Below, in pieces: positions 1 through 54,818 of a stretch of 54,818 bases of DNA. This stretch comes from a virus (lineage: Duplodnaviria; Caudoviricetes): positions 1-54,818 of IMG/VR virus record IMGVR_UViG_3300017783_000027; one strand, given 5' to 3'. Under the pieces are notes generated by a model. The model was not told the DNA's origin. It made no database searches and worked only from the letters and a program-made list of their open reading frames with translations. The position numbers were made by a program, and so were the translations under genes. Numbering within the stretch: the stretch's first letter is position 1; the number at the start of each line of letters is the position of its first letter.

Positions 1-1
1 A

Positions 2-277
2 AAAATACAAGTTGATTTAGAAGTTGATACATCAATCAAAGACCTTGGTGTAAATCCATATGCTAAATTAATTCATATGGCAAGAGCTGTTGACGCTTGG
101 AGAATATTTCCAAGATTGTTCTTAACAGTTTACATTATATTATTATACAAATGCGTAATATGGTATATGAACTTATCTGCTCCGACTATGGAACAGAGTG
201 GCTTAATCAGTATCGTTGTTGGTGCTGGCGCAGCCTGGTTTGGTCTATACACAGGAACAAGTAAGAGTAAGAAATAA
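2..277 (+). CDS. 5'-truncated small membrane protein (two hydrophobic helices; holin-like possible)
   Basis: Frame is open from base 2 (KIQVDLEVDTSIKDLG...) into the track ORF 77..277; hydrophobic segments FPRLFLTVYIILLY and GLISIVVGAGAAWFGLY; basic C-terminus. Confidence 0.6.
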   Translation, partial: KIQVDLEVDTSIKDLGVNPYAKLIHMARAVDAWRIFPRLFLTVYIILLYKCVIWYMNLSAPTMEQSGLISIVVGAGAAWFGLYTGTSKSKK

Positions 278-405
278 TGGATTGGGTAACAGCAGACTTA
301 TTACAAGTAATCAACGAGACAAGTTGGTTTGATGGCATAGGCACAATAGTTGTTTTACTAGGTGCATACGCTATTTACAAATACATCAACAAAAGGTTTA
401 AATAG
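277..405 (+). CDS. 42-aa single-pass membrane microprotein
   Basis: ATG overlaps the upstream stop (TAATG); MDWVTADLLQVINETSWFDGIGTIVVLLGAYAIYKYINKRFK; fills the gap to the next gene exactly. Confidence 0.65.
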   Translation: MDWVTADLLQVINETSWFDGIGTIVVLLGAYAIYKYINKRFK

Positions 406-407
406 AA

Positions 408-2213
408 ATGTCAACAGCATTAGCAGTCGTAGAAGAAATGCAATCAAAAGTAGGTGGCGCCCTAGTAGGTGGTTCTGCTACTGTTATGAGGCAAGACGAG
501 CCGAGAGACAGTCATATTGGTATTCAATTACTTGAACAGTTAAGAGATTTACAATTGAAAACTGTACAAGGTATCACTAGAGTGTACGACTTGCTAAACA
601 GAATGCTGAACTTTGACAAAGCAGAGGCACGTAGAGCAAGAGATAATGCAGACGCTAATCTATTGACTGGTCCAGCAGGATTAGGTAATGATAATGATAT
701 TGATGGCAACCTTGACGCAAGAGACAATTCTGGTGGTGGTATAGGTAACTTTGCTTCAGCAGCCGGTGGTGGACTTGTAAGTGGTCTATTATTAGCATTA
801 AAGAAAAGACTTACAAAAATATTTCAACCTTTAATAAACTTCTTTGGTAAGGCAGGACCTTTTGGTAGAGTATTTGCCAGACTAGCAGTTTTATTACCAT
901 TCTTAGGTAGATTTGGTCCTATTGGTCTTGTGATTACAGGTATTCAATTGTTAATGTATTATATGGATGAGATTGTTGAGGCTTTATCGCCAGTGCTTGA
1001 CCTCATTGATAAAATGTGGACAGCAGTTAAACCATTATTTGACGCCATACTAGTAGTCGCAGATAAAGTTATTAAATTAGGTCTTGCAAGCATAGGTACT
1101 GGTATAGAGATTGCAGCTGGTCTAATCGGTACAACATTTGATACATTTTTAGCAAGTCTAAACTTTGTTAGTGACTTGATATGGGGAATTGTAACAGGTG
1201 ATATGGAATTAATCAAAGAGGCATGGACAACAATCAAGGCTGAGTTTACAAGGATTGGTAATGATATTATCGGTGTATTTACAGGTGCCTTTGATAATTT
1301 AATTGCAAAGATTGAAAAGATTTTTAACATAGATGATTTAGTAGGCACAGTAACAACAGCCTTTAATGACATGGTAGCATGGTTTAAAGCAATAGGTTTA
1401 GCAATTTACAATCCTGAAACAGGTGCATTATTTGGTTACACATGGGACATGGTCAAGGGAAGTATAACAGATACCTTTGATAGTATGGTCACATGGTTCA
1501 GTAATTTAGGTAAGAAAATTTATAACAGTGAAACAGGAGAGTTATTTGGTTATCAATTACCTGAACTACCAAGTTTAGATGACATTGGTACTTGGTTTGG
1601 TGATTTAGGCAAAAAAGTTTACAATCCTGAAACAGGCGAGTTGTTTGGTTATCAATTACCAGCAATGCCTAGTTTATCAGACATTGGCACTTGGTTCAGT
1701 GATTTAGGTAATAAGGTGTACAATGGCGAAACTAATTCACTATTTGGTTATCAATTACCTGAACTACCAACTTTGTCAACTATGTTTGATAAGATAAAAG
1801 AAATAAGAAACAAGATTTATGACCCCGAAACAGGTAAGATATTTGGTTTTACAATGCCATCATTTAGTGACTTTGAATTACCTAATATTGGTGACATGAT
1901 TAAGAAAGTATTTGCTAGTATATTACCATCGCCTGATAGTTGGTTATTCAAATTTTTACCAGATGGTATGAAACAAATGTCAACAGATGTTGCAGCTGCA
2001 GAATCAGCAACTCTTTCAGGTACAGTTGAATCTATGCCTAATAAAATGAATCCTAATGAAATGAAAGCGGCTGATGTGGGTGGTACAACAATTGTTAAAG
2101 TTGACGGCAATAATAACTCAACAGCAACAACAAATAATCAAACTATACAAACAGCACCTTTAGACACAGGTCAGAAGTTGGCAAAGAAACAAGGTTTTGC
2201 TCCGTTAGGTTAA
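408..2213 (+). CDS. tape-measure-like / baseplate hub tail-length protein
   Basis: 601 aa, amphipathic helical W/F-periodic segments, central hydrophobic region, internal 33-aa repeats; sits next to gp4/gp48. Confidence 0.55.
   Translation: MSTALAVVEEMQSKVGGALVGGSATVMRQDEPRDSHIGIQLLEQLRDLQLKTVQGITRVYDLLNRMLNFDKAEARRARDNADANLLTGPAGLGNDNDIDGNLDARDNSGGGIGNFASAAGGGLVSGLLLALKKRLTKIFQPLINFFGKAGPFGRVFARLAVLLPFLGRFGPIGLVITGIQLLMYYMDEIVEALSPVLDLIDKMWTAVKPLFDAILVVADKVIKLGLASIGTGIEIAAGLIGTTFDTFLASLNFVSDLIWGIVTGDMELIKEAWTTIKAEFTRIGNDIIGVFTGAFDNLIAKIEKIFNIDDLVGTVTTAFNDMVAWFKAIGLAIYNPETGALFGYTWDMVKGSITDTFDSMVTWFSNLGKKIYNSETGELFGYQLPELPSLDDIGTWFGDLGKKVYNPETGELFGYQLPAMPSLSDIGTWFSDLGNKVYNGETNSLFGYQLPELPTLSTMFDKIKEIRNKIYDPETGKIFGFTMPSFSDFELPNIGDMIKKVFASILPSPDSWLFKFLPDGMKQMSTDVAAAESATLSGTVESMPNKMNPNEMKAADVGGTTIVKVDGNNNSTATTNNQTIQTAPLDTGQKLAKKQGFAPLG
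1521..1850 (+). repeat. 99-bp (33-aa) tandem coding repeat YNxETGxLFGYQLPxLPSL
   Basis: Units start at 1521, 1620, 1719 and 1818; a related unit lies at 1407. Confidence 0.9.
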
Positions 2214-2641
2214 TACTTACCTAATTCTTTTTCTGTAATAAGTTTAAATTCCATATTATTGTGTTCACAATAGGCTCTTGCAGCCTTCCATTTTGCCTGA
2301 TTTTTGACATACTCAAATGACTCACGTAGATAGACTTTAGACTTTTTAGTAGGTGGTTTTGGTGGTTTACATTGACGATAAGGTTTTATCTCTATCATAA
2401 ACTTCTTGCCTTTACCAGTTTTTATGATAAAGTCAGGAAAATACCTATGATATCTCTTATCAATGGGATTATAGTATCGTACAGGCAATTCTTCACTTGC
2501 CCAATGTGTAATATCTTTATTTGAGTCACAATATAACATAAATCTCTTCTCTAAAAGAGACCTATACACGATACCTTTAGGGTCGCCGACATATTTGCTT
2601 GGATTGACTGGTTTGAATAAACCCTTGTAACTCTTTCTCAT
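2210..2641 (-). CDS. gp4: head completion protein gp4 (TnsA-like endonuclease fold)
   Basis: YKGxFKPxNPxKYxGD, IVYRSLLE, YFPDF, IEIKP, NQAKW motifs; start moved to the ATG of MRKSYKG at 2641. Confidence 0.9.
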   Translation of the reverse strand: MRKSYKGLFKPVNPSKYVGDPKGIVYRSLLEKRFMLYCDSNKDITHWASEELPVRYYNPIDKRYHRYFPDFIIKTGKGKKFMIEIKPYRQCKPPKPPTKKSKVYLRESFEYVKNQAKWKAARAYCEHNNMEFKLITEKELGKY

Positions 2642-2658
2642 AATGTACCTATAACTTA

Positions 2659-2666
2659 TATAAATA
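2659..2666 (+). promoter_or_regulatory. T4-type late promoter TATAAATA
   Basis: Exact consensus upstream of the GAGGA RBS and gp48. Confidence 0.8.
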
Positions 2667-2692
2667 TTACTAACTAGAGGATATTTAGGCAT

Positions 2693-3832
2693 ATGGGATT
2701 AAAGACATTTAAAGCAGCGGCCGGTGGGTTATTCAATTCAGCAGTAGCTAAAGGCGCTGAAGTTGTAGGCAACGCATTAACAGGACAAACATCAGGATTT
2801 GACAATCAACAAGGTAAAGTATCAGCCGAGTTGTTAGACAAATCTCCTTATGAAGTACCTGATAGTCCACAAGAGAAACTAAAAAGAAATCCATTAAAGT
2901 TTTCAACAGTACAATATCCACTTGACCTTGGTACGAATGAATTAGGACATTATATTCTATTTCTTATCAAAGAGGCAAGAACAAATAAAGGATATGCCGA
3001 GGCAGACATAGGAAATTCAGTAGGTCAATCACTACACGGAGACCAAGATGGTGCTTCAGATTATACTACTACAGCAAAGGCAAGAAAGTCAAGTATCAAC
3101 GAAACATCAAGTAACGGCTCTGTAAATAGTAGATTACCAGGTTCAGAGAACACAACAGCCGCTATATCAATCTATATGCCACCAGGTATTAAAGTGAGTT
3201 ATGGACAATCATACGAAAGTGAAAGTATGAATTTGACAGGTGATATTATGGCGTCACTAGATAAGGCAGGTGAGGCCGAAACTTCTGCTGGAAAAGTAAA
3301 TGCAGTATTAGAGGGTGTTGTTGGTGGTGGTACACGTTACGCAAAAGGTTTATTATCAGAGGCAGTTAACTTTGCCGGTGCAGGTGACCCCGTAAGATTA
3401 GGTATGAAACGTGCCGGTGTTGCAATGAATCCAAGAGACGAACAGTTTTACAATGCGCCAGAGTATAGAGGTTTTGAATACACATTTGATTTCTGGCCTA
3501 GAAGTAAAGAAGAATTAAAACATGTACAAGATATTATATTCATGTTCAAATATCACAGTGCTCCAGGTTTATCAGCTGAGGGTGCAGGTGCCATGTTCCA
3601 TATTCCTAGTAAATTTGAAATACAATATTTAAATCATGGTAAACAAAACACATATCTTAATAAGATTGCAAATTGTTATTGTAAATCTGTTGCAGTTGAT
3701 TATGGTCCTGATGGTCAAAACTCATTCTTTGAAAGAGATTTCAAAGGTGCTTCGCCTGTACACTACAAAATGACTGTAACATTTATAGAAGACAAATACA
3801 TCACTAAATCAGATATATTAAGAGGTTACTAA
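2693..3832 (+). CDS. gp48: baseplate tail tube cap gp48
   Basis: YPLDL, IYMP, NP..EQFY..P..R.F.YTFDFWPRSKEE, P..F.I.Y motifs; precedes gp53. Confidence 0.85.
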   Translation: MGLKTFKAAAGGLFNSAVAKGAEVVGNALTGQTSGFDNQQGKVSAELLDKSPYEVPDSPQEKLKRNPLKFSTVQYPLDLGTNELGHYILFLIKEARTNKGYAEADIGNSVGQSLHGDQDGASDYTTTAKARKSSINETSSNGSVNSRLPGSENTTAAISIYMPPGIKVSYGQSYESESMNLTGDIMASLDKAGEAETSAGKVNAVLEGVVGGGTRYAKGLLSEAVNFAGAGDPVRLGMKRAGVAMNPRDEQFYNAPEYRGFEYTFDFWPRSKEELKHVQDIIFMFKYHSAPGLSAEGAGAMFHIPSKFEIQYLNHGKQNTYLNKIANCYCKSVAVDYGPDGQNSFFERDFKGASPVHYKMTVTFIEDKYITKSDILRGY

Positions 3833-4371
3833 TGAGATATTTTGCAGACTTACCAAAAATAAATTACGATATAGAAGCCAACGGCAGTTTAAAGTTGGTG
3901 CCTGATATATTCAGACGTGTCAAAATCAGAAGTAAGATTAAAGACAATGTTATGTTGTTTGACAAGTATGATATTGATTCAGGTGAGAAACCAGAAGATG
4001 TAGCATTCAAAGTATATGGTGACCCAGCATTTCATTGGGTTATATTGTTGACAAATAATATTGTAAACAGATATTACGAATGGCCGTTAAGTGAGTATGA
4101 TTTTCAAAAATATGTTGAAGATAAGTACACTAATCCAGGTGCAATACATCACTACGAAGTAACACAATCTAGTGGAAAGCAAAAGGGAGACGGTCCTGGT
4201 GACTACCAGACACACAAAATTGAGGTTAATAGTGATTATGTTGGTGCAGAGGCAGTATCTAATATTGAATATGAACGAAGAATACAAGATAATATAAGAC
4301 AGATACAGATATTAAGTCCAGAGTATTTACAGACTTTCATCAACGAGTATAAAGCATTGATTAGAAGATAA
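3832..4371 (+). CDS. gp53: baseplate wedge protein gp53
   Basis: MRYF..LP.I.Y, GEKPEDVAFKVYGD..FHWVILLTN, EWPL, IHHYE. Confidence 0.9.
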   Translation: MRYFADLPKINYDIEANGSLKLVPDIFRRVKIRSKIKDNVMLFDKYDIDSGEKPEDVAFKVYGDPAFHWVILLTNNIVNRYYEWPLSEYDFQKYVEDKYTNPGAIHHYEVTQSSGKQKGDGPGDYQTHKIEVNSDYVGAEAVSNIEYERRIQDNIRQIQILSPEYLQTFINEYKALIRR

Positions 4372-4375
4372 TGAC

Positions 4376-5839
4376 ATGGCAACAGATATATTAAAAAAAG
4401 CAGGTGAATATAACCTAGAACAAGTAGAATTAATATCATATAGAAACCACGGCGAAGAGGGCGGTGTTATTACTATGGATATTAAACCGATTACCATTCA
4501 GGTAGAGTTACTAGAAGATTTATCACAACATTTCCTATCTGGCGCAATAACCGTATATGATACGCAGGATGTACGCACAGTATTACCAATCACAGGACTA
4601 GAACGACTCAAACTTAAATTCAATACACCTGGTATGCCTGGTTATTCATTTAATGAAACAGATGGTGTACCGTTTCAAGTGTATAAGATAGAACAAGTAA
4701 AGATTGACGATAGTTATAATCGTGGTCAATTCTATAAGATTCACTTTACATCTCCTGAAGCATACTATAACGACATTACAAGAGTAAGTCAAGCGTTTGA
4801 AGGTGTTATTGAGGACGCAGTTGATAAGTTATTAAGACAAAAGAATTTTCTCAACAGTCAAAAACATCTATATTTTGAGCCAACTAAATCAAATACAAAG
4901 AACGTAATACCAAACCTTAAACCAGTAGAGGTGATTAACTTCCTTGCTAAACAGGCAAGGTCAAGTCTTTACGCAAATACAGGTTACATGTTCTATGAGA
5001 CGGCGCAAGGGTTTAACTTTAGAAGTTTAGAGTCTATGCTAGCAATAGGTGGTGCAAAGGCAAGACCAAGTAGATGGTCATTTTACCACCAATTGAACAA
5101 CGTACAACCTGATAATGTGGTCATGCAGATGAACAGTGTAAAACGATATGAGATACACAGTCCGGTCAATATGGATGAAACAATTAATTCAGGTGCATTT
5201 GCCAGTCGCCTGATTACAGTAGACCATTTTAACAAGAAGGTGGCAACGAATGATTTTGATTACAGCGCCAACTTCCATAAGAATTTTCATACTGAACACA
5301 CTAACGGAGACAAATCAGATAATAAAATGATATTGCCATTACATAAATTTGGTGATACAAACAAGGATTTGTCACAAATGCCAATGGCCAAGTTAATGGT
5401 GCATAGTGAGACAGCAAAGAAACATGATAGTTATGATGATATACCACAAACAGACCTGGTACAATCACAGAATAGTCAACGAATTATGTTAATGCAAAAC
5501 AATATAGTCATGTTGGTCAATGGTATTACCTTGTTAAGATGTGGTGACATTGTAGATTTCAATATGCCATTGATGAGACCAGTATTAGACAAGAAAGAAG
5601 AGACCAATCCATATCATGCAGGACGATACCTAATTAAATCTATTAAACATACAATATCAGTAGAGGCAGGTAAACATGACATGGTATTACATTGTATGAA
5701 AGATTCAGTAGCGTCACCATTACCAGTAGAGACAAACGCAGTACAGATTACACCAAAGGATAGGTCAACGGCCAGTACAGTTTACCAAGAAGACGAGGCA
5801 ATCTTAGCCCGCCTTTCAGATAGTATGGGAAGTACATAA
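4376..5839 (+). CDS. putative baseplate hub protein (gp27-like)
   Basis: Between gp53 and gp5; LPITGLE, FYETAQGFNFRSLE, GRYLIKSIKH motifs typical of contractile-tail hub proteins. Confidence 0.65.
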   Translation: MATDILKKAGEYNLEQVELISYRNHGEEGGVITMDIKPITIQVELLEDLSQHFLSGAITVYDTQDVRTVLPITGLERLKLKFNTPGMPGYSFNETDGVPFQVYKIEQVKIDDSYNRGQFYKIHFTSPEAYYNDITRVSQAFEGVIEDAVDKLLRQKNFLNSQKHLYFEPTKSNTKNVIPNLKPVEVINFLAKQARSSLYANTGYMFYETAQGFNFRSLESMLAIGGAKARPSRWSFYHQLNNVQPDNVVMQMNSVKRYEIHSPVNMDETINSGAFASRLITVDHFNKKVATNDFDYSANFHKNFHTEHTNGDKSDNKMILPLHKFGDTNKDLSQMPMAKLMVHSETAKKHDSYDDIPQTDLVQSQNSQRIMLMQNNIVMLVNGITLLRCGDIVDFNMPLMRPVLDKKEETNPYHAGRYLIKSIKHTISVEAGKHDMVLHCMKDSVASPLPVETNAVQITPKDRSTASTVYQEDEAILARLSDSMGST

Positions 5840-5925
5840 TGTTTAAGTTCCGATTTCCGACAGTAGCTGGCAACCTCTGTACATATGAGATAAGTAATAA
5901 TGAAACAAGTAAAGGTTAAGCAGGT

Positions 5926-6234
5926 ATGATAGGTAAAGTATATGAGATAGCCAACGAGATACTACGAGGTAGGACTGATAAGAAAAAACAATCAGCATCC
6001 TCTCAAAGGTCAGAGGCCAAGTTTCTACGAGACTTATCACACAATACACCGAATAGTGACATGTTTGATGAGTTAGGTAAGTATGAGTGGATGGACTATG
6101 AGGGTCTTAAACGAGATTCTAGTGGAATGCGAAATGCTTTAAATAGATACGGAAATAGAAGTTTACGCACTTGGAACGTATTGATACCATTGAGTATTTT
6201 AATTGTAGGATTGGGAGTTTTACTTTGCGTATGA
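5926..6234 (+). CDS. hypothetical protein with C-terminal hydrophobic anchor
   Basis: 102-aa ORF fills the hub-gp5 gap; no recognisable motif. Confidence 0.45.
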   Translation: MIGKVYEIANEILRGRTDKKKQSASSQRSEAKFLRDLSHNTPNSDMFDELGKYEWMDYEGLKRDSSGMRNALNRYGNRSLRTWNVLIPLSILIVGLGVLLCV

Positions 6235-6303
6235 AATATTTAAATAGTCGTTTATTGCGTATAGCAAGCGTATTAAAAGGCGACATATATGAAGGAAAAA
6301 TAA

Positions 6304-7380
6304 ATGGCTGACGAGAATTTTTTAGGACGGAATGGGTTTTATACCTTTACTGGCGTTGTTGAGGACAGGCAAGACCCTCAATATGCAGGCCGTTTACGTG
6401 TTCGTTGTATAGGAATTCATACAGATGACAAGCAGACATTACCAACGGCCGACTTGCCGTGGGCCAGTATCATAATGCCTGTTACATCTAGTGGGATATC
6501 AGGTCTTGGTGAGTCTCCGTCTTTCCTTGTAGAGGGAACGTGGTGTTTTGGGTACTTTAGAGACGGCATATCGCAACAGGAACCAGTGGTATTGGGCAGT
6601 TTACCTGGCCGGCCATCAGAGTTATCTTCTCCTTCTAAAGGTTTCTATGACCCTAACGGTGTTTATCCCAAGTATAAGGATGAGACGGATGTAAATAGGT
6701 TGGCCGTTAATGGTGTGGATGAACATCTTTCTTTGACATTACGTAAGCTGGCACGTACTACAGGTATTGCTACGGCAGACTTTAATAGTAAGACTAATGC
6801 TGATTCGTCTGTAATGGAGGCAAGTGATTCGGATACATGGGACCAGCCAGAGATACCATACAATGCAACTTACCCTTACAATCATGTATATGAGACCGAA
6901 TCAGGCCATATCAGAGAATATGACGACACGAAGGACAATGAACGTATCTATGAGGCCCACATGTCAGGCACCTCATATGAAATAGACAAAGACGGTAATA
7001 AGGTAGATATAATAAAGGGCAGCCATTATACCATAGTTTCAACCAATAGTCAAGCACAAATACGAGGCAATTCGGATATCACACTAGATGGCAGGCACAA
7101 GTTATATATTAACAAGAGTGGTCAATTAAATAACCATTATGATATACAAGTAGGACCTAATGCAAGTATTAATATACAAGTTGACACAGGCGATATAAAC
7201 CTAGTCACAGTTGCTGGTAAGGTAAATGTCAACGCAGGTGGTGACTATAACCTCAAGGTTGGTGGTAATATGACTGTAGATGTAGAAGGCCATTACTTAG
7301 AGAACGTCAGCGAGACAAGAACACAGAATACTACCAAAGAGTCAGTCATAAGAGGTAGAAGAATAGACCTAAACCCTTAA
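6304..7380 (+). CDS. gp5: baseplate central spike gp5 (OB-fold plus short beta-helix, no lysozyme domain)
   Basis: FTGVVEDRQDP..GRLRVRC, LPTADLPWA, YPYNHVYETESGH..EYDDT, C-terminal RIDLN. Confidence 0.9.
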   Translation: MADENFLGRNGFYTFTGVVEDRQDPQYAGRLRVRCIGIHTDDKQTLPTADLPWASIIMPVTSSGISGLGESPSFLVEGTWCFGYFRDGISQQEPVVLGSLPGRPSELSSPSKGFYDPNGVYPKYKDETDVNRLAVNGVDEHLSLTLRKLARTTGIATADFNSKTNADSSVMEASDSDTWDQPEIPYNATYPYNHVYETESGHIREYDDTKDNERIYEAHMSGTSYEIDKDGNKVDIIKGSHYTIVSTNSQAQIRGNSDITLDGRHKLYINKSGQLNNHYDIQVGPNASINIQVDTGDINLVTVAGKVNVNAGGDYNLKVGGNMTVDVEGHYLENVSETRTQNTTKESVIRGRRIDLNP

Positions 7381-7563
7381 GCTGGCCACAAGGCCACCAT
7401 GGAAAAGCGCTATAAGTTTTTGGCTTTGATTCGCTAAACTATAAATGCAATAACGTCCCTTAAACTTATATTTAACTGGATAAATATTATCACAGGAATT
7501 CCTGGAGGCCAAAATAACTCGTCCAGGATTTGATACAACAATATGAAGAGGAATGATTAAAAC

Positions 7564-7905
7564 ATGGGATTCGTAAACGGGAACAGAATGTGTTCCATCA
7601 AACTTACAAATGACGCAGTATGGGTATTAAGTGACCTTTATAAGAAATGGCACGGTGCGAAATATACAATAGTACAGAAAATACCTAATACAAGCAATCC
7701 AGTTCTTTACGGTGTCAATCCTTCAAAAAAGGATTTCTTTGGGTCACTCAACGTAGAAGTCATGCATTTGAAACAAGTTCTATGTATGAGTGAAGAAGTC
7801 TATAACGAGTTAAAATTTAAAACATTAGATGTCAAACTTACAATAGATGGTTATGTATTGTTTAATTGGTTTGACTCTTATACAAAGGATAATGAAAATG
7901 AATAA
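7564..7905 (+). CDS. hypothetical protein
   Basis: 113-aa ORF with GAGG upstream and GATAAATA late-like box at 7479. Confidence 0.6.
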   Translation: MGFVNGNRMCSIKLTNDAVWVLSDLYKKWHGAKYTIVQKIPNTSNPVLYGVNPSKKDFFGSLNVEVMHLKQVLCMSEEVYNELKFKTLDVKLTIDGYVLFNWFDSYTKDNENE

Positions 7906-8317
7906 ATTAAGAAAGATATTATGGTTTAGTTTAGGTATGTTATTAGTAGGTATTGCTATCATAGGTGTTTATCTACCTGGTCTACCATGGTCTACACCGG
8001 CCGTTGGCGCAGCCTTTTGTTTTGCAAAGTCAAGCAAACGTATGCACGATTGGATTATGAACCACAAACTCTTTGGCCCTTTCATAAAGAATTGGTCTAC
8101 AAAGAGAGTGTTTCCTACAAAGTTTAAATATGCAATGATTCTGACAATGATGTCTTCATTGTTGATTATGTATTTCACTACAGGTAATATGAAAGCAATT
8201 ATGTGGACAGGTGGCGCAATGGCTCTCTGTGCTATATGGGGTTGGAGATATCCAGGTAGTGTTGAGGAACATAAACGCAGAAAAGTCGCAGGTGAGAGGA
8301 TTGCATGGATAAGATAA
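7892..8317 (+). CDS. ybaN: YbaN/DUF454-family inner membrane protein
   Basis: GIAIIGVYLPGLP.ST, FAKSSKRMHDWIMNHKLFGPFIKNW; AAGGA RBS before ATG 7892. Confidence 0.8.
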   Translation: MKMNKLRKILWFSLGMLLVGIAIIGVYLPGLPWSTPAVGAAFCFAKSSKRMHDWIMNHKLFGPFIKNWSTKRVFPTKFKYAMILTMMSSLLIMYFTTGNMKAIMWTGGAMALCAIWGWRYPGSVEEHKRRKVAGERIAWIR

Positions 8318-8412
8318 AAGGTTTAGGGAAATACGTTCTAGGGATATTCGTTATCTTTACGTTCTTCTTTGCGTTGGCCTGTTTACTTAACTATATGCAA
8401 GGTACATTATAA
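8305..8412 (+). CDS. 35-aa membrane microprotein
   Basis: GAGAGGA RBS; MDKIKGLGKYVLGIFVIFTFFFALACLLNYMQGTL. Confidence 0.55.
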   Translation: MDKIKGLGKYVLGIFVIFTFFFALACLLNYMQGTL

Positions 8413-8414
8413 TC

Positions 8415-8506
8415 TGTCGCAGCCTTGTGAGGCTGCTTGATGTTATACATAACGGTGTAGTTCCGTCAGGAAGCTCCTAAGTACCTCTGGAAATCCGGAA
8501 AAGACA
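8415..8506. other. GC-richer intergenic multi-hairpin element (candidate structured RNA or terminator)
   Basis: GCAGCCT-tgtg-AGGCTGC at 8419-8436, TTCC-gtca-GGAA at 8461-8472, TCTGG-aaat-CCGGA at 8486-8499, possible closing TGTC/GACA. Confidence 0.4.
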
Positions 8507-8523
8507 AACTCACTAAATATTCC

Positions 8524-8673
8524 ATGGACTTACAACATGGAGTGTTACTGCTCCTGATAGGCATTCCCTTGTACGTAGTAATAATGTGTATTATACTATA
8601 CGTAGAATCACCAAAGAAGAGTAAACCTAAAGAGGAACGAAACGCCTTACAAGAGTTTAATTCACGTTTATAA
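8524..8673 (+). CDS. 49-aa single-pass membrane microprotein
   Basis: MDLQHGVLLLLIGIPLYVVIMCIILYVESPKKSKPKEERNALQEFNSRL; ACTAAATA late-like box ends 4 nt before the ATG. Confidence 0.6.
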   Translation: MDLQHGVLLLLIGIPLYVVIMCIILYVESPKKSKPKEERNALQEFNSRL

Positions 8674-8676
8674 ATA
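8669..8676 (+). promoter_or_regulatory. T4-type late promoter TATAAATA
   Basis: Exact consensus, 5 nt before the desaturase ATG. Confidence 0.8.
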
Positions 8677-8681
8677 GGTGT

Positions 8682-9317
8682 ATGAGTATGATGATTATAT
8701 TATTAGGATTTTTGTGGTATCAATTCATAAGCGTATTAGGCCTTTCTATTGGTCTACATAGATATTTTGCACATAAGCAATTTTCTTATAAGTATATGTC
8801 TTCTTTTATGGAGACTGTAACCTTGTTTCTATCCTTACTAGCAGGCTCACGGTCACCATTAGGTTGGATTGGCGCTCATAGAATTCATCACAGGTATTCT
8901 GATACAAACAAAGACCCACATAGTCCTTTACATAAAGGGTTTCTTAAAGTTCTTTTCAATCAATGGAAAGTTCGTAATATTCCTATGCGTTATGTAAGAG
9001 ACTTGTATGATAATAAAAGAATAATGTTTTTCCATAACTACTGGTTGTTTATATGGATAATCGCCGGACTCGTCACTCTGATGGTGTCTTGGAAATTCTT
9101 TTTTATATTCGTAGTATCGCCTTTCGTGTATGGCTTTCTATCTTTCGGTATTTTCAATGCCTTAGGCCATTCTAATGGTAAACCAGTGACCAATTCTTTT
9201 ATTAATCTATTGTCTGGTGGCGAAGGCCCACATGACGTTCATCATAAAAACTCAAAACAAATTAAATTAAGTAAATACGATATATCAGGAATTATAATTG
9301 AAAAGTGTTTAAGATAA
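8682..9317 (+). CDS. membrane fatty acid desaturase (delta-9, DesC/OLE1-like)
   Basis: His boxes GLHRYFAH, HRIHH, HDVHH plus DPHSP and NALGH; hydrophobic segments. Confidence 0.9.
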   Translation: MSMMIILLGFLWYQFISVLGLSIGLHRYFAHKQFSYKYMSSFMETVTLFLSLLAGSRSPLGWIGAHRIHHRYSDTNKDPHSPLHKGFLKVLFNQWKVRNIPMRYVRDLYDNKRIMFFHNYWLFIWIIAGLVTLMVSWKFFFIFVVSPFVYGFLSFGIFNALGHSNGKPVTNSFINLLSGGEGPHDVHHKNSKQIKLSKYDISGIIIEKCLR

Positions 9318-9793
9318 TTGAGAAAGCACCACCACAATGGTTGCTTGATAACATAGCAAAAGGTAATGACAAACTAAAAGTCAATTACACATACGAGAGA
9401 CTCAAACTACCACAGATGTTGTGTTTCTGTACGTTAATGTATAATGATGACATAGTTGGTTTTTCAGGTCTACAGAAATGGGAAAATAATACTGCTAGAG
9501 TTAATAGTAGATGTTATATTACACCAGAGTTTAGACAGTATAAAGTAAGAGGTGAGAGAGTACGTTATCCATGGAAATATCTAGCACCTTATCAAATACG
9601 TATTGCAGAAGATTTAGGTTATACAAAGTTGTTTTGGTCTACAGAGTTATATAAACGACCAGGTAAAACAATGGCACTAACAATAGAATATGCAAAACAA
9701 TATTTACCAGAGGGTTGGTCTTATAATCAACTTGAAGGCAAACATGATGTAAACGGAGTTCAACAAGAAGTATGCGAGATATTGAAATCATAG
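9305..9793 (+). CDS. putative GNAT-fold acyltransferase
   Basis: DDIVGFSG, ARVNSRCYITPEFR, AEDLGYTKLF pattern; GTG start overlapping the desaturase end. Confidence 0.55.
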   Translation: MFKIIEKAPPQWLLDNIAKGNDKLKVNYTYERLKLPQMLCFCTLMYNDDIVGFSGLQKWENNTARVNSRCYITPEFRQYKVRGERVRYPWKYLAPYQIRIAEDLGYTKLFWSTELYKRPGKTMALTIEYAKQYLPEGWSYNQLEGKHDVNGVQQEVCEILKS

Positions 9794-10395
9794 ATAACAT
9801 AGAAAGTTTAGATGACGCTAAACAATATATGTCAAAATATGGTACAGTCAAAGATATGATTGACCTGCCTGAAATTGGTAAAAAAGAAACCATAGATATA
9901 CCAAATCAGTTATGGCACCAAGATGGCCTACAGACAGAAAGTCAACCTAATTATCAAGCGTTATGGTGTAAGTATGCAGAAGATAAATGTCCTACTACAC
10001 AATACATTTCTTCTAGGATATCAGATGAGTTAGGTAAGAAGTATGAGGGTCTTAAATGTAAATTCAATTTTAAGAAACCAATAGACGAAGGTAGATTCTA
10101 TAAGTTTGATACTAAACTAGACCAACGATTGTATTTAAGAAGAATCTATAAAGGCGATAAAGAGATTATTGGTAAAGATGACCAAGGTTACTTCACACGT
10201 TGGAATGAAATGGCCGTTTTGAATAATGATATTTACAAAGAATTAGAAAGTGCTGTTATGTCTAACGAAGTACAAGAAGTTAAGTGGAAGACAAACAGAT
10301 TGGTTGTAGCAAATAACTTTACTACATTACACAGACGAACACCATTTACATATCCTGATGGTGAACGAATTATCTTTCGTGCTTACGTGAATTAA
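9772..10395 (+). CDS. TauD/TfdA-like 2OG-Fe(II) dioxygenase
   Basis: WHQD, W...RLVVANN..TLHRR, R.IFR motifs. Confidence 0.75.
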   Translation: MRDIEIIDNIESLDDAKQYMSKYGTVKDMIDLPEIGKKETIDIPNQLWHQDGLQTESQPNYQALWCKYAEDKCPTTQYISSRISDELGKKYEGLKCKFNFKKPIDEGRFYKFDTKLDQRLYLRRIYKGDKEIIGKDDQGYFTRWNEMAVLNNDIYKELESAVMSNEVQEVKWKTNRLVVANNFTTLHRRTPFTYPDGERIIFRAYVN

Positions 10396-10937
10396 GTATA
10401 GTGTAAATAACTACCTAAAATATACTTTGGCGTTTTGATTGGTTTATGACCAGCATGTAAATATGTCCATGTAGGTGGAAACATTAATAACTTACCAGTC
10501 TTTGGTTGTACTTTCATATCGTAATTACTAAAAGAAGTCCAACCCTCTTCATTGTCATTTAGATATAAAAAGAATACCAAGAAACGTCTTGCTGTTTCAT
10601 AGTTGCCTACATCTACATGTTCTTTGAATTCATCTAGGTCGTTAGGTTCATATTTCTTAAACCTCATTTGTTCCCATCCAAAGTGTGTAGGCCATTGTGT
10701 AGGTCCTATGCCTACATCTTTAGCATACCTTTTCACATAAGGTGTTAAATGTTGATAGAGGTCAGCAACTATATTCTTCCAATCGTCATGTTGATTTAGA
10801 TTGATTTCTGTAAAGTTACGGTGACCTTTGAGATTAGTATTGACTTGTTGGTCTTTGTTGATTTCAAACTTCTCAATCAGTTGTTTACAAATAGACCTAT
10901 CTAATACTTCTTCATATTCTCTAATATAATTTTCCAT
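10392..10937 (-). CDS. 2OG-Fe(II) oxygenase (prolyl 4-hydroxylase-like)
   Basis: EHVD, FFLYLND..EG.T.F, PKTGKLLMFPPTWTYLHAG, KY; GGAG RBS before ATG 10937. Confidence 0.9.
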   Translation of the reverse strand: MENYIREYEEVLDRSICKQLIEKFEINKDQQVNTNLKGHRNFTEINLNQHDDWKNIVADLYQHLTPYVKRYAKDVGIGPTQWPTHFGWEQMRFKKYEPNDLDEFKEHVDVGNYETARRFLVFFLYLNDNEEGWTSFSNYDMKVQPKTGKLLMFPPTWTYLHAGHKPIKTPKYILGSYLHYT

Positions 10938-10955
10938 AATATCTCCAATATACAC

Positions 10956-10991
10956 TATTTAGTTTGGTGTGGCAATGCTGGTTTATAAATA
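10956..10991. promoter_or_regulatory. divergent late promoters (ACTAAATA on minus 10956-10963; TATAAATA on plus 10984-10991)
   Basis: Consensus or variant boxes facing the flanking genes. Confidence 0.65.
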
Positions 10992-10999
10992 GTGCTTTG

Positions 11000-11116
11000 A
11001 TGTATAAGCGTCAAAAAAAGAAACCTAAAAAGAAACCAAATAAGCAACCTTTTGGTTATCAACCCAATAATCCACTTACTCTATATCTGTATCGTCTTAA
11101 AGTCTTGGTCAAATAA
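11000..11116 (+). CDS. 38-aa highly basic microprotein
   Basis: MYKRQKKKPKKKPNKQPFGYQPNNPLTLYLYRLKVLVK downstream of TATAAATA. Confidence 0.5.
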   Translation: MYKRQKKKPKKKPNKQPFGYQPNNPLTLYLYRLKVLVK

Positions 11117-11132
11117 GTGTACTAAATAATGG

Positions 11133-11762
11133 ATGGAAAAATTTTATGAGGAAGTCCCTTTATCAATTGACATTGACCGACTTGGTAAATCATACTTTGA
11201 TTTTAAACATCATTTAGGTTTTAGAACAGACGACAAACGCAATATAGATTTCAATGCTATTTGTGTTAACAGAATACCTGGTGACGAATCATCTATACAA
11301 GGTGGTAACGTTAGAGGTTTGTATTGGACAATGCCTGATACAACCAATGTAGAAGAACAACGATTAGAACCTGTTAAAGAACATTTATATACTGAAATAT
11401 GTCCTGAATTTAAAGGCACATATATTGAAGAAGTATATAACATCATCACAAAAAAATTTAAATTAGGAAGAGTACGTCTTTTGATGAAACCACCAAGGTC
11501 TTGTTTATCTTGGCATAGGGATCCTGAAATGAGATTACATATTCCTATTATAACTAATAAAGGTTGTATCATGGTAATAGAAGATACAGCGTTTCATATG
11601 CCAGCAAATGGTAATGGTTATATTACAGATAACACAAAGTATCATAACTTCTTTAACGGCTCTGAATTTGATAGAGTTCATTTAGTCGCCACAGTATTAG
11701 AACACAATTGTGGCATGGATTGGCAAGATGAAGTGAAATACGAGTGTTGTAAACTTTGTTGA
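11133..11762 (+). CDS. aspartyl/asparaginyl beta-hydroxylase-like 2OG-Fe(II) oxygenase
   Basis: GRVRLL, SWHRD..RLHIPIITN, DNTKYHNFFNGS..DRVHLV. Confidence 0.85.
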   Translation: MEKFYEEVPLSIDIDRLGKSYFDFKHHLGFRTDDKRNIDFNAICVNRIPGDESSIQGGNVRGLYWTMPDTTNVEEQRLEPVKEHLYTEICPEFKGTYIEEVYNIITKKFKLGRVRLLMKPPRSCLSWHRDPEMRLHIPIITNKGCIMVIEDTAFHMPANGNGYITDNTKYHNFFNGSEFDRVHLVATVLEHNCGMDWQDEVKYECCKLC

Positions 11763-11837
11763 TTTCCCTTTACAAATTATTGACTCGATTTACAAAATAG
11801 CTGTAAATCCTGTAAACTTTGAAACATAAGTATTCCT

Positions 11838-11960
11838 ATGGACGAAGAATTAAAATACTTAGAAGAGAAGCATAATAGAGGCGTATTTGTCAATGATGAT
11901 AACCACGATTGGGGTGGTTGTCCTTCTACTTATGAAGAAGACGAAAAAAAAGAGGAGTAA
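11838..11960 (+). CDS. 40-aa acidic microprotein
   Basis: MDEELKYLEEKHNRGVFVNDDNHDWGGCPSTYEEDEKKEE; CATAAGTA variant box 5 nt upstream; ends in the terminator. Confidence 0.5.
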   Translation: MDEELKYLEEKHNRGVFVNDDNHDWGGCPSTYEEDEKKEE

Positions 11961-11971
11961 AACTCCTCTTT
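11944..11971. terminator. intrinsic terminator, probably bidirectional
   Basis: AAAGAGGAG-taaaa-CTCCTCTTT stem; the A-run on plus gives a U-tail on minus; lies between convergent units. Confidence 0.8.
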
Positions 11972-12115
11972 CTAAAGACTTACAGGCCACGATTAACGAC
12001 TTACGCACAACTGCTTTATATCTCCTTTTGGTTGTTGTTTGCTGTGATTAGCAACTACATCATTTTCAATCTCCTTTCAAGCATAAAAATCTCTGCTTAG
12101 TTTTGTTGGTGTGAT

Positions 12116-12202
12116 TGGTGCTTCCTGCCGGACTTGAACCGGCACGGCTTTATCGCCCACAGATTTTAAGTCTGTTATGTCTACCATTTCCATCAAGGAA
12201 GC
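12116..12202 (-). tRNA. trnL: tRNA-Leu (anticodon TAA)
   Basis: GCTTCCT acceptor, TGGTAGAC D-arm, ACAGA-CTTAAAA-TCTGT anticodon arm, long variable arm, GGTTCAAGTCC T-arm, encoded CCA. Confidence 0.95.
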
Positions 12203-12276
12203 ATAATCAATATTACCTCGTTCATATTCAATATGAATATAAAAATCATTTAACTCTTTTGTTGTTTCTGGTTGTA

Positions 12277-12534
12277 TCATAGTAACGCCAATTCTTTTGT
12301 TTCTTCTCTATGTAAAAGATACTGTCGTACCTCTTCTCGGTCTGGTACACGATAACTACCAAAAATTTTATTATCTAAACTTCGCAACCAAGCATTATTT
12401 GGTAGAGTAATATCGTGGTACATTTTAGCATTGTGACCGTCTGATTCTATTTCATAGGTCGCCTCGTACTTAATAATCGCATTTGTATTTTCACAAACAA
12501 ATGTGTATGTTGTATCTCTCATGTTGTAAGGCAT
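12277..12534 (-). CDS. hypothetical protein between the tRNAs
   Basis: 85 aa; AAGGAG RBS. Confidence 0.65.
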   Translation of the reverse strand: MPYNMRDTTYTFVCENTNAIIKYEATYEIESDGHNAKMYHDITLPNNAWLRSLDNKIFGSYRVPDREEVRQYLLHREETKELALL

Positions 12535-12551
12535 AGTTGCTCCTTTTAAAT

Positions 12552-12629
12552 TGGCCTGCCCTCCAGGATTCGAACCTGGGACCTACAGCTTAGAAGGCTG
12601 TTGCTCTAATCCAGCTGAGCTAAGGGCAG
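12552..12629 (-). tRNA. trnR: tRNA-Arg (anticodon TCT)
   Basis: CTGCCCT acceptor, TAGCTCAGCTGGATTAGAGC D-arm, ACAGC-CTTCTAA-GCTGT anticodon arm, GGTTCGAATCC T-arm, encoded CCA. Confidence 0.95.
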
Positions 12630-12635
12630 ATAAAA

Positions 12636-13358
12636 TTATGATATTGCTATTCGGTGCATAAGTCTTTTGTCCATATGTTCAAACTCATGTCTTTTGTGAA
12701 TGGTCAACCATTGTTCACTAACGACAAGGTCGCCGTCTTCCCAATGGTGGTCGTATCTGTACTTATCTTTAAGTACATGATGTTTAAGATATTCAAACAG
12801 GTCATCAGGAATACCACCGAGTATTTGATTGAAAGGAAAATATAATCCTGTCTGACCTGCTTCGTTTGTTTGTACTAAATCCCATTTTAAATCCTCATTA
12901 TGATGGTCTTTAAAAAATTCATCTACTGTATAATTACCTGATTTGAAGCCACATGTAAATTGAATATCTTTACATCTATTTTGCATATCTTCATCTAGGT
13001 CATTATAAGCGGCTCTGTTATCAATCCATGATGTGATAGAACCTTTACTACCTTTTACGGCATAAATCCATACGATACTTGCTCTGTTTTCGTTACTTGG
13101 TTTGTTGGCGTGCCAATCTAAAGTTTCTTTAGTACCAAATAAAGCACCTTGTGTAACATTTGATATTCCGTCTAAAGGACCCTTAAATGCTTTTTGTTGA
13201 TTGTGTTCACGTTCAGTAACCGGCTTCTTTACTGTACCAATAGATTCAGCAATAGCCATTTCTTTTTCAGGAGTAATCTGACCAAGTTTGCTCACACAAA
13301 CAAGGTCAGTAAATACTGATTCTCTAGTTATATTAGAATGGTTAAAATACTTCTTCAA
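12636..13358 (-). CDS. TauD/TfdA-like dioxygenase (HxN variant)
   Basis: LDWHAN, GS.TSWIDNRAAYNDL, YDHHWEDGDLVV.....IHKR, R.MHR. Confidence 0.8.
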   Translation of the reverse strand: MKKYFNHSNITRESVFTDLVCVSKLGQITPEKEMAIAESIGTVKKPVTEREHNQQKAFKGPLDGISNVTQGALFGTKETLDWHANKPSNENRASIVWIYAVKGSKGSITSWIDNRAAYNDLDEDMQNRCKDIQFTCGFKSGNYTVDEFFKDHHNEDLKWDLVQTNEAGQTGLYFPFNQILGGIPDDLFEYLKHHVLKDKYRYDHHWEDGDLVVSEQWLTIHKRHEFEHMDKRLMHRIAIS

Positions 13359-13604
13359 TTAAGCAGCCTCTAACATTGACATAGGTACTCTATAACTTCT
13401 ACCTAACATATCAACTACACATTTAGTCTGATTGATTTTGGTAATAGTACCAGGAGTTTTTTTAGTTTTCTGAACAACAAATACTTTTTGTCCAACAGAT
13501 AAGGTTGCCTTACCAACCATAACTTTCATTTGAGATATAAACTCAGAAAGGTCGTTAAGTTGAGCAAGGTTCATTTTTTGTATTTCAGTTTTCACATTAT
13601 TCAT
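13359..13604 (-). CDS. hypothetical early protein (SH3/KOW-like beta-barrel possible)
   Basis: AGGA RBS before MNNVKTE; LSVGQKV..GTITKINQTKCVV pattern. Confidence 0.65.
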   Translation of the reverse strand: MNNVKTEIQKMNLAQLNDLSEFISQMKVMVGKATLSVGQKVFVVQKTKKTPGTITKINQTKCVVDMLGRSYRVPMSMLEAA

Positions 13605-13618
13605 AATATTATATATCC

Positions 13619-13981
13619 TTATTTTAAGTAAAGAGGTCCAGTCCATCTGATAGGGTAATTACCAGTAAGTACGTTTCCTCGGGGTTGATTTAAGGCAGGT
13701 GCATTGTAACCAGCAGGTTTCAATATATCACCTATCTTAAAATGTTTAAAGTCAGTTTTACAGATAAAGGCAAAGACAGAATTATCTCGTACAATCTTAA
13801 TGTACTTTTGTCCTTCTTTAACTTTAATTGAATCGTCCCATTTATCAAGTTGTTCTTGTGAGTACGAACCAATTTCTTCTTTACCTGAAGATGACCAACG
13901 GTGATAATCTTCTTTAGCACCATTCATCAAATTCTTAATTCCTTCATTAAGCGATTTGGCAGTGTTTTTTACTAGTGTCAT
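13619..13981 (-). CDS. hypothetical early phage protein
   Basis: AAGGA RBS before MTLVKN; GQKYIKI, GDILKPAGYNAPA..RGN motif; downstream of a sigma70 promoter. Confidence 0.75.
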   Translation of the reverse strand: MTLVKNTAKSLNEGIKNLMNGAKEDYHRWSSSGKEEIGSYSQEQLDKWDDSIKVKEGQKYIKIVRDNSVFAFICKTDFKHFKIGDILKPAGYNAPALNQPRGNVLTGNYPIRWTGPLYLK

Positions 13982-13983
13982 TT

Positions 13984-14157
13984 TTAGTCCTTTTGTTGAG
14001 TTGATATGGCTATTATACCAGAAATAATCATAATTGTCAAGCATAAAAAGAACATTGTCCAGTTTTCTTGACCCATACAATGTCCACTACAATCCTCAAT
14101 TGAACCAACTGCTAGAATTGCAGACATTATAGATGTAAAAGCAAAAAATGTACTCAT
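13984..14157 (-). CDS. 57-aa two-helix membrane protein
   Basis: TAATG overlap with the upstream gene; MSTFFAFTSIMSAILAVGSIEDCSGHCMGQENWTMFFLCLTIMIISGIIAISTQQKD. Confidence 0.6.
   Translation of the reverse strand: MSTFFAFTSIMSAILAVGSIEDCSGHCMGQENWTMFFLCLTIMIISGIIAISTQQKD
14012..14040 (-). promoter_or_regulatory. sigma70 consensus (early) promoter TTGACA-17-TATAAT
   Basis: Perfect -35/-10 with 17-nt spacer on the minus strand. Confidence 0.85.
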
Positions 14158-14330
14158 TAGGCAACCTCATAAGTTTCTATTGCTACAAGATTCGCAATTG
14201 TTAAGTCATTATTAAGATAATTCTTAATAGTTGTATCAACACTCGCTTTTTCAGTAGTGTTAACTTCATTCTCAACGTCAAAAGTCTTGATTTTGTCGTT
14301 TTCAGTGTATTTGATTAGTGTTTTAAACAT
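14157..14330 (-). CDS. hypothetical early protein
   Basis: AAAGGA RBS before MFKTLIKY; directly downstream of the sigma70 promoter. Confidence 0.65.
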   Translation of the reverse strand: MFKTLIKYTENDKIKTFDVENEVNTTEKASVDTTIKNYLNNDLTIANLVAIETYEVA

Positions 14331-14360
14331 AGTGTTTCCTTTCTCAATCATTATGGATAC

Positions 14361-14389
14361 ACTATACACTAGATAAATAGAGAAAGCAA
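14361..14389 (-). promoter_or_regulatory. sigma70-like early promoter TTGCTT-17-TATAGT
   Basis: Near-consensus boxes, 17-nt spacer, A/T tracts upstream. Confidence 0.7.
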
Positions 14390-14416
14390 GCGAAAAAGGC
14401 GCTTTTTTCAAAAAAA

Positions 14417-14599
14417 ATGCTCAATAAAATCAACGTTTTATCAATTATTTTAATTTTTTTTCTTTCCGGCTGCTCTGGAAAAGTCAAAAATTGCGAATTT
14501 TCGCCGGATTTAGAGCGAATCGGCGAATCAGCGTTAGAAAATAGAGAAAATTTGTCGGAAACTGAATTGAGAGCAGGAAAAATGAGTTGTAATTTCTAA
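14417..14599 (+). CDS. putative small lipoprotein
   Basis: Basic N-terminus, hydrophobic core, LSGC lipobox; no clear RBS and atypical codon usage. Confidence 0.5.
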   Translation: MLNKINVLSIILIFFLSGCSGKVKNCEFSPDLERIGESALENRENLSETELRAGKMSCNF

Positions 14600-14607
14600 T
14601 ATAAATA
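14600..14607 (+). promoter_or_regulatory. T4-type late promoter TATAAATA
   Basis: Exact consensus upstream of ORF 14632 and PAAR. Confidence 0.8.
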
Positions 14608-14631
14608 GTATCATTAACAGAAAGTGAATAT

Positions 14632-14841
14632 ATGCCTAAAATGAGAAAATTCTTTTTTTGGAACGAACAAGGTGACGAAAAAGAAGTAGAAAAGATGAGT
14701 TTAACAAAAGCCGTAAAATCTGTACAAGACGATTTTAAGAAAAACACGTTTATTGGTGTTGAATATATCAGTAAAAAAGGAAAACAACTATCCGAGACAA
14801 TACAATTGCCATGGGGTAGAAAAGACAAATTAGGAAGATAA
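14632..14841 (+). CDS. hypothetical basic protein
   Basis: 69 aa after a late promoter. Confidence 0.65.
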   Translation: MPKMRKFFFWNEQGDEKEVEKMSLTKAVKSVQDDFKKNTFIGVEYISKKGKQLSETIQLPWGRKDKLGR

Positions 14842-14844
14842 TAA

Positions 14845-15150
14845 ATGCCAGCACTTGCAGTTAGCCGAAAAGGTGATACTTTAACAACAGGCCACGCTTG
14901 TACAAGTACAACAACACTTGATACACCAGGTCAAGTTGATTGTTTTGCTAATAGTAAATTAATTGCAAGAGTAACAGACCCTACAGTACCACATCCTAAT
15001 CCACCAGTGCCACCATGTCCAGACCACGTTGCTAATGTTAATGCAGGTTCAACGACAGTTTTTGTTCATGGTTTGGCGATGGCTAGAGATACCGATAGTG
15101 CAGACGCCGGTAACATGATTCAAGGTTCTTCAAATGTTTTCTGTGGTTAG
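14845..15150 (+). CDS. gp5.4: PAAR spike-tip protein (gp5.4-like)
   Basis: SRKGD..TTGH.C, IARVTD..PH, GSTTVFVHGLAMAR, GSSNVF. Confidence 0.9.
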   Translation: MPALAVSRKGDTLTTGHACTSTTTLDTPGQVDCFANSKLIARVTDPTVPHPNPPVPPCPDHVANVNAGSTTVFVHGLAMARDTDSADAGNMIQGSSNVFCG

Positions 15151-15173
15151 TTAGAAACTGCTTCGTAAAACCT

Positions 15174-15181
15174 TATAAATA
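15174..15181 (+). promoter_or_regulatory. T4-type late promoter TATAAATA
   Basis: Exact consensus 5 nt before the gp25 ATG. Confidence 0.8.
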
Positions 15182-15186
15182 TCCGT

Positions 15187-15612
15187 ATGGCACAATATGA
15201 TTCAAGCACCACTAGCACAAGTAACAGAAACAGTAGACCATTTAAGGATATTGATTTAGACTTTGGTCGTAATACAGTTACAAATGATGTAATGACGGTA
15301 ACAGACATTGTTGCTATCAAAAGGTCTGTAAAGAATTTAATACAGACTAATTTTTATGAGAGACCTTTTCATCCTGAAATGGGTTGTGGCGTTAGAGAAT
15401 TATTATTTGAGAATTTTACACCTATTACTGGTGTATTCATAAAAAGAAAAATTGCAGAGGTCATAACAAACTTTGAACCAAGAGTAACTTTAAATTCAGT
15501 TCATTTAGATGATGACCCCGATAATAACAGATTAGTTGTTGATATTTATTTTTATGTGACTGGTATTCCAGGTCCACAACAAGTATCAACATTTTTACAA
15601 AGGTTGAGATAA
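15187..15612 (+). CDS. gp25: baseplate wedge protein gp25
   Basis: FKDIDL.F, AIKRSVKNLI.T..YERPFHP..G, FEPRV. Confidence 0.92.
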   Translation: MAQYDSSTTSTSNRNSRPFKDIDLDFGRNTVTNDVMTVTDIVAIKRSVKNLIQTNFYERPFHPEMGCGVRELLFENFTPITGVFIKRKIAEVITNFEPRVTLNSVHLDDDPDNNRLVVDIYFYVTGIPGPQQVSTFLQRLR

Positions 15613-15615
15613 TAA

Positions 15616-17469
15616 ATGGCACAACATAAACTTAAAATATCAGATTTAGATTTTGACCAAATTAAAATCAATCTAAAAACTTTTTTACAAAGTCAAACAG
15701 AATTCCAAGATTACGATTTTGAAGGTTCAGGCCTTTCTATCTTATTAGATGTATTATCTTACAACACACACTATCTTTCATACATTGCTAACATGTCAAC
15801 TAATGAGTTGTACTTAGACAGTGCTGATATTAGAAAGAATATTGTTTCTTTAGCAAAAATGTTAGGTTATACTCCTAGTTCGCCAAGAGCACCTAAATCA
15901 AACATTGATATTACAATTAATAACGCTACAGGCTCAAGTATAACTATGGGCAAAGGTTCGGTGTTTACTACTTCTCTTTCTGGAGAAACTTATCAATATA
16001 TAACTAACGAAGATATTACAATTACACCTGTTGATGGTGTTTACAAGTTTTCAGATGTAACTGTTTATGAAGGCTCACTTGTTACTTTTAAATATACAGT
16101 TGATAGTACAGACGTTGACCAAAAATTTATTGTTCCAAGTCCTAATGCAGATACGTCAACTTTAAAGGTATCTGTACAAAATTCAAGCACAGATACAACA
16201 CTTACAACATTCTCTTTAGCAGGTGGTTACAATTCTGTATCAAATACTTCTAACGTTTACTTTATACAAGAGGGTGACGCAGGAAGATATGAAATTTATT
16301 TTGGTGACGGTGTTACAGGTAAAAAATTACAAGATGGTAATGTTGTAATCATGCAATATATCGTAACTAACAAAACTGCTTCAAATGGTGCTTCTGCTTT
16401 CTCACTACAAGGTGACATTGGTGGTTTTACAGATGTTACAATTTTTACTAACTCGGTTTCACAAGGTGGTTCTGAGGCAGAGACAAAAGATTCAATTAAG
16501 TTTAATGCGCCTTTGCATTATGCAGCTCAAGACAGAGCCGTAACAACAACAGACTATGAAACGATTGTTAAGTCAATTTATCCTAATGCATTATCAGTAA
16601 GTGCTTGGGGTGGTGAAGATGATGAAACACCACAATATGGTATTGTTAAAATTGCTATTAAAGCAGCTTCAGGTTCAACTTTGACTAATCAAACTAAATT
16701 AGATATTGTTAGTTTGTTAAAACCTTATAATGTTGCTTCAGTTAGACCAGAAATTGTGGATCCAGAAACTACTTCTGTTCTAGTAACTACAGTTGCTAAA
16801 TTTGATTCAAAAAATACTGCTAAAACTAAAGATACGTTAAAATCAGATATTATTACGACTATTCAAAAATATAACACAGATGAGTTACAAAAATTTGATG
16901 GTGTGTTTAGATTTTCTAAATTATCAAAATTAATTGATAATACAGACGATTCAATTTTATCAAACTCTACAAATGTTAAAATAAGAAAGACATTAACACC
17001 AACTATAAATTCATCTACGAAATATGACATATATTTCAGAAATGCATTATATAATCCTCATGCAGGTCATAATATGGCTTCTGGTGGTATCTTATCGTCA
17101 ACAGGTTTTAAAATTGACGGAAATGACAATGAACAATTTTTAGATGATGACGGCAATGGTAACGTGAGACGTTATTTCTTGGTTTCAGGTATTAAGACAT
17201 ATGCTTCATCAGCACAAGGTACAATTAATTATGCTACAGGTCAAATCACACTAAACTCTTTAAATATTTCTTCTATATCAAATATTAGAGGTGCAGCTTC
17301 TACGGTAATTGAATTAACTGTAACACCTGATTCAAGAGACATTGTTCCTGTTAGAGACCAGATTATTGAGATTGATACTAACGTATTAAATGTTTCTGCT
17401 GAACCTGACACATTTGTTGGTGGTTCTGCTGAAGCAGGTGTTGGTTATACAACAACAAGTAATTACTAA
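15616..17469 (+). CDS. gp6: baseplate wedge protein gp6
   Basis: LDFDQIK.NLK, FQDYDFEGS, YNTHY, FGDG, QDRAVTTTDY, WGGE. Confidence 0.93.
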   Translation: MAQHKLKISDLDFDQIKINLKTFLQSQTEFQDYDFEGSGLSILLDVLSYNTHYLSYIANMSTNELYLDSADIRKNIVSLAKMLGYTPSSPRAPKSNIDITINNATGSSITMGKGSVFTTSLSGETYQYITNEDITITPVDGVYKFSDVTVYEGSLVTFKYTVDSTDVDQKFIVPSPNADTSTLKVSVQNSSTDTTLTTFSLAGGYNSVSNTSNVYFIQEGDAGRYEIYFGDGVTGKKLQDGNVVIMQYIVTNKTASNGASAFSLQGDIGGFTDVTIFTNSVSQGGSEAETKDSIKFNAPLHYAAQDRAVTTTDYETIVKSIYPNALSVSAWGGEDDETPQYGIVKIAIKAASGSTLTNQTKLDIVSLLKPYNVASVRPEIVDPETTSVLVTTVAKFDSKNTAKTKDTLKSDIITTIQKYNTDELQKFDGVFRFSKLSKLIDNTDDSILSNSTNVKIRKTLTPTINSSTKYDIYFRNALYNPHAGHNMASGGILSSTGFKIDGNDNEQFLDDDGNGNVRRYFLVSGIKTYASSAQGTINYATGQITLNSLNISSISNIRGAASTVIELTVTPDSRDIVPVRDQIIEIDTNVLNVSAEPDTFVGGSAEAGVGYTTTSNY

Positions 17470-17485
17470 AGAGAAGAAATGTTAA

Positions 17486-20059
17486 ATGGCAAAATTTAAT
17501 GATAAAATTTCAACAATCATTAATTCACAGTTACCTGAATTCGTTGTTGCTGACCACCCAAAGTTCGCAGACTTTCTAAAGGTATATTATCAACTTTTAG
17601 AATCTTCTGAATTAGGTGTAACAAGTATTCAAGCAACTGACGGTCTCTTAATTGAAACAGAGACAGGTCAAATCAATAACATTGTTCTTAACTCTTCTGG
17701 CATAGGTTCTACTAGAACACTATTAGATACAGATGATAAAATTCTTTTAGAAGATACACCTTACGGTAAATTTACTAGAGGAGAGGTCATCAAAGGCCAA
17801 ACTTCAAATGCAACAGCAAGTGTATTTGCAGAAGACTTAAATAATAACAGACTATTCATAACATCACAAAATAACTTTGTTAAAGATGAGGTAGTTGTTG
17901 GTCAAACATCAAATGCATATGCAATTGTAAATACAAACAGACCAAGTCCTGTTAATAACATTATGGACTTGTTAAAGTTTAGAGACCCCGATGGTGCAAT
18001 TACAAATTACTTAAATTCATTTAGAGACGAGTTTCTTACAACATTACCAGAAAATCTGGATGTTGGTGTTAATAAAAGAAATGTTATTAAGAATATTAGG
18101 TCAATGTACCGTGCTAAAGGTACAACAAAAGGTCACGAAACATTTTTTAGACTATTATTTAATTCAAATTCAGAAACAATTTATCCTAGAGAGAATATTT
18201 TAAGAGTATCAGATGGCCAATGGGATTCTAAAAAAGTATTAAGATGTAAAGTTACAGTAGGTAAAGGTAATGATTTAATTGGTAGACAGATTACAGGTTT
18301 TACTTCAGGTGCAGTTGCAACAATTGAAAACCTTGCTATCTTTCAGATTGGTCAAAATACAGTTACAGAATTTACAATTAACGCAGATAGTATTGTTGGT
18401 ACTTTTCTAATTGGTGAAGAGATACAAGGTACTGCTTCAGACACAGATGACTATTTTATTAAGGCAACTGTTACAGGTATTCCAGGTAATAAAAATATTA
18501 CAAATGATGGTTCACTAAATGATACCTCAGATTCTATTTCAGTTATTGGTGGTGGTTCAGGTGGACTTTTCCAAGTTGAAGAAATTGGTCCAGGTAAAAT
18601 TGAAGAAGTTATCATTGACAATCCAGGAAGAGATTATCGGGTTGGCGATAGTATAACTTTTGATGACACAGGTACATCAGGTCTTGGTGCGTCTGGTTTT
18701 GTTAGTAATGTTAATGGTGATGTTATTGCAGAAGACGGCGAAACTTTAGTTTATGAAGATGAAACAACTAGAGGCGACACGTATGCTGGTAATTCTGTTA
18801 TGCAAGAAACTGGAACAGATATTGGACAAATTCGTAAATGTTATATTACAAATCCAGGAAATGGTTATTTAAAATTACCAACAGCTGTTGTTAATGGTTC
18901 AACTGGTTTAAATGGTTCTGTAAAATTATATGGTTCTAATATTGGTAGAATTGTTAAAATTAAAACTGTAGAATTAGGTTTAGATTATCAACTTGCTCCT
19001 TCTCCACCAACACTAACGTTTTATAATAATATCGTTGGCGTAAATATTTCAGGTTCTTTCTTAGCAAATGAAACTATAACAGGTGGCACAAGTGGTGCTT
19101 CTGGTAAACTTGCAGAATATGATAACGATAGAGGTCTAATTAGATTACAAGATGTTACAGGAACATTTCAAACTAACGAAACATTAACAGCACCGTCTGG
19201 TGGACAATTAACTGTTAAAAAGATTGATACTTCAAGTGCAACAATTGATGTTGTATCTGTTGCTGACACAGATGGTCGTTTTCTAAATGAAGACGGAGAA
19301 ATTTCAGAAACTACTGTAAAAGTACAAGATAGTTTATATTATCAAGACTTTTCTTACGTTCTAAAAGTTGGTCGTTCTATTAATGAATGGCGAGATAGTT
19401 TTAAAAAGACAATGCACACTTCTGGTTTTTACTTTACAGGAGAAGTACAATTATCAACTAGACTTAATGCTCAGATTTCAACACCAATTACAGGTGCTGT
19501 TTCTGGTGCAGTTGATGACCCATTCTTTAGTATTGCAAACATTCTATTCTCTACTATATTCGGTAGAAGATTAGGAACAGTAGATGACGGTACTTCATTG
19601 AGAAACAATGCTTATATAGCTGGTTCTATTGATAATGATAATTCTACTGAAAGATTTTCAGCAAATACTAGAGACGTAACTTTACACAGACAAGGTGTAC
19701 ATTTAACAATTAGGTCAAGTAAAAGAGAGAATATTAACGGTGTTCAAGTATCACAAGGTTGGGCATATGCTGGTCCTAGATATGGTTCAATCAATACATA
19801 TGCAAATAGAATTTTCGGTGCTGGTGTTCAAGGCGCTGGTAACACGTTCAAAACATTAAGTGAATTAAAGGTATTTGGTACAAAAACAACTTTAGACGGT
19901 TTAGACGCAGTTATGCTTATGACTAGTGATGAACAAGGTAAGCAAGTTAAGATGAATTTTGCGTTTCCGTCTGTAACGGCATTCAGTGGAGACTCATTTG
20001 ATAACACAGTTACTAAATTTGATAAAACTACCAGAACATTTGATGACACAACTGTTTAA
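17486..20059 (+). CDS. gp7: baseplate wedge initiator gp7-like
   Basis: QLPEFV..HP.F..FL..YY, YRAKGT, QDSLYYQDFSYV, K.MHTSG; follows gp6. Confidence 0.75.
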   Translation: MAKFNDKISTIINSQLPEFVVADHPKFADFLKVYYQLLESSELGVTSIQATDGLLIETETGQINNIVLNSSGIGSTRTLLDTDDKILLEDTPYGKFTRGEVIKGQTSNATASVFAEDLNNNRLFITSQNNFVKDEVVVGQTSNAYAIVNTNRPSPVNNIMDLLKFRDPDGAITNYLNSFRDEFLTTLPENLDVGVNKRNVIKNIRSMYRAKGTTKGHETFFRLLFNSNSETIYPRENILRVSDGQWDSKKVLRCKVTVGKGNDLIGRQITGFTSGAVATIENLAIFQIGQNTVTEFTINADSIVGTFLIGEEIQGTASDTDDYFIKATVTGIPGNKNITNDGSLNDTSDSISVIGGGSGGLFQVEEIGPGKIEEVIIDNPGRDYRVGDSITFDDTGTSGLGASGFVSNVNGDVIAEDGETLVYEDETTRGDTYAGNSVMQETGTDIGQIRKCYITNPGNGYLKLPTAVVNGSTGLNGSVKLYGSNIGRIVKIKTVELGLDYQLAPSPPTLTFYNNIVGVNISGSFLANETITGGTSGASGKLAEYDNDRGLIRLQDVTGTFQTNETLTAPSGGQLTVKKIDTSSATIDVVSVADTDGRFLNEDGEISETTVKVQDSLYYQDFSYVLKVGRSINEWRDSFKKTMHTSGFYFTGEVQLSTRLNAQISTPITGAVSGAVDDPFFSIANILFSTIFGRRLGTVDDGTSLRNNAYIAGSIDNDNSTERFSANTRDVTLHRQGVHLTIRSSKRENINGVQVSQGWAYAGPRYGSINTYANRIFGAGVQGAGNTFKTLSELKVFGTKTTLDGLDAVMLMTSDEQGKQVKMNFAFPSVTAFSGDSFDNTVTKFDKTTRTFDDTTV

Positions 20060-20065
20060 AACTGT

Positions 20066-20073
20066 TATAAATA
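20066..20073 (+). promoter_or_regulatory. T4-type late promoter TATAAATA
   Basis: Exact consensus before the GAGG RBS of ORF 20092. Confidence 0.8.
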
Positions 20074-20091
20074 GTACAAAGAGGAAAATAA

Positions 20092-21657
20092 ATGGCTAAA
20101 CAATTAATAGGTATCGGTTCAGTTGCAAATGACGGAACAGGTGATAATTTAAGAGAAGGCGCAACAAAAGTCAACAATTTGATGAACGAATTGTACACTG
20201 CCTTAGGTGATGGTACAAATTTCACATCCGGTACTTTTGCTACTACAACTGCTACACAGGCGTTATCAAACAAAGATTTGACAGCGGCTACTAATACTTT
20301 TCCTACAATATCTATTAAAGATGACGCTTCTACCATTGACGCATTAAGTTTAGGTCAAACTTTAACTTTTGAAGGTGGTACAGGTATTACAACAACAGTT
20401 ACCGACAATAAAGTTTCAATGGCTGCTGAAGTTTCAGCGGCTAGTACAAACACACTAACTAACAAAACAATTAATTTTGCTAATAACACCATAACAGGTA
20501 CGGCGAATGAGTTTAACACAGCAGTATCCGATGGTAGTTTCTCAACAACTTCTGGTTCTGAAACACTAACAAATAAAACTATTGATTTAACGGACAACAC
20601 CTTATCAGGTACAATAGCAGAATTAAATACAGCAATTTCAGATGAGACAGTTGTAGGTAGAGATACTACAGATACACTTACAAATAAAACATTAACATCA
20701 CCAGTTATTAATACTAGTTTAACCGGAACAGCTGCTTTAGATATAACAGGTGCTGGTTCAAAATTCAAAGCCAACTTTGCAAATACGGCTGCTTTACCAA
20801 ATCCAACAACATATCAAGGTATGTTTGCAACCAAGTCCGACACTGCTCAGGCTTTCTTTGCAGAATCAGGTGCTTGGATTTCTTTATTTTCAGAAAACAA
20901 TACAATTCAAGATATTTCAAACGTAGATATTTCCGGTATTGCTGATGGTCATGTATTAAAATGGAATGCGACAAACACAAGATTTGAGTCAGCTGCAGAA
21001 GCAGGTGGTTTAGCAAACGGTGATGATATTGATTTTGGTCAATCAGATATTCAAGACGTAGGTTACATTTCTATGATGTCTCCTAAAAACACTGTAACAA
21101 AAACTTTAACAGTTACAGTTACTTCTAAAACTTCTGAACATTATTATCACTCTGTAGGTTCAGCTAGTGCATACATAATTGACGGCAACCAAGAGTCGCC
21201 TTTATTACAATTCGCTCCAGGTGTTTACAAATTTGACCAATCTGCTGGTACTAATAACAGTCATCAAATTAAATTTTATTTAGACGCAGCTAAAACAACT
21301 TTATATGAATATGGTGTAACATATAACGGCAGTGCTGGTAGTGCAGGTGCATATACACAGATTGAAGTTGATGAAAACACAGCACCAGTTCTATACTATC
21401 AATGTATAAATCATCCTTATATGGGTCACGCTATACAAATGGTTGGTAGAAAAAGACATTTAAAAACATCTATGACAGGTGATGGCTCTGATACAACTTT
21501 AACAATTGAAGCTGGTAGAACAGTAGATGATGTTTTAGTATTCGTAAATGGTATCTGTTTAGTTCCTACAGACGACTATACAATTTCAGGAACCACATTA
21601 ACATTCATAACTGCTCCGGCTAGTTCAGCTGAGGTAGTAGTAAGGTACTTAGGATAA
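20092..21657 (+). CDS. gp9/gp10-like baseplate fibre connector or short fibre
   Basis: N-terminal MAKQ.I.IG..NDGTGD.LR..KVN; TLTNKT repeats; LYYQC..H..MG; VFVNG..P..DY. Confidence 0.75.
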   Translation: MAKQLIGIGSVANDGTGDNLREGATKVNNLMNELYTALGDGTNFTSGTFATTTATQALSNKDLTAATNTFPTISIKDDASTIDALSLGQTLTFEGGTGITTTVTDNKVSMAAEVSAASTNTLTNKTINFANNTITGTANEFNTAVSDGSFSTTSGSETLTNKTIDLTDNTLSGTIAELNTAISDETVVGRDTTDTLTNKTLTSPVINTSLTGTAALDITGAGSKFKANFANTAALPNPTTYQGMFATKSDTAQAFFAESGAWISLFSENNTIQDISNVDISGIADGHVLKWNATNTRFESAAEAGGLANGDDIDFGQSDIQDVGYISMMSPKNTVTKTLTVTVTSKTSEHYYHSVGSASAYIIDGNQESPLLQFAPGVYKFDQSAGTNNSHQIKFYLDAAKTTLYEYGVTYNGSAGSAGAYTQIEVDENTAPVLYYQCINHPYMGHAIQMVGRKRHLKTSMTGDGSDTTLTIEAGRTVDDVLVFVNGICLVPTDDYTISGTTLTFITAPASSAEVVVRYLG

Positions 21658-21661
21658 AAAC

Positions 21662-22786
21662 ATGGGAATTTTAACTAGAACAATTGCAAATAATTTAGGA
21701 GAAAATCCTAATCCTGGTGTAAATTTTAGAAACTTTATCATCAATGGTAAAATGATTTTTGATAGACGAGGTGGTCCTTACACTTCTAATGGTTACACGT
21801 TAGATAGATGGACTATGGACGAATCTACAGACGGTGCAGTTACAGTTTCACAAAGCGGTGATGTTCCTGCCGGTACAAATTTTTCTTCAGCATTAAAAAT
21901 TGATGTAACTACAGCAGACGCTAGTATAGGAGCTGCTCAATACTGTGGTCTTACACAGTTCATTGAAGGCCAAAATATGGTAACGGCTAATTATGGAACG
22001 TCTGACGCAGAAAACATGATGTTATCTTTTTGGGTAAAATCAAATAAAACAGGAATATATTGTGTACGTTTTGTAAAAGAAGCAGGTGATGGTACTAGAT
22101 ACGAAACACCTATTGAATACACAATCAGTGCTTCTAATACATGGGAAAAGAAAACTATTTCATTGTCGCCAACAGCAGGTGGTACAGCATTAATTACTGC
22201 TAGTGCTGGTGCAATTAAAAAGAATGCTAATGCCGGATTTAGAATTATGTTTAGTCATGCAGTAGGTTCAAACTATCAAGCAACTAATAATACATGGGTT
22301 GCAGGTAGTGATAAAATGGGTACATCAAATTCAGTAAACTTATTAGATAGTGATTCTAACGAATGGTACTTAACAGGAGTTCAATTAGAGGTTGGTAGTT
22401 CAACTACAAGCTTTGAACACTTACCAGAAGATGTAGAATTAAATAGATGTTTGAGATATTATTTTAAAGTACAAGGTGGTCCGTCACAAAATTATATGAA
22501 TTTTGGTATGACATCTACAAATGGTACCAATTCAATAATGTTCATGCATTTTCCACAAATGTTGAGAGGTAATGCAACCATATCCTCAAATGGTACTTTT
22601 TCTAGTAATGTTCCATATGGTGCAGGTTACGAGAACACTAGCGCTGGTCCTTCACTAGGTGATATGGGTCCTAATATGTGTAGAATAGATTTTACTACAC
22701 CTACATCACATGCAGCTGGACTAAACGGAAGAATATTACTGTTGAATGACGGAACAGGTTATATAGACTTTGACGCAGAATTATAG
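21662..22786 (+). CDS. tail fibre / receptor-binding protein with putative carbohydrate-binding domain
   Basis: RN.IING, Y.LDRW, LSFWVKS, TGVQLE.G...T.FEH, EL.RC.RYY. Confidence 0.7.
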   Translation: MGILTRTIANNLGENPNPGVNFRNFIINGKMIFDRRGGPYTSNGYTLDRWTMDESTDGAVTVSQSGDVPAGTNFSSALKIDVTTADASIGAAQYCGLTQFIEGQNMVTANYGTSDAENMMLSFWVKSNKTGIYCVRFVKEAGDGTRYETPIEYTISASNTWEKKTISLSPTAGGTALITASAGAIKKNANAGFRIMFSHAVGSNYQATNNTWVAGSDKMGTSNSVNLLDSDSNEWYLTGVQLEVGSSTTSFEHLPEDVELNRCLRYYFKVQGGPSQNYMNFGMTSTNGTNSIMFMHFPQMLRGNATISSNGTFSSNVPYGAGYENTSAGPSLGDMGPNMCRIDFTTPTSHAAGLNGRILLLNDGTGYIDFDAEL

Positions 22787-22794
22787 GAGATAAT

Positions 22795-22989
22795 ATGGAA
22801 ATAGATATTAACACAGCAACTTACAGATACAGAGAAAATGATGGTACTAATACAAAATACACTGTTGAGTTAGTTTTAACAGATGGTACTAAAATGTCTG
22901 TGCCTATAGACACTGATAATAGACATTATAGAATGGTATTAGAGTGGGCTGATATTGATGGAAACAATATAACTGACCCAGGAGCGTAA
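22795..22989 (+). CDS. putative tail fibre assembly chaperone
   Basis: VP.D..NRHY...LEW...GN.I pattern directly after a fibre gene. Confidence 0.6.
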   Translation: MEIDINTATYRYRENDGTNTKYTVELVLTDGTKMSVPIDTDNRHYRMVLEWADIDGNNITDPGA

Positions 22990-23017
22990 ACGATATTAAA
23001 ACCATTATGAAAACTTG

Positions 23018-23025
23018 TATAAATA
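23018..23025 (+). promoter_or_regulatory. T4-type late promoter TATAAATA
   Basis: Exact consensus upstream of gp8. Confidence 0.8.
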
Positions 23026-23049
23026 TAGTAAAGGATTAAAAGAAATAGT

Positions 23050-24519
23050 ATGCCAGCAATTATAACTAACAAATTTAGAATTCACAATAGTGAACAATTT
23101 TCAGAGTCTTTTTCAGAGGCTGCTGGAAACACGTATTATCTTGCTATCGGTAAACCTCAACCTTTCGGTATTGCGACAAGAGGTGATAGTAGAACACAAA
23201 ATTTAGGTACTGACACAGCACCAGTAACACCAGGTGATAATAACAATTCACAAACTGTTCCATTTGATGATATGTTGGCAGCTAAGAAGATTACTTCAAC
23301 AGATGTTGCTTTTGTAGCACCAAGAAGAAACTGGACTACAGGTACAACATACGATATCTATAGACACGATTACAACGAATACTCTACAGGTACAACTACA
23401 AACCTTACAGCAAATTCAGGAGCAACGACATTATCAGACGCAAGTTACTATGTATTAACAAGTGCTAGAAACGTTTACAAATGTTTAGATAATGCTAACA
23501 ACACAGCTTCTACAGTAGAACCAACAGGAGATTCTACAACAATTATTACAACTGCTGACGATTATAAGTGGAAATATATGTACACTTTATCAGCTGCTCA
23601 ACAAGCAAATTTCTTGTCAACAGACTTTATGGCAGTTTCTACAAATAGTACAGTATCATCAGCGGCTGTTGATGGTGCAATTAATATTGTAAAAATTAAA
23701 ACACCAGGTTCTGGTGGTACAGACGGAACATTCACTAACATTCCTATGAGAGGCGATGGTACAGGTGGTGTTGTTTCTGTTACAGTTACATCTGGTGCTA
23801 TTACGGAAGTAACAGTTACAAATGTAGGTTCAGGTTACACTTTTGCTACAGTTAGTAATGCACAAGTAGTATCAGCAGGTTCAACAAACTTGGTTGGTGC
23901 AGAATTAGATTGTATTATTGAACCAAAAGGTGGTCACGGTTTTAATGCAGTTACAGAATTAGGTGCTTTCTTTGTAATGTTAAACACATCTTTAGAGGGT
24001 GGAGAAATTACAAACTCTGGTGACTTTACTACATCAAATGACTTTAGAAGAGTTATGTTAGTAAAAGACCCAAAATCAGGTGGTTCGGCTGCAACAGCAA
24101 ATACTTTAAGAGGTACTAAATCAATTGCAATTGCCTCATCTCCAACACCAGGAACATTTACAGTTGACGAAGAAATTAACCAAGCTTCTACAGGCGCAGT
24201 TGGTAAAGTCGTAGCTTGGGACGCAACAAACAGAATTTTGTACTATGTACAAACTAGATATAATGACGAAGGAATTGATACTGACGGAAATCAAACAGCA
24301 TTTAGTGGTGCAAACGTAATTACTGGACAAACATCTAGTGCTACAGCAACACCTAATACCTCTGAAAGTGGTACGGTAAATAATGTTACGTTTACTTCCG
24401 GATATGCAAGTGCAGAAATAGACGCTGACAGTGGCGACATTCTGTACATAGAAAACAGAGCACCAATAACGAGAGCAGCTGACCAAACTGAGAACATTAA
24501 ATTGATTATAGAATTTTAA
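23050..24519 (+). CDS. gp8: baseplate wedge protein gp8
   Basis: MPAIIT.KFR, PRRNW, VYKCLDN, YKWKYMY, SGDILYIENR..I.R..DQTE.IK. Confidence 0.9.
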   Translation: MPAIITNKFRIHNSEQFSESFSEAAGNTYYLAIGKPQPFGIATRGDSRTQNLGTDTAPVTPGDNNNSQTVPFDDMLAAKKITSTDVAFVAPRRNWTTGTTYDIYRHDYNEYSTGTTTNLTANSGATTLSDASYYVLTSARNVYKCLDNANNTASTVEPTGDSTTIITTADDYKWKYMYTLSAAQQANFLSTDFMAVSTNSTVSSAAVDGAINIVKIKTPGSGGTDGTFTNIPMRGDGTGGVVSVTVTSGAITEVTVTNVGSGYTFATVSNAQVVSAGSTNLVGAELDCIIEPKGGHGFNAVTELGAFFVMLNTSLEGGEITNSGDFTTSNDFRRVMLVKDPKSGGSAATANTLRGTKSIAIASSPTPGTFTVDEEINQASTGAVGKVVAWDATNRILYYVQTRYNDEGIDTDGNQTAFSGANVITGQTSSATATPNTSESGTVNNVTFTSGYASAEIDADSGDILYIENRAPITRAADQTENIKLIIEF

Positions 24520-24537
24520 CCAGAGGATACTTAATAA

Positions 24538-27500
24538 ATGCCGAGTCCAACTGATTTTAACCTCTCACCATACTTTGACGATTACGCAGAATCAAAAAAG
24601 TTCCATAGAGTTCTTTTTAGACCCGCTTTCGCAGTACAGGCTAGAGAGTTAACACAATCACAAACAATTCTACAAAACCAAGTAGAGAAAGTATCTGACC
24701 ACCTTTTCAAAAAAGGTGCAATGGTTATACCTGGAGAAATTGGGTACGACTTAAATTACTATGCAGTCAAACTAACTTCTTACACAGGCACATCAACTTT
24801 ATCAAATTTTAAAGATATAGTTCTTACAGGTGGTACTTCTGGTGTAACTGCTAAAGTCGGTAATACATCTATTACAGACGGTACGGATCCTGATACACTA
24901 TTCGTAAAATACACAAACTCTGGTACAACTAATACAGCACAAGCATTTACAGACGGAGAAACTATTACAGGTTCAGCAACTATTGACGGTGTTGTAACTT
25001 CTTTAACAGCAATAGTTAATACGACAGCAACTGGTTCGGCCGCTTTTGTTGCAGCTGGTACTTACTACATTAATGGTTTTCATGTCAATGTTGCAGAGCA
25101 AACAATTCTATTAGACAAATACACAAACACACCATCATACAGAGTTGGTTTAACAATTTCAGAATCTTTTGTTACTCAAAATGATGACGGTACACTAAAC
25201 GATAACGCAGCTGGTTCATCTAACGTAAATGCTCCAGGTGCTCACAGATTTAAAATTGATTTAACTTTATCTAAACTTACAGTTGGTTCTTCAGCAGACG
25301 CAAACTTTGTTGAATTATTAAGATTGCAAAAAGGTATTATTCAAAACCAAGTTAGAACAACAGAGTATGCAGTATTAGAAGATACTTTAGCAAGAAGAAC
25401 ATTTGATGAATCAGGTGACTATTCTGTTAGAGATTTTGATATTGATATTAGAGAACATTTACAAACAGGTAATAATAGAGGTATCTATACAAGTGCAAAC
25501 AGTGGTTTAGAATCTAAACTTGCAGTTGGTTTAGGACCTGGTAAAGCATATGTTAAAGGTTATGAAATTGAAACAATTGGTACTACTTTTGTTGAAGTAA
25601 ACAAAGCGAGAAGTTTTGAAACACAAAATAACTTTATTACAAAATTTGATGTAGGTAACTTTGTTAATGTCACTAACGTTTTTGGAACACCAGATATTGG
25701 TTTCGTAACTGGTGACGTAGAAGCATTTAAAAAGATTAATCTGTACAATACTCTATCAGCAGCTAGAGGAACAGAAAACAATGGTAGTTTATCTAGTTTA
25801 AATACAATTGGTCGTGCAAAGTCTAAAGGGTTTGAATATGTAACAGGTACACCTAGTGCATTTACTTTTTCAAGTGCCTCTTTAACTAGTGCAATCTACA
25901 GACACTACATGTTTGATATTAACATGTTTACACACCTAAACTTACAAACTGGTACAGCATTTACAGATGGCGAAGTAGTAACAGGTGGTACAAGTGGTGC
26001 AAGTGCGACATATGAAAGTATTTCAAACGAAGAAAGTAAATCAATTTCAGGTATTACAGTTGCAAATCCAGGTGTTGTAACGGCAACAGCACACAAATTT
26101 AAAGAAGGACAACAAGTTACTATTTCAGGTGTAACAGGTTTTGGTCTTGATTCAGTTTCACAAGACTCTTCAGCACAAGTATTTACTGTTAGAAATCCTG
26201 GCACAAACACATTTGAATTATATGGTGCAGACGGAACAACTGCTCAAAACGTAACAGCATACACTTCTGGTGGTACTGTAGAACATGGTTTAGCAATCGT
26301 TTCAAATGTACAAGGCACATTCGTGGCCGGAGAAACAATCACAGGCGGGACTTCAGGTAATACTGCCGTAATTCAAAATGACAGATTAGGTCAAAAAGGT
26401 GCAACAACTTTTGATTTTGCAAATGTTAAACACCTTGGTATGGCAGGAACACCAACATATACCTCAGACGTTTCTCGTAGTGCAACGTACGGAGAAAGTT
26501 TACAGATTTCAGGTTCTATTTCAGTTGCCTCTGGTGGCACAGCAGTTACAGGTTTCGGTACAAGATTTAATACTGAATTAAAAGTAGGTGATGAAATTAC
26601 ATTTACTACAGACGCTGGTGCTTCAGTAACAAGAATTATAGAATCCATTTCAAGCGATACTACTTTAGAATTTACAACAGTTCTTGGTGGTTCAGACGTA
26701 TCAACAAAAACTATTGCGACTAGAAATAGAGGTAAATTACAAGATAGTAATAAAAACGTTTCTATCTTCCCATTACCACACGCAACAATCAAAACACTAA
26801 AGACGGCGGCTAATTCATCTTTAACCGATACAAACTTTACAGTTAGAAGACACTTTGCAGTTACACTATCAAGTGGTTCGGCAACAATCACTGCTGGTAC
26901 TAACGAGGTCTTTGGTTCATTAGCTGAGGGAGATTATTCAGTATCTATTATGGATATTGCTTCTGCTTCATCTGGTGCAACTGGTGATGTAATGAGTTTG
27001 ACAGGTAACAATGCAAACAGTAATCCCATATTCACACTTGCAGGTTCTCCTACAGGTAAAACTTTAACGTTAGACTTTGGTACTGCTTATGCAAATGCTA
27101 AGATTAAAATTCTTGCTACTGTAACTAGAAGTGTTGCAGATAGTAAAACAAAAACACTTAATAGTAATTCAACTGTACAAATAACTTCACAGTCAATAAT
27201 TCAATCCGGTACAATTGGGTTAGCAAAAGCTGATGTTTATGCTTTAAAGAGTGTTAAGATGGCCGCTGACTTTAGTACAAATGCAATATCAGGCGATACT
27301 GATATTACAGACAGATTTATTTTAGATACAGGTCAAAGAGATAACTACTATGACATTGGTAGAATTAAATTAAAAACTGGTGAATTAGCACCAACAGGTA
27401 GATTACTTGTTACCTTTGATTTCTTTTCACACGGTTCAGGAGATTACTTTGATGTAGACTCTTATTCAGGTGTTGTAGATTACGAAGACATTCCAACTTA

Positions 27501-30500
27501 TCTTTCTGATACTTCTGGTGACAGTTTTGAATTAAGAGATTGTTTAGACTTTAGACCAAGAGTTGATGACGCAAGTACAATTAGTTCAGGTGGTCAAGAC
27601 AGAAGTTTTGATGGCGCTGGTGCTTCTACAGTAGATGTAATTAAATTTGGTGGTAATGTTACTACAGATTTTGAATACTACTTACCAAGAATTGATAAAA
27701 TCTTTTTAGATAAAGAGGGTTCATTTAAAGTAATTGAGGGTGCTTCTTCTGAAATACCTCAATCGCCTAAACAATTAGACGGTGCAATGCATTTATATAC
27801 ATTGTACATTCCTGCTTATACACTAACTACAGACGATATTGATATTAAAACAGTAGATAACAAACGTTATACTATGAGAGATATTGGTAGATTAGAAAAA
27901 CGTATTGAGACAGTTGAATACTACACACAACTTTCTTTATTAGAAACACAGACACAACAATTACAAATACAAGACGCAGATGGTTTTGATAGATTTAAAA
28001 ATGGATTTATCGTAGATAACTTTACTGGTCATGGTATTGGTGACGTAAGTAATTTAGATTACAAATGTTCTATGGACATGGCAGTAGGTGAAGTAAGACC
28101 TACGTTTAAGGAAGATTCAGTACAACTAATTGAATCAGACGAAGATGGCACAGTTATTACAAGTGCAGATAGAACAGCTGCAGGTTACCAAAAAACTGGT
28201 GACTGTATTACATTACCATACACAGAATCAACATTAGTTGACCAACCTTACGCTAGTAAATTTATTAACGTAAACCCATTCAACGTATTTACATGGGTTG
28301 GTTCAATAGAATTATCTCCTCCAGGAGACGAATGGAAAGAAACAGAAAGAGCACCAGAATTAGTTATAAATGAACAAGGTGCCTTTGACACTATGGTTGC
28401 AAACTTAGGAAATCCAAATCTTCAATCAATTGAAGTTGGTACAGTTTGGAACGAGTGGCAAGATATGTGGACTGGAAGACCTACTGAACAAACTACTAAT
28501 ATTGGTGGTAGAGTAAGAGAACATGCATTTGGTGTACCAAACATTTTTGGTAGAGGCCGAAGAGTATTACAAAGACAACAAATTACAACTACACAACAAG
28601 TTAATCAAACTAGAACAGGTGTTAGAAGTACAATTGTTCCACAAGTTGTTAGAGAATCATTAGGTGATAAAATTATCAACGTTGCATTTGTTCCATTTGT
28701 AAGAAGTAGAACAATCACATTCAACGGTACAAGATTTAAACCTAATACAAGATTATATCCATACTTTGATAATATTGATGTATCAACATACGTTACACCA
28801 GAGGGTGGAACATTAGGTGGTAATATTGTTGCAGACGCTAATGGTGCAATCAACGGAACATTTACTATACCTGACCCAACTGTTGACGCAAATCCAAGAT
28901 GGCGAACAGGTACAAGAGTATTCAGATTAACAAGTTCATCTACTAACGATAGAAACTCGGACATTGCTACTGCTGGTGAAGCAGACTATACAGCAAGAGG
29001 TACATTAGAAACAGTACAAGAGAGTATTGTATCAACAAGAGAGCCTAGAGTTGTTAGAGAAAGTGTTACAGAAAATAGACAGATTACAAGAACATCAACA
29101 AGAGAAACAAACGTACAAGTTGGTTGGTGGGATCCTTTGGCACAAACATTCTTAATTGATGACCCAGGTGGTGTTTTCTTATCTTCAATAGATTTATATT
29201 TCCAATCTAAAGACGCTAACATTCCTGTTACTGTTCAAATTAGAGAAGTTAAGAATGGTTATCCGTCAACTACTATTTTACCATTTGGTGAAGTAACATT
29301 AAATCCTAGTGCAGTAAACACAAGTGCTGATAGTTCAGTTGCTACAACGTTTAACTTCCCTAGTCCGATTTACATACAAGAAAATGTAGAATATTCATTC
29401 GTAGTATTAGCAAATACAAACGAGTACAATGCTTTCGTATCAAGAATTGGTGAAACACAATTAGGTTCAGATAGAACAATCTCGGCACAACCTTATGCCG
29501 GTGTATTATTCAAATCACAAAACGGTTCAACATGGACTGCTGAACAAAATGAAGATATGAAATTCAAACTAAAAAGGTGTTCGTTTACAACTGGTACAAA
29601 CGGAACACTAACGGTTGTAAACGATACACTACCGGCTAGAACGTTAAAAAATAATGCATTAAGAACAACAAATAGTTCAGGTGTAATTAGAGTTTCACAT
29701 CCTAATCACGGTATGCATGGTTCAAATAACAATGTGACTATCGCTGGTGTGCCAACAGGTACATACAATGGTATTGCTCACAGTGATATTAACGGAACAT
29801 ACAACTCAATTTCAAATATTACTTTAGATAGTTACGAGATTACAACAACTGGTACAGCAACAGCAACAGGTGATGTTGGTGGTGCAGATGTCACAGCAAC
29901 TCAAAATAGATTGTATGATACTTTGAATTTAAATATTCAAACTATGACTGTTCCAGGAACAGGATTAACTTATAACATGAGGCCAACTACAGGTGCTTCA
30001 GTTCATGGTAGTGAAACAGAGTTTAGTTTAACGGCTGCAAATAATTCAGTTTCAGTATCAGCGAATGATAATATTTACTTTACAGCACCACAACTGGTCG
30101 CTTCTACTGCCAATGAAACAAATGAAATGGCAGGTAGTAAGTCATTATTTGTAAATGCAGTATTATCAACAACTAGTGAAAAATTATCTCCAGTTATTGA
30201 TTTACAAAGATGTAGTGCAATTACAGTACAAAATAGAATTAATAGTCCAACAACAGGCAATACACCAAACTTTGTTGATGACACAGCTTCGTCTGGTACA
30301 TCAAGTGCGGCTGTTTACTTAACTAGACCGATTGTATTAGAAAATCCTTCAACAGCATTAGAAGTTAGATTAACTCAAAATGTTAGAAGTGTTGCAAGTG
30401 TACAATTGTTCTATAGAAATTCGTCTGCTGAAGAATCAAGAGATATTAATGAATTAAGTTGGACACCATTTAATGTAAATGGCGAAGAAGATATTTTAAT

Positions 30501-30660
30501 CACTCCTTCTGAAAGTGACGAAAGTTATAAAGAGTACAAATATAGTGCTGAAAATTTAAGTGAGTTTACAACTTTCCAAATTAAGATTGTTATGAAGAGT
30601 ACAAACTCTGCTTATGTACCTAAGATTAGAGACATGAGAGGCATAGCATTGGCAGTATAA
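24538..30660 (+). CDS. large virion structural protein (VrlC/DUF4815-like)
   Basis: SPYFDDY, LFRP..VQARELTQ.Q, APGAHR, LARRT.DESGDY, RYTMRDIG.LE.RI, DPLAQTF. Confidence 0.85.
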   Translation: MPSPTDFNLSPYFDDYAESKKFHRVLFRPAFAVQARELTQSQTILQNQVEKVSDHLFKKGAMVIPGEIGYDLNYYAVKLTSYTGTSTLSNFKDIVLTGGTSGVTAKVGNTSITDGTDPDTLFVKYTNSGTTNTAQAFTDGETITGSATIDGVVTSLTAIVNTTATGSAAFVAAGTYYINGFHVNVAEQTILLDKYTNTPSYRVGLTISESFVTQNDDGTLNDNAAGSSNVNAPGAHRFKIDLTLSKLTVGSSADANFVELLRLQKGIIQNQVRTTEYAVLEDTLARRTFDESGDYSVRDFDIDIREHLQTGNNRGIYTSANSGLESKLAVGLGPGKAYVKGYEIETIGTTFVEVNKARSFETQNNFITKFDVGNFVNVTNVFGTPDIGFVTGDVEAFKKINLYNTLSAARGTENNGSLSSLNTIGRAKSKGFEYVTGTPSAFTFSSASLTSAIYRHYMFDINMFTHLNLQTGTAFTDGEVVTGGTSGASATYESISNEESKSISGITVANPGVVTATAHKFKEGQQVTISGVTGFGLDSVSQDSSAQVFTVRNPGTNTFELYGADGTTAQNVTAYTSGGTVEHGLAIVSNVQGTFVAGETITGGTSGNTAVIQNDRLGQKGATTFDFANVKHLGMAGTPTYTSDVSRSATYGESLQISGSISVASGGTAVTGFGTRFNTELKVGDEITFTTDAGASVTRIIESISSDTTLEFTTVLGGSDVSTKTIATRNRGKLQDSNKNVSIFPLPHATIKTLKTAANSSLTDTNFTVRRHFAVTLSSGSATITAGTNEVFGSLAEGDYSVSIMDIASASSGATGDVMSLTGNNANSNPIFTLAGSPTGKTLTLDFGTAYANAKIKILATVTRSVADSKTKTLNSNSTVQITSQSIIQSGTIGLAKADVYALKSVKMAADFSTNAISGDTDITDRFILDTGQRDNYYDIGRIKLKTGELAPTGRLLVTFDFFSHGSGDYFDVDSYSGVVDYEDIPTYLSDTSGDSFELRDCLDFRPRVDDASTISSGGQDRSFDGAGASTVDVIKFGGNVTTDFEYYLPRIDKIFLDKEGSFKVIEGASSEIPQSPKQLDGAMHLYTLYIPAYTLTTDDIDIKTVDNKRYTMRDIGRLEKRIETVEYYTQLSLLETQTQQLQIQDADGFDRFKNGFIVDNFTGHGIGDVSNLDYKCSMDMAVGEVRPTFKEDSVQLIESDEDGTVITSADRTAAGYQKTGDCITLPYTESTLVDQPYASKFINVNPFNVFTWVGSIELSPPGDEWKETERAPELVINEQGAFDTMVANLGNPNLQSIEVGTVWNEWQDMWTGRPTEQTTNIGGRVREHAFGVPNIFGRGRRVLQRQQITTTQQVNQTRTGVRSTIVPQVVRESLGDKIINVAFVPFVRSRTITFNGTRFKPNTRLYPYFDNIDVSTYVTPEGGTLGGNIVADANGAINGTFTIPDPTVDANPRWRTGTRVFRLTSSSTNDRNSDIATAGEADYTARGTLETVQESIVSTREPRVVRESVTENRQITRTSTRETNVQVGWWDPLAQTFLIDDPGGVFLSSIDLYFQSKDANIPVTVQIREVKNGYPSTTILPFGEVTLNPSAVNTSADSSVATTFNFPSPIYIQENVEYSFVVLANTNEYNAFVSRIGETQLGSDRTISAQPYAGVLFKSQNGSTWTAEQNEDMKFKLKRCSFTTGTNGTLTVVNDTLPARTLKNNALRTTNSSGVIRVSHPNHGMHGSNNNVTIAGVPTGTYNGIAHSDINGTYNSISNITLDSYEITTTGTATATGDVGGADVTATQNRLYDTLNLNIQTMTVPGTGLTYNMRPTTGASVHGSETEFSLTAANNSVSVSANDNIYFTAPQLVASTANETNEMAGSKSLFVNAVLSTTSEKLSPVIDLQRCSAITVQNRINSPTTGNTPNFVDDTASSGTSSAAVYLTRPIVLENPSTALEVRLTQNVRSVASVQLFYRNSSAEESRDINELSWTPFNVNGEEDILITPSESDESYKEYKYSAENLSEFTTFQIKIVMKSTNSAYVPKIRDMRGIALAV

Positions 30661-30899
30661 TGAGTGATGTTCTTTTTAAAAAAGTTGAAGGTCATACTAC
30701 ACTAGTTAGAGATACATATAATAAAGCTATCATTAACACTAATACAGTATCATTCCAAGAGTATATGGAAAGACGTAAGAATAGAAAATCAACTGGTGAT
30801 GAAATTAGACATGCAGTAAAAGAGATAAATACTTTAAAGAAAGAATTATTTGAAATAAAAAATCTTTTAAACAAGGCAATAGGAAATAAAGGCGAATAA
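30660..30899 (+). CDS. small coiled-coil protein following VrlC-like gene
   Basis: KVEGH..LVRD...AIIN; coupled TAATG overlaps on both sides. Confidence 0.75.
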   Translation: MSDVLFKKVEGHTTLVRDTYNKAIINTNTVSFQEYMERRKNRKSTGDEIRHAVKEINTLKKELFEIKNLLNKAIGNKGE

Positions 30900-31837
30900 T
30901 GGCAGTTAAGGTTATAAATCAAACAGATACTTTAGAAACGTTTAGAACCACATTTAACGATTTGGCGGCTAACGATTTCGGAGATAAAGCAAATTTATCT
31001 GCGGCTATTAGTGCGACTAATCTAATTGACGCCATGAACGAAACGATTTCTATTGCAACATCAACTGCTGGTTGGACAATAGAAGACTCTAGTTCAAGCA
31101 GACAGATTATTGGTGGTGGTAACGTATTACGAGTATTAGGTTCTGCTAATGAAGTTGACGCAGTTGTAAGTGCTACAGATACATTAACACTTGGTTTACC
31201 AAATGATGTTACTATTGCAAACGACTTAACAGTTACTAACTCTATAGGTGTTGGTACAATAACAATTTCAAATAATGATATTACAGACAGTACCGGTACT
31301 ATTCAGTTTGCAGACGACAATTTAGAAACAACAGGTACAATTACAGGTTCTGGTTTTACTGCTACTGGTGGAACATCAACTTTTGGTACAGTACAGATTT
31401 CAGGTAACGAAATTCGTTCTACAGACTCAACTAGAGTTGTAGTTAATGACACGTTAAGAGCAACATCATTAGAAACATCAACAGGTCTATTACAAATAGA
31501 TGAAGTTTCTGGTTTTCCTAGATTACGTTCTACACAAGCAAGTGGTTTCTTAGCAATTACAGCTACACCAATCTTGCAAACAAATATGATTTTTGAAGGT
31601 TCTACACCTGACGATAATGAAACAACAATTACAATTACAGACCCGACAGCAGATAGAACAATTACAATTCCTGATGAATCAGGTACAGTTATTACAACAG
31701 GTTCTACAGACGCAGTGACAGAATCAATGATGGCTAATGACGCTATCGGTTCTTCTGAATTAAAATCCGTACAAACATTAGTAATATATAACTCTGCTGG
31801 CGTTGCAGTTAAAACACTGTACGGCGCTGGTAGTTAA
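30899..31837 (+). CDS. virion structural / fibre protein
   Basis: TDTLETFR..FN N-terminus; FEG..D..ET.....DPTADRTITIPD module. Confidence 0.7.
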   Translation: MAVKVINQTDTLETFRTTFNDLAANDFGDKANLSAAISATNLIDAMNETISIATSTAGWTIEDSSSSRQIIGGGNVLRVLGSANEVDAVVSATDTLTLGLPNDVTIANDLTVTNSIGVGTITISNNDITDSTGTIQFADDNLETTGTITGSGFTATGGTSTFGTVQISGNEIRSTDSTRVVVNDTLRATSLETSTGLLQIDEVSGFPRLRSTQASGFLAITATPILQTNMIFEGSTPDDNETTITITDPTADRTITIPDESGTVITTGSTDAVTESMMANDAIGSSELKSVQTLVIYNSAGVAVKTLYGAGS

Positions 31838-31855
31838 TGAATAAAGAGATAGATA

Positions 31856-32809
31856 ATGGCAGTAAGAACACCACTTTACAATAATTCCGGCGACTTGCAG
31901 GAAATGTCAACTGTTATGGTTGACCAGATAAAAAATGTTTTCAGATATCAATTTCAAGTAGGTGGAACAAATACTAGAAGTATTATTCAATTAGCTGTAA
32001 ATGCTAATAGTGGTACTATAGGTACCATTTCAGATACAAGACTTCAAGCAGGTTCATATTCAACAAACGTAAGTTCAACACCAAGTGAAGGAACAACGGC
32101 AGAGCCTTCTGTTGTTACAGTAAACTATAATCATCTTCAACAAATAATTCCTAGTACAGAAACATTAGATACAGATACAGGTATTTTATATCCTGTTTAT
32201 CAAGATGGTGGTGACATTAAAGCAATGACAGTTGATGACATGAGAGATACTTTTGTCAATCCAGTTATTTCAGAAATAGCTTCTTCAACAAATTCTGTTA
32301 CTCAAGCAGGTACTTATTTTATATCATCTTCTTCAACAGCCGCAAACTCTGAACAAGAAGTTGTTTCTGCTACACCTTGTTTTGTAGATACGAGAGCAAA
32401 TCTTGGTGCTTATTCATCAGGTTCTATACCTGAAGCTTTAGACCAACCTAGTACAATACAAAATTATTATTTACATAGAAATATAATGGCAAGTCCAACA
32501 TATACACCACCTATGTTTATTACAAGTGCAGGACATATACAAGAATTTACAACTGCTACTTTTGGTGAAATGGCAAAACAATTAATGAATATTAGTGTAA
32601 CTAGTATTGTTGGTAAAAAAATCACATATAGTTTAGGTACAAATACAACTAACTATACAAAAGGAACAGGTATGGCAGATACTAGACTAAATGGTTCTGG
32701 TAACTATCAAACAAGATACGTGAATACAAATGACTACAGAGCACAGGAGTTTCCGAACGGTACTCCTACGACTATAAATACTTATTACTTACGATTAGTA
32801 GTAAGTTAA
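31856..32809 (+). CDS. virion structural protein
   Basis: Thr/Ser-rich with three internal DTR repeats; within the tail operon. Confidence 0.65.
   Translation: MAVRTPLYNNSGDLQEMSTVMVDQIKNVFRYQFQVGGTNTRSIIQLAVNANSGTIGTISDTRLQAGSYSTNVSSTPSEGTTAEPSVVTVNYNHLQQIIPSTETLDTDTGILYPVYQDGGDIKAMTVDDMRDTFVNPVISEIASSTNSVTQAGTYFISSSSTAANSEQEVVSATPCFVDTRANLGAYSSGSIPEALDQPSTIQNYYLHRNIMASPTYTPPMFITSAGHIQEFTTATFGEMAKQLMNISVTSIVGKKITYSLGTNTTNYTKGTGMADTRLNGSGNYQTRYVNTNDYRAQEFPNGTPTTINTYYLRLVVS
32773..32780 (+). promoter_or_regulatory. T4-type late promoter TATAAATA
   Basis: Exact consensus inside the 3' end of the upstream gene, 44 nt before the epimerase. Confidence 0.65.
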
Positions 32810-32824
32810 ACATTATGGAAAATT

Positions 32825-33559
32825 ATGAATATATTATTAACAGGCAGTGATGGCTTCATAGGTACACACCTACATTCACATTTAAAAAAACTCAATCACA
32901 ACATAACAGGAATAGATGTTAAATCTGGTAATGATTTAATGGATTGTCCATTAAACTATCATGTAGATTTAGTAATACATTTAGCAGGTTTATCTGGTGT
33001 TAGAAAAAGTTTAGATAATCCTACTGAATACTGGAAACAAAACTGTATTGTTAGTCAAAGATTGTTTGAAAACTTTAAAGATACAAAAATCATTTACGCT
33101 AGTTCTAGTACAGCTGCAGAACCATGGAGAAATCCATATGCAATGAGTAAATTTTCATTAGAACAAATAGCAGAACCTTATGATAGTTTAGGTTTAAGAT
33201 TTACTACAGTTTATGGTAGAGGTGCGCCAGAAACTATGTTAATACCTAAAATATTAAATAACAATATAGAATATCTTAATACAAATCACAGTAGAGATTT
33301 TATTCATGTTGAAGATGTATTAGACGCTATTACTACAGTTATGGACACCGATTTAAGAGGTGTTATTGATGTAGGTACAGGACAAACTAATTTACTTTCT
33401 GAAATTGTTAGTAGATTTCAAATAGAATATACACCAGTTATAGGTGACGAACATGAACGTGAAGATAATCTTGCCAATACAGACGTATTACAATCTTATG
33501 GTTGGGAAGCAAAAACAAACATATATGATTATATAGAGGAACATAGAAATGTTAACTAA
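32825..33559 (+). CDS. NAD-dependent nucleotide-sugar epimerase/dehydratase
   Basis: ILLTGSDGFIG, VIHLAG, YASSS, YAMSK, LRFTTVYG, RDFIHVED. Confidence 0.92.
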   Translation: MNILLTGSDGFIGTHLHSHLKKLNHNITGIDVKSGNDLMDCPLNYHVDLVIHLAGLSGVRKSLDNPTEYWKQNCIVSQRLFENFKDTKIIYASSSTAAEPWRNPYAMSKFSLEQIAEPYDSLGLRFTTVYGRGAPETMLIPKILNNNIEYLNTNHSRDFIHVEDVLDAITTVMDTDLRGVIDVGTGQTNLLSEIVSRFQIEYTPVIGDEHEREDNLANTDVLQSYGWEAKTNIYDYIEEHRNVN

Positions 33560-34040
33560 AGAATTATTATCAACAAATCTTATTACAGCATACTTTATTG
33601 ACAATGAGAGAAAGAACATTGAAGTTTTAACTTCTACACCTAATAAAAAGGAAGTAAATGCAATGATTATTCCTTTCAATGAGGATAATGAAGACTATAA
33701 AAACTTAATAGAGTATATTGACCTTGATAAACTACATGAGATTACTTATCAAAAAATAAAAAATGACCGTGCTGAATTTGAAGCACAGATTGTTGATATT
33801 GCAAAGAAAGAAGGACTTATCTTTGACCAAAACAAAATTGATACAAAGTTTTATCCATATCTAGTTAAATCTATATTTGAAGATAAAGGAAATGCAGACC
33901 ATTTGTTTGCATTGAAACTTGCCTTATTTGAAATTGATGATGTTAGAGATTCCGATAATATGGAACAAAAGACAGCAATTAGAAAATCTAAAACAAAGAT
34001 TGAGGCAATTCAAGCCGCCATTAACTGTTTAGATACTTAG
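33549..34040 (+). CDS. hypothetical protein
   Basis: 163 aa, GAGG RBS, overlaps the epimerase end. Confidence 0.7.
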   Translation: MLTKELLSTNLITAYFIDNERKNIEVLTSTPNKKEVNAMIIPFNEDNEDYKNLIEYIDLDKLHEITYQKIKNDRAEFEAQIVDIAKKEGLIFDQNKIDTKFYPYLVKSIFEDKGNADHLFALKLALFEIDDVRDSDNMEQKTAIRKSKTKIEAIQAAINCLDT

Positions 34041-34917
34041 ACCACCAACCAGACCAACCATCTTCTAATAAGTGTTGCATTTGACCAAATGTACATAGAC
34101 CAAAACCTTTCATAGGTTCTTTGTCATACTCATGTTCTTTGATTGAATAACAAACTTTATCAAAAGTCTTATATTCTATTTCGTGATAATAAAACTCATC
34201 AATACTTGTAGGATATTTCTTTAGATAATACTCTTTGTTATCTACAAACTTTTTATAGATATGAGATATATCGCCAGTCCAAGAAACCATAGAAGAGTTT
34301 AGAGGTGTATGGTGTTCTTCTCGCCACCAGTCATACATTAAAGTAAAATCTTTTCTAACTAAATTAGGCAACTTATCATAAATTACCATATCTAAATCTA
34401 GGTATAGATTTGTACCATCTTTATAGTCATTAAAGATTTCTAATTTGTTGTACATATTACCAAAGGTATCTTTTTCAAATACAACAAAGTTATTATACTT
34501 TATACCTGAATAATTGTCAAGCATGAATTTAAGATTATTTACATGCCAACTATTATATTTTTCTCCCCATTTAGCAACAATAACTCTATCAAAGTCCACT
34601 TGTTCGGTTGATAGACTAGTTTTAGTGGGGTGTTTATCTAAAGATGTTGTAGAACAAAAATGTTTACAATAGTTTGGTGCTAGTTCAGGTTTATTTACTA
34701 ACATATCAAACCAATCTTTGTAAAGAGGACTATCTATTATATCATCTATTGAATCAAAGTTGTCAATATGCATATCTTTTTGATAGAATTGTTTTAACGT
34801 TGCGTCTTTTCTTCCACCAGGACTATCAATCCAACAACAAGGTACAACAAAACCGGTTGATGTAAAGGCCATTTGTCTATCAAACTGTACACATTTTGGT
34901 CTGAATTTTTTAGTCAT
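34021..34917 (-). CDS. SPASM/twitch-like Fe-S domain fused to a GT-A glycosyltransferase-like domain
   Basis: N-terminal C...G.VVPCC...CKHFC; C-terminal KWGEKY, YNKLEIF, LYLDLD, LNSSMVSW. Confidence 0.7.
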   Translation of the reverse strand: MTKKFRPKCVQFDRQMAFTSTGFVVPCCWIDSPGGRKDATLKQFYQKDMHIDNFDSIDDIIDSPLYKDWFDMLVNKPELAPNYCKHFCSTTSLDKHPTKTSLSTEQVDFDRVIVAKWGEKYNSWHVNNLKFMLDNYSGIKYNNFVVFEKDTFGNMYNKLEIFNDYKDGTNLYLDLDMVIYDKLPNLVRKDFTLMYDWWREEHHTPLNSSMVSWTGDISHIYKKFVDNKEYYLKKYPTSIDEFYYHEIEYKTFDKVCYSIKEHEYDKEPMKGFGLCTFGQMQHLLEDGWSGWWSKYLNS

Positions 34918-35539
34918 TATGTGTCCTTATACTAGGTCTGCTCATCACAAACTTTTTGTTTGTTGGTAGTAGAGGGTCATCATCTGTAAACCTAGAAGTA
35001 ACTAATAAATCAAATTTAATGTCATGTTTTCTAGCGATTGATTTTGCCTCTTCTATATCATTCTCATTATAATTAAATACAATATATTGCCATACACAAT
35101 TAAGACCTTTACTTTTTGCAAGTAACATCATACGAAATAATTTCTCGCCATCCTGGTTTTTACGATACTTGTGGCTGTCTTTTGGTAAACCATCTATCCC
35201 AAAAACCCACCTTGCTTTTGTGTTTGCGTCAAAGGCTTCGTTCCACCATTTCTCTAATCTATGAGAGGCAGCTACATGTATAGATACCTTGTGACCTTTT
35301 TCTTCCAGATACCTTAACATTTTAATAAAGTCATGGTTCATTGACGGGTCAGAAACTTGACCACAGAAATTAATATAACCAAAGTAATCAGCAATCTTTT
35401 TAAACTGTTCAAATGTTACATCTTCACCAGGCACTTTAAGTCCTTTTTTTAGTATTTTAGTTCTACTACACATAGGACATTGTAGTGTACACCTAGCAGA
35501 TAGGTCAACGTTAACACCTCTTTGAGCATGTGGTATCAT
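34910..35539 (-). CDS. radical SAM enzyme
   Basis: CTLQCPMC (CxxxCxxC), FCGQVSDP, FGIDG, WQYIVFNYNE; ATGA overlap start. Confidence 0.9.
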   Translation of the reverse strand: MIPHAQRGVNVDLSARCTLQCPMCSRTKILKKGLKVPGEDVTFEQFKKIADYFGYINFCGQVSDPSMNHDFIKMLRYLEEKGHKVSIHVAASHRLEKWWNEAFDANTKARWVFGIDGLPKDSHKYRKNQDGEKLFRMMLLAKSKGLNCVWQYIVFNYNENDIEEAKSIARKHDIKFDLLVTSRFTDDDPLLPTNKKFVMSRPSIRTHND

Positions 35540-36324
35540 TTCCAATTATCCTTAATAAACTTGTCGTTACCTGTTATAGTTTTACCTACACCAGCAAAGT
35601 GTACGACTTTAATATTTTCGTGTACATCATCCATTATCATATAATCTGTATCAAATCTTTCCATATATATTTGATTCAATTGTAAGTTCTTTTTGTAACT
35701 ATCTGTCCATGTTCCCAACCATTCAGGTGGAAGTTTAGTTAATGTAGCATTATGTTCTTGTATTTTCCATTTGACATAGTTTTGTTCTCCATATAGTGGT
35801 ACATGAACATCACCTTTATTATAAAAATTCATTTGCCAGAATTCAGGATTTTTGATAAAATCGTCCCACACAAACTTTAAACTGCCTGATTTAAACTTAT
35901 AAAACCCACCATTAATACCTAGTTTGTTTTCCCACCACACACCGTATGTTAATAATTCTTTTTCTTTTACAGGCCAATTCAATAGTTCATCTATATTACC
36001 TGTAATAATTTGGTCAATATCCATAACAATAATATCATCACCAGGTTTTTGATTGGCAAAGTTAGGTGCAAAGAATTTTAGTTTATGCCAATGTTTTTTA
36101 ATATCTGCTAAATGATTATAAGGTAATACTGTTGCAATATCTCCAAACTGTGTTATATGATGTTGACTGGACCTTGTATCTATCAATCTACTGCCGTATT
36201 GAGTATCAGATATAACAACAAACTCAAAATCAACAGTTGAGTTTCTTTTGATACTATTGTATAGTTTTGTCACATAGTCAGGAGAATATCGGTCACCAAA
36301 ATAAACACAACAAATCTTAAGCAT
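35536..36324 (-). CDS. glycosyltransferase (GT-A, DxD)
   Basis: Y..DYV.KLYNSIKRN, WHKLKFF, MDID, INGG, GEQ.Y, VVHFAG. Confidence 0.8.
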   Translation of the reverse strand: MLKICCVYFGDRYSPDYVTKLYNSIKRNSTVDFEFVVISDTQYGSRLIDTRSSQHHITQFGDIATVLPYNHLADIKKHWHKLKFFAPNFANQKPGDDIIVMDIDQIITGNIDELLNWPVKEKELLTYGVWWENKLGINGGFYKFKSGSLKFVWDDFIKNPEFWQMNFYNKGDVHVPLYGEQNYVKWKIQEHNATLTKLPPEWLGTWTDSYKKNLQLNQIYMERFDTDYMIMDDVHENIKVVHFAGVGKTITGNDKFIKDNWK

Positions 36325-37135
36325 ATTTTCTCCAGACTGTATCAAAATCTTTATTAATTGTATGTACTAAATGTATATTATCTGGTATAAAACCTTGTTT
36401 ATCAAAATGATAATGCCAATCTTCAGGTAAAAATTGTATTGGTATTTTATGTTGTTTCAATTTAACAGCAAACAATGTTTCATTATCATAACCAAAGAAG
36501 TTTCTAATTCTCTCTGGAAATATATCACTATCATTTTTAACTTCTGTCATTAGTTCTAGGTCTTTCTTAAAACCATAAAAGTATCTAAGTCTAATTAACC
36601 ATTCTGTATTAATACCAATAATGCCTGTATTGATTACATCATTCTCTGGACTAAATCCTTTTTCAATCAACATGGCCTGAGCATTGTAATACTTTGATGT
36701 AGGACTTCTAATTGATTGTGATGTATCTGTTATTTGGTCAATTTTTTTAACTAGGTCATTATTATGTTTGATTGCAATACCTTTTTTTAAATCAAATATA
36801 TTAAAGAAACTAATTGATTTCATAGGTACAACATCAAAATCTAAATATAATATCTCATCATATTCTTTATTAAGTTCATATAATAAATGTAACTTATAGA
36901 AATTTACAATATTATAATCTGTAATTTCTGGTGGCATTGTCTTTGCAAACTGTTTATACTTTTCATCATACTCAAATAAGATAAATTCTACACCAATATC
37001 CTTGGCATACTTTTTCTTACATTCTATAAGACGTGTATAGTGTTCTTTAAATTGTGACTTTGTTTCAGAGTCAACAGGTTGGTCTAACTTGTCTGTAGGT
37101 ATATCAATATATAAACTATATATTACACGTTTCAT
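36317..37135 (-). CDS. glycosyltransferase (GT-A, DxD)
   Basis: YAKDIG, YDEILYLDFDV, INTG, DNET, LVH; start moved to MKRVIYS (ATGA overlap). Confidence 0.75.
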   Translation of the reverse strand: MKRVIYSLYIDIPTDKLDQPVDSETKSQFKEHYTRLIECKKKYAKDIGVEFILFEYDEKYKQFAKTMPPEITDYNIVNFYKLHLLYELNKEYDEILYLDFDVVPMKSISFFNIFDLKKGIAIKHNNDLVKKIDQITDTSQSIRSPTSKYYNAQAMLIEKGFSPENDVINTGIIGINTEWLIRLRYFYGFKKDLELMTEVKNDSDIFPERIRNFFGYDNETLFAVKLKQHKIPIQFLPEDWHYHFDKQGFIPDNIHLVHTINKDFDTVWRKYA

Positions 37136-37746
37136 TTTATCTTTCCTACTAAAGTATATCTGTGACCGCCTCTGTCTTTGTCTTCTAATACATCCTGTTT
37201 TAATATTTCCCATGTGTCTGGTATTTGTTCCTTAAATTGTGTTAAAGATGTAACGCAATTGGTGTGGTCATTTATATTATCGTTTGTGTGAGTTTGAAAT
37301 GCAAAATAAGTATCTTTACTCATTCTATCCCAATAAGGGTATTCTTTCATTGGTGGCATATGTTCACATGATGTATTGATAATAAGATTAGATAGTATCA
37401 TCTTTTCAGTAGGCATTTTAAATACATCTTTGTTTACAAATTCTACGTTGTCAATACCATCAAACAATCTTCTTCCCATTCTAGTAGCTCTATCGTCAAA
37501 GTCAATACCTTGTACGTACTTAACCTTTTGAGATAATACATAACCAACTATAGACATAAACCAACAACCCATAACTGTGACTGTAGAATATTTTTCAATA
37601 TATTCATCAACCATTTCTAATAGTTTACTTTTAGATTCAAACTGTATTGGACTTAAAGAATCTAATAACCTTTTTGATTGATTTAGGCCATCATTCTTAA
37701 TTTCTCTTAATACTCTTTGGAAATATTTTTCATCAAACATTATCAT
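37132..37746 (-). CDS. class I SAM-dependent methyltransferase
   Basis: VMGCWF, GIDFD, DVF, LIINTSCEHM, DHTNC. Confidence 0.7.
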   Translation of the reverse strand: MIMFDEKYFQRVLREIKNDGLNQSKRLLDSLSPIQFESKSKLLEMVDEYIEKYSTVTVMGCWFMSIVGYVLSQKVKYVQGIDFDDRATRMGRRLFDGIDNVEFVNKDVFKMPTEKMILSNLIINTSCEHMPPMKEYPYWDRMSKDTYFAFQTHTNDNINDHTNCVTSLTQFKEQIPDTWEILKQDVLEDKDRGGHRYTLVGKIK

Positions 37747-39260
37747 TTTCTAAGCACCTTACCATTTATTACTAATATATCTAGGTCTGTTTTTTTGAAC
37801 GTTTTAAATGCCTGTTGTGGTGTTTCAACAATAGGTTCTCTACAATTAAAACTAGTGTTCAATAACATTGGTATACCTGTCACTTTATAAAACTCATTGA
37901 TTAAGTCATAGAAATCAGGATTGAATTTTTTATTGACTGTTTGTATTCTTGCAGTATTATCCAAGTGTGTAACACCAGGAACCTTATCAGTTTTTACTTT
38001 ACAAATCCTAGACATATATGGACTAGGTTGATTTGTGTCAAAGTATTCTTTATAATGTTCTTCTAATACAGCAGGTGCAAATGGTCTAAAATCTTCTCTC
38101 TTTTTAATTGTATGATTGATTACATCTTTGATATTAGGATTACGTGGGTCTGCTAAAATACTTCTATTACCTAAGGCACGATTACCACTTTCTGACTTAC
38201 CATTGTACCAACCAACAATCTTGCCATCAGCAATAGATTGTGCTATATCTGTTAGGTCAACATTCTCATCTGATAGTTTATACGGCCACTCTTTACCAGC
38301 AAATACATTTGTTTTGTGTCGGTTACCATTAATTGTATAGTCAGCGTGTTGATATGTACCCAGCGCCTGTCCTTCATCACCTATCGCAGGAGGAACGTAC
38401 ACATTTTGGTATTGTTTAGTAAACTCTTCATTCATATAACCATTATATGCAACACCACCAGATAGACATATGTTCTCACAAGTCTTTAGTGGATATACAT
38501 GTTCTTTAATTTTGTCAAGTGTAAATTTCTGTAGTGTAAACGCCAAGTCTTCTTTACCATACTTCTCAATATTCAATTCTTTATGCATATGATTTGACTT
38601 CTCACGTCTCTTATCATCTGCTATCATTTCAAATGCATTGTAATAATATTCGCTATATTTACCATATGCAACTAAACCCATAAGTTTACTTGCACCTAAC
38701 GGACCGAAACCTGTTAGTTTAGACATTTGATTCCATATCCAACCAAGTGGTAACTCTTTAGATAAGTCTGTTATATTCTCATCTTTATCTACAAAGATAC
38801 ATCTATACTTAGCACCAATTCCGTCAATGGCAAGTATATCTGACTTGTCAAAACCAGAGTTTATGAAAGCATAAGTGGCATGAGATTGGTGGTGGTCAAT
38901 ATAGTATATCTCATCTTTATAGTATCTGTCAAACAACTTTTTAGGTTCATAGTCAAGTATCTCTTTATGAGCTACAAGCATACCTTTAAACAACGAATCT
39001 TTAAGGTGTCTGATACCACCATTAGTGTAGGAAAACGCCAAAATTTTATTCGGAAATTTCTCAAAATATTCTTCAACAAAATTAAAGTTTAATCTGTAAT
39101 CATCAACGTTTAATTTATCGCCCTCATTATGATGAGCATATGCGTCAACATGATAAGGTATGTTGTGTTTAAATCTAGTATATCTTTCCATTTGTTTATG
39201 AAAGACACCATCATATGTATTTTGGTCATGTAGATTTAGTGCAACGCTATATATTTTCAT
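37743..39260 (-). CDS. carbamoyltransferase (NodU/CmcH/TobZ family)
   Basis: ERYTRFKH, HHQSHA, AIDGIG, KLMGL, SGGVAYN, GDEG, RALGNRS, KREDFRPFAP, LLNTSFN. Confidence 0.93.
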   Translation of the reverse strand: MKIYSVALNLHDQNTYDGVFHKQMERYTRFKHNIPYHVDAYAHHNEGDKLNVDDYRLNFNFVEEYFEKFPNKILAFSYTNGGIRHLKDSLFKGMLVAHKEILDYEPKKLFDRYYKDEIYYIDHHQSHATYAFINSGFDKSDILAIDGIGAKYRCIFVDKDENITDLSKELPLGWIWNQMSKLTGFGPLGASKLMGLVAYGKYSEYYYNAFEMIADDKRREKSNHMHKELNIEKYGKEDLAFTLQKFTLDKIKEHVYPLKTCENICLSGGVAYNGYMNEEFTKQYQNVYVPPAIGDEGQALGTYQHADYTINGNRHKTNVFAGKEWPYKLSDENVDLTDIAQSIADGKIVGWYNGKSESGNRALGNRSILADPRNPNIKDVINHTIKKREDFRPFAPAVLEEHYKEYFDTNQPSPYMSRICKVKTDKVPGVTHLDNTARIQTVNKKFNPDFYDLINEFYKVTGIPMLLNTSFNCREPIVETPQQAFKTFKKTDLDILVINGKVLRK

Positions 39261-39879
39261 GTAATATTCCTGCTATTTTTTCTTGCCCTTTTTTGTTAGG
39301 GTGCCTATCTATTTCAGATATAAAATCACTTTGTTGTATTAAGTCACTCATAGTCCAACCACCTATTTGTGGTTCGCCAGAATAACCCATAAAATTAAGT
39401 TTGTCTTGGTAATGATTACTCAATGACGATTTTATACCATCTAATTTGTTTACACCTGGATTGTTAAAAGGGTGTAACATATGAAACTGTTTTAGTGGCA
39501 AATTATGATATGCACACACAGTCTGTAAACTGTAAAAATATCTTAAATTTCTTTTAATAAAATAATCAACATCACCTCTATTATCATGCATTATATTTTT
39601 TCTTCGGCCATCTTGCTCAAAGTCACTTCTACAACCTTTTGACCAACCAGCAATAACTAAAGCAATATCATTTACATCTAACTCTACAATCTTATCTAAT
39701 AATGAAGTATAAATGTATTGATTACCTGAGCCAGACCATGCTACGTTAACTAAATTAAGTTCTAGTTTTTCAGCAAGTATTTCAGGCCATTTTTTCCATG
39801 ATGTATCCATTTCTGGATGATGTACAGATTCAAAATTAGGGTCTGTCCAAGAACATCCACTAACTAGTAACGTTTTCAC
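39247..39879 (-). CDS. SGNH/GDSL-like hydrolase or acyltransferase
   Basis: GCSWT block I, N.A.SGSGN, DRHP block V. Confidence 0.65.
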   Translation of the reverse strand: MKTLLVSGCSWTDPNFESVHHPEMDTSWKKWPEILAEKLELNLVNVAWSGSGNQYIYTSLLDKIVELDVNDIALVIAGWSKGCRSDFEQDGRRKNIMHDNRGDVDYFIKRNLRYFYSLQTVCAYHNLPLKQFHMLHPFNNPGVNKLDGIKSSLSNHYQDKLNFMGYSGEPQIGGWTMSDLIQQSDFISEIDRHPNKKGQEKIAGILHENI

Positions 39880-40876
39880 TGGCTGCCTCCTCTATTGCTT
39901 TTACTAATACGTCATTATTCTCTTTATTCTCTGGTGATGTTAGACAGTAACTTTCTCTTTTTAGATAAGCACTACCACCATCTACTATACTATCGTCTCT
40001 GAGAAATATCATTTTCTTTTTGAAGTATTTGCATTCCATCATTAGTCTTGGTGCTGGGTCAAATCCTTCTTTAACGTAAACATACGTATCAAAAGAACCT
40101 AGTATATTTTTAACTGGTACTGTCACGTTGTTTAAATCTGGATTGTGATAGTTGTTATTTCTAACTAACTTATCACTTAACGTTAAGATTGCATGTGATT
40201 TAAAGTTCTTAATTGTGGAGACAGGTTTGTATTCAAATCCTTGGCCTTCATAAAAAGGTAATTCGGTAACTTTTCTTTCGCCGAACATAATGTGGTCTGG
40301 ATTTTCTAGGTGTATATACTTTTCAATTGACGCATAGTATTTTTCATTTACACCATTGAATAGATAATCATATTGTATCTCATCTTTCCATGGTTTGTAC
40401 ATAGAGAAGTTTATTACTTTTTTAAAGTGTTCTCCTTCGCCCTCTGGATAAACATCATAATCACATAAATCCCATATCTTTTTAGGTGACCAATATGCTA
40501 CTGCTCTAGGATAATCAACAGGATGATTTTCTGAATATACGGCAACAATTTTATTAGAGAATAATAAATGTAACGATAGTAACTGATTACGTTTATATTC
40601 TTTTCTAACTTTATGTGGTAGAGTTAACATACTTCTACCCATAATCATTGTTATCTCATCATTTTTAGGTAGATAGTTATTTACGATAACGTTATTTGCA
40701 TGACCATATTTTCGTATCAGTGCATTTCTATATTCAGAAACAATACCTCTAGGATGTGGTACACAAACAACTTGAGCGTCAATACCAATTGACCTTAAAT
40801 AAGTACAATGTTCATAACTATAATACAATAGTCCATCACAAGGTTTACTAGTACATACTATATTAACTTTTACCAT
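39860..40876 (-). CDS. hypothetical protein (GT-B-like possible)
   Basis: 338 aa in the operon; FD.YVY....FDPAPRL.MEC motif reminiscent of GT-B donor-binding segment. Confidence 0.55.
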   Translation of the reverse strand: MVKVNIVCTSKPCDGLLYYSYEHCTYLRSIGIDAQVVCVPHPRGIVSEYRNALIRKYGHANNVIVNNYLPKNDEITMIMGRSMLTLPHKVRKEYKRNQLLSLHLLFSNKIVAVYSENHPVDYPRAVAYWSPKKIWDLCDYDVYPEGEGEHFKKVINFSMYKPWKDEIQYDYLFNGVNEKYYASIEKYIHLENPDHIMFGERKVTELPFYEGQGFEYKPVSTIKNFKSHAILTLSDKLVRNNNYHNPDLNNVTVPVKNILGSFDTYVYVKEGFDPAPRLMMECKYFKKKMIFLRDDSIVDGGSAYLKRESYCLTSPENKENNDVLVKAIEEAASENVTS

Positions 40877-41679
40877 ACTAAATCAAATGCCCATTTTCTC
40901 TCATAACACCAAAAACATTTATGACATTCTCTGGTGTAGTTATCTGTATCTTTTGCTGTACCTGTACAAGAACGTGTTATTTCAAATAAATCCATAATGT
41001 TATTTTGTTTGTAAATATCTGCTACAAACTTTTTATCTACATTGAGAAATGGTTTGTAACGGTTGTATTTTAATCTAACTCTATTTGTATAATGATTACG
41101 TCTATCTTCTCCTTTATGACCAAAAGTTTCTAGTGCCTCTGGTGGTGGATTACCAGTAAGACCATCTAACATCATAGGTTTATGAAACTTCTTAACCATA
41201 TGTTCACATATTTCATGTATTAAGATTATCTTAGTCATTTGCTTAATACTTAAATTTTTATATTCATCTTTATCTTTTGATAATTTAGGGTCATCTGATA
41301 CACCATCAATAGCCTTTTGTGCTTCAGGCCAATGTTTTTCGTCTCTATCATTGAAATCAAAAGTTTCAATGTCATGTAGATTTGCATGTGGAAATTTATT
41401 TTGAATATACTTAACTATCTTATCAGCTGCGATAGCGTCTTTAAGAGCATTGTTACCAATATCTCTTGCAGTAAAAGGATAGTAATGTAAATTTGGATAA
41501 TGTTTACAAGAAAGATATAATGCAGAGGCAGAATCAGCACCACCTGAAAGTGATACAATTATGTTTTCTGGAAGGCCTTCTGAATTAAGAACGAGGCCTT
41601 TTTTAGATATTGGCGAGGCGTTCATCATCTGTTCCATGTCATAGAATGGTATAGTAATATTATTATATGTTACGTTCAT
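40870..41679 (-). CDS. QueC-like N-type ATP pyrophosphatase
   Basis: SLSGGADS PP-loop, PF..DK, TRSC...CHKCFWCYER zinc site; start moved to MNVTY. Confidence 0.8.
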   Translation of the reverse strand: MNVTYNNITIPFYDMEQMMNASPISKKGLVLNSEGLPENIIVSLSGGADSASALYLSCKHYPNLHYYPFTARDIGNNALKDAIAADKIVKYIQNKFPHANLHDIETFDFNDRDEKHWPEAQKAIDGVSDDPKLSKDKDEYKNLSIKQMTKIILIHEICEHMVKKFHKPMMLDGLTGNPPPEALETFGHKGEDRRNHYTNRVRLKYNRYKPFLNVDKKFVADIYKQNNIMDLFEITRSCTGTAKDTDNYTRECHKCFWCYERKWAFDLVW

Positions 41680-41702
41680 TTCACTTCTCAATTATGTACT
41701 AC

Positions 41703-41721
41703 TATTTATACGTCATAAATA
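41703..41721. promoter_or_regulatory. back-to-back late promoters (TATAAATA on minus 41703-41710; CATAAATA on plus 41714-41721)
   Basis: Boxes face the modification operon and the divergent oxygenase. Confidence 0.8.
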
Positions 41722-41726
41722 TACGT

Positions 41727-42512
41727 ATGTTTAAGAATGAAGCGAATAGGTTTTTTAATGCTAGTGATGATAATTACCAAGACTTTGGTTGGCATGAGTT
41801 TACATTAGAAGAGTTAGGTTTACCACCAGCAGAAGATATATTAAAAGGTGTCAAGGCAATTGAGAAAGAAGTAGGTCTAATTGGTTGGCGAACAAAGGAT
41901 AGTACAAACGAAAACTATAAAGGATTTGGTATTACATATAACCCTACATTTCATAAAGACGAAAATCCACACCATCAAGTATTTGGCTCAAGATTATCTA
42001 CTCAAACATTTGCACAAGACGACCAAGAACATGAACAGCTTGAAAATACATATTATGATACATTTGGTTTTAGAAAGAGAACACCAGAGGTTGACAAACA
42101 TCTAGGTTTTTTATTAGATAGATTTGCCTTTCATGTTTCACGTAGTAGGGTTGGTTATGTATTTGGTTATGGTTTAGAACCAAATCGCAAAGGTTGGCAT
42201 ATTGATGAACCACCACAAATGCTATTAAGAGTTAATATACCTTTACAAACTAGTGATGAATATGTTATGCAGTGGAAAGATAACACTTACAAACTAGAAG
42301 TGGGAAAAGCATATCTCTGGAATACAAGAATTAAACATAGACCAACTATCACACGAAAAGTAGAGACAAAAGAACCTAGAATTAACTTGGTAATTGGTCT
42401 AACACCTTGGTTAACCTACGACCCCGAAATGGATAAATATAGTAAAAATGAGTTATTTGGAAAATCAATCAAAGAGATTGTTGAGAATAAATTATTTGTA
42501 AAAGGAGATTAA
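41727..42512 (+). CDS. aspartyl/asparaginyl beta-hydroxylase-like 2OG-Fe(II) oxygenase
   Basis: RSRV, GWHIDE, RVNIPLQT, LEVGKAYLWNT..KHR, RINLV; start moved to MFKNEA. Confidence 0.8.
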   Translation: MFKNEANRFFNASDDNYQDFGWHEFTLEELGLPPAEDILKGVKAIEKEVGLIGWRTKDSTNENYKGFGITYNPTFHKDENPHHQVFGSRLSTQTFAQDDQEHEQLENTYYDTFGFRKRTPEVDKHLGFLLDRFAFHVSRSRVGYVFGYGLEPNRKGWHIDEPPQMLLRVNIPLQTSDEYVMQWKDNTYKLEVGKAYLWNTRIKHRPTITRKVETKEPRINLVIGLTPWLTYDPEMDKYSKNELFGKSIKEIVENKLFVKGD

Positions 42513-42513
42513 G

Positions 42514-42807
42514 ATGGCGTGGGTAACTAGAACACTTACACAAACTAGAGCATATACTGATACACCTTTTTATGAGCCGTCAGAAGAATTTTTAGCGGCT
42601 GTAAAGACATATACAGACTCAGGTAGGTCTGGTTCAGTTGTAGATAGTATCAGTGAAGACCAAATGGTCAAAACAACTGTATTGAGCTTCTATAGTGAAG
42701 AAGCATTTGATGATTATAAAGCAAACGAAGCGATACAAGCAGAGTACACTAGAAGACAAACATATTGCAGTGATAATAATATTACTGAGAATGTTGTACA
42801 AAGCTAG
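42514..42807 (+). CDS. hypothetical protein
   Basis: 97 aa; AAGGAG RBS. Confidence 0.75.
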   Translation: MAWVTRTLTQTRAYTDTPFYEPSEEFLAAVKTYTDSGRSGSVVDSISEDQMVKTTVLSFYSEEAFDDYKANEAIQAEYTRRQTYCSDNNITENVVQS

Positions 42808-42816
42808 TATTTTTAT

Positions 42817-42824
42817 TATAAATA
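42817..42824 (+). promoter_or_regulatory. T4-type late promoter TATAAATA
   Basis: Exact consensus. Confidence 0.8.
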
Positions 42825-42843
42825 GTAATAATAGGAGAATATT

Positions 42844-43062
42844 ATGATTACAATAGATGGAAAAGAGTATGACGAAACAAAATTTAGCAGTGAATTGAGA
42901 AACTATATCACAGCAAGACAAGAAGTCGTTACAAGTAAAACGAGACTTGCTATTGAAATGGAAAAAACTGACGTACTGACAAAATTTTACAATGACAAAA
43001 TCGTAGAGTTGTTGAAGACCGAATCAGATGGTTTTCAATCAGCAGAAAAAACAGAAGAGTAA
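42844..43062 (+). CDS. hypothetical protein
   Basis: MITIDGKEY; AGGAG RBS. Confidence 0.75.
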   Translation: MITIDGKEYDETKFSSELRNYITARQEVVTSKTRLAIEMEKTDVLTKFYNDKIVELLKTESDGFQSAEKTEE

Positions 43063-43068
43063 AGAAAT

Positions 43069-43410
43069 ATGGCAGCTATAGCTAACTTATCGGTAGACCA
43101 AGGGGCAACATTTACCTCTGACGTAACAGTCAAAGACGCTAATGGTAATCCTTTTGATTTAAGTGGTTATACAGCACAAGCAAAATTAGCAAAAGGATAC
43201 AATAGTGTCAATACTAGAGTATCTTTCACTACTACAGTAGCCGCAGACGCTACCACAGGTATTGTTTCCTTACAGTTATCTAAAACTCAAACCGAGGCAT
43301 TAGATGATACCAGATACGTTTACGATTTAGAAATTACACAAACCAGTAGCGGAAACGTTACTAGAGTGATTGAAGGCATAATTACAGTTAGACCACAAGT
43401 TTCAGTATAA
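43069..43410 (+). CDS. BppU-N-like Ig-fold fibre anchoring protein
   Basis: DQGATF, DLSGYT, L..QT..L..RYVYD.E, RVIEG. Confidence 0.75.
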   Translation: MAAIANLSVDQGATFTSDVTVKDANGNPFDLSGYTAQAKLAKGYNSVNTRVSFTTTVAADATTGIVSLQLSKTQTEALDDTRYVYDLEITQTSSGNVTRVIEGIITVRPQVSV

Positions 43411-43426
43411 TACAACTCCTTTTCAT

Positions 43427-43434
43427 TATAAATA
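43427..43434 (+). promoter_or_regulatory. T4-type late promoter TATAAATA
   Basis: Exact consensus. Confidence 0.8.
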
Positions 43435-43453
43435 GTACAAAGAGGGAGCAATA

Positions 43454-43702
43454 ATGCCTGATATTACAGCAAAAATTAACGTTAACACATCAGCGGGTCC
43501 AGATAAAGTATCAGTTACTTTGCCATCGGCTCAGGCAGCAGCCAACAGTTCCTTACAATTAAAGTCGTTGGGTGACGTAGACGCAAGTACATTGAATGAT
43601 GGTGCGTTATTACAATATAGAGCAAGCGATGGTAAATTTGTAACAAGAACAGAAATTGTTACAACAACAGGAACGCTGTTATTTAACTGTGGGAGTTTTT
43701 AA
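43454..43702 (+). CDS. short fibre linker protein
   Basis: L..LGDVD...DGALLQY fibre motif; C-terminal FNCGSF. Confidence 0.7.
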   Translation: MPDITAKINVNTSAGPDKVSVTLPSAQAAANSSLQLKSLGDVDASTLNDGALLQYRASDGKFVTRTEIVTTTGTLLFNCGSF

Positions 43703-43709
43703 ATAAGAT

Positions 43710-45422
43710 ATGGCAACAGTAATTCAGATAAAAAGAAGTTCGGGTACTACTAGTCCCGCTACTCTAAAACAAGGTGAATTAGCTTACACATACGGTTCAG
43801 GTACCCAAGCCAATAACGGTGATAGAATATTTTTAGGTACAGGTTCAGTTGATGGTAATGGTGACGCAACAAGTATTGATATTATCGGTGGTAAGTATTT
43901 TACATCTATATTAGACCACGTTCAAGGAACATTAACGGCTAACTCTGCTCTAATAGTAGATTCAAATAGTGCGATTGACCAATTTATTGTTGGTACTTCT
44001 GCTACAGTCGGTGGTACAATTAAATTTAACGAGGGTACAAATAACGGTTCAAACTTTATTGCCCTTAAATCGCCTAACGCAGTTTCGGCTACTACAACAT
44101 TCGTATTACCAGACGGCGATGGTTCTCCAGGACAATTCTTAAAAACAGATGGTGCTGGTAATTTAGATTTTGCAACTGTAAACCAGTTTATTGATTTAGC
44201 AGGTGACACAGGAACAGATACATACAATACGGCAGAAACTTTAACATTTGCCGGTGGTGCTGGTCTTGAAGCAGTTGTAACAGACAACACAATTACATAC
44301 AATGCAACAGCATTAACAAATTCAAATTTATCTGGTAGTGCGGCTATATCAAATGCTAACTTAGCAAATCCGACAACTACAATTGGTTCATCTACATTAA
44401 CATTAGGTGCAACTACAACTGACATTGCAGGTATAACTTCATTAGTTGTTGATGATATTACGACAAACGGTCAAACTATATCTACAACAGCAAGTAACAA
44501 AGATATTAATTTATCGCCACACGGTACAGGTTCAGTAATTGTACCATCAGGTTACGAAGACAGAGCAGGTTTTCAATCACAGTCACTTGCTAACAAAGCA
44601 TATGTTGACCAAGTTGCTCAAGGCCTTGACGCTAAACCATCTGCTAAAGCGGCTTCTACAGCAAACTTATCAGCGACATATGATAATGGTACTGCTGGTG
44701 TCGGCGCAACATTAACAAACTCTGGCTCACAAGCTGCATTAACACTTGACGGTGTAACTTTAGTTGTTGCAGATAGAATATTAATTAAAGACCAAACAAC
44801 AGCTGCTCAAAACGGTATCTATGTTGTAACTACAGTTGGTGATGGTTCATCAAATTGGGTTTTAACAAGAGCAACTCCGGAAGACCAACCTGCTGAATTA
44901 TCAGGTGGTTCATTCGTATTCGTTGAAGAAGGTACTGCTGGTGGTAATAACGGTTATGTATTTACTCACACAGGTGCTCCTACATTTGGTACAACAGCAT
45001 TAGATGTATCACAGTTTTCAGGTGCTGGGCAAGTTATTGCTGGTGACGCATTATCAAAAACAGGTAATACACTTAATGTAGAAACAGATAACTCATCTAT
45101 TGAAGTTAACTCAGACGCATTAAGAGTTAAAGCATTAGGTATTACAGACGCCATGTTAGCAGGCTCAATTTCAAGTGCTAAACTAACTGACCCATTATAC
45201 TTTACAGACGAAAGTTCTACACAAGGTAATGTAAGATTAGGTGGTACTTTAGAATTTCTTGCTGGCGAGGGTATTAATACAGTAGCAAGTGGTAACACAA
45301 TTCAAATCGTTGGTGAATTAGCAAGTACATCAAATAAAGGTGTTGCTTCATTTCATTCAGACAACTTTACAGTAACATCTGGTGTAGTTACAATTTCAAC
45401 AGTTGACGGCGGAACATATTAA
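43710..45422 (+). CDS. tail fibre protein
   Basis: N-terminal IQIKRS...L..GELA (Mtd-N-like); ANKAYVD; DRILIKDQ...QNGIY; C-terminal VDGGTY. Confidence 0.8.
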   Translation: MATVIQIKRSSGTTSPATLKQGELAYTYGSGTQANNGDRIFLGTGSVDGNGDATSIDIIGGKYFTSILDHVQGTLTANSALIVDSNSAIDQFIVGTSATVGGTIKFNEGTNNGSNFIALKSPNAVSATTTFVLPDGDGSPGQFLKTDGAGNLDFATVNQFIDLAGDTGTDTYNTAETLTFAGGAGLEAVVTDNTITYNATALTNSNLSGSAAISNANLANPTTTIGSSTLTLGATTTDIAGITSLVVDDITTNGQTISTTASNKDINLSPHGTGSVIVPSGYEDRAGFQSQSLANKAYVDQVAQGLDAKPSAKAASTANLSATYDNGTAGVGATLTNSGSQAALTLDGVTLVVADRILIKDQTTAAQNGIYVVTTVGDGSSNWVLTRATPEDQPAELSGGSFVFVEEGTAGGNNGYVFTHTGAPTFGTTALDVSQFSGAGQVIAGDALSKTGNTLNVETDNSSIEVNSDALRVKALGITDAMLAGSISSAKLTDPLYFTDESSTQGNVRLGGTLEFLAGEGINTVASGNTIQIVGELASTSNKGVASFHSDNFTVTSGVVTISTVDGGTY

Positions 45423-45424
45423 CA

Positions 45425-45856
45425 ATGGCAACAGTTCTTAAACCAAAAAGAAGTGAAACAAGTTTAAGTTTACCTGCTACTAGTGATTTAGAAGTCGGCG
45501 AATTGGCAATGAACATTGCTGATGGTAAGTTTTATACTAAAACATCAAGCAACGTTGTCAAAGAAATGGGTGGTGCCGGTTCTGCTATTCTAAATGACGT
45601 AACAGCAAACGGAAATATTACCAACCAAGATATTATTCTAAACGGTTCAGACCTAGTATTTGAAGGTAATTTAGCAAACGCATTTGAAACAAATTTAACG
45701 GCTCTTGAGCCAACTTCTGATAGGGTAATCAGTTTACCAAACGTTTCAGGAACAATAATTACAACCGGAAATTTAACAACTGACGGAAGTACAACAGGAG
45801 ACGCATTAGTAGGTGAGGGTGACGCCCTTGCTTATGCAATCGTCTTTGGAGGATAA
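45425..45856 (+). CDS. short fibre/adaptor protein
   Basis: N-terminal KPKRS...L.VGELA; FEG..FET..PT.DR.I.LP module; C-terminal AIVFGG. Confidence 0.75.
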   Translation: MATVLKPKRSETSLSLPATSDLEVGELAMNIADGKFYTKTSSNVVKEMGGAGSAILNDVTANGNITNQDIILNGSDLVFEGNLANAFETNLTALEPTSDRVISLPNVSGTIITTGNLTTDGSTTGDALVGEGDALAYAIVFGG

Positions 45857-45864
45857 TATAAACT

Positions 45865-46215
45865 ATGGCTTCATCATTTAAGAACGCAGGAATGACAGTG
45901 GCAACAACTGACAACAGTTCAGCAAATGTATATACGGCAAGTACCAATGGTGGTGCCGTTATTCATGCTGTATATATTTCAAATAAACATCCAACTAACT
46001 ATGCAAACGTTGATGTAAAAGTGACCACAGACGGTGGTAGTACATTTCATCACATAGGAAAGTCTCTAATTGTTGAACCAGAGAACACTTTACAGTTGGA
46101 TAAACCAATTAACATGGAACAAAACGATATTTTAAGAATAGTTGCAGAATTAAACTCTGACAGTTCAACTCCGGATGTTGAGTGTTTTGCAAGTATTTTG
46201 GAAGTAACTGTATAA
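45865..46215 (+). CDS. small beta-sandwich virion adaptor (paralog of 50028..50387)
   Basis: Aligns by eye with 50028..50387 (VYISNK/VTITNK; MEQNDILR/LEEGDQIR). Confidence 0.7.
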   Translation: MASSFKNAGMTVATTDNSSANVYTASTNGGAVIHAVYISNKHPTNYANVDVKVTTDGGSTFHHIGKSLIVEPENTLQLDKPINMEQNDILRIVAELNSDSSTPDVECFASILEVTV

Positions 46216-46220
46216 ACTAT

Positions 46221-46228
46221 TATAAATA
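46221..46228 (+). promoter_or_regulatory. T4-type late promoter TATAAATA
   Basis: Exact consensus. Confidence 0.8.
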
Positions 46229-46253
46229 ATACGTAAGAGGGAAGAACAAAAGT

Positions 46254-46658
46254 ATGAGTTATTTAATTGCAAAGAAAAATGATACTTCAATTTTTGGTTC
46301 AGACCAAGCAGCCTTTCACGGTTTACGAGTTGACCGAGAGGGTGCAAAGGACGGCTTATTAACATACAGTAAAGTTCTACTTTCTTCTGGTGAATCAGTT
46401 ACACTAGCAGATTACGGTGTACCTTATAATGGAATTGATGACGCAAATGCTGGTACAGCAAATGCATATATCAGAGGTTCTTCAACAGAATTAGATGATA
46501 GAAGAACACCAGGTGGTAGAAAATATGATGGTGCTAGATTTGATGGTAATAAATTAACATACTACATGAACGCTGATGGTTTTCTAGTAGCAAGATATTT
46601 CGCTGAATATACATATAACAGTGGTTCAGCTGGACAAACAAGAAACTGGACGGAGTAA
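46254..46658 (+). CDS. virion-associated protein preceding the long fibre
   Basis: FHGLR..G.L.Y, YY...DGFLVAR. Confidence 0.65.
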   Translation: MSYLIAKKNDTSIFGSDQAAFHGLRVDREGAKDGLLTYSKVLLSSGESVTLADYGVPYNGIDDANAGTANAYIRGSSTELDDRRTPGGRKYDGARFDGNKLTYYMNADGFLVARYFAEYTYNSGSAGQTRNWTE

Positions 46659-46677
46659 AAAAATTAAAGGATAACAA

Positions 46678-49600
46678 ATGGCAGATTTTGTATTAGGTAG
46701 ACTTAAATTCGTATGGAAAGGTGATTGGGCAACGTCAACGGCTTATATTGTTGATGACGTAGTAAAATACGGTGGTAATACATTTGTATGTAAATTCAAC
46801 CATACTTCAAGTGCAACATTCGAATCCGATTTAACAGCAAGTCCTGTTAGGTGGGAAAAAATGGTCTCTGGTCAAGACTACAAAGGCACATACGCAAATT
46901 CAACATACTATAAAGTAGATGACGTAGTAAAATACGGAGCAAGTTTATGGATATGTACAACAGCACACACAAGTGGTGCAACACTAGATGAAACTAAATT
47001 TTCAATCTATGTACCAGGTTTAGAGTTTGAGGACACATGGTCGTCTTCTACTCAATATCAATCAGGTGATATTGTAAACTATGGTGGTTACACTTATGTT
47101 GCTCAACAACAAAATTTAAACGTAGTTCCTACAGACGCTAGCGCTCAGTGGGAAGCATTAACAACAGGTTTCAAACTTACAGGTGTTTATTCTGCCTCAA
47201 CTGCCTATAAAACTGGAGATGTTGTTAAGTACGGTGGTAACACATACGTATGTAAAGCAGACGGATTAACAGCAGGTCAATATTTACCAACAAGTACATC
47301 ACACTTTGATTTACTAGTTGAAGGTATTTCACTAAAAGGTGTTTGGGACGTAAACACATCATATAAAATTGGTGAATCAGTAATTTACTTAAACAGTTCA
47401 TACTTAGCAGTAATTGATAACAACGGTCAAACGCCAGTAGTTGGTGGCGACAGTGGTTATTGGAAACTGTTTACACAAGGTGACCCAGCAGGTATTTTAA
47501 CCACACAAGGTGACTTAATTATTAGGGACGCCGTTGGCGCAACTAGATTAGGAATTGGTCGTGCTGGTGACAGACTTGTTGTAAGTGCTAACGGAAATCA
47601 ATTAGAGTATCAAACACCTACGGCTTCAAACGAAATTTACGTTGCGCCTTCAGGTTCAGATACAAATCCAGGAACAGAATCACTACCTTACAAAACTTTG
47701 AAAAAGGCAGCTTCAGTTGCTCAGACAAATGGTATTTCTCAAATTTCAGGTGTTGCAGGCGGTACCGGTGGTACTCCAAACACATACAGAAATGTTGCGA
47801 TTACAGGTGGTTCATCTTCAGGTGCTACAGCAGACGTAGTAACAGACGGTTCATCTGTAGCTTCAGTTACAATCGTTAATAACGGTACAGGTTGGTCAGA
47901 AGGAAATACTGCTACAATCGCCGGTGCAAATATCGGTGGTGCAACAGACGTAACATTCAGTGTTGAAACAGTACAATTTGGTGATACAATTCGTATGCAA
48001 GGTGGTACTTATGAAGAAGTATTCCCAATTATTATTCCATCAGGTACAACTCTATTCGGTGACTCATTAAGAGGTACTAGAATTGAACCGGCAGCTGGTA
48101 GTTCAACTTCTGTAGCAACTATTGATACAGTGGGAGCTAATGACGCAAGTAGAACACCAGGAACATATACAAATGTTGCTACTACTTCAGCAGGTTCAGG
48201 AACAGGATTAAAAGTAACAGTAGTTGTTGATGGTTCATCAGCGATTACAGTAGCAGTAACTTATGGTGGTGCTAATTATGCAGATAACGAAGTTATTACA
48301 ATTGCAGACACAGTTTTAGGTAACGGTGGTGGTGCTAACTTAACTTGCCAAGTTGCAACTTTACATAATAACAATGCATGTTCAATGTTACTTGTTAACA
48401 ACAGTACATACATTTCATTTATGACATTCCAAGGAATGACAACAGGCGCTAATGTTTGTTCACTTGACCCTAGTGGTTCAATTACAACTGCTTCTCCATA
48501 CATTCACAACTGTACTTCTGTAAACACAGGTACAACTGGTATGTTGATTGACGGATTTGCACAAGCAAGTGGTAACAAATCAATGGTTGCCAATGACTTT
48601 ACACAGATTAACTCAGACGGTACTGGAGTCCTTGCGACTAACGGTGGTCGTGCAGAGTTAGTATCAGTATTTACTTACTACTGTGATAAAGGTTTCCATG
48701 CAACAACAGGTGGTACGCTTAGAGCGCTTAACTGTTCAAACGCATACGGAGAATATGGTGCTCTTGCAGACGGTGTTACTTCAACAGAAACACCAGGTGA
48801 AGTTCAAGCAAGAGGTCATCAACTTAAATACGTTAAATTATCAGGTAATATTGCTTCTGCTACACCAGCAGCCGGCGATAGTTTAACAGGTGCTACTTCA
48901 GGTGCAACTGCTACCTTATTAGGACATGTTGCTTCAACTTTCAAACTTAAATTTGAAAACTTATCAGGCACATTCTTACCTAATGAAACAGTTAACGTAA
49001 CAGGTTCAAGTTCATATAATTTTGTAACAACAAAACTTGACGCTAACCTAGTTGATGAAGCAACAAAAACAATTACAGGTATTACATCTGCTAACCCAGC
49101 AGTAGTAACATCTGCTAATCACGGATTACAAAACGGTACTAAAATTGTTATTAGTGGCGTAGTTGGTATGACAGAAGTAAACACAAATACTTACTATGTA
49201 CAAAACACAGCAACAAACACATTTAGTTTATCATCAAGTGATGACCCGACAGTTACAACTAACGTAGATAGTTCAGCATTTACAGCATACACTTCAGGTG
49301 GTGTAATTACTCCTAAAAATGTAGTTACAGGTCAAACAGGATATCTTTTCCATGTTGACAGTACATCTTCTTTCCTAGGAACAGCAGGTGCAATGGGAGT
49401 TGGACAAAACTTCCAGTTTGCAGGTGATTCACAATATTATCGTGTTACGGCTGCGACAGAAGAAGACACAACTAATAGAAGAGCTTTAGTTGCAATTACT
49501 CCTGAAAGAACATCACCAGTTCCTGATAATACAGAGGCTGATGTAACAAAACTATTCTCAAACATTCGTCTAACAGGTCACGACTTCCTATCAATTGGTA

Positions 49601-49998
49601 CTGGTTCATTTACAGACACCAACTATCCAAATAGTGTAGGTGCAACGCAACCTTATGACCAATCAAGAGAAACTACTGAACAAAACGGTGGTCGTGTGTA
49701 CTACACTTCTACTGACCACTTAGGTAACTTTAGAGTTGGTTCGCAGTTTAAGATTGACCAGGCAACTGGTACTGCTACACTAAACGCAGACGCATTTGAC
49801 CTTTCTGGTTTGACAGAGTTACAACTTGGTTCAATTGGTGCTCAAATCGGTGCAACAATTAACGAATTTAGTACAGACGGTACACTATCAGGTAATTCTG
49901 ATACGGCTGTTCCAACGGAACAAGCAGTTAAGACTTATGTAGATGGTAACTCGTTCTCAACTGGTAAAGGGATTGCAATGGCAATCGTTTTTGGTTAA
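46678..49998 (+). CDS. long tail fibre / tailspike with carbohydrate-binding repeats and pectin-lyase-like region
   Basis: N-terminal W/Y...T.Y...DVV.YGG repeats; YVAPSGSD.N.GT..PYKT; GDSLR; SPYI.NCT; C-terminal AIVFG. Confidence 0.8.
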   Translation: MADFVLGRLKFVWKGDWATSTAYIVDDVVKYGGNTFVCKFNHTSSATFESDLTASPVRWEKMVSGQDYKGTYANSTYYKVDDVVKYGASLWICTTAHTSGATLDETKFSIYVPGLEFEDTWSSSTQYQSGDIVNYGGYTYVAQQQNLNVVPTDASAQWEALTTGFKLTGVYSASTAYKTGDVVKYGGNTYVCKADGLTAGQYLPTSTSHFDLLVEGISLKGVWDVNTSYKIGESVIYLNSSYLAVIDNNGQTPVVGGDSGYWKLFTQGDPAGILTTQGDLIIRDAVGATRLGIGRAGDRLVVSANGNQLEYQTPTASNEIYVAPSGSDTNPGTESLPYKTLKKAASVAQTNGISQISGVAGGTGGTPNTYRNVAITGGSSSGATADVVTDGSSVASVTIVNNGTGWSEGNTATIAGANIGGATDVTFSVETVQFGDTIRMQGGTYEEVFPIIIPSGTTLFGDSLRGTRIEPAAGSSTSVATIDTVGANDASRTPGTYTNVATTSAGSGTGLKVTVVVDGSSAITVAVTYGGANYADNEVITIADTVLGNGGGANLTCQVATLHNNNACSMLLVNNSTYISFMTFQGMTTGANVCSLDPSGSITTASPYIHNCTSVNTGTTGMLIDGFAQASGNKSMVANDFTQINSDGTGVLATNGGRAELVSVFTYYCDKGFHATTGGTLRALNCSNAYGEYGALADGVTSTETPGEVQARGHQLKYVKLSGNIASATPAAGDSLTGATSGATATLLGHVASTFKLKFENLSGTFLPNETVNVTGSSSYNFVTTKLDANLVDEATKTITGITSANPAVVTSANHGLQNGTKIVISGVVGMTEVNTNTYYVQNTATNTFSLSSSDDPTVTTNVDSSAFTAYTSGGVITPKNVVTGQTGYLFHVDSTSSFLGTAGAMGVGQNFQFAGDSQYYRVTAATEEDTTNRRALVAITPERTSPVPDNTEADVTKLFSNIRLTGHDFLSIGTGSFTDTNYPNSVGATQPYDQSRETTEQNGGRVYYTSTDHLGNFRVGSQFKIDQATGTATLNADAFDLSGLTELQLGSIGAQIGATINEFSTDGTLSGNSDTAVPTEQAVKTYVDGNSFSTGKGIAMAIVFG
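46714..47465 (+). repeat. about five CBM5/12-like coding repeats of roughly 50 aa
   Basis: GDWATSTAY.VDDVVKYGG, GTYANSTYY.VDDVVKYG, DTWSSSTQY..GDIVNYGG, GVYSASTAY.TGDVVKYGG, GVWDVNTSY.IGESV. Confidence 0.75.
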
Positions 49999-50027
49999 CA
50001 ATAAATATAAGCAGAGGAAAATAACAA

Positions 50028-50387
50028 ATGGCAATTCCAAATATAGTAAACGTAGCAACCATTAATGGTAAAACTGATTCTGGTGAATTGAATACAACAT
50101 ATACAACTTCACTAGTAACAAATGCTGGGTCTTCTGGAAAGTCTTACAAAATTAATAATGTAACAATTACTAATAAGGCTGGTTCAGACACAACATTCAG
50201 AGTATCATTCTATGATGGTTCTACCGATAGATTTATAGCCTACAACGTTAACTGTCCCGCTAATACAGTGGTTTTCGTAACAGATAAAAACTCTAGTTTC
50301 TATCTGGAAGAAGGCGACCAAATTAGAGGTGGTGCAGCTACTAACAGTAGACTTGATTGGCTTGTTTCTTACGAAATCATTTCGTAG
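50028..50387 (+). CDS. small beta-sandwich virion adaptor (paralog of 45865..46215)
   Basis: MA.PNIVNV..I.G; YLEEGD; follows an AIVFG-ending gene. Confidence 0.7.
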   Translation: MAIPNIVNVATINGKTDSGELNTTYTTSLVTNAGSSGKSYKINNVTITNKAGSDTTFRVSFYDGSTDRFIAYNVNCPANTVVFVTDKNSSFYLEEGDQIRGGAATNSRLDWLVSYEIIS

Positions 50388-50418
50388 TATAAGTTAAACA
50401 GATTTAGAGGAGAGATTA

Positions 50419-51807
50419 ATGGCTACAGGACCAATATACGGCAGAAAATCGTCACGAAGAATGAATGGTTCCATTCTTGGTTCTCATATGCATTCCACGT
50501 GGCACAGAAAATTATCAAATGTTCATAGAACGGATGGTACGGACGGCTATGCGCCTCACTCTGGACTATTTGACATGAGACAAGTATTGTCTATGACTAT
50601 GAATGATGGTTATGTTCCTTTTGGTTCAGGTGTTAATACAACTTCTACAATTGCACACCACACTTATCCTAACGTAGTAAATTATACTAGTGAAATTTTT
50701 GGTGGTGGTTCAGGACAAGGTGTTAGAGACGTAAACTCAGGTCCTAGTAACGCATACAGTCAGTACAGTCACGGTGGTGGTAATAAAAATCAATCAAATG
50801 GTAATTCAGAATCAGCGGCTAGTGCTATGGTTTATTTTCACGATGGAAATTACAACTGGTCTAAAGCAAGTGAATACTACAATGGTGGATACGGTAGTTA
50901 TGGTACACAAGGTTTTAGAGACAGGACTTCAGCAGCTGCTAACTGGAGATACAGACAAATTATTGCCTTAACTTATACAGGTGGTGGTTACAAAAGTGGT
51001 TCTCCTTGGAGACAAGTACATAGAAGTATGCATAGTACAGACCAAACTACAAACTTAGGTACTATTGCCGACCATGCAGGTTCTTATATTGCCGGAGCAA
51101 ATAACGCTACTACATTCTTTTTATGGTCTACACCTACAGATAACGCAAACTCAACTGCTTCGACAAGAACATCAGCAGTTCACATGTTCACTGATACAGG
51201 TAAGTCACATAACAGTAACTACGATTTGTATAATTCAAGACAAGATTTATCTTCTTCTCAAAAAGAGTTAGACTTAGCATTTCAAACAGGCTCAGGTTCA
51301 TCTAACTTTGAGGTGTTTAATCTTATAACAGAAACAAAATTCACACAGTTTGGTGGTAACTTAACATCAACTGGTTCAGCATTTTCTGATAAAGATAATG
51401 GTTATCATTGGGACGATGGTTCTGGTTGTAAAATTAATTACTATTCTTTTTCACATCAATCCACAACTCATTGGTCTAATCACGGACAACAAAAAGGTAT
51501 CAACTCTAAAAACAGAATTGGTTATTGTGGTAACGAAGGAGATTACAACGGTGGTTATAACTACAGAAGATGGAATTTAACAAACGATACTAACATTGGT
51601 ACAGTTGGTAAAATTGAGCAAAACATGGGTGAAGAAAATTACGGAATGGGACAAGACTGGCAGTATATGATTGGTAACTATGATGGTTCTCAGAATAACG
51701 AAAACCATAAACTGTACTATGCTACAGATACAGGTACTACTGTTTCAGGATTAAGTCCTACTGCTAATGCAGGTCAAAGTTCAGGTCACTGTGCCTGGAG
51801 AGGTTAA
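50419..51807 (+). CDS. Gly/Ser/Asn/His-rich virion protein with putative beta-propeller C-terminus
   Basis: Repeated blade-like units (Y.GGG, GY..., .TDT) about every 40 aa in the C-terminal half. Confidence 0.6.
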   Translation: MATGPIYGRKSSRRMNGSILGSHMHSTWHRKLSNVHRTDGTDGYAPHSGLFDMRQVLSMTMNDGYVPFGSGVNTTSTIAHHTYPNVVNYTSEIFGGGSGQGVRDVNSGPSNAYSQYSHGGGNKNQSNGNSESAASAMVYFHDGNYNWSKASEYYNGGYGSYGTQGFRDRTSAAANWRYRQIIALTYTGGGYKSGSPWRQVHRSMHSTDQTTNLGTIADHAGSYIAGANNATTFFLWSTPTDNANSTASTRTSAVHMFTDTGKSHNSNYDLYNSRQDLSSSQKELDLAFQTGSGSSNFEVFNLITETKFTQFGGNLTSTGSAFSDKDNGYHWDDGSGCKINYYSFSHQSTTHWSNHGQQKGINSKNRIGYCGNEGDYNGGYNYRRWNLTNDTNIGTVGKIEQNMGEENYGMGQDWQYMIGNYDGSQNNENHKLYYATDTGTTVSGLSPTANAGQSSGHCAWRG

Positions 51808-51816
51808 TTTAAAACG

Positions 51817-51824
51817 TATAAATA
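51817..51824 (+). promoter_or_regulatory. T4-type late promoter TATAAATA
   Basis: Exact consensus. Confidence 0.8.
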
Positions 51825-51850
51825 ATAGTACATTATATTAAGGAGATACT

Positions 51851-52726
51851 ATGAGTAAAAGAATTGACATGAGTAACGACACGGCTATTATTGAATATGC
51901 CAATGGTGAAGTAAGTCATCACAATCCTAAATTTAAAATGGAACATTTTGTAGGCGGTTCTATGCTTACGCCATTTAAAAGGATGCACCAATACCTAGTT
52001 GAATTAAGAACAAAACAAGATTCGTTTTTACATTGTGAATGGGAATTGAAGAAAAAAGAAATTGAATTACTAATTGAAGAGAAGAAATATAAAAGAGCCA
52101 AAGATTCAAAAGTAGATGAATTAGAAGCACAATATATTGAATTAGATTTATTGAATATTCGTAAAGACTGTAAACAGTATAGAGAGAGAATGAAACAAGC
52201 TCTCAGAGAAAAAGATGATACTTTAGAGTTAATACGAGAATTGAATGAAAGTCCAGAAGGTAAACTTGAAGACGGTACACCTATTATGGATGTATTTGGT
52301 AATAAAGAATTAGAAGAAAAGTTAGAAAAAGAGTATTGGACTTTGAGAATGGCGAAACAATGTGCTACAGAAATGTTAGCATATGGTAAAATTGGTACAG
52401 GAAACATTGACGCAATCGCTATGTTACCACCACCACAACAAAAAGAAATATTAAAGATTGCTACTGATTATACAGTAAGATTTGATATTAACATGAATCA
52501 ATTGACAAATCAAGCAGTAAGTGATTTACGTATTGGTTATGTTAATGAACAGAGACAAAAAGCATTGAAGAGTATTGGTATTTCACAAGGTGTTGAAGAC
52601 CCTAATCTACTTAAAAATATAGAAGAAAACCACCAACCTGACAATAATACTCTTATAAATAATAAGTATAACAATGAAGAACAATCGCCGTCACAAAATA
52701 CAGGCGAATGGACAACAGAAAAATAG
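51851..52726 (+). CDS. coiled-coil protein
   Basis: F....FV.....TP; long E/K-rich heptads; E.EYW..R.AKQ.A..G.IG.GN. Confidence 0.7.
   Translation: MSKRIDMSNDTAIIEYANGEVSHHNPKFKMEHFVGGSMLTPFKRMHQYLVELRTKQDSFLHCEWELKKKEIELLIEEKKYKRAKDSKVDELEAQYIELDLLNIRKDCKQYRERMKQALREKDDTLELIRELNESPEGKLEDGTPIMDVFGNKELEEKLEKEYWTLRMAKQCATEMLAYGKIGTGNIDAIAMLPPPQQKEILKIATDYTVRFDINMNQLTNQAVSDLRIGYVNEQRQKALKSIGISQGVEDPNLLKNIEENHQPDNNTLINNKYNNEEQSPSQNTGEWTTEK
52654..52661 (+). promoter_or_regulatory. T4-type late promoter TATAAATA
   Basis: Exact consensus inside the 3' end of the upstream gene. Confidence 0.6.
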
Positions 52727-52735
52727 GAATAGCAA

Positions 52736-53476
52736 ATGGCAAATCAATACGTTTTATTTAAAAAGAATTCTATAGAACAAAAACCAGGCTGGATTACAGA
52801 TTATCACAATTACTGTGGTTATGGCGTTGGTGTTATCACAGACGAAATGCAAGATTTAAGAGTTGAGTTGGACCATATACATGCAGAAATTATTCCTTAT
52901 TCAACTGCTAAAGGTGTTTTGTTTGCAGACTCATATGATGGAACAATTTCAATCAAACCAGGTACTACAGTATCAGATGAATTTCCTCAAATAGTAGGTT
53001 CTGGTGAAGCTGCGAAAACAACATATACATTGGATAGTGATGACACAGCACAATCAGTTTTATTCAATAAGGTATTATTCAAAAGAATTATTAGAGACAG
53101 ATACAATCAACATTGGTTGGCATTATCTCAAGCAAGTGCATTAGAGAAACAATCTTGGTCTGTTCAACAAGCAGAAGCAGAGGCGTGGACAGCAGATAAT
53201 ACTGTTTCAACACCGACACTTTCTACTTTAGCAACAGCAAGAGGTTTAACAGTATCAGCATTAGTATCAAAAATTAATGCGAAAGTTACAGCATACAACA
53301 GTTCAGTAGCAACTTTACTAGGTGAACAAAAAGACCTAGAGGATGAAGTTGACGCATGTACAACAATTGCAGAGTTACATAGATGGAGACATTTAAAAGG
53401 TATCTCGGCCGTTTCTACAGCACAAGCAACAGATGAGCCAGGTCTCGCTGACGCACCATTAATAATTAGTTTTTAA
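52736..53476 (+). CDS. putative fibre-assembly/chaperone-like protein
   Basis: E..SW..Q..EA.A....TP.L..LA..RG....LV.KI pattern. Confidence 0.6.
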   Translation: MANQYVLFKKNSIEQKPGWITDYHNYCGYGVGVITDEMQDLRVELDHIHAEIIPYSTAKGVLFADSYDGTISIKPGTTVSDEFPQIVGSGEAAKTTYTLDSDDTAQSVLFNKVLFKRIIRDRYNQHWLALSQASALEKQSWSVQQAEAEAWTADNTVSTPTLSTLATARGLTVSALVSKINAKVTAYNSSVATLLGEQKDLEDEVDACTTIAELHRWRHLKGISAVSTAQATDEPGLADAPLIISF

Positions 53477-53519
53477 TTAATCGCCATCTTTGATGGCTTG
53501 AAATGATGAGATTTATATT

Positions 53520-54818
53520 ATGTTTAGTGTACCACTAAATCCCAAATTAACTCCGGAACAGTTTGATACTTTTCTGGAGTTCCTCAAACGAAATAAAAAA
53601 TATATCTATGATGTTTATTATACATCAAGGATGGCACCCTTTGAACAAGACGCAATGGGTGATGTATTTCCAGAGTTAGAACAAAACTTAATTTCAGAAA
53701 ACGCATATATCATTCCTAAGCAGACAGGTATTCCTTTGTCTGCCACATTTAATAATATAGAAGTACCACCAACAGACGCAAATTTAGACTTATTCATAAA
53801 AAATTTTAAGAATCTGTATGACAAGGGTATTCGTATCGTAACTATACCACACACCCTTTGGATGCTGTCTGGTAAGTTCCAACGTGCATATCCAGACGTA
53901 CTTGTAAAGAATACTATTCTCCGAAATACACAAAGACTTAATGAAATAGTTAAACAAGTAGAGGCCGGTTTTGATTATATTAATTTAGACCGAGACTTAA
54001 TGCGTAATGAAGACTTTTTAAAATCATTAACAAAGGTTAAAGAACACTGTAAGACTAAACTTGGTGTAGATGTAAAGATTAGTTTACTTGCAAACGAGGG
54101 TTGTTGGGGCAATTGTCCTGTACAAGATGAACATTTTTTATATAACAACACAAGAAAAACGGGTTTAGAACCAACATATTTCAAAACTAAAATTAGTTAC
54201 TTCTCATGTCCTAAATGGGAAGAACAAGACCCAGCATATCAGTGGCGTATCGCAAATTTTCCACCTTGGAAAGAAGAGTGGGATAGATTACTTACTTACA
54301 TTGATGTAATTAAAATGCATGGTAGAGAAAGTTCTCAAAGACTATTTGAGAGTATGAATATCATTGATAGATTTAGAGAAGGAAAGGAAATATTATTTCC
54401 AGAGTTTGAAGAGTTTATTAATAAACAAAAGTTTGCTGAAAAAAGAATTAAAGTATGGCGTGAGACTATTAAGAATTGCCAGTTTAATTGTTGGGACTGT
54501 AATGTATGTGATAAAATAGTAGAAAAAAATAATAGTGCAGAGTACATTAAGGTAGTAAAACAAGCTATAACAAATAGTGGTAGAGGTTTTAGTGGGATAA
54601 CTGATACTACAAAGGCAATAGGTGGCCTTACTTCTGATAAAGTTAAACACCTAGTTAACAATATTTGTAGAAATACACCAGACCCTAGTTACTTAGAAGT
54701 TGGTGTTTTTCAAGGCGCTATATTTACAAGTGCATTAGAAAGAAATAATATCATTGCTTGTGCTGTTGACAATTGGTCAAATACACAAAATGTACCAGCA
54801 GATGATAAGGTAAAAATT
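53520..54818 (+). CDS. 3'-truncated U32-like (TrhP/RlhA/UbiU-type) Fe-S protein fused to a class I SAM methyltransferase
   Basis: Open from ATG 53520 to the window end (433 codons, absent from the track). GFDYINLDRDL, LLANEGCWGNC, IKMHGRE, CQFNCWDCNVC, then YLEVGVFQGA..AVDNW. Confidence 0.7.
   Translation, partial: MFSVPLNPKLTPEQFDTFLEFLKRNKKYIYDVYYTSRMAPFEQDAMGDVFPELEQNLISENAYIIPKQTGIPLSATFNNIEVPPTDANLDLFIKNFKNLYDKGIRIVTIPHTLWMLSGKFQRAYPDVLVKNTILRNTQRLNEIVKQVEAGFDYINLDRDLMRNEDFLKSLTKVKEHCKTKLGVDVKISLLANEGCWGNCPVQDEHFLYNNTRKTGLEPTYFKTKISYFSCPKWEEQDPAYQWRIANFPPWKEEWDRLLTYIDVIKMHGRESSQRLFESMNIIDRFREGKEILFPEFEEFINKQKFAEKRIKVWRETIKNCQFNCWDCNVCDKIVEKNNSAEYIKVVKQAITNSGRGFSGITDTTKAIGGLTSDKVKHLVNNICRNTPDPSYLEVGVFQGAIFTSALERNNIIACAVDNWSNTQNVPADDKVKI

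Follow-up and report, generated by a model that had tools for sequence, protein, structure and literature searches.

Near-complete loss of GATC and GATGC from pelagimyophage DNA, with an exception for copies preceded by G

Restriction-site avoidance has left GATC nearly absent from some phages of Staphylococcus and of the T7 type. Sites of enzymes that cut GATC or GCATC can also be shielded by methylases specific for GGATCC, GGATC or GGATG, and the known types of phage hypermodification include cassettes of a C5 methyltransferase with TET/JBP enzymes and 7-deazaguanine inserted by DpdA. In podoviruses of SAR11 bacteria, a depletion of GANTC has been read as a trace of restriction in those parts of the study that we drew on (Microbiome 2022, PMC9516812). 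In our literature searches, neither GATC avoidance nor a flank rule turned up for pelagimyophages; relevant methylated motifs of marine myovirus genome bins may be listed in the supplementary tables of PMC8919816 and PMC9516812.

The DNA that we analyzed here, a single stretch of 54,818 nucleotides (the window), represents ~39% of a T4-like pelagimyophage genome (CheckV completeness 39), and its annotated content, from position 1 to 54818, is a baseplate and tail-fibre module. The gp6 protein of the window is 74% identical to gp6 of Pelagibacter phage Mosig, and on the evidence of its sequence we assign the window to a T4-like marine phage that infects SAR11 bacteria and is related to Mosig. 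An automated count identified four GATC in the window, starting at 11520, 16759, 24886 and 29131, in agreement with an original prediction, made from the sequence by manual reading, that had listed four GATC at 11519, 16758, 24885 and 29130, all as GGATCC. The count also identified three GATGC/GCATC (two GATGC and one GCATC), all three as GGATGC and on both strands. Here the prediction was right that every copy is preceded by G, but it had found only two of them, missing 51981, and had placed them on one strand, whereas 5995 lies on the minus strand, and 51981 and 53860 lie on the plus strand. No GATC or GATGC lacking the preceding G had been overlooked.

These numbers are far below every expectation that we calculated. 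A zero-order model expects ~176 GATC in the window, consistent with the predicted figure of well over 100, and a maximal-order Markov model expects 136 GATC (z −19) and 55 GATGC (z −8.5). A codon-preserving shuffle had been proposed as a check, and in 300 such shuffles of the window we obtained 117.8 ± 8.0 GATC (shuffle minimum 100) against 4 observed, and 78.1 ± 6.6 GATGC (shuffle minimum 56) against 3 observed. The codon usage described in the original prediction is also present, i.e., Asp-Ala is written GAC-GC, with Asp before GC encoded 57 times by GAC and never by GAT, and Ala-Ser avoids GCA-TC, with GCA used at 1 of 49 positions before TC versus 559 of 1061 elsewhere. Chance and composition are ruled out as the cause by the Markov and codon-shuffle nulls. 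Since both orientations are affected, and since the depletion survives the codon-preserving null, the loss of GATC and GATGC is selective and operates on the DNA itself, and it is compatible with restriction avoidance. The full set of words depleted in the window comprises GATC, GATGC, TCGA, CGCG, CATCG, CAGGG, CGACG, AGTACT, TCTAGA, GTATAC and AGCT.

Copies flanked by G were not lost with the rest. The window contains 4 GGATCC versus 2.3 in shuffles, and 3 GGATGC versus 5.4 in shuffles. As GGATCC makes up only 1.9% of shuffled GATC, four of four survivors in this form has a probability of ~1e-7, and for three of three surviving GATGC as GGATGC the probability is ~3e-4; the G-flank exception is a genuine rule, with chance ruled out. 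Coding constraint does not account for the surviving GGATCC, as a GAT to GAC swap is always open; the window and Mosig together have 23 GGATCC, of which 22 read xxG-GAT-CCx, encoding Asp-Pro. In addition, GGACC is not avoided (25 vs 37 and 79 vs 91), so that the surviving GGATCC sites are not explained by a clash of two avoidances. A synonymous change could likewise abolish the GGATGC at 51981. The WWDPL site at 29130 is GGATCC in Mosig too. The survivors are listed in Table 1.

Table 1. Surviving sites in the window and the region analyzed
Feature	Position	Strand	Context
Whole contig	1..54818		Markov and codon-shuffle expectations, annotation, CheckV
GGATCC	11519..11524		xxG-GAT-CCx, Arg-Asp-Pro, ORF 11133-11762
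GGATCC	16758..16763		GTG-GAT-CCA, Val-Asp-Pro, gp6 (15616-17469)
GGATCC	24885..24890		Thr-Asp-Pro, 2040-aa VrlC-like ORF (24538-30660)
GGATCC	29130..29135		Trp-Asp-Pro, VrlC-like ORF 24538-30660
GCATCC on + (GGATGC on -)	5995..6000	-	Surviving GCATC
GGATGC	51981..51986	+	AGG-ATG-CAC; GATGC at 51982
GGATGC	53860..53865	+	TGG-ATG-CTG; GATGC at 53861
GTATAC as GGTATACC	37870..37877		Sole GTATAC of the window, G-flanked on both strands
CGATGG	15077..15082	+	One of 10 CGATG/CATCG survivors
CGATGG, other starts	17989, 20529, 23754, 43627, 44117, 50841, 51414	+	
CCATCG (CGATGG on the opposite strand)	1926, 43523		Other CGATG/CATCG survivors

The same depletion is present in Mosig, in HTVC008M and in relatives from IMG/VR, and the flank rule is lineage-wide and strand-wise additive. 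For example, Mosig contains 19 GATC versus ~305 expected, all 19 of them as GGATCC (6.8 expected); its GGATGC are at 20 versus 16.8 expected, while HGATGC are at 13 versus 152.5 expected, and ACGT is absent from this genome. In the full genome of HTVC008M, all 83 GATC are GGATC on at least one strand, with 55 one-sided and 28 two-sided sites against expectations, scaled from a 50-kb shuffle, of ~104 and ~6, respectively. One-sided GGATC sites are tolerated in one clade, with none in Mosig. Among 84 related sequences, 49 contain no GATC outside GGATCC, 25 contain only sites that include GGATC, and 10 contain others, and these GATC classes track the gp6 tree. The orthologous gp6 site is GTG-GAT-CC or GTT-GAC-CC, and never GTT-GAT-CC, where no unflanked GATC is kept, and is GTT-GAT-CC in unconstrained lineages. 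We found no longer common motif upstream of GG, the sole signal being the absence of GGGATC from HTVC008M.

A third word follows the same rule. All GTATAC in Mosig (10 of 10) and HTVC008M (14 of 14) are flanked and occur at expected numbers, with no unflanked copy in either genome (17.7 expected in Mosig, and 8.7 expected per 50 kb in HTVC008M); the control word GTTAAC is mostly unflanked. The rules do vary by motif. In the window, CATCG is kept only as CCATCG, with C-flanked copies of CGATG/CATCG at 10 versus 10.4 expected and copies with other flanks at 0 versus 33.9 expected, and Melnitz, a relative, keeps CCGG only as GCCGG (15 of 15). In HTVC008M, CTGCAG and CTTAAG persist where the flanking base is G or C, GGCC persists where it is C or T, and GAATTC has no exemption (0 vs 32). 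A G at the opposite end of GATGC gives no protection, and CAGGG is purged despite containing GG. We count all of these but the Melnitz pattern against the explanation that we favor below.

The DNA of the SAR11 hosts shows no such avoidance. In 75 loci (1.32 Mb), observed/expected ratios were 1.02 for GATC, 1.08 for GATGC and 1.00 for TCGA, with GATC at ~3 per kb. The DpnII restriction family exceeded its cut-off in none of 401 Pelagibacterales genomes, and Dam-family methyltransferases did so in 30. GATC is not avoided locally in the host genomes that encode the latter. Some of these methyltransferase genes adjoin a second methyltransferase and ORFs without known function; one such neighbor is a 265-aa protein confidently modelled as a PD-(D/E)XK nuclease (model pLDDT 91.6, Z 9.9 to I-Ssp6803I). 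Podoviruses of the same host have zero GATC and zero GGATCC, both in those of HTVC019P type (80 loci, 907 kb) and in those of HTVC011P type (80 loci, 717 kb), i.e., the flank rule is absent from these phages as it is from host DNA. This is not an inborn T7-like trait, which is ruled out by the cyanobacterial T7-like phage P-SSP7, with 131 GATC versus 160 expected. The SAR11 podoviruses, although unrelated to the myophages, avoid GATC, CATCG, AGTACT, CTTAAG, TCATGA and CGCG, much of the myophage set, and this overlap implicates the host in the selection.

We tentatively favor an explanation in two layers, in which host restriction pressure is combined with a strand-wise shield that is specific to the myophages and keyed to a 5′ G, and that is probably a DNA modification. 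In the first layer, restriction-type nucleases of natural SAR11-like hosts would select strongly and continuously on the phage lineage by cutting GATC, GATGC and about ten further short words, and we propose that, because they are cut, these words were purged by synonymous changes. In the second, which would operate in T4-like pelagimyophages, a G before the first G of a site would make that strand refractory, with the two flanks of GGATCC giving full immunity and one flank giving partial immunity that for some enzymes may suffice. Since flanked sites would be immune, they could drift at neutral frequency, and could even arise as escape mutations (GTT-GAT to GTG-GAT). The protection would be a property of myophage DNA, i.e., a context-dependent modification at or beside a G that precedes G or C, where a modification at the edge of a target would block cleavage. 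Host nucleases would then be the selecting agent and DNA modification the protecting agent, with the protection apparently specific to myophages, as podoviruses of the same host also purged GGATCC. Rather less confidently, we suggest that the T4-like phages of SAR11 carry a new DNA modification or some other shield that acts strand by strand, which would depend on a G preceding G or C and would render the adjoining restriction target uncuttable. In addition to the motif-dependent flanks described above, the negative DpnII search and the negative results for modification and methyltransferase genes given below, it counts against the two-layer explanation that the natural host strains of myophages and podoviruses may differ, and that R-M systems are rare in SAR11, as stated in the parts of PMC7029224 and PMC9516812 that we used.

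The exemption could instead lie in the nucleases themselves, if SAR11 enzymes cleave H^GATC, HGATGC and HGTATAC, with a G at −1 beside the scissile bond sparing the site. A variant of this reading, in which strands are nicked one by one, would leave GGATCC fully spared and one-sided sites only nicked, which suits the strand-wise additivity seen in the one-sided sites of HTVC008M and in their absence from Mosig. Recognition sites with not-G or not-C positions exist (e.g., GDGCHC), a separate flank rule for each motif is what extended enzyme specificities predict, and we found no modification gene in the genomes searched. We nevertheless consider this unlikely, since it needs the same excluded base in three unrelated motifs, and since podoviruses of the same host contain no GGATCC in 1.62 Mb (160 loci). 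To our knowledge, no enzyme with an H^GATC-type specificity is known. A host defence recognizing H-GATC, as the original prediction had suggested, is possible but fits poorly with the podovirus purge. The prediction's other suggestion, methylation of overlapping GGAT sites, would have a GGATC-, GGATCC- or GGATG-type methyltransferase of the phage or of a previous host shield only the G-flanked GATC and GATGC. The GCCGG pattern of Melnitz is typical of overlapping modification, and a methylated GATCC motif is noted for a marine gammaproteobacterial genome bin in the parts of PMC8919816 consulted. In relatives, the variable slot after the DNA polymerase carries methyltransferases, which belong to the MT-A70 family in Mosig and 11 of 20 tested contigs, and to the C5 family in Melnitz. 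However, MT-A70 is rejected as the protecting enzyme, since its presence is uncorrelated with the rule (7 of 15 tested Mosig-like contigs without unflanked GATC vs 4 of 5 with unflanked GATC), and the MT-A70 copies from a contig without and a contig with unflanked GATC are 84% identical. The proposed search of the phage for an adenine methyltransferase gave no D12, N6_N4 or MT-A70 match in the window, which spans ~39% of the genome, and HTVC008M, where the rule holds at 83 of 83 sites, has none of the D12, N6_N4, MT-A70 and C5 families. As GTATAC is under the same G-flank exemption, a methylase reading GGAT alone is insufficient, and an extra specificity would be required for GGTATAC. We consider this improbable; restriction avoidance and the G-flank rule, the remaining parts of the predicted mechanism, fit the data and are real, respectively.

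Genes for other modifications were also sought. PF01702 (TGT/DpdA) matched 14 of 14 control genomes but, at E ≤ 0.01, none of the window, HTVC008M, Melnitz and Mosig, and a weak QueC-like match was all that the window showed. Searches for Tet_JBP were negative for the window, Mosig and HTVC008M, and among these and Melnitz a cassette of Tet_JBP with a C5 methyltransferase occurs only in Melnitz; deazaguanine and TET modification were rejected on this basis for the window, Mosig and HTVC008M. A further lead is given by DruA/DUF4338-like genes, which are present in Mosig (one) and HTVC008M (two), with none in Melnitz, HTVC019P or the window; no solved homologue was found by sequence. Self-avoidance, where nucleases of the phage shred host DNA at these words and the flank rule reflects the specificity of the phage enzyme, would suit a host rich in the words and the PD-(D/E)XK genes that alternate with MT-A70 in the post-polymerase slot. 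It is very unlikely, as unrelated podoviruses avoid much of the same set, and more than 10 avoided words are too many for phage-borne nucleases. Least likely of all is that GGATCC or GGATC is a functional motif retained under positive selection as other GATC vanish. Two-sided GGATCC is in excess in both HTVC008M and Mosig, but rescue by flank mutation, as in the explanation that we favor, accounts for this equally well; moreover, positions vary, with GTG-GAT-CC alternating with GTT-GAC-CC in close relatives, nearly all sites share one coding frame, and GTATAC and GATGC obey the same flank rule.

SAR11, the most abundant clade of ocean bacteria, has been described as almost free of R-M systems, and the purges in its phages are among the most complete that we have seen, with zero GATC across the 1.6 Mb of podovirus sequence and no ACGT in Mosig. 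Such near-complete purges suggest a strong nuclease-based defence that is not visible in current host genomes. The flank-dependent exemption is a second readable signal, which may allow phage-side protection to be detected cheaply from sequence, and the rule pinpoints GGATCC, GGATC, GGTATAC and GGATGC sites in cultured HTVC008M and Mosig. If our explanation is true, one can read directly from these genomes which words are cut by a hidden set of SAR11 restriction enzymes, and also where the shield acts.

Compared with known systems, hypermodification confined to a context of a few bases would shield just the restriction sites that overlap it; a C5 methyltransferase with Tet_JBP is present in the relative Melnitz, and the window, Mosig and HTVC008M contain neither Tet_JBP nor TGT/DpdA. 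Overlapping methylation would leave precisely GGATC(C) and GGATGC uncut, but would leave GGTATAC uncovered, and neither the window nor HTVC008M yielded a methyltransferase that would fit. The podoviruses of PMC9516812 share the host clade and the puzzle of missing obvious R-M systems in SAR11, but the motif and the phages differ, and the parts of that paper that we drew on report neither GATC depletion nor a flank rule. As in the palindrome avoidance of other phages, short targets are lost synonymously, on both strands, and far below compositional expectation. Unlike palindrome avoidance, the host clade is reported to have few R-M systems and its DNA shows no avoidance, and the loss described here is context dependent, with G-flanked copies at or above neutral frequency.

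Our automated count of the window confirmed that only four GATC sites are present (11519, 16758, 24885, and 29130), all of them as GGATCC and all at the positions in the original prediction. The claim that GATGC/GCATC survives only after a G held as to the flanking base, with the corrections that there are three such sites, not two, and that they are located on both strands, not one. Markov expectation for the window is 136 GATC and 55 GATGC, and in 300 shuffles permuting synonymous codons with all proteins kept, GATC occurred 117.8 ± 8.0 times (minimum 100) and GATGC 78.1 ± 6.6 times (minimum 56), i.e., the depletion stays under a codon-preserving null. GGATCC (observed four, shuffle mean 2.3) and GGATGC (observed three, shuffle mean 5.4) are at a neutral level, and therefore only the other contexts have been purged. 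In the shuffles GGATCC makes up just 1.9% of GATC, which gives P ~1e-7 for all four sites being of this form. Codon choice follows the predicted pattern: the Asp codon ahead of GC is GAC in 57 cases and GAT in none, and GCA is used at 1 of 49 Ala codons ahead of TC, versus 53% elsewhere.

The record for this genome is the window in full (54,818 bases, 34.7% G+C, CheckV completeness ~39%). PHROGs and Pfam scans identified a T4-type baseplate and tail-fibre module, together with 2OG-Fe(II) oxygenases, a carbamoyltransferase, radical-SAM enzymes, and glycosyltransferases. The baseplate protein gp6 shares 73.9% identity with its counterpart in Pelagibacter phage Mosig, ~53% with those in Pelagibacter phage HTVC008M and the Methylophilales phage Melnitz, and 36-39% with those in cyanophages. 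Based on this gene content and these identities, we class the window as a piece of a T4-like pelagimyophage. GATC and GATGC are the strongest among many words purged from it; against the codon-shuffle null, the others include TCGA (4 vs 91), AGCT (69 vs 167), CGCG (0 vs 12), CAGGG and CGACG (each 0 vs 22), AGTACT (0 vs 17), TCTAGA (0 vs 15), GTATAC (1 vs 14), and GCAGCA/TGCTGC (1 vs 24.6, unlike GCAGC, which is normal at 51 vs 57). Close relatives differ sharply in their avoided word sets, since ACGT is absent from the whole Mosig record (0 vs ~252 in codon shuffles), is reduced in HTVC008M (108 vs 326), and occurs at 147 sites in the window (294 over both strands). HTVC008M also has GAATTC at 0 vs 32 and TCGA at 2 vs 215.

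The flank rule is a property of the phage lineage. Mosig (141 kb) contains 19 GATC, where about 305-381 are expected, and all 19 are GGATCC, and the 83 GATC in the full HTVC008M genome read GGATC on one strand (55) or both strands (28), with none on neither. Among the 111 GGATC strands of HTVC008M, GGGATC does not occur (~10 expected). We classified 84 related sequences, i.e., the window, Mosig, 50-kb pieces of HTVC008M and Melnitz, and 80 IMG/VR loci: 49 contain no GATC outside GGATCC (some with zero GATC), 25 contain solely GGATC-containing sites, and 10 contain other contexts. These types are far more clustered on the gp6 tree than shuffled labels, with the one-flank type forming a clade of 20 rows (100% support) and the unconstrained type mostly within two basal clades. 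Of 76 loci around the DNA polymerase in Mosig-like contigs, 70 are without GATC outside GGATCC.

The GGATCC site within gp6 allowed a comparison of orthologous codons. Relatives without unflanked GATC that keep Val-Asp-Pro all read GTG-GAT-CC or GTT-GAC-CC; the clade tolerating one-sided sites reads AAA-GAT-CC, and unconstrained lineages read GTT-GAT-CC or GTA-GAT-CC. Two escapes are thus open at this codon pair, either destroying GATC or placing a G ahead of it, which is direct evidence of protection by G. Pooling the sequences without unflanked GATC, in which orthologous sites are counted repeatedly, Asp-Pro preceded by G is encoded with GAT 88 times and GAC 10 times, and Asp-Pro preceded by A, C, or T with GAT 0 times and GAC 217 times. 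The Asp-Pro frame holds 22 of the 23 GGATCC sites of the window and Mosig; this reflects codon usage and not coding constraint, because GAC is always possible and GGACC is not avoided.

The same rule applies beyond GATC. G-preceded GATGC is near expectation in the window (3 vs 5.2), Mosig (20 vs 16.8), and the first 50 kb of HTVC008M (5 vs 6.0), and GATGC preceded by A, C, or T is purged (0 vs 73, 13 vs 152.5, and 3 vs 72, respectively). The unrelated palindrome GTATAC behaves alike: all 10 sites in Mosig are G-flanked, on one strand (7 vs 9.7 expected) or both (3 vs 1.45), with none of 17.7 expected unflanked sites, as are 14 of 14 in HTVC008M. The sole GTATAC of the window is GGTATACC, and the sole GTGCAC of Mosig is GGTGCACC; the control word GTTAAC is mostly without a flanking G. 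Two-sided GGATCC is in excess (28 vs ~6 in HTVC008M, 19 vs 6.8 in Mosig) and one-sided GGATC sites in HTVC008M are at about half of expectation, which we read as strand-wise, additive protection, together with sites rescued via flank mutation. Other words have other exempt contexts. CATCG persists in the window solely as CCATCG (10 vs 10.4; other contexts 0 vs 33.9), and in HTVC008M the survivors of CTGCAG and CTTAAG have G or C flanks, those of GGCC (22 vs 80) have C or T flanks, and GAATTC has no exempt context. In Melnitz, whose host belongs to a different clade, GATC is depleted (23 vs 398) with a weak flank gradient, and all 15 CCGG (87 expected) are GCCGG on one strand, which looks like exemption through short-context cytosine modification.

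Features located in this analysis
Sequence	Position or locus	Strand	Feature
Window	5995	minus	GATGC survivor as GGATGC; reads GCATCC on plus strand
Window	51981	plus	GATGC survivor as GGATGC; overlooked by the original prediction
Window	53860	plus	GATGC survivor as GGATGC
Window	16758		GGATCC in gp6; GTG-GAT-CCA = Val-Asp-Pro
Window	33549-42512	minus	Cluster of radical-SAM enzyme, SPASM protein, two glycosyltransferase-like ORFs, carbamoyltransferase, weak QueC-like PP-loop ORF; epimerase just upstream; products may act on the cell surface, the virion, or DNA
Mosig	14385-15683 (L275)		DruA (DUF4338) homologue
HTVC008M	gp106, gp122 (L276, L277)		DruA (DUF4338) homologues
Melnitz	4010-7552 (L187/L274)		C5 methyltransferase, then Tet_JBP dioxygenase, then 427-aa ORF; directly after DNA polymerase
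Pelagibacterales G399, G131	L179, L183		Islet between bipA (or hisG) and groEL: Dam-family and N6_N4 methyltransferases, 455-653-aa ORF
Pelagibacterales G141	L177		Islet between bipA (or hisG) and groEL: Dam-family methyltransferase and 182-aa ORF only
Pelagibacterales	L181		Two D12 methyltransferases side by side, 542-aa ORF

This avoidance is not seen in host DNA, with 75 Pelagibacteraceae loci (1.32 Mb) giving observed/expected ratios of 1.02 for GATC, 1.08 for GATGC, and 1.00 for TCGA. The SAR11 podoviruses HTVC011P and HTVC019P lack both GATC (0 vs 86 and 0 vs 100) and CATCG (0 vs 14 and 0 vs 20), and AGTACT, CTTAAG, TCATGA, and CGCG are scarce or absent in them; a third, HTVC010P, keeps GATC (131 vs 143). 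Neither GATC nor GGATCC occurs in 80 HTVC019P-type loci (907 kb) or 80 HTVC011P-type loci (717 kb, portal identity down to 68%), where composition predicts tens of GGATCC over the 160 loci (1.62 Mb). The loss is not a T7-like peculiarity, as the cyanobacterial T7-like phage P-SSP7 has 131 GATC vs 160. Because much of the avoidance recurs in unrelated phages of the same host, the likelier selecting agent is a set of nucleases in the host population, not something internal to the phage. SAR11 is described in two reports as nearly without restriction-modification systems (PMC7029224, PMC9516812). Among 401 Pelagibacterales genomes, the DpnII family exceeded the cut-off in none, and D12 (Dam-family) methyltransferases are present in 30, several in a bipA-groEL islet with an N6_N4-type methyltransferase and unknown 455-653-aa ORFs. 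These bipA/hisG-groEL islets may be restriction-modification cassettes, systems that this clade is said not to have. In one genome, a Dam-family methyltransferase adjoins a protein of 265 aa in which a D...E-C-K motif is conserved. The confident model of this protein (pLDDT 91.6) predicts the fold of PD-(D/E)XK nucleases, matching I-Ssp6803I with Z 9.9 and several restriction enzymes with Z 5-6; among the 401 genomes, its family is present in one. Candidate restriction systems therefore exist in Pelagibacterales, and are rare and diverse.

Since the podovirus loci lack GGATCC and P-SSP7 is normal, the agent behind the GATC purge in SAR11 podoviruses targets GGATCC as well; at that form the myophages are immune to it. 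Because podoviruses lost GGATCC and myophages keep it, we tentatively favor, at somewhat below an even chance, a shield intrinsic to the DNA of the myophages, whose cue would be a G with G/C after it at the target edge. The evidence against such a protection is substantial. Searches for TGT/DpdA and Tet_JBP came up empty in the window, Mosig, and HTVC008M. HTVC008M also has no member of the four DNA methyltransferase families examined, and the window has no member of three adenine methyltransferase families, the type of enzyme that the original prediction had proposed looking for. In Mosig-like contigs (L278-L357), the slot after the DNA polymerase is variable, and the 20 ORFs tested include MT-A70 (11), PD-(D/E)XK nuclease (3), weak GNAT-like match (4), 2OG oxygenase (1), and no recognisable family (1). 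The presence of MT-A70 is not linked to the rule: 7 of 15 tested contigs without unflanked GATC carry it, versus 4 of 5 with such sites. In HTVC008M this slot encodes a DruA/DUF4338-like protein. DruA is one of the proteins of the Druantia anti-phage system; Melnitz, HTVC019P, and the window gave no homologue.

These modification-gene negatives, together with flank rules that differ among CATCG, CTGCAG, CTTAAG, and GGCC and the lack of exemption for GAATTC, keep alive the alternative that the restricting nucleases themselves spare G-flanked sites, which we consider unlikely. Shielding of G-flanked sites by an overlapping methylase, as originally proposed, is improbable, and alone it cannot account for GGTATAC. 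Less likely explanations are self-avoidance, in which the purged words are targets of phage-borne nucleases, and retention of GGATCC as a functional motif.

Restriction-site avoidance is classical in phages. Full-text literature searches turned up neither GATC/GATGC avoidance in pelagimyophages nor a flank-dependent exemption; the supplementary tables of two marine methylome papers may list myovirus-bin motifs. GANTC depletion of SAR11 podoviruses has already been published (PMC9516812). We count one GANTC in HTVC011P and six in HTVC019P. Compared with these known cases, the first layer described here, site avoidance, is ordinary, and the second layer, the flank exemption, is the unexplained part.

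Follow-up and report, generated by a model that had tools for sequence, protein, structure and literature searches.

C-terminal peptides of fibre genes predict the following gene in a pelagimyophage-like fragment and recur as probable joints of swappable fibre parts in other phages

In a fibre gene cluster of a marine phage, the peptide at the end of a gene predicts the kind of gene that follows. Such end peptides recur in hundreds of other phages and are best read as joints between swappable fibre parts. The window, that is, the whole stretch of 54,818 nt that was analyzed, is a pelagimyophage-like fragment of a marine phage (the source record is a fragment, 39% complete), and nine fibre-cluster genes, g1 to g9, are packed into its final 8.7 kb (Table 1). 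It is somewhat probable that the fibre proteins assemble head-to-tail in gene order via portable docking modules at their termini, which are of two kinds. At joint I, a C-terminal plug, h-[ND]-x-G-x-[FY]-COOH, on one trimer (g2, g3) would dock into the N-terminus of the next protein (g3, g4), a socket domain with the pattern M..(I/V)..K(R)S...P...L..GE(L/I)A. This would follow the manner of T4 gp36-gp37 and serve twice in tandem. At joint II, a dedicated jelly-roll protein of ~105-125 aa encoded immediately downstream (g5 for g4, g8 for g7) would capture a hydrophobic C-terminal tag, which would probably be added to it as a beta strand.

Table 1. Genes and terminal modules of the fibre cluster; positions are those of the window.
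Feature	Position	Strand	Description
g1	43069-43410	+	113 aa, Ig-like, related to T5 collar protein p132
g2	43454-43702	+	82 aa, small connector
Joint I plug of g2	43685-43699	+	NCGSF, then stop codon
g3	43710-45422	+	570 aa, fibre segment
Socket domain of g3	43710-43799	+	about residues 1-30, gp37-type N-terminus
Joint I plug of g3	45405-45419	+	DGGTY
g4	45425-45856	+	143 aa, adaptor segment
Socket of g4	45425-45514	+	gp37-type N-terminus
Joint II tag of g4	45827-45853	+	LAYAIVFGG, class C
g5	45865-46215	+	116 aa, jelly-roll protein, directly after g4
g6	46254-46658	+	134 aa, variable protein after g5
g7	46678-49998	+	1106 aa, fibre, five N-terminal CBM5/12-like repeats
Joint II tag of g7	49960-49995	+	TGKGIAMAIVFG, class A
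g8	50028-50387	+	119 aa, jelly-roll protein, directly after g7
g9	50419-51807	+	462 aa, variable protein after g8

The coordinates and end peptides reported in the first-pass annotation (FNCGSF for g2, VDGGTY for g3, AYAIVFGG for g4 and AMAIVFG for g7) all match the ORF list. The cluster opens with g1, which matches phrog_1084 (E 2.2e-28) and phrog_3304 (E 3.7e-21); the label of its kind is 'L-shaped tail fiber protein assembly', and the match to p132 (PDB 7qg9) is weak (E 0.27). It is the conserved opening gene of a g1-g2-g3 block and holds the same position in Mosig, P-HM1, Melnitz-3 and locus L062. The central domain of g3 (residues 289-430) matches orf22 of PDB 9efk (E 7.8e-26), and g7 matches PF02839 (E 9.4e-23) and phrog_9851 (E 2.8e-204).

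The C-termini of g2 and g3 both fit the joint I plug expression [ND]-x-G-x-[FY], and a gp37-type N-terminal domain opens the gene after each of them: MATVIQIKRSSGTTSPATLKQGELA in g3 and MATVLKPKRSETSLSLPATSDLEVGELA in g4. These N-termini align with each other (E 2e-4), which bears out the earlier claim that the genes following FNCGSF and VDGGTY share a common start. Residues 1-104 of g3 are covered by phrog_15769 (E 2e-31), and residues 8-75 of g4 match phrog_1699, 'long tail fiber protein distal subunit' (E 5.5e-9). A tblastn search with residues 1-60 of g4 matched 562 phage records, annotated T-even gp37 among them, and the N-terminus of T4 gp37 has the same K-R-S...P...L..GELA pattern as g4. 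Judged by its sequence, the protein downstream at joint I thus begins with a gp37-type N-terminal domain.

The plug is retained where the rest of the protein is not. Bodies of g2 orthologues diverge to 19-36% identity, and all 79 IMG/VR orthologues that have an upstream ORF end in the motif [FLI]N[CGA]G[SNAQT]F. In g3 orthologues the plug is conserved as [VI]DG[GESD][TS][FY]. A plug precedes a socket gene in AbTZA1 (variant DYGTF), KMI10 (variant DFGSY), WSPA, P-HM1, S-B05 and Melnitz-3, whereas only 14 of 8090 control ORFs fit the expression. Among the plug-ending ORFs in tag loci, the socket gene follows directly in 8/11; one of the 11 has an inserted ORF before the socket gene and two are spurious ORFs. 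Locus L062 holds the entire grammar, namely g1, g2, g3, a 64-aa g4, a jelly-roll gene and a 549-aa protein.

The closest known system for joint I is gp36-gp37 of T4. T4 gp36 ends in DFGYY and is followed by gp37, and the gp36 trimer has been described as binding gp37 at its N-terminal region (excerpts of PMC3004832). The proposal of plug-and-socket interfaces therefore has an experimental precedent at the MATV..KRS joint; at joint II such an interface is putative. The two systems agree in the gp37-type N-termini of g3 and g4, in the [ND]-x-G-x-[FY] ends upstream and, probably, in an assembly order that equals gene order, and g2 stands in for gp36 as the bearer of the C-terminal plug. They differ in that the joint is serial here and used twice (g2 to g3 to g4), that the connector g2 has 82 aa against 221 aa in gp36, and that g4, third in the series, is an adaptor of 143 aa with which the chain would change over to the other kind of joint. 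No family of the gp34 (proximal half-fibre) or gp35 (knee) kind came up when the nine genes were scanned against PHROG. A terminal pentapeptide rule was not found stated in the excerpts of the literature that were searched. Peptidase S74 was considered as an identity for g4 and rejected, as no Pfam family was found at E <=0.1; the S74 label carried by the Mosig homologue of g4 and by the tag carrier of DSL-LC04 comes from the deposited records.

Joint II is represented by LAYAIVFGG at the end of g4 and GKGIAMAIVFG at the end of g7, each followed by a jelly-roll protein of ~117 aa. In these tags small and large hydrophobic residues alternate, and the last position is G or GG. A tag-bearing ORF lies upstream of all 80 g8-like genes examined in IMG/VR. 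The tag is canonical in 70 of them (68 by regular expression, plus L049 and L082, in which the tag ORFs are cut by the locus start) and a variant in nine; at L056 one ORF intervenes between the tag ORF and the g8-like gene. The strict tag expression fits 70 of 93 ORFs that end just upstream of g8-like genes, but only 3 of 3198 other ORFs. Taken in the opposite direction, DNA encoding GKAIAMAIVFG places the peptide 0-1 residue before a stop codon in 80/80 loci, and a g8-like gene follows within 700 nt in 70/70 evaluable loci (hmmsearch E <=2.5e-22). The class C tag stands upstream in 79/79 evaluable loci of the g5 type. The claim that a C-terminal peptide predicts the next gene, for which adjacency in other genomes had been set as the test, is thus upheld by strong enrichment. 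An objection from absent enrichment fails because the enrichment is near-absolute, runs in both directions and extends over many unrelated phages.

The rule was obeyed in all five phages fetched for this purpose (HTVC010P, S-TIM5, CRP-9, PhiW-14 and PHB04) and also in DSL-LC04, HTVC033P, S-SKS1, Bellamy, S-B05 and Melnitz-3, the last with two modules. A natural control is provided by Mosig, in which the g7 homologue has a different C-terminus without a tag and is not followed by g8, while the g4-g5 pair is kept. Divergent members occur at L013, L040, L038, L095, L121, L166 and L184. The tag variant PVI.GMIF is always accompanied by the jelly-roll N-arm variant PNLK[SN]PTTI, ALAIALG is an example of a joint II tag in other phages, and in podo-, sipho- and myophages further tag classes are paired with different jelly-roll subfamilies. 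Because tag and jelly-roll are adjacent, this class-to-class match may in part stem from their inheritance together as a cassette of two genes and not from an interface that co-evolved, and a mutual-information test was underpowered, with a few lineages driving its result. Two exceptions were found: a 71-aa ORF of Melnitz-3 ends in ITFAIALG and is followed by a neck gene instead of a jelly-roll, and a weak jelly-roll match in HMO-2011 is not preceded by a hydrophobic tag. A search for proteins that fuse tag carrier and jelly-roll, which is weak evidence in itself, yielded none, so there is no Rosetta-stone support.

These counts refute a chance resemblance of short peptides. Such a resemblance could be suspected from the window alone, where each motif occurs only twice, the peptides are short, and FNCGSF and VDGGTY have only the [ND].G.[FY] skeleton in common. 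It is at odds with the background frequencies of both tag and plug given above and with adjacencies that hold without exception in the 70, 79 and 80 loci and in every named phage fetched for either joint.

The tag carriers have lengths between 55 and about 1320 aa and show no relationship beyond their final ~12 residues; the presence of an identical tag on unrelated fibre bodies supports the swappable segments that the first-pass annotation had proposed. The identical 11-mer is encoded by 95 distinct DNA versions, in which every synonymous codon is used. Selection acts on the tag as a peptide. This bears on whether the gene ends reflect protein docking at all or arose as a by-product, be it because cassettes are linked, because module boundaries are recombination hot spots or because translation is coupled through Shine-Dalgarno sequences inside the upstream coding end. 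Neighbouring genes are indeed co-inherited, the intergenic gaps are short (-1 to 36 nt), the final codons of g4, GGA GGA, form GGAGGA 8 nt ahead of the g5 start, and the tag most often ends in the codon GGA (52/95). However, a Shine-Dalgarno constraint accounts for the last one or two glycines at most and not for 11 residues. Conservation lies at the peptide and not at the DNA level, as nucleotide identity between pairs of the 95 spellings averages 0.81 and each tag position makes use of all its synonymous codons. Furthermore, recombination has moved the tag onto unrelated bodies, yet has parted it from the jelly-roll in 0/70 cases, and joint I is a real protein-protein joint by T4 genetics and biochemistry, as far as described in PMC3004832. 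An origin without docking is therefore very unlikely.

The proteins that follow the tags were also compared. Pairwise similarity of g5 and g8 is marginal (BLASTP E 0.015), but their family profiles align clearly (hhalign 95.5%, E 1.4e-8, 79 columns), and the A1 profile detects g5 within the window (E 7.2e-5). Hence g5 and g8 are distant paralogues, as had been stated for the 116/119-aa proteins. AF2 models of both are 9-strand beta jelly-rolls (pLDDT 89.3 for g8, 84.4 for g5) that share the same BFVD neighbours; the N-terminal arm of g8, conserved as MA.PNIVNVATI, is modelled with low confidence. For g8, 124 homologues and 536 confirmed IMG/VR stretches were obtained. Neither protein has a PHROG family at E <=0.01 or anything beyond sub-threshold noise in Pfam, and the best PDB profile match reaches only E 0.43. 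Joint I has a precedent in T4, and joint II is without a Pfam or PHROG family; no mention of joint II was found in the literature searched. With TNF/C1q-like or cement-protein trimeric jelly-rolls as candidate relatives, the best match in VIA-align was 7dou_4 (Z 9.3, rmsd 4.1, 104 aligned) and C1q heads scored Z about 7, where a Z of 7-8 is usual for unrelated models; Foldseek gave TM values of 0.44-0.56. The structure is silent on function because the fold is a generic single jelly-roll without a specific solved relative. Homologues or structural neighbours are labelled 'virion structural protein' in S-SCSM1, S-TIM5, MaMV-DC and HTVC010P. These labels may stem from module-level annotation and not from proteomics; virion mass spectrometry was performed in the S-SCSM1 study (excerpts of PMC9602691).

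The jelly-roll may cap the shaft and would probably recruit the hypervariable g6 or g9, the contact being a candidate GGIIG-like or h-I-G peptide at the N-terminus of these proteins. Genes downstream of g8-like genes encode 64-960 aa, and a GGIIG-like motif opens 63/127 of them, about half, compared with 98/4318 background ORFs. In g9, which starts with MATGPIYGRK, phrog_1417 was matched (E 2.7e-44), and in g6 phrog_8997 (E 2.8e-10); the Mosig counterpart of g6 has a different length of 208 aa. M[AS]YL[VI].K or MAKLGYV N-termini recur in genes downstream of g5 homologues.

Alternatively, the jelly-roll could be a dedicated assembly chaperone, a 'detachable foldon' that grips three C-terminal tags, aligns the chains in register and starts trimer folding from the C-terminus. 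It would have no link to the downstream protein and would then depart or remain only as a cap, and the product of the next gene would belong to another fibre or to the baseplate. The genes of fibre chaperones classically lie just behind the fibre gene, and their products act on the fibre C-terminus, as described for T4 gp38 (PMC3004832, in part). High conservation of the jelly-roll against variable bodies is expected of a general folding helper for which only the tag matters. The limited share of downstream genes with the N-terminal motif and the tag-like Melnitz-3 ORF without a jelly-roll also fit a chaperone. Nevertheless, this explanation leaves the enrichment of that motif unexplained, the 'virion structural protein' labels speak against it, and the jelly-rolls have no similarity to known Tfa, gp38 or S74 chaperone families. 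It is considered unlikely.

The jelly-roll can be compared with known fibre partners. The T4 gp38 chaperone, the T2/S16-type gp38 adhesin and Mu/lambda Tfa are small proteins encoded right after a fibre gene (37-38 in the T4 feature table), and proteins of the g5/g8 type are likewise encoded directly downstream of the fibre gene that they would serve. Partners of the gp38/Tfa type act on or sit on the C-terminal end of the fibre (excerpts of PMC3004832, PMC3157838 and PMC6957217). However, g5 and g8 share no sequence or family similarity with them, and here a single jelly-roll is much more conserved than the fibres ahead of it and is followed by a hypervariable protein; an adaptor therefore fits better than an adhesin.

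[quoted passage not shown] As proposed here, docking there relies on a short, conserved peptide at a protein terminus, through which an exchangeable receptor-binding protein is mounted on a partner that is conserved, and according to these excerpts cross-phage swapping works because the docking peptide is portable. The likeness is functional only. The Klebsiella peptide sits at the N-terminus of the second RBP, and its docking site is a domain within RBP1, whereas here the main peptide is C-terminal and its presumed docking partner is a small protein of its own. The two systems use unrelated protein families, and the phages considered here have marine and freshwater bacteria as hosts. Neither a T4gp10-like branching domain nor an N-terminal conserved peptide was matched in g2-g9 by Pfam or PHROG, and a gp9/10-like connector N-terminus lies elsewhere in the window (20092-21657, phrog_677).

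Subunits of chaperone-usher pili are joined by donor-strand complementation. The alternating small and large hydrophobic residues of the tag have the look of a donated strand, both as in these pili and as in the chain-like fibres of podophages A1002 and GP4, which are described as strung by beta-sheet augmentation with a strand of another polypeptide (excerpts of PMC13730344). The proteins are unrelated, and strand donation at joint II is suggested by the residue pattern only.

The first-pass annotation had placed all nine products in one appendage. This was not supported, as no junction motif joins g6 to g7 and two chains are therefore the more natural reading of the grammar. The putative chains would be g1/g2-g3-g4-g5-g6 (chain A), with g6 as the probable distal end, and g7-g8-g9 (chain B), with g9 as the probable distal, perhaps receptor-binding, end. 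No linking motif or evidence was found for a junction between g6 and g7 or between g7 and the baseplate. The FD repeats noted at the end of the gp7-like ORF were confirmed in part: the baseplate-wedge ORF at 17486-20059 ends in SFDNTVTKFDKTTRTFDDTTV before the gp9/10-like gene, but the spacing of the three FD dipeptides is 8 and 7 residues and not 2, and no significance was found for them.

Distinct tag classes with their own jelly-roll subfamilies would let two fibres assemble in one cell without cross-talk, and recombination at the joints may exchange bodies and tips. It is tentatively proposed that tag, jelly-roll of ~110-120 aa and N-terminal GGIIG-like peptide constitute a three-part 'snap fastener', widespread and not named before, the orthogonal classes of which act as an assembly code. 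If so, the snap fastener would mount hypervariable receptor-binding proteins on conserved shafts in myo-, podo- and siphophages, with hosts that span SAR11, OM43, cyanobacteria, roseobacters, Delftia, Bordetella and others. The orthogonal classes would be GKAIAMAIVFG, LAYAIVFGG, ALAIALG and PVI.GMIF. Such a code would keep two or more fibres per virion from mis-assembling and would set natural breakpoints in host-range exchange.

The window is an entire IMG/VR record of 54,818 bases with an estimated completeness of 39%. Among named phages, Pelagibacter phage Mosig EXVC030M is nearest to it, with 77% nucleotide identity across g1 to g3, the first three of the nine fibre-cluster genes (g1 to g9 in gene order). 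T4-like baseplate genes and a 2040-aa VrlC-like ORF are followed by a minus-strand block of auxiliary genes that includes a 505-aa carbamoyltransferase-like ORF, and an Asp/Arg hydroxylase-like gene (PF05118, E 3.7e-5) is located near this block. The layout matches the pelagimyophage 'host recognition cluster' as described in PMC7029224, according to which identification of tail-fibre proteins was not possible in these phages. The 41-kb record IMGVR_UViG_3300020421_000053 (loci L007 and L287), whose copies of g8 and g5 are 100% and 97% identical to those of the window, either belongs to a near-identical relative or stems from the same phage population as an overlapping assembly.

Positions of the features discussed, in window coordinates unless a locus (L number) or other record is named
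Feature	Position	Strand	Remark
Nine fibre-cluster genes	43069-51807	+	ORF list
Auxiliary-gene block	34021-41691	-	between baseplate and fibre genes
Auxiliary genes with carbamoyltransferase-like ORF, and Asp/Arg hydroxylase-like gene nearby	34021-41691 and 41667-42512	- (first range)	
VrlC-like ORF	24538-30660		tag-like end at about 30640-30657
VrlC-like counterpart, Melnitz-3	L377 181-726		
ORF ending with FD dipeptides	17486-20059		
g3 central domain	44574-44999		residues 289-430
GGA GGA in g4	45848-45856		
CBM5/12-like repeats of g7	46678-47500		
E1_FCCH-like domain of g7	about 49100-49310		residues 809-878
Small inserted ORF, Mosig	L001 14352-14561		
Small inserted ORF, P-HM1	L368 2356-2562		
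Small inserted ORF, S-B05	L371 2200-2436		
Small inserted ORF, L157	about 4978-5256		
Third joint I member, P-HM1	L368 2501-5137		record 70324-77601
71-aa ORF, Melnitz-3	L367 4064-4279		

The first-pass annotation had reported that the C-terminal peptide of a fibre gene predicts the N-terminal domain of the next, and every peptide and coordinate it listed was present in the ORF list. This observation was confirmed, and adjacency counts extended it to further tag classes and phages. In joint I, a C-terminal plug of the form [ND]-x-G-x-[FY] (g2, g3) precedes a gene with a gp37-type N-terminal socket domain (g3, g4). In joint II, a hydrophobic C-terminal tag (g4, g7) precedes a jelly-roll protein of about 117 aa (g5, g8).

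Joint I is well grounded. The N-termini of g3 and g4 align with each other (E 2e-4), and that of g4 matches 'long tail fiber protein distal subunit' PHROGs as well as 562 phage records, for the most part gp37 of T-even-like phages. The same K-R-S...P...L..GELA pattern opens T4 gp37, and DFGYY is the C-terminus of T4 gp36; the review by Leiman et al. (PMC3004832) states that the gp37 N-terminal region is bound by trimeric gp36. The plug-then-socket rule was found in six further named phages, AbTZA1 (LDYGTF), KMI10 (IDFGSY), WSPA (LDFGTF), P-HM1 (VNGGSF, then IDGGTF), S-B05 (IDGGTF) and Melnitz-3 (LNGGTF, then IDGGTYS). An IMG/VR scan with the joint I N-domain recovered close g2-g3 orthologues only, which are hence not independent; independent support was taken from the named phages and from the loci gathered for joint II (tag loci). 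In the latter, the plug expression matched 14 of 8090 ORFs. Of the 11 unique plug ORFs from outside the window, eight have a socket gene directly after them and one has it after an inserted 92-aa ORF; the other two are spurious ORFs. Connectors resembling g2 keep the terminal motif at identities down to 19-36%. The unrelated contig L062 displays the whole grammar. Its g1-like gene is followed by proteins of 93 aa (plug), 358 aa (socket and plug) and 64 aa (socket and tag), and then by a jelly-roll and a protein of 549 aa. Based on homology and on the T4 experiments, joint I would be a T4-type gp36-gp37 joint that occurs here twice in tandem, extending the joint of the T4 distal half-fibre.

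In several relatives an ORF of 68-92 aa is located between the plug gene and the next socket gene. It appears helical or coiled-coil by eye, its S-B05 copy ends in DGGTFE, and it may serve as an additional link or help in assembly. In the window this ORF is absent, and g3 and g4 are separated by only 2 nt. The central domain of g3 matches the solved phage protein 'orf22' of PDB 9efk (E 7.8e-26), and no other region of the cluster has so close a relative of solved structure. The third joint I member of Prochlorococcus phage P-HM1 is very large and annotated as 'gp7 baseplate wedge subunit'. Since it carries a gp37-type socket domain at its N-terminus, this label may be a misnomer for a fibre protein.

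For joint II, the C-terminal end of the ORF just upstream of the g8-like gene was analyzed in the best 80 of at least 536 loci. The tag GK.IA...[IV]F[GS](G) ends this ORF in 70 of the 80 (68 by regular expression), including L049 and L082, in which the tag carriers are cut at the locus edge. Evident variants were present in nine (PVIMGMIF, PVIAGMIF, FT[IV]AMSIVFGA, KVVAFSILFGR, KVIALSILFG, KMFAISLIFGG, QVIAFSLVL and KSIAFSIIFGL), and in L056 one ORF intervenes, which places the tag ORF 357 nt upstream. L061 and L062 at first appeared to be exceptions, but tag-bearing ORFs of 55 aa and 64 aa were found. A strict tag expression matched 70 of 93 ORFs adjacent upstream versus three of 3198 other ORFs, these three belonging to further modules or to L056. 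In the reverse direction, a scan of IMG/VR for DNA encoding GKAIAMAIVFG gave at least 80 loci. The peptide is located 0-1 residue from the stop in 80 of 80 loci examined, and a g8-like gene follows within 700 nt in every one of the 70 loci that extend at least 380 nt downstream. A chance resemblance of the peptides is excluded by these adjacency counts. Tag carriers can be as short as 55 aa or as long as about 1320 aa, and only their last ~12 residues are shared. Mosig is a natural control for the pairing. There, a g4 homologue ending in ALAYSIVFGG precedes a g5 homologue; the g7 homologue differs in its C-terminal domain and has no g8.

The tag is a peptide-level feature: one 11-mer occurs in 95 DNA spellings, and every synonymous codon is used. 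The saturation of its synonymous sites contradicts a cause at the DNA level only, such as a recombination boundary or a Shine-Dalgarno overlap, which may still account for the frequent use of GGA as final codon (the commonest, in 52 of 95 spellings). A Shine-Dalgarno-like GGAGGA hexamer 8 nt before the g5 start consists of the last two glycine codons of g4, and the terminal glycine of the tag may serve both coding and translational coupling. Consistent in-frame read-through of the tag into the jelly-roll was rejected, as the gaps measure -1 to 36 nt and occur in each of the three phases; a membrane anchor was rejected in view of a hydrophobic stretch of about 9 residues and the obligate coupling to the jelly-roll gene. 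Mutual information between the tag and g8 columns peaks at column 9 of the N-terminal arm (normalised MI 0.87), a signal driven by few lineages, with the same tag in 112 of 150 pairs, and therefore not taken as evidence. A complex prediction with three copies each of g8 and of the last 40 residues of g7 scored 0.24 versus a mark of 0.32, without controls, and counts neither way. A full-text literature search found the tag peptide in none of the papers covered.

The same rule was observed in other classes. In 79 of 79 evaluable loci, g5-type genes are preceded by an ORF of 100-193 aa that starts with M.TVIKPKRS and ends in [LI]A[YLF][SAG]I[VA]FG[GSN]. Tags that accompany g8-type genes in named phages are IAMAMIFGF (DSL-LC04), IAMAIVFG (podophage HTVC033P), IALSMVFG (Bellamy) and PIMMGMIF (S-SKS1). 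A third large class, in which a ..ALAIALG tag accompanies a jelly-roll starting with MANTFKNA, occurs in pelagipodophage HTVC010P, cyanomyophage S-TIM5, roseophage CRP-9, Melnitz-3 and L013. The rule also holds in Delftia phage PhiW-14 (LIWAIVMG) and Bordetella phage PHB04 (IEYAIIFGG); with HTVC010P, S-TIM5 and CRP-9, this makes five of five examined. A PVI.GMIF tag always occurs with the jelly-roll N-arm variant PNLK[SN]PTTI (S-SKS1, L024, L062). Two exceptions were found, a weak HMO-2011 jelly-roll match without a hydrophobic tag upstream, and a 71-aa Melnitz-3 ORF that ends in ITFAIALG and is followed by a neck protein gene instead of a jelly-roll. The latter is the one clear tag-like end without an adjoining partner; two jelly-roll modules lie 9-13 kb upstream. 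The giant, baseplate-associated VrlC-like protein of the window also has a tag-like hydrophobic end (MRGIALAV), and its Melnitz-3 counterpart ends in LRAIALAT just before a tag/jelly-roll module.

The pairwise similarity of g5 and g8 is slight (E 0.015). A 41-sequence g8-family profile picks up g5 (hhalign 72%; E 7.2e-5 in the window), and profile-profile comparison gave 95.5% and E 1.4e-8 over 79 columns. Both AlphaFold2 models are nine-strand jelly-rolls (pLDDT 89.3 for g8, 84.4 for g5) and share BFVD neighbours, viral proteins of ~105-120 aa with a TM of about 0.8. Hence the two proteins are distantly related paralogues that share a beta-sandwich fold, in agreement with the first-pass annotation. 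For g8, 124 homologues were found at E <=1e-3; the IMG/VR scan confirmed at least 536 g8-type stretches of at least 599 candidates, and gave at least 402 of g5 type. Pfam and PHROG scans assigned joint II to no family, and a PDB sequence search with the g8 profile gave a best E of 0.43. Foldseek against PDB and VIA-align wide gave generic single jelly-rolls only and no specific fold relative, ESM Atlas only viral 'hypothetical protein' clusters, and all tblastn matches of the S-B05 jelly-roll were labelled 'hypothetical protein'. The labels 'peptidase S74' and 'intramolecular chaperone' of two tag carriers were not reproduced by Pfam for g4, and the DSL-LC04 and HMO-2011-type papers mention no lectin, intramolecular chaperone, tail fiber or structural protein. 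Fused forms of g8 were not found among proteins of 210-2000 aa, which is weak evidence.

Judged from sequence, joint II is a new, widespread, putative docking module. The alternation of alanine with large hydrophobic residues and the final glycine suggest that the tag forms a beta strand that is bulky on one face and flat on the other, and the jelly-roll would capture this strand. The N-terminal arm of the jelly-roll may contribute to this contact, as it is strongly conserved and poorly ordered in the g8 monomer model. The jelly-roll, far better conserved than both neighbouring proteins, would fit the role of an adaptor or cap. Such a protein would recognise nothing but the tag and, probably, the N-terminal peptide of the protein that follows. 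The main rival explanation is a dedicated chaperone, or 'detachable foldon', which departs after folding; it shares the binding step with the adaptor and differs in retention and in linkage to the next protein. A hint that the jelly-roll is retained in the virion comes from 'virion structural protein' labels on its homologues and structural neighbours. The S-SCSM1 study included virion mass spectrometry. Joint II would work like other docking-peptide systems, such as the conserved Klebsiella RBP2 peptide and the RBP1 branching domain (PMC13352976) or beta-augmentation in chain-like fibres (PMC13730344), but it belongs to neither family.

The adaptor reading would make the protein after the jelly-roll an exchangeable, host-specific tip. 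The corresponding genes are hypervariable in length (64-960 aa). A GGIIG-like N-terminal peptide occurs in 63 of 127 unique genes at this position versus 98 of 4318 background ORFs; many others have the looser starts [RK].[IL][IL]G or MP[YH]IGN, and g9 (MATGPIYGRK) and g6 (MSYLIAKK) show a loose pattern only. With two tag classes present in the same genome, LAYAIVFGG paired with g5 and GKGIAMAIVFG with g8, two fibres would be kept separate. Therefore the cluster is read as two chains, most likely g1/g2-g3-g4-g5-g6 and g7-g8-g9. The interpretation in the first-pass annotation is partly supported here: plug-and-socket assembly in gene order is well grounded for joint I, whereas two chains are preferred to its single nine-part appendage. 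It had also noted FD..FD..FD at the end of a 'gp7'; this ORF does end with three FD dipeptides before the gp9/10-like gene, but they are spaced by 8 and 7 residues, and nothing was found that gives them meaning. Five CBM5/12-like repeats at the start of g7 (PF02839, E 9.4e-23) and its E1_FCCH-like domain (E 1.7e-10) are unusual at a proximal fibre end.

The host choice of a phage is set by its tail fibres. In the marine phages of greatest abundance (pelagiphages, cyanophages, OM43 and roseobacter phages), most fibre genes are to our knowledge labelled 'hypothetical', with no established architecture. A sequence grammar would allow the order of assembly to be read straight from metagenomic contigs, would pick out the distal host-specifying protein as the gene after the jelly-roll, and would predict the sites of module exchange. 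Joint I would make the T4 gp36-gp37 joint a general, repeatable connector, and joint II would contribute a new family of docking modules whose members number in the hundreds.
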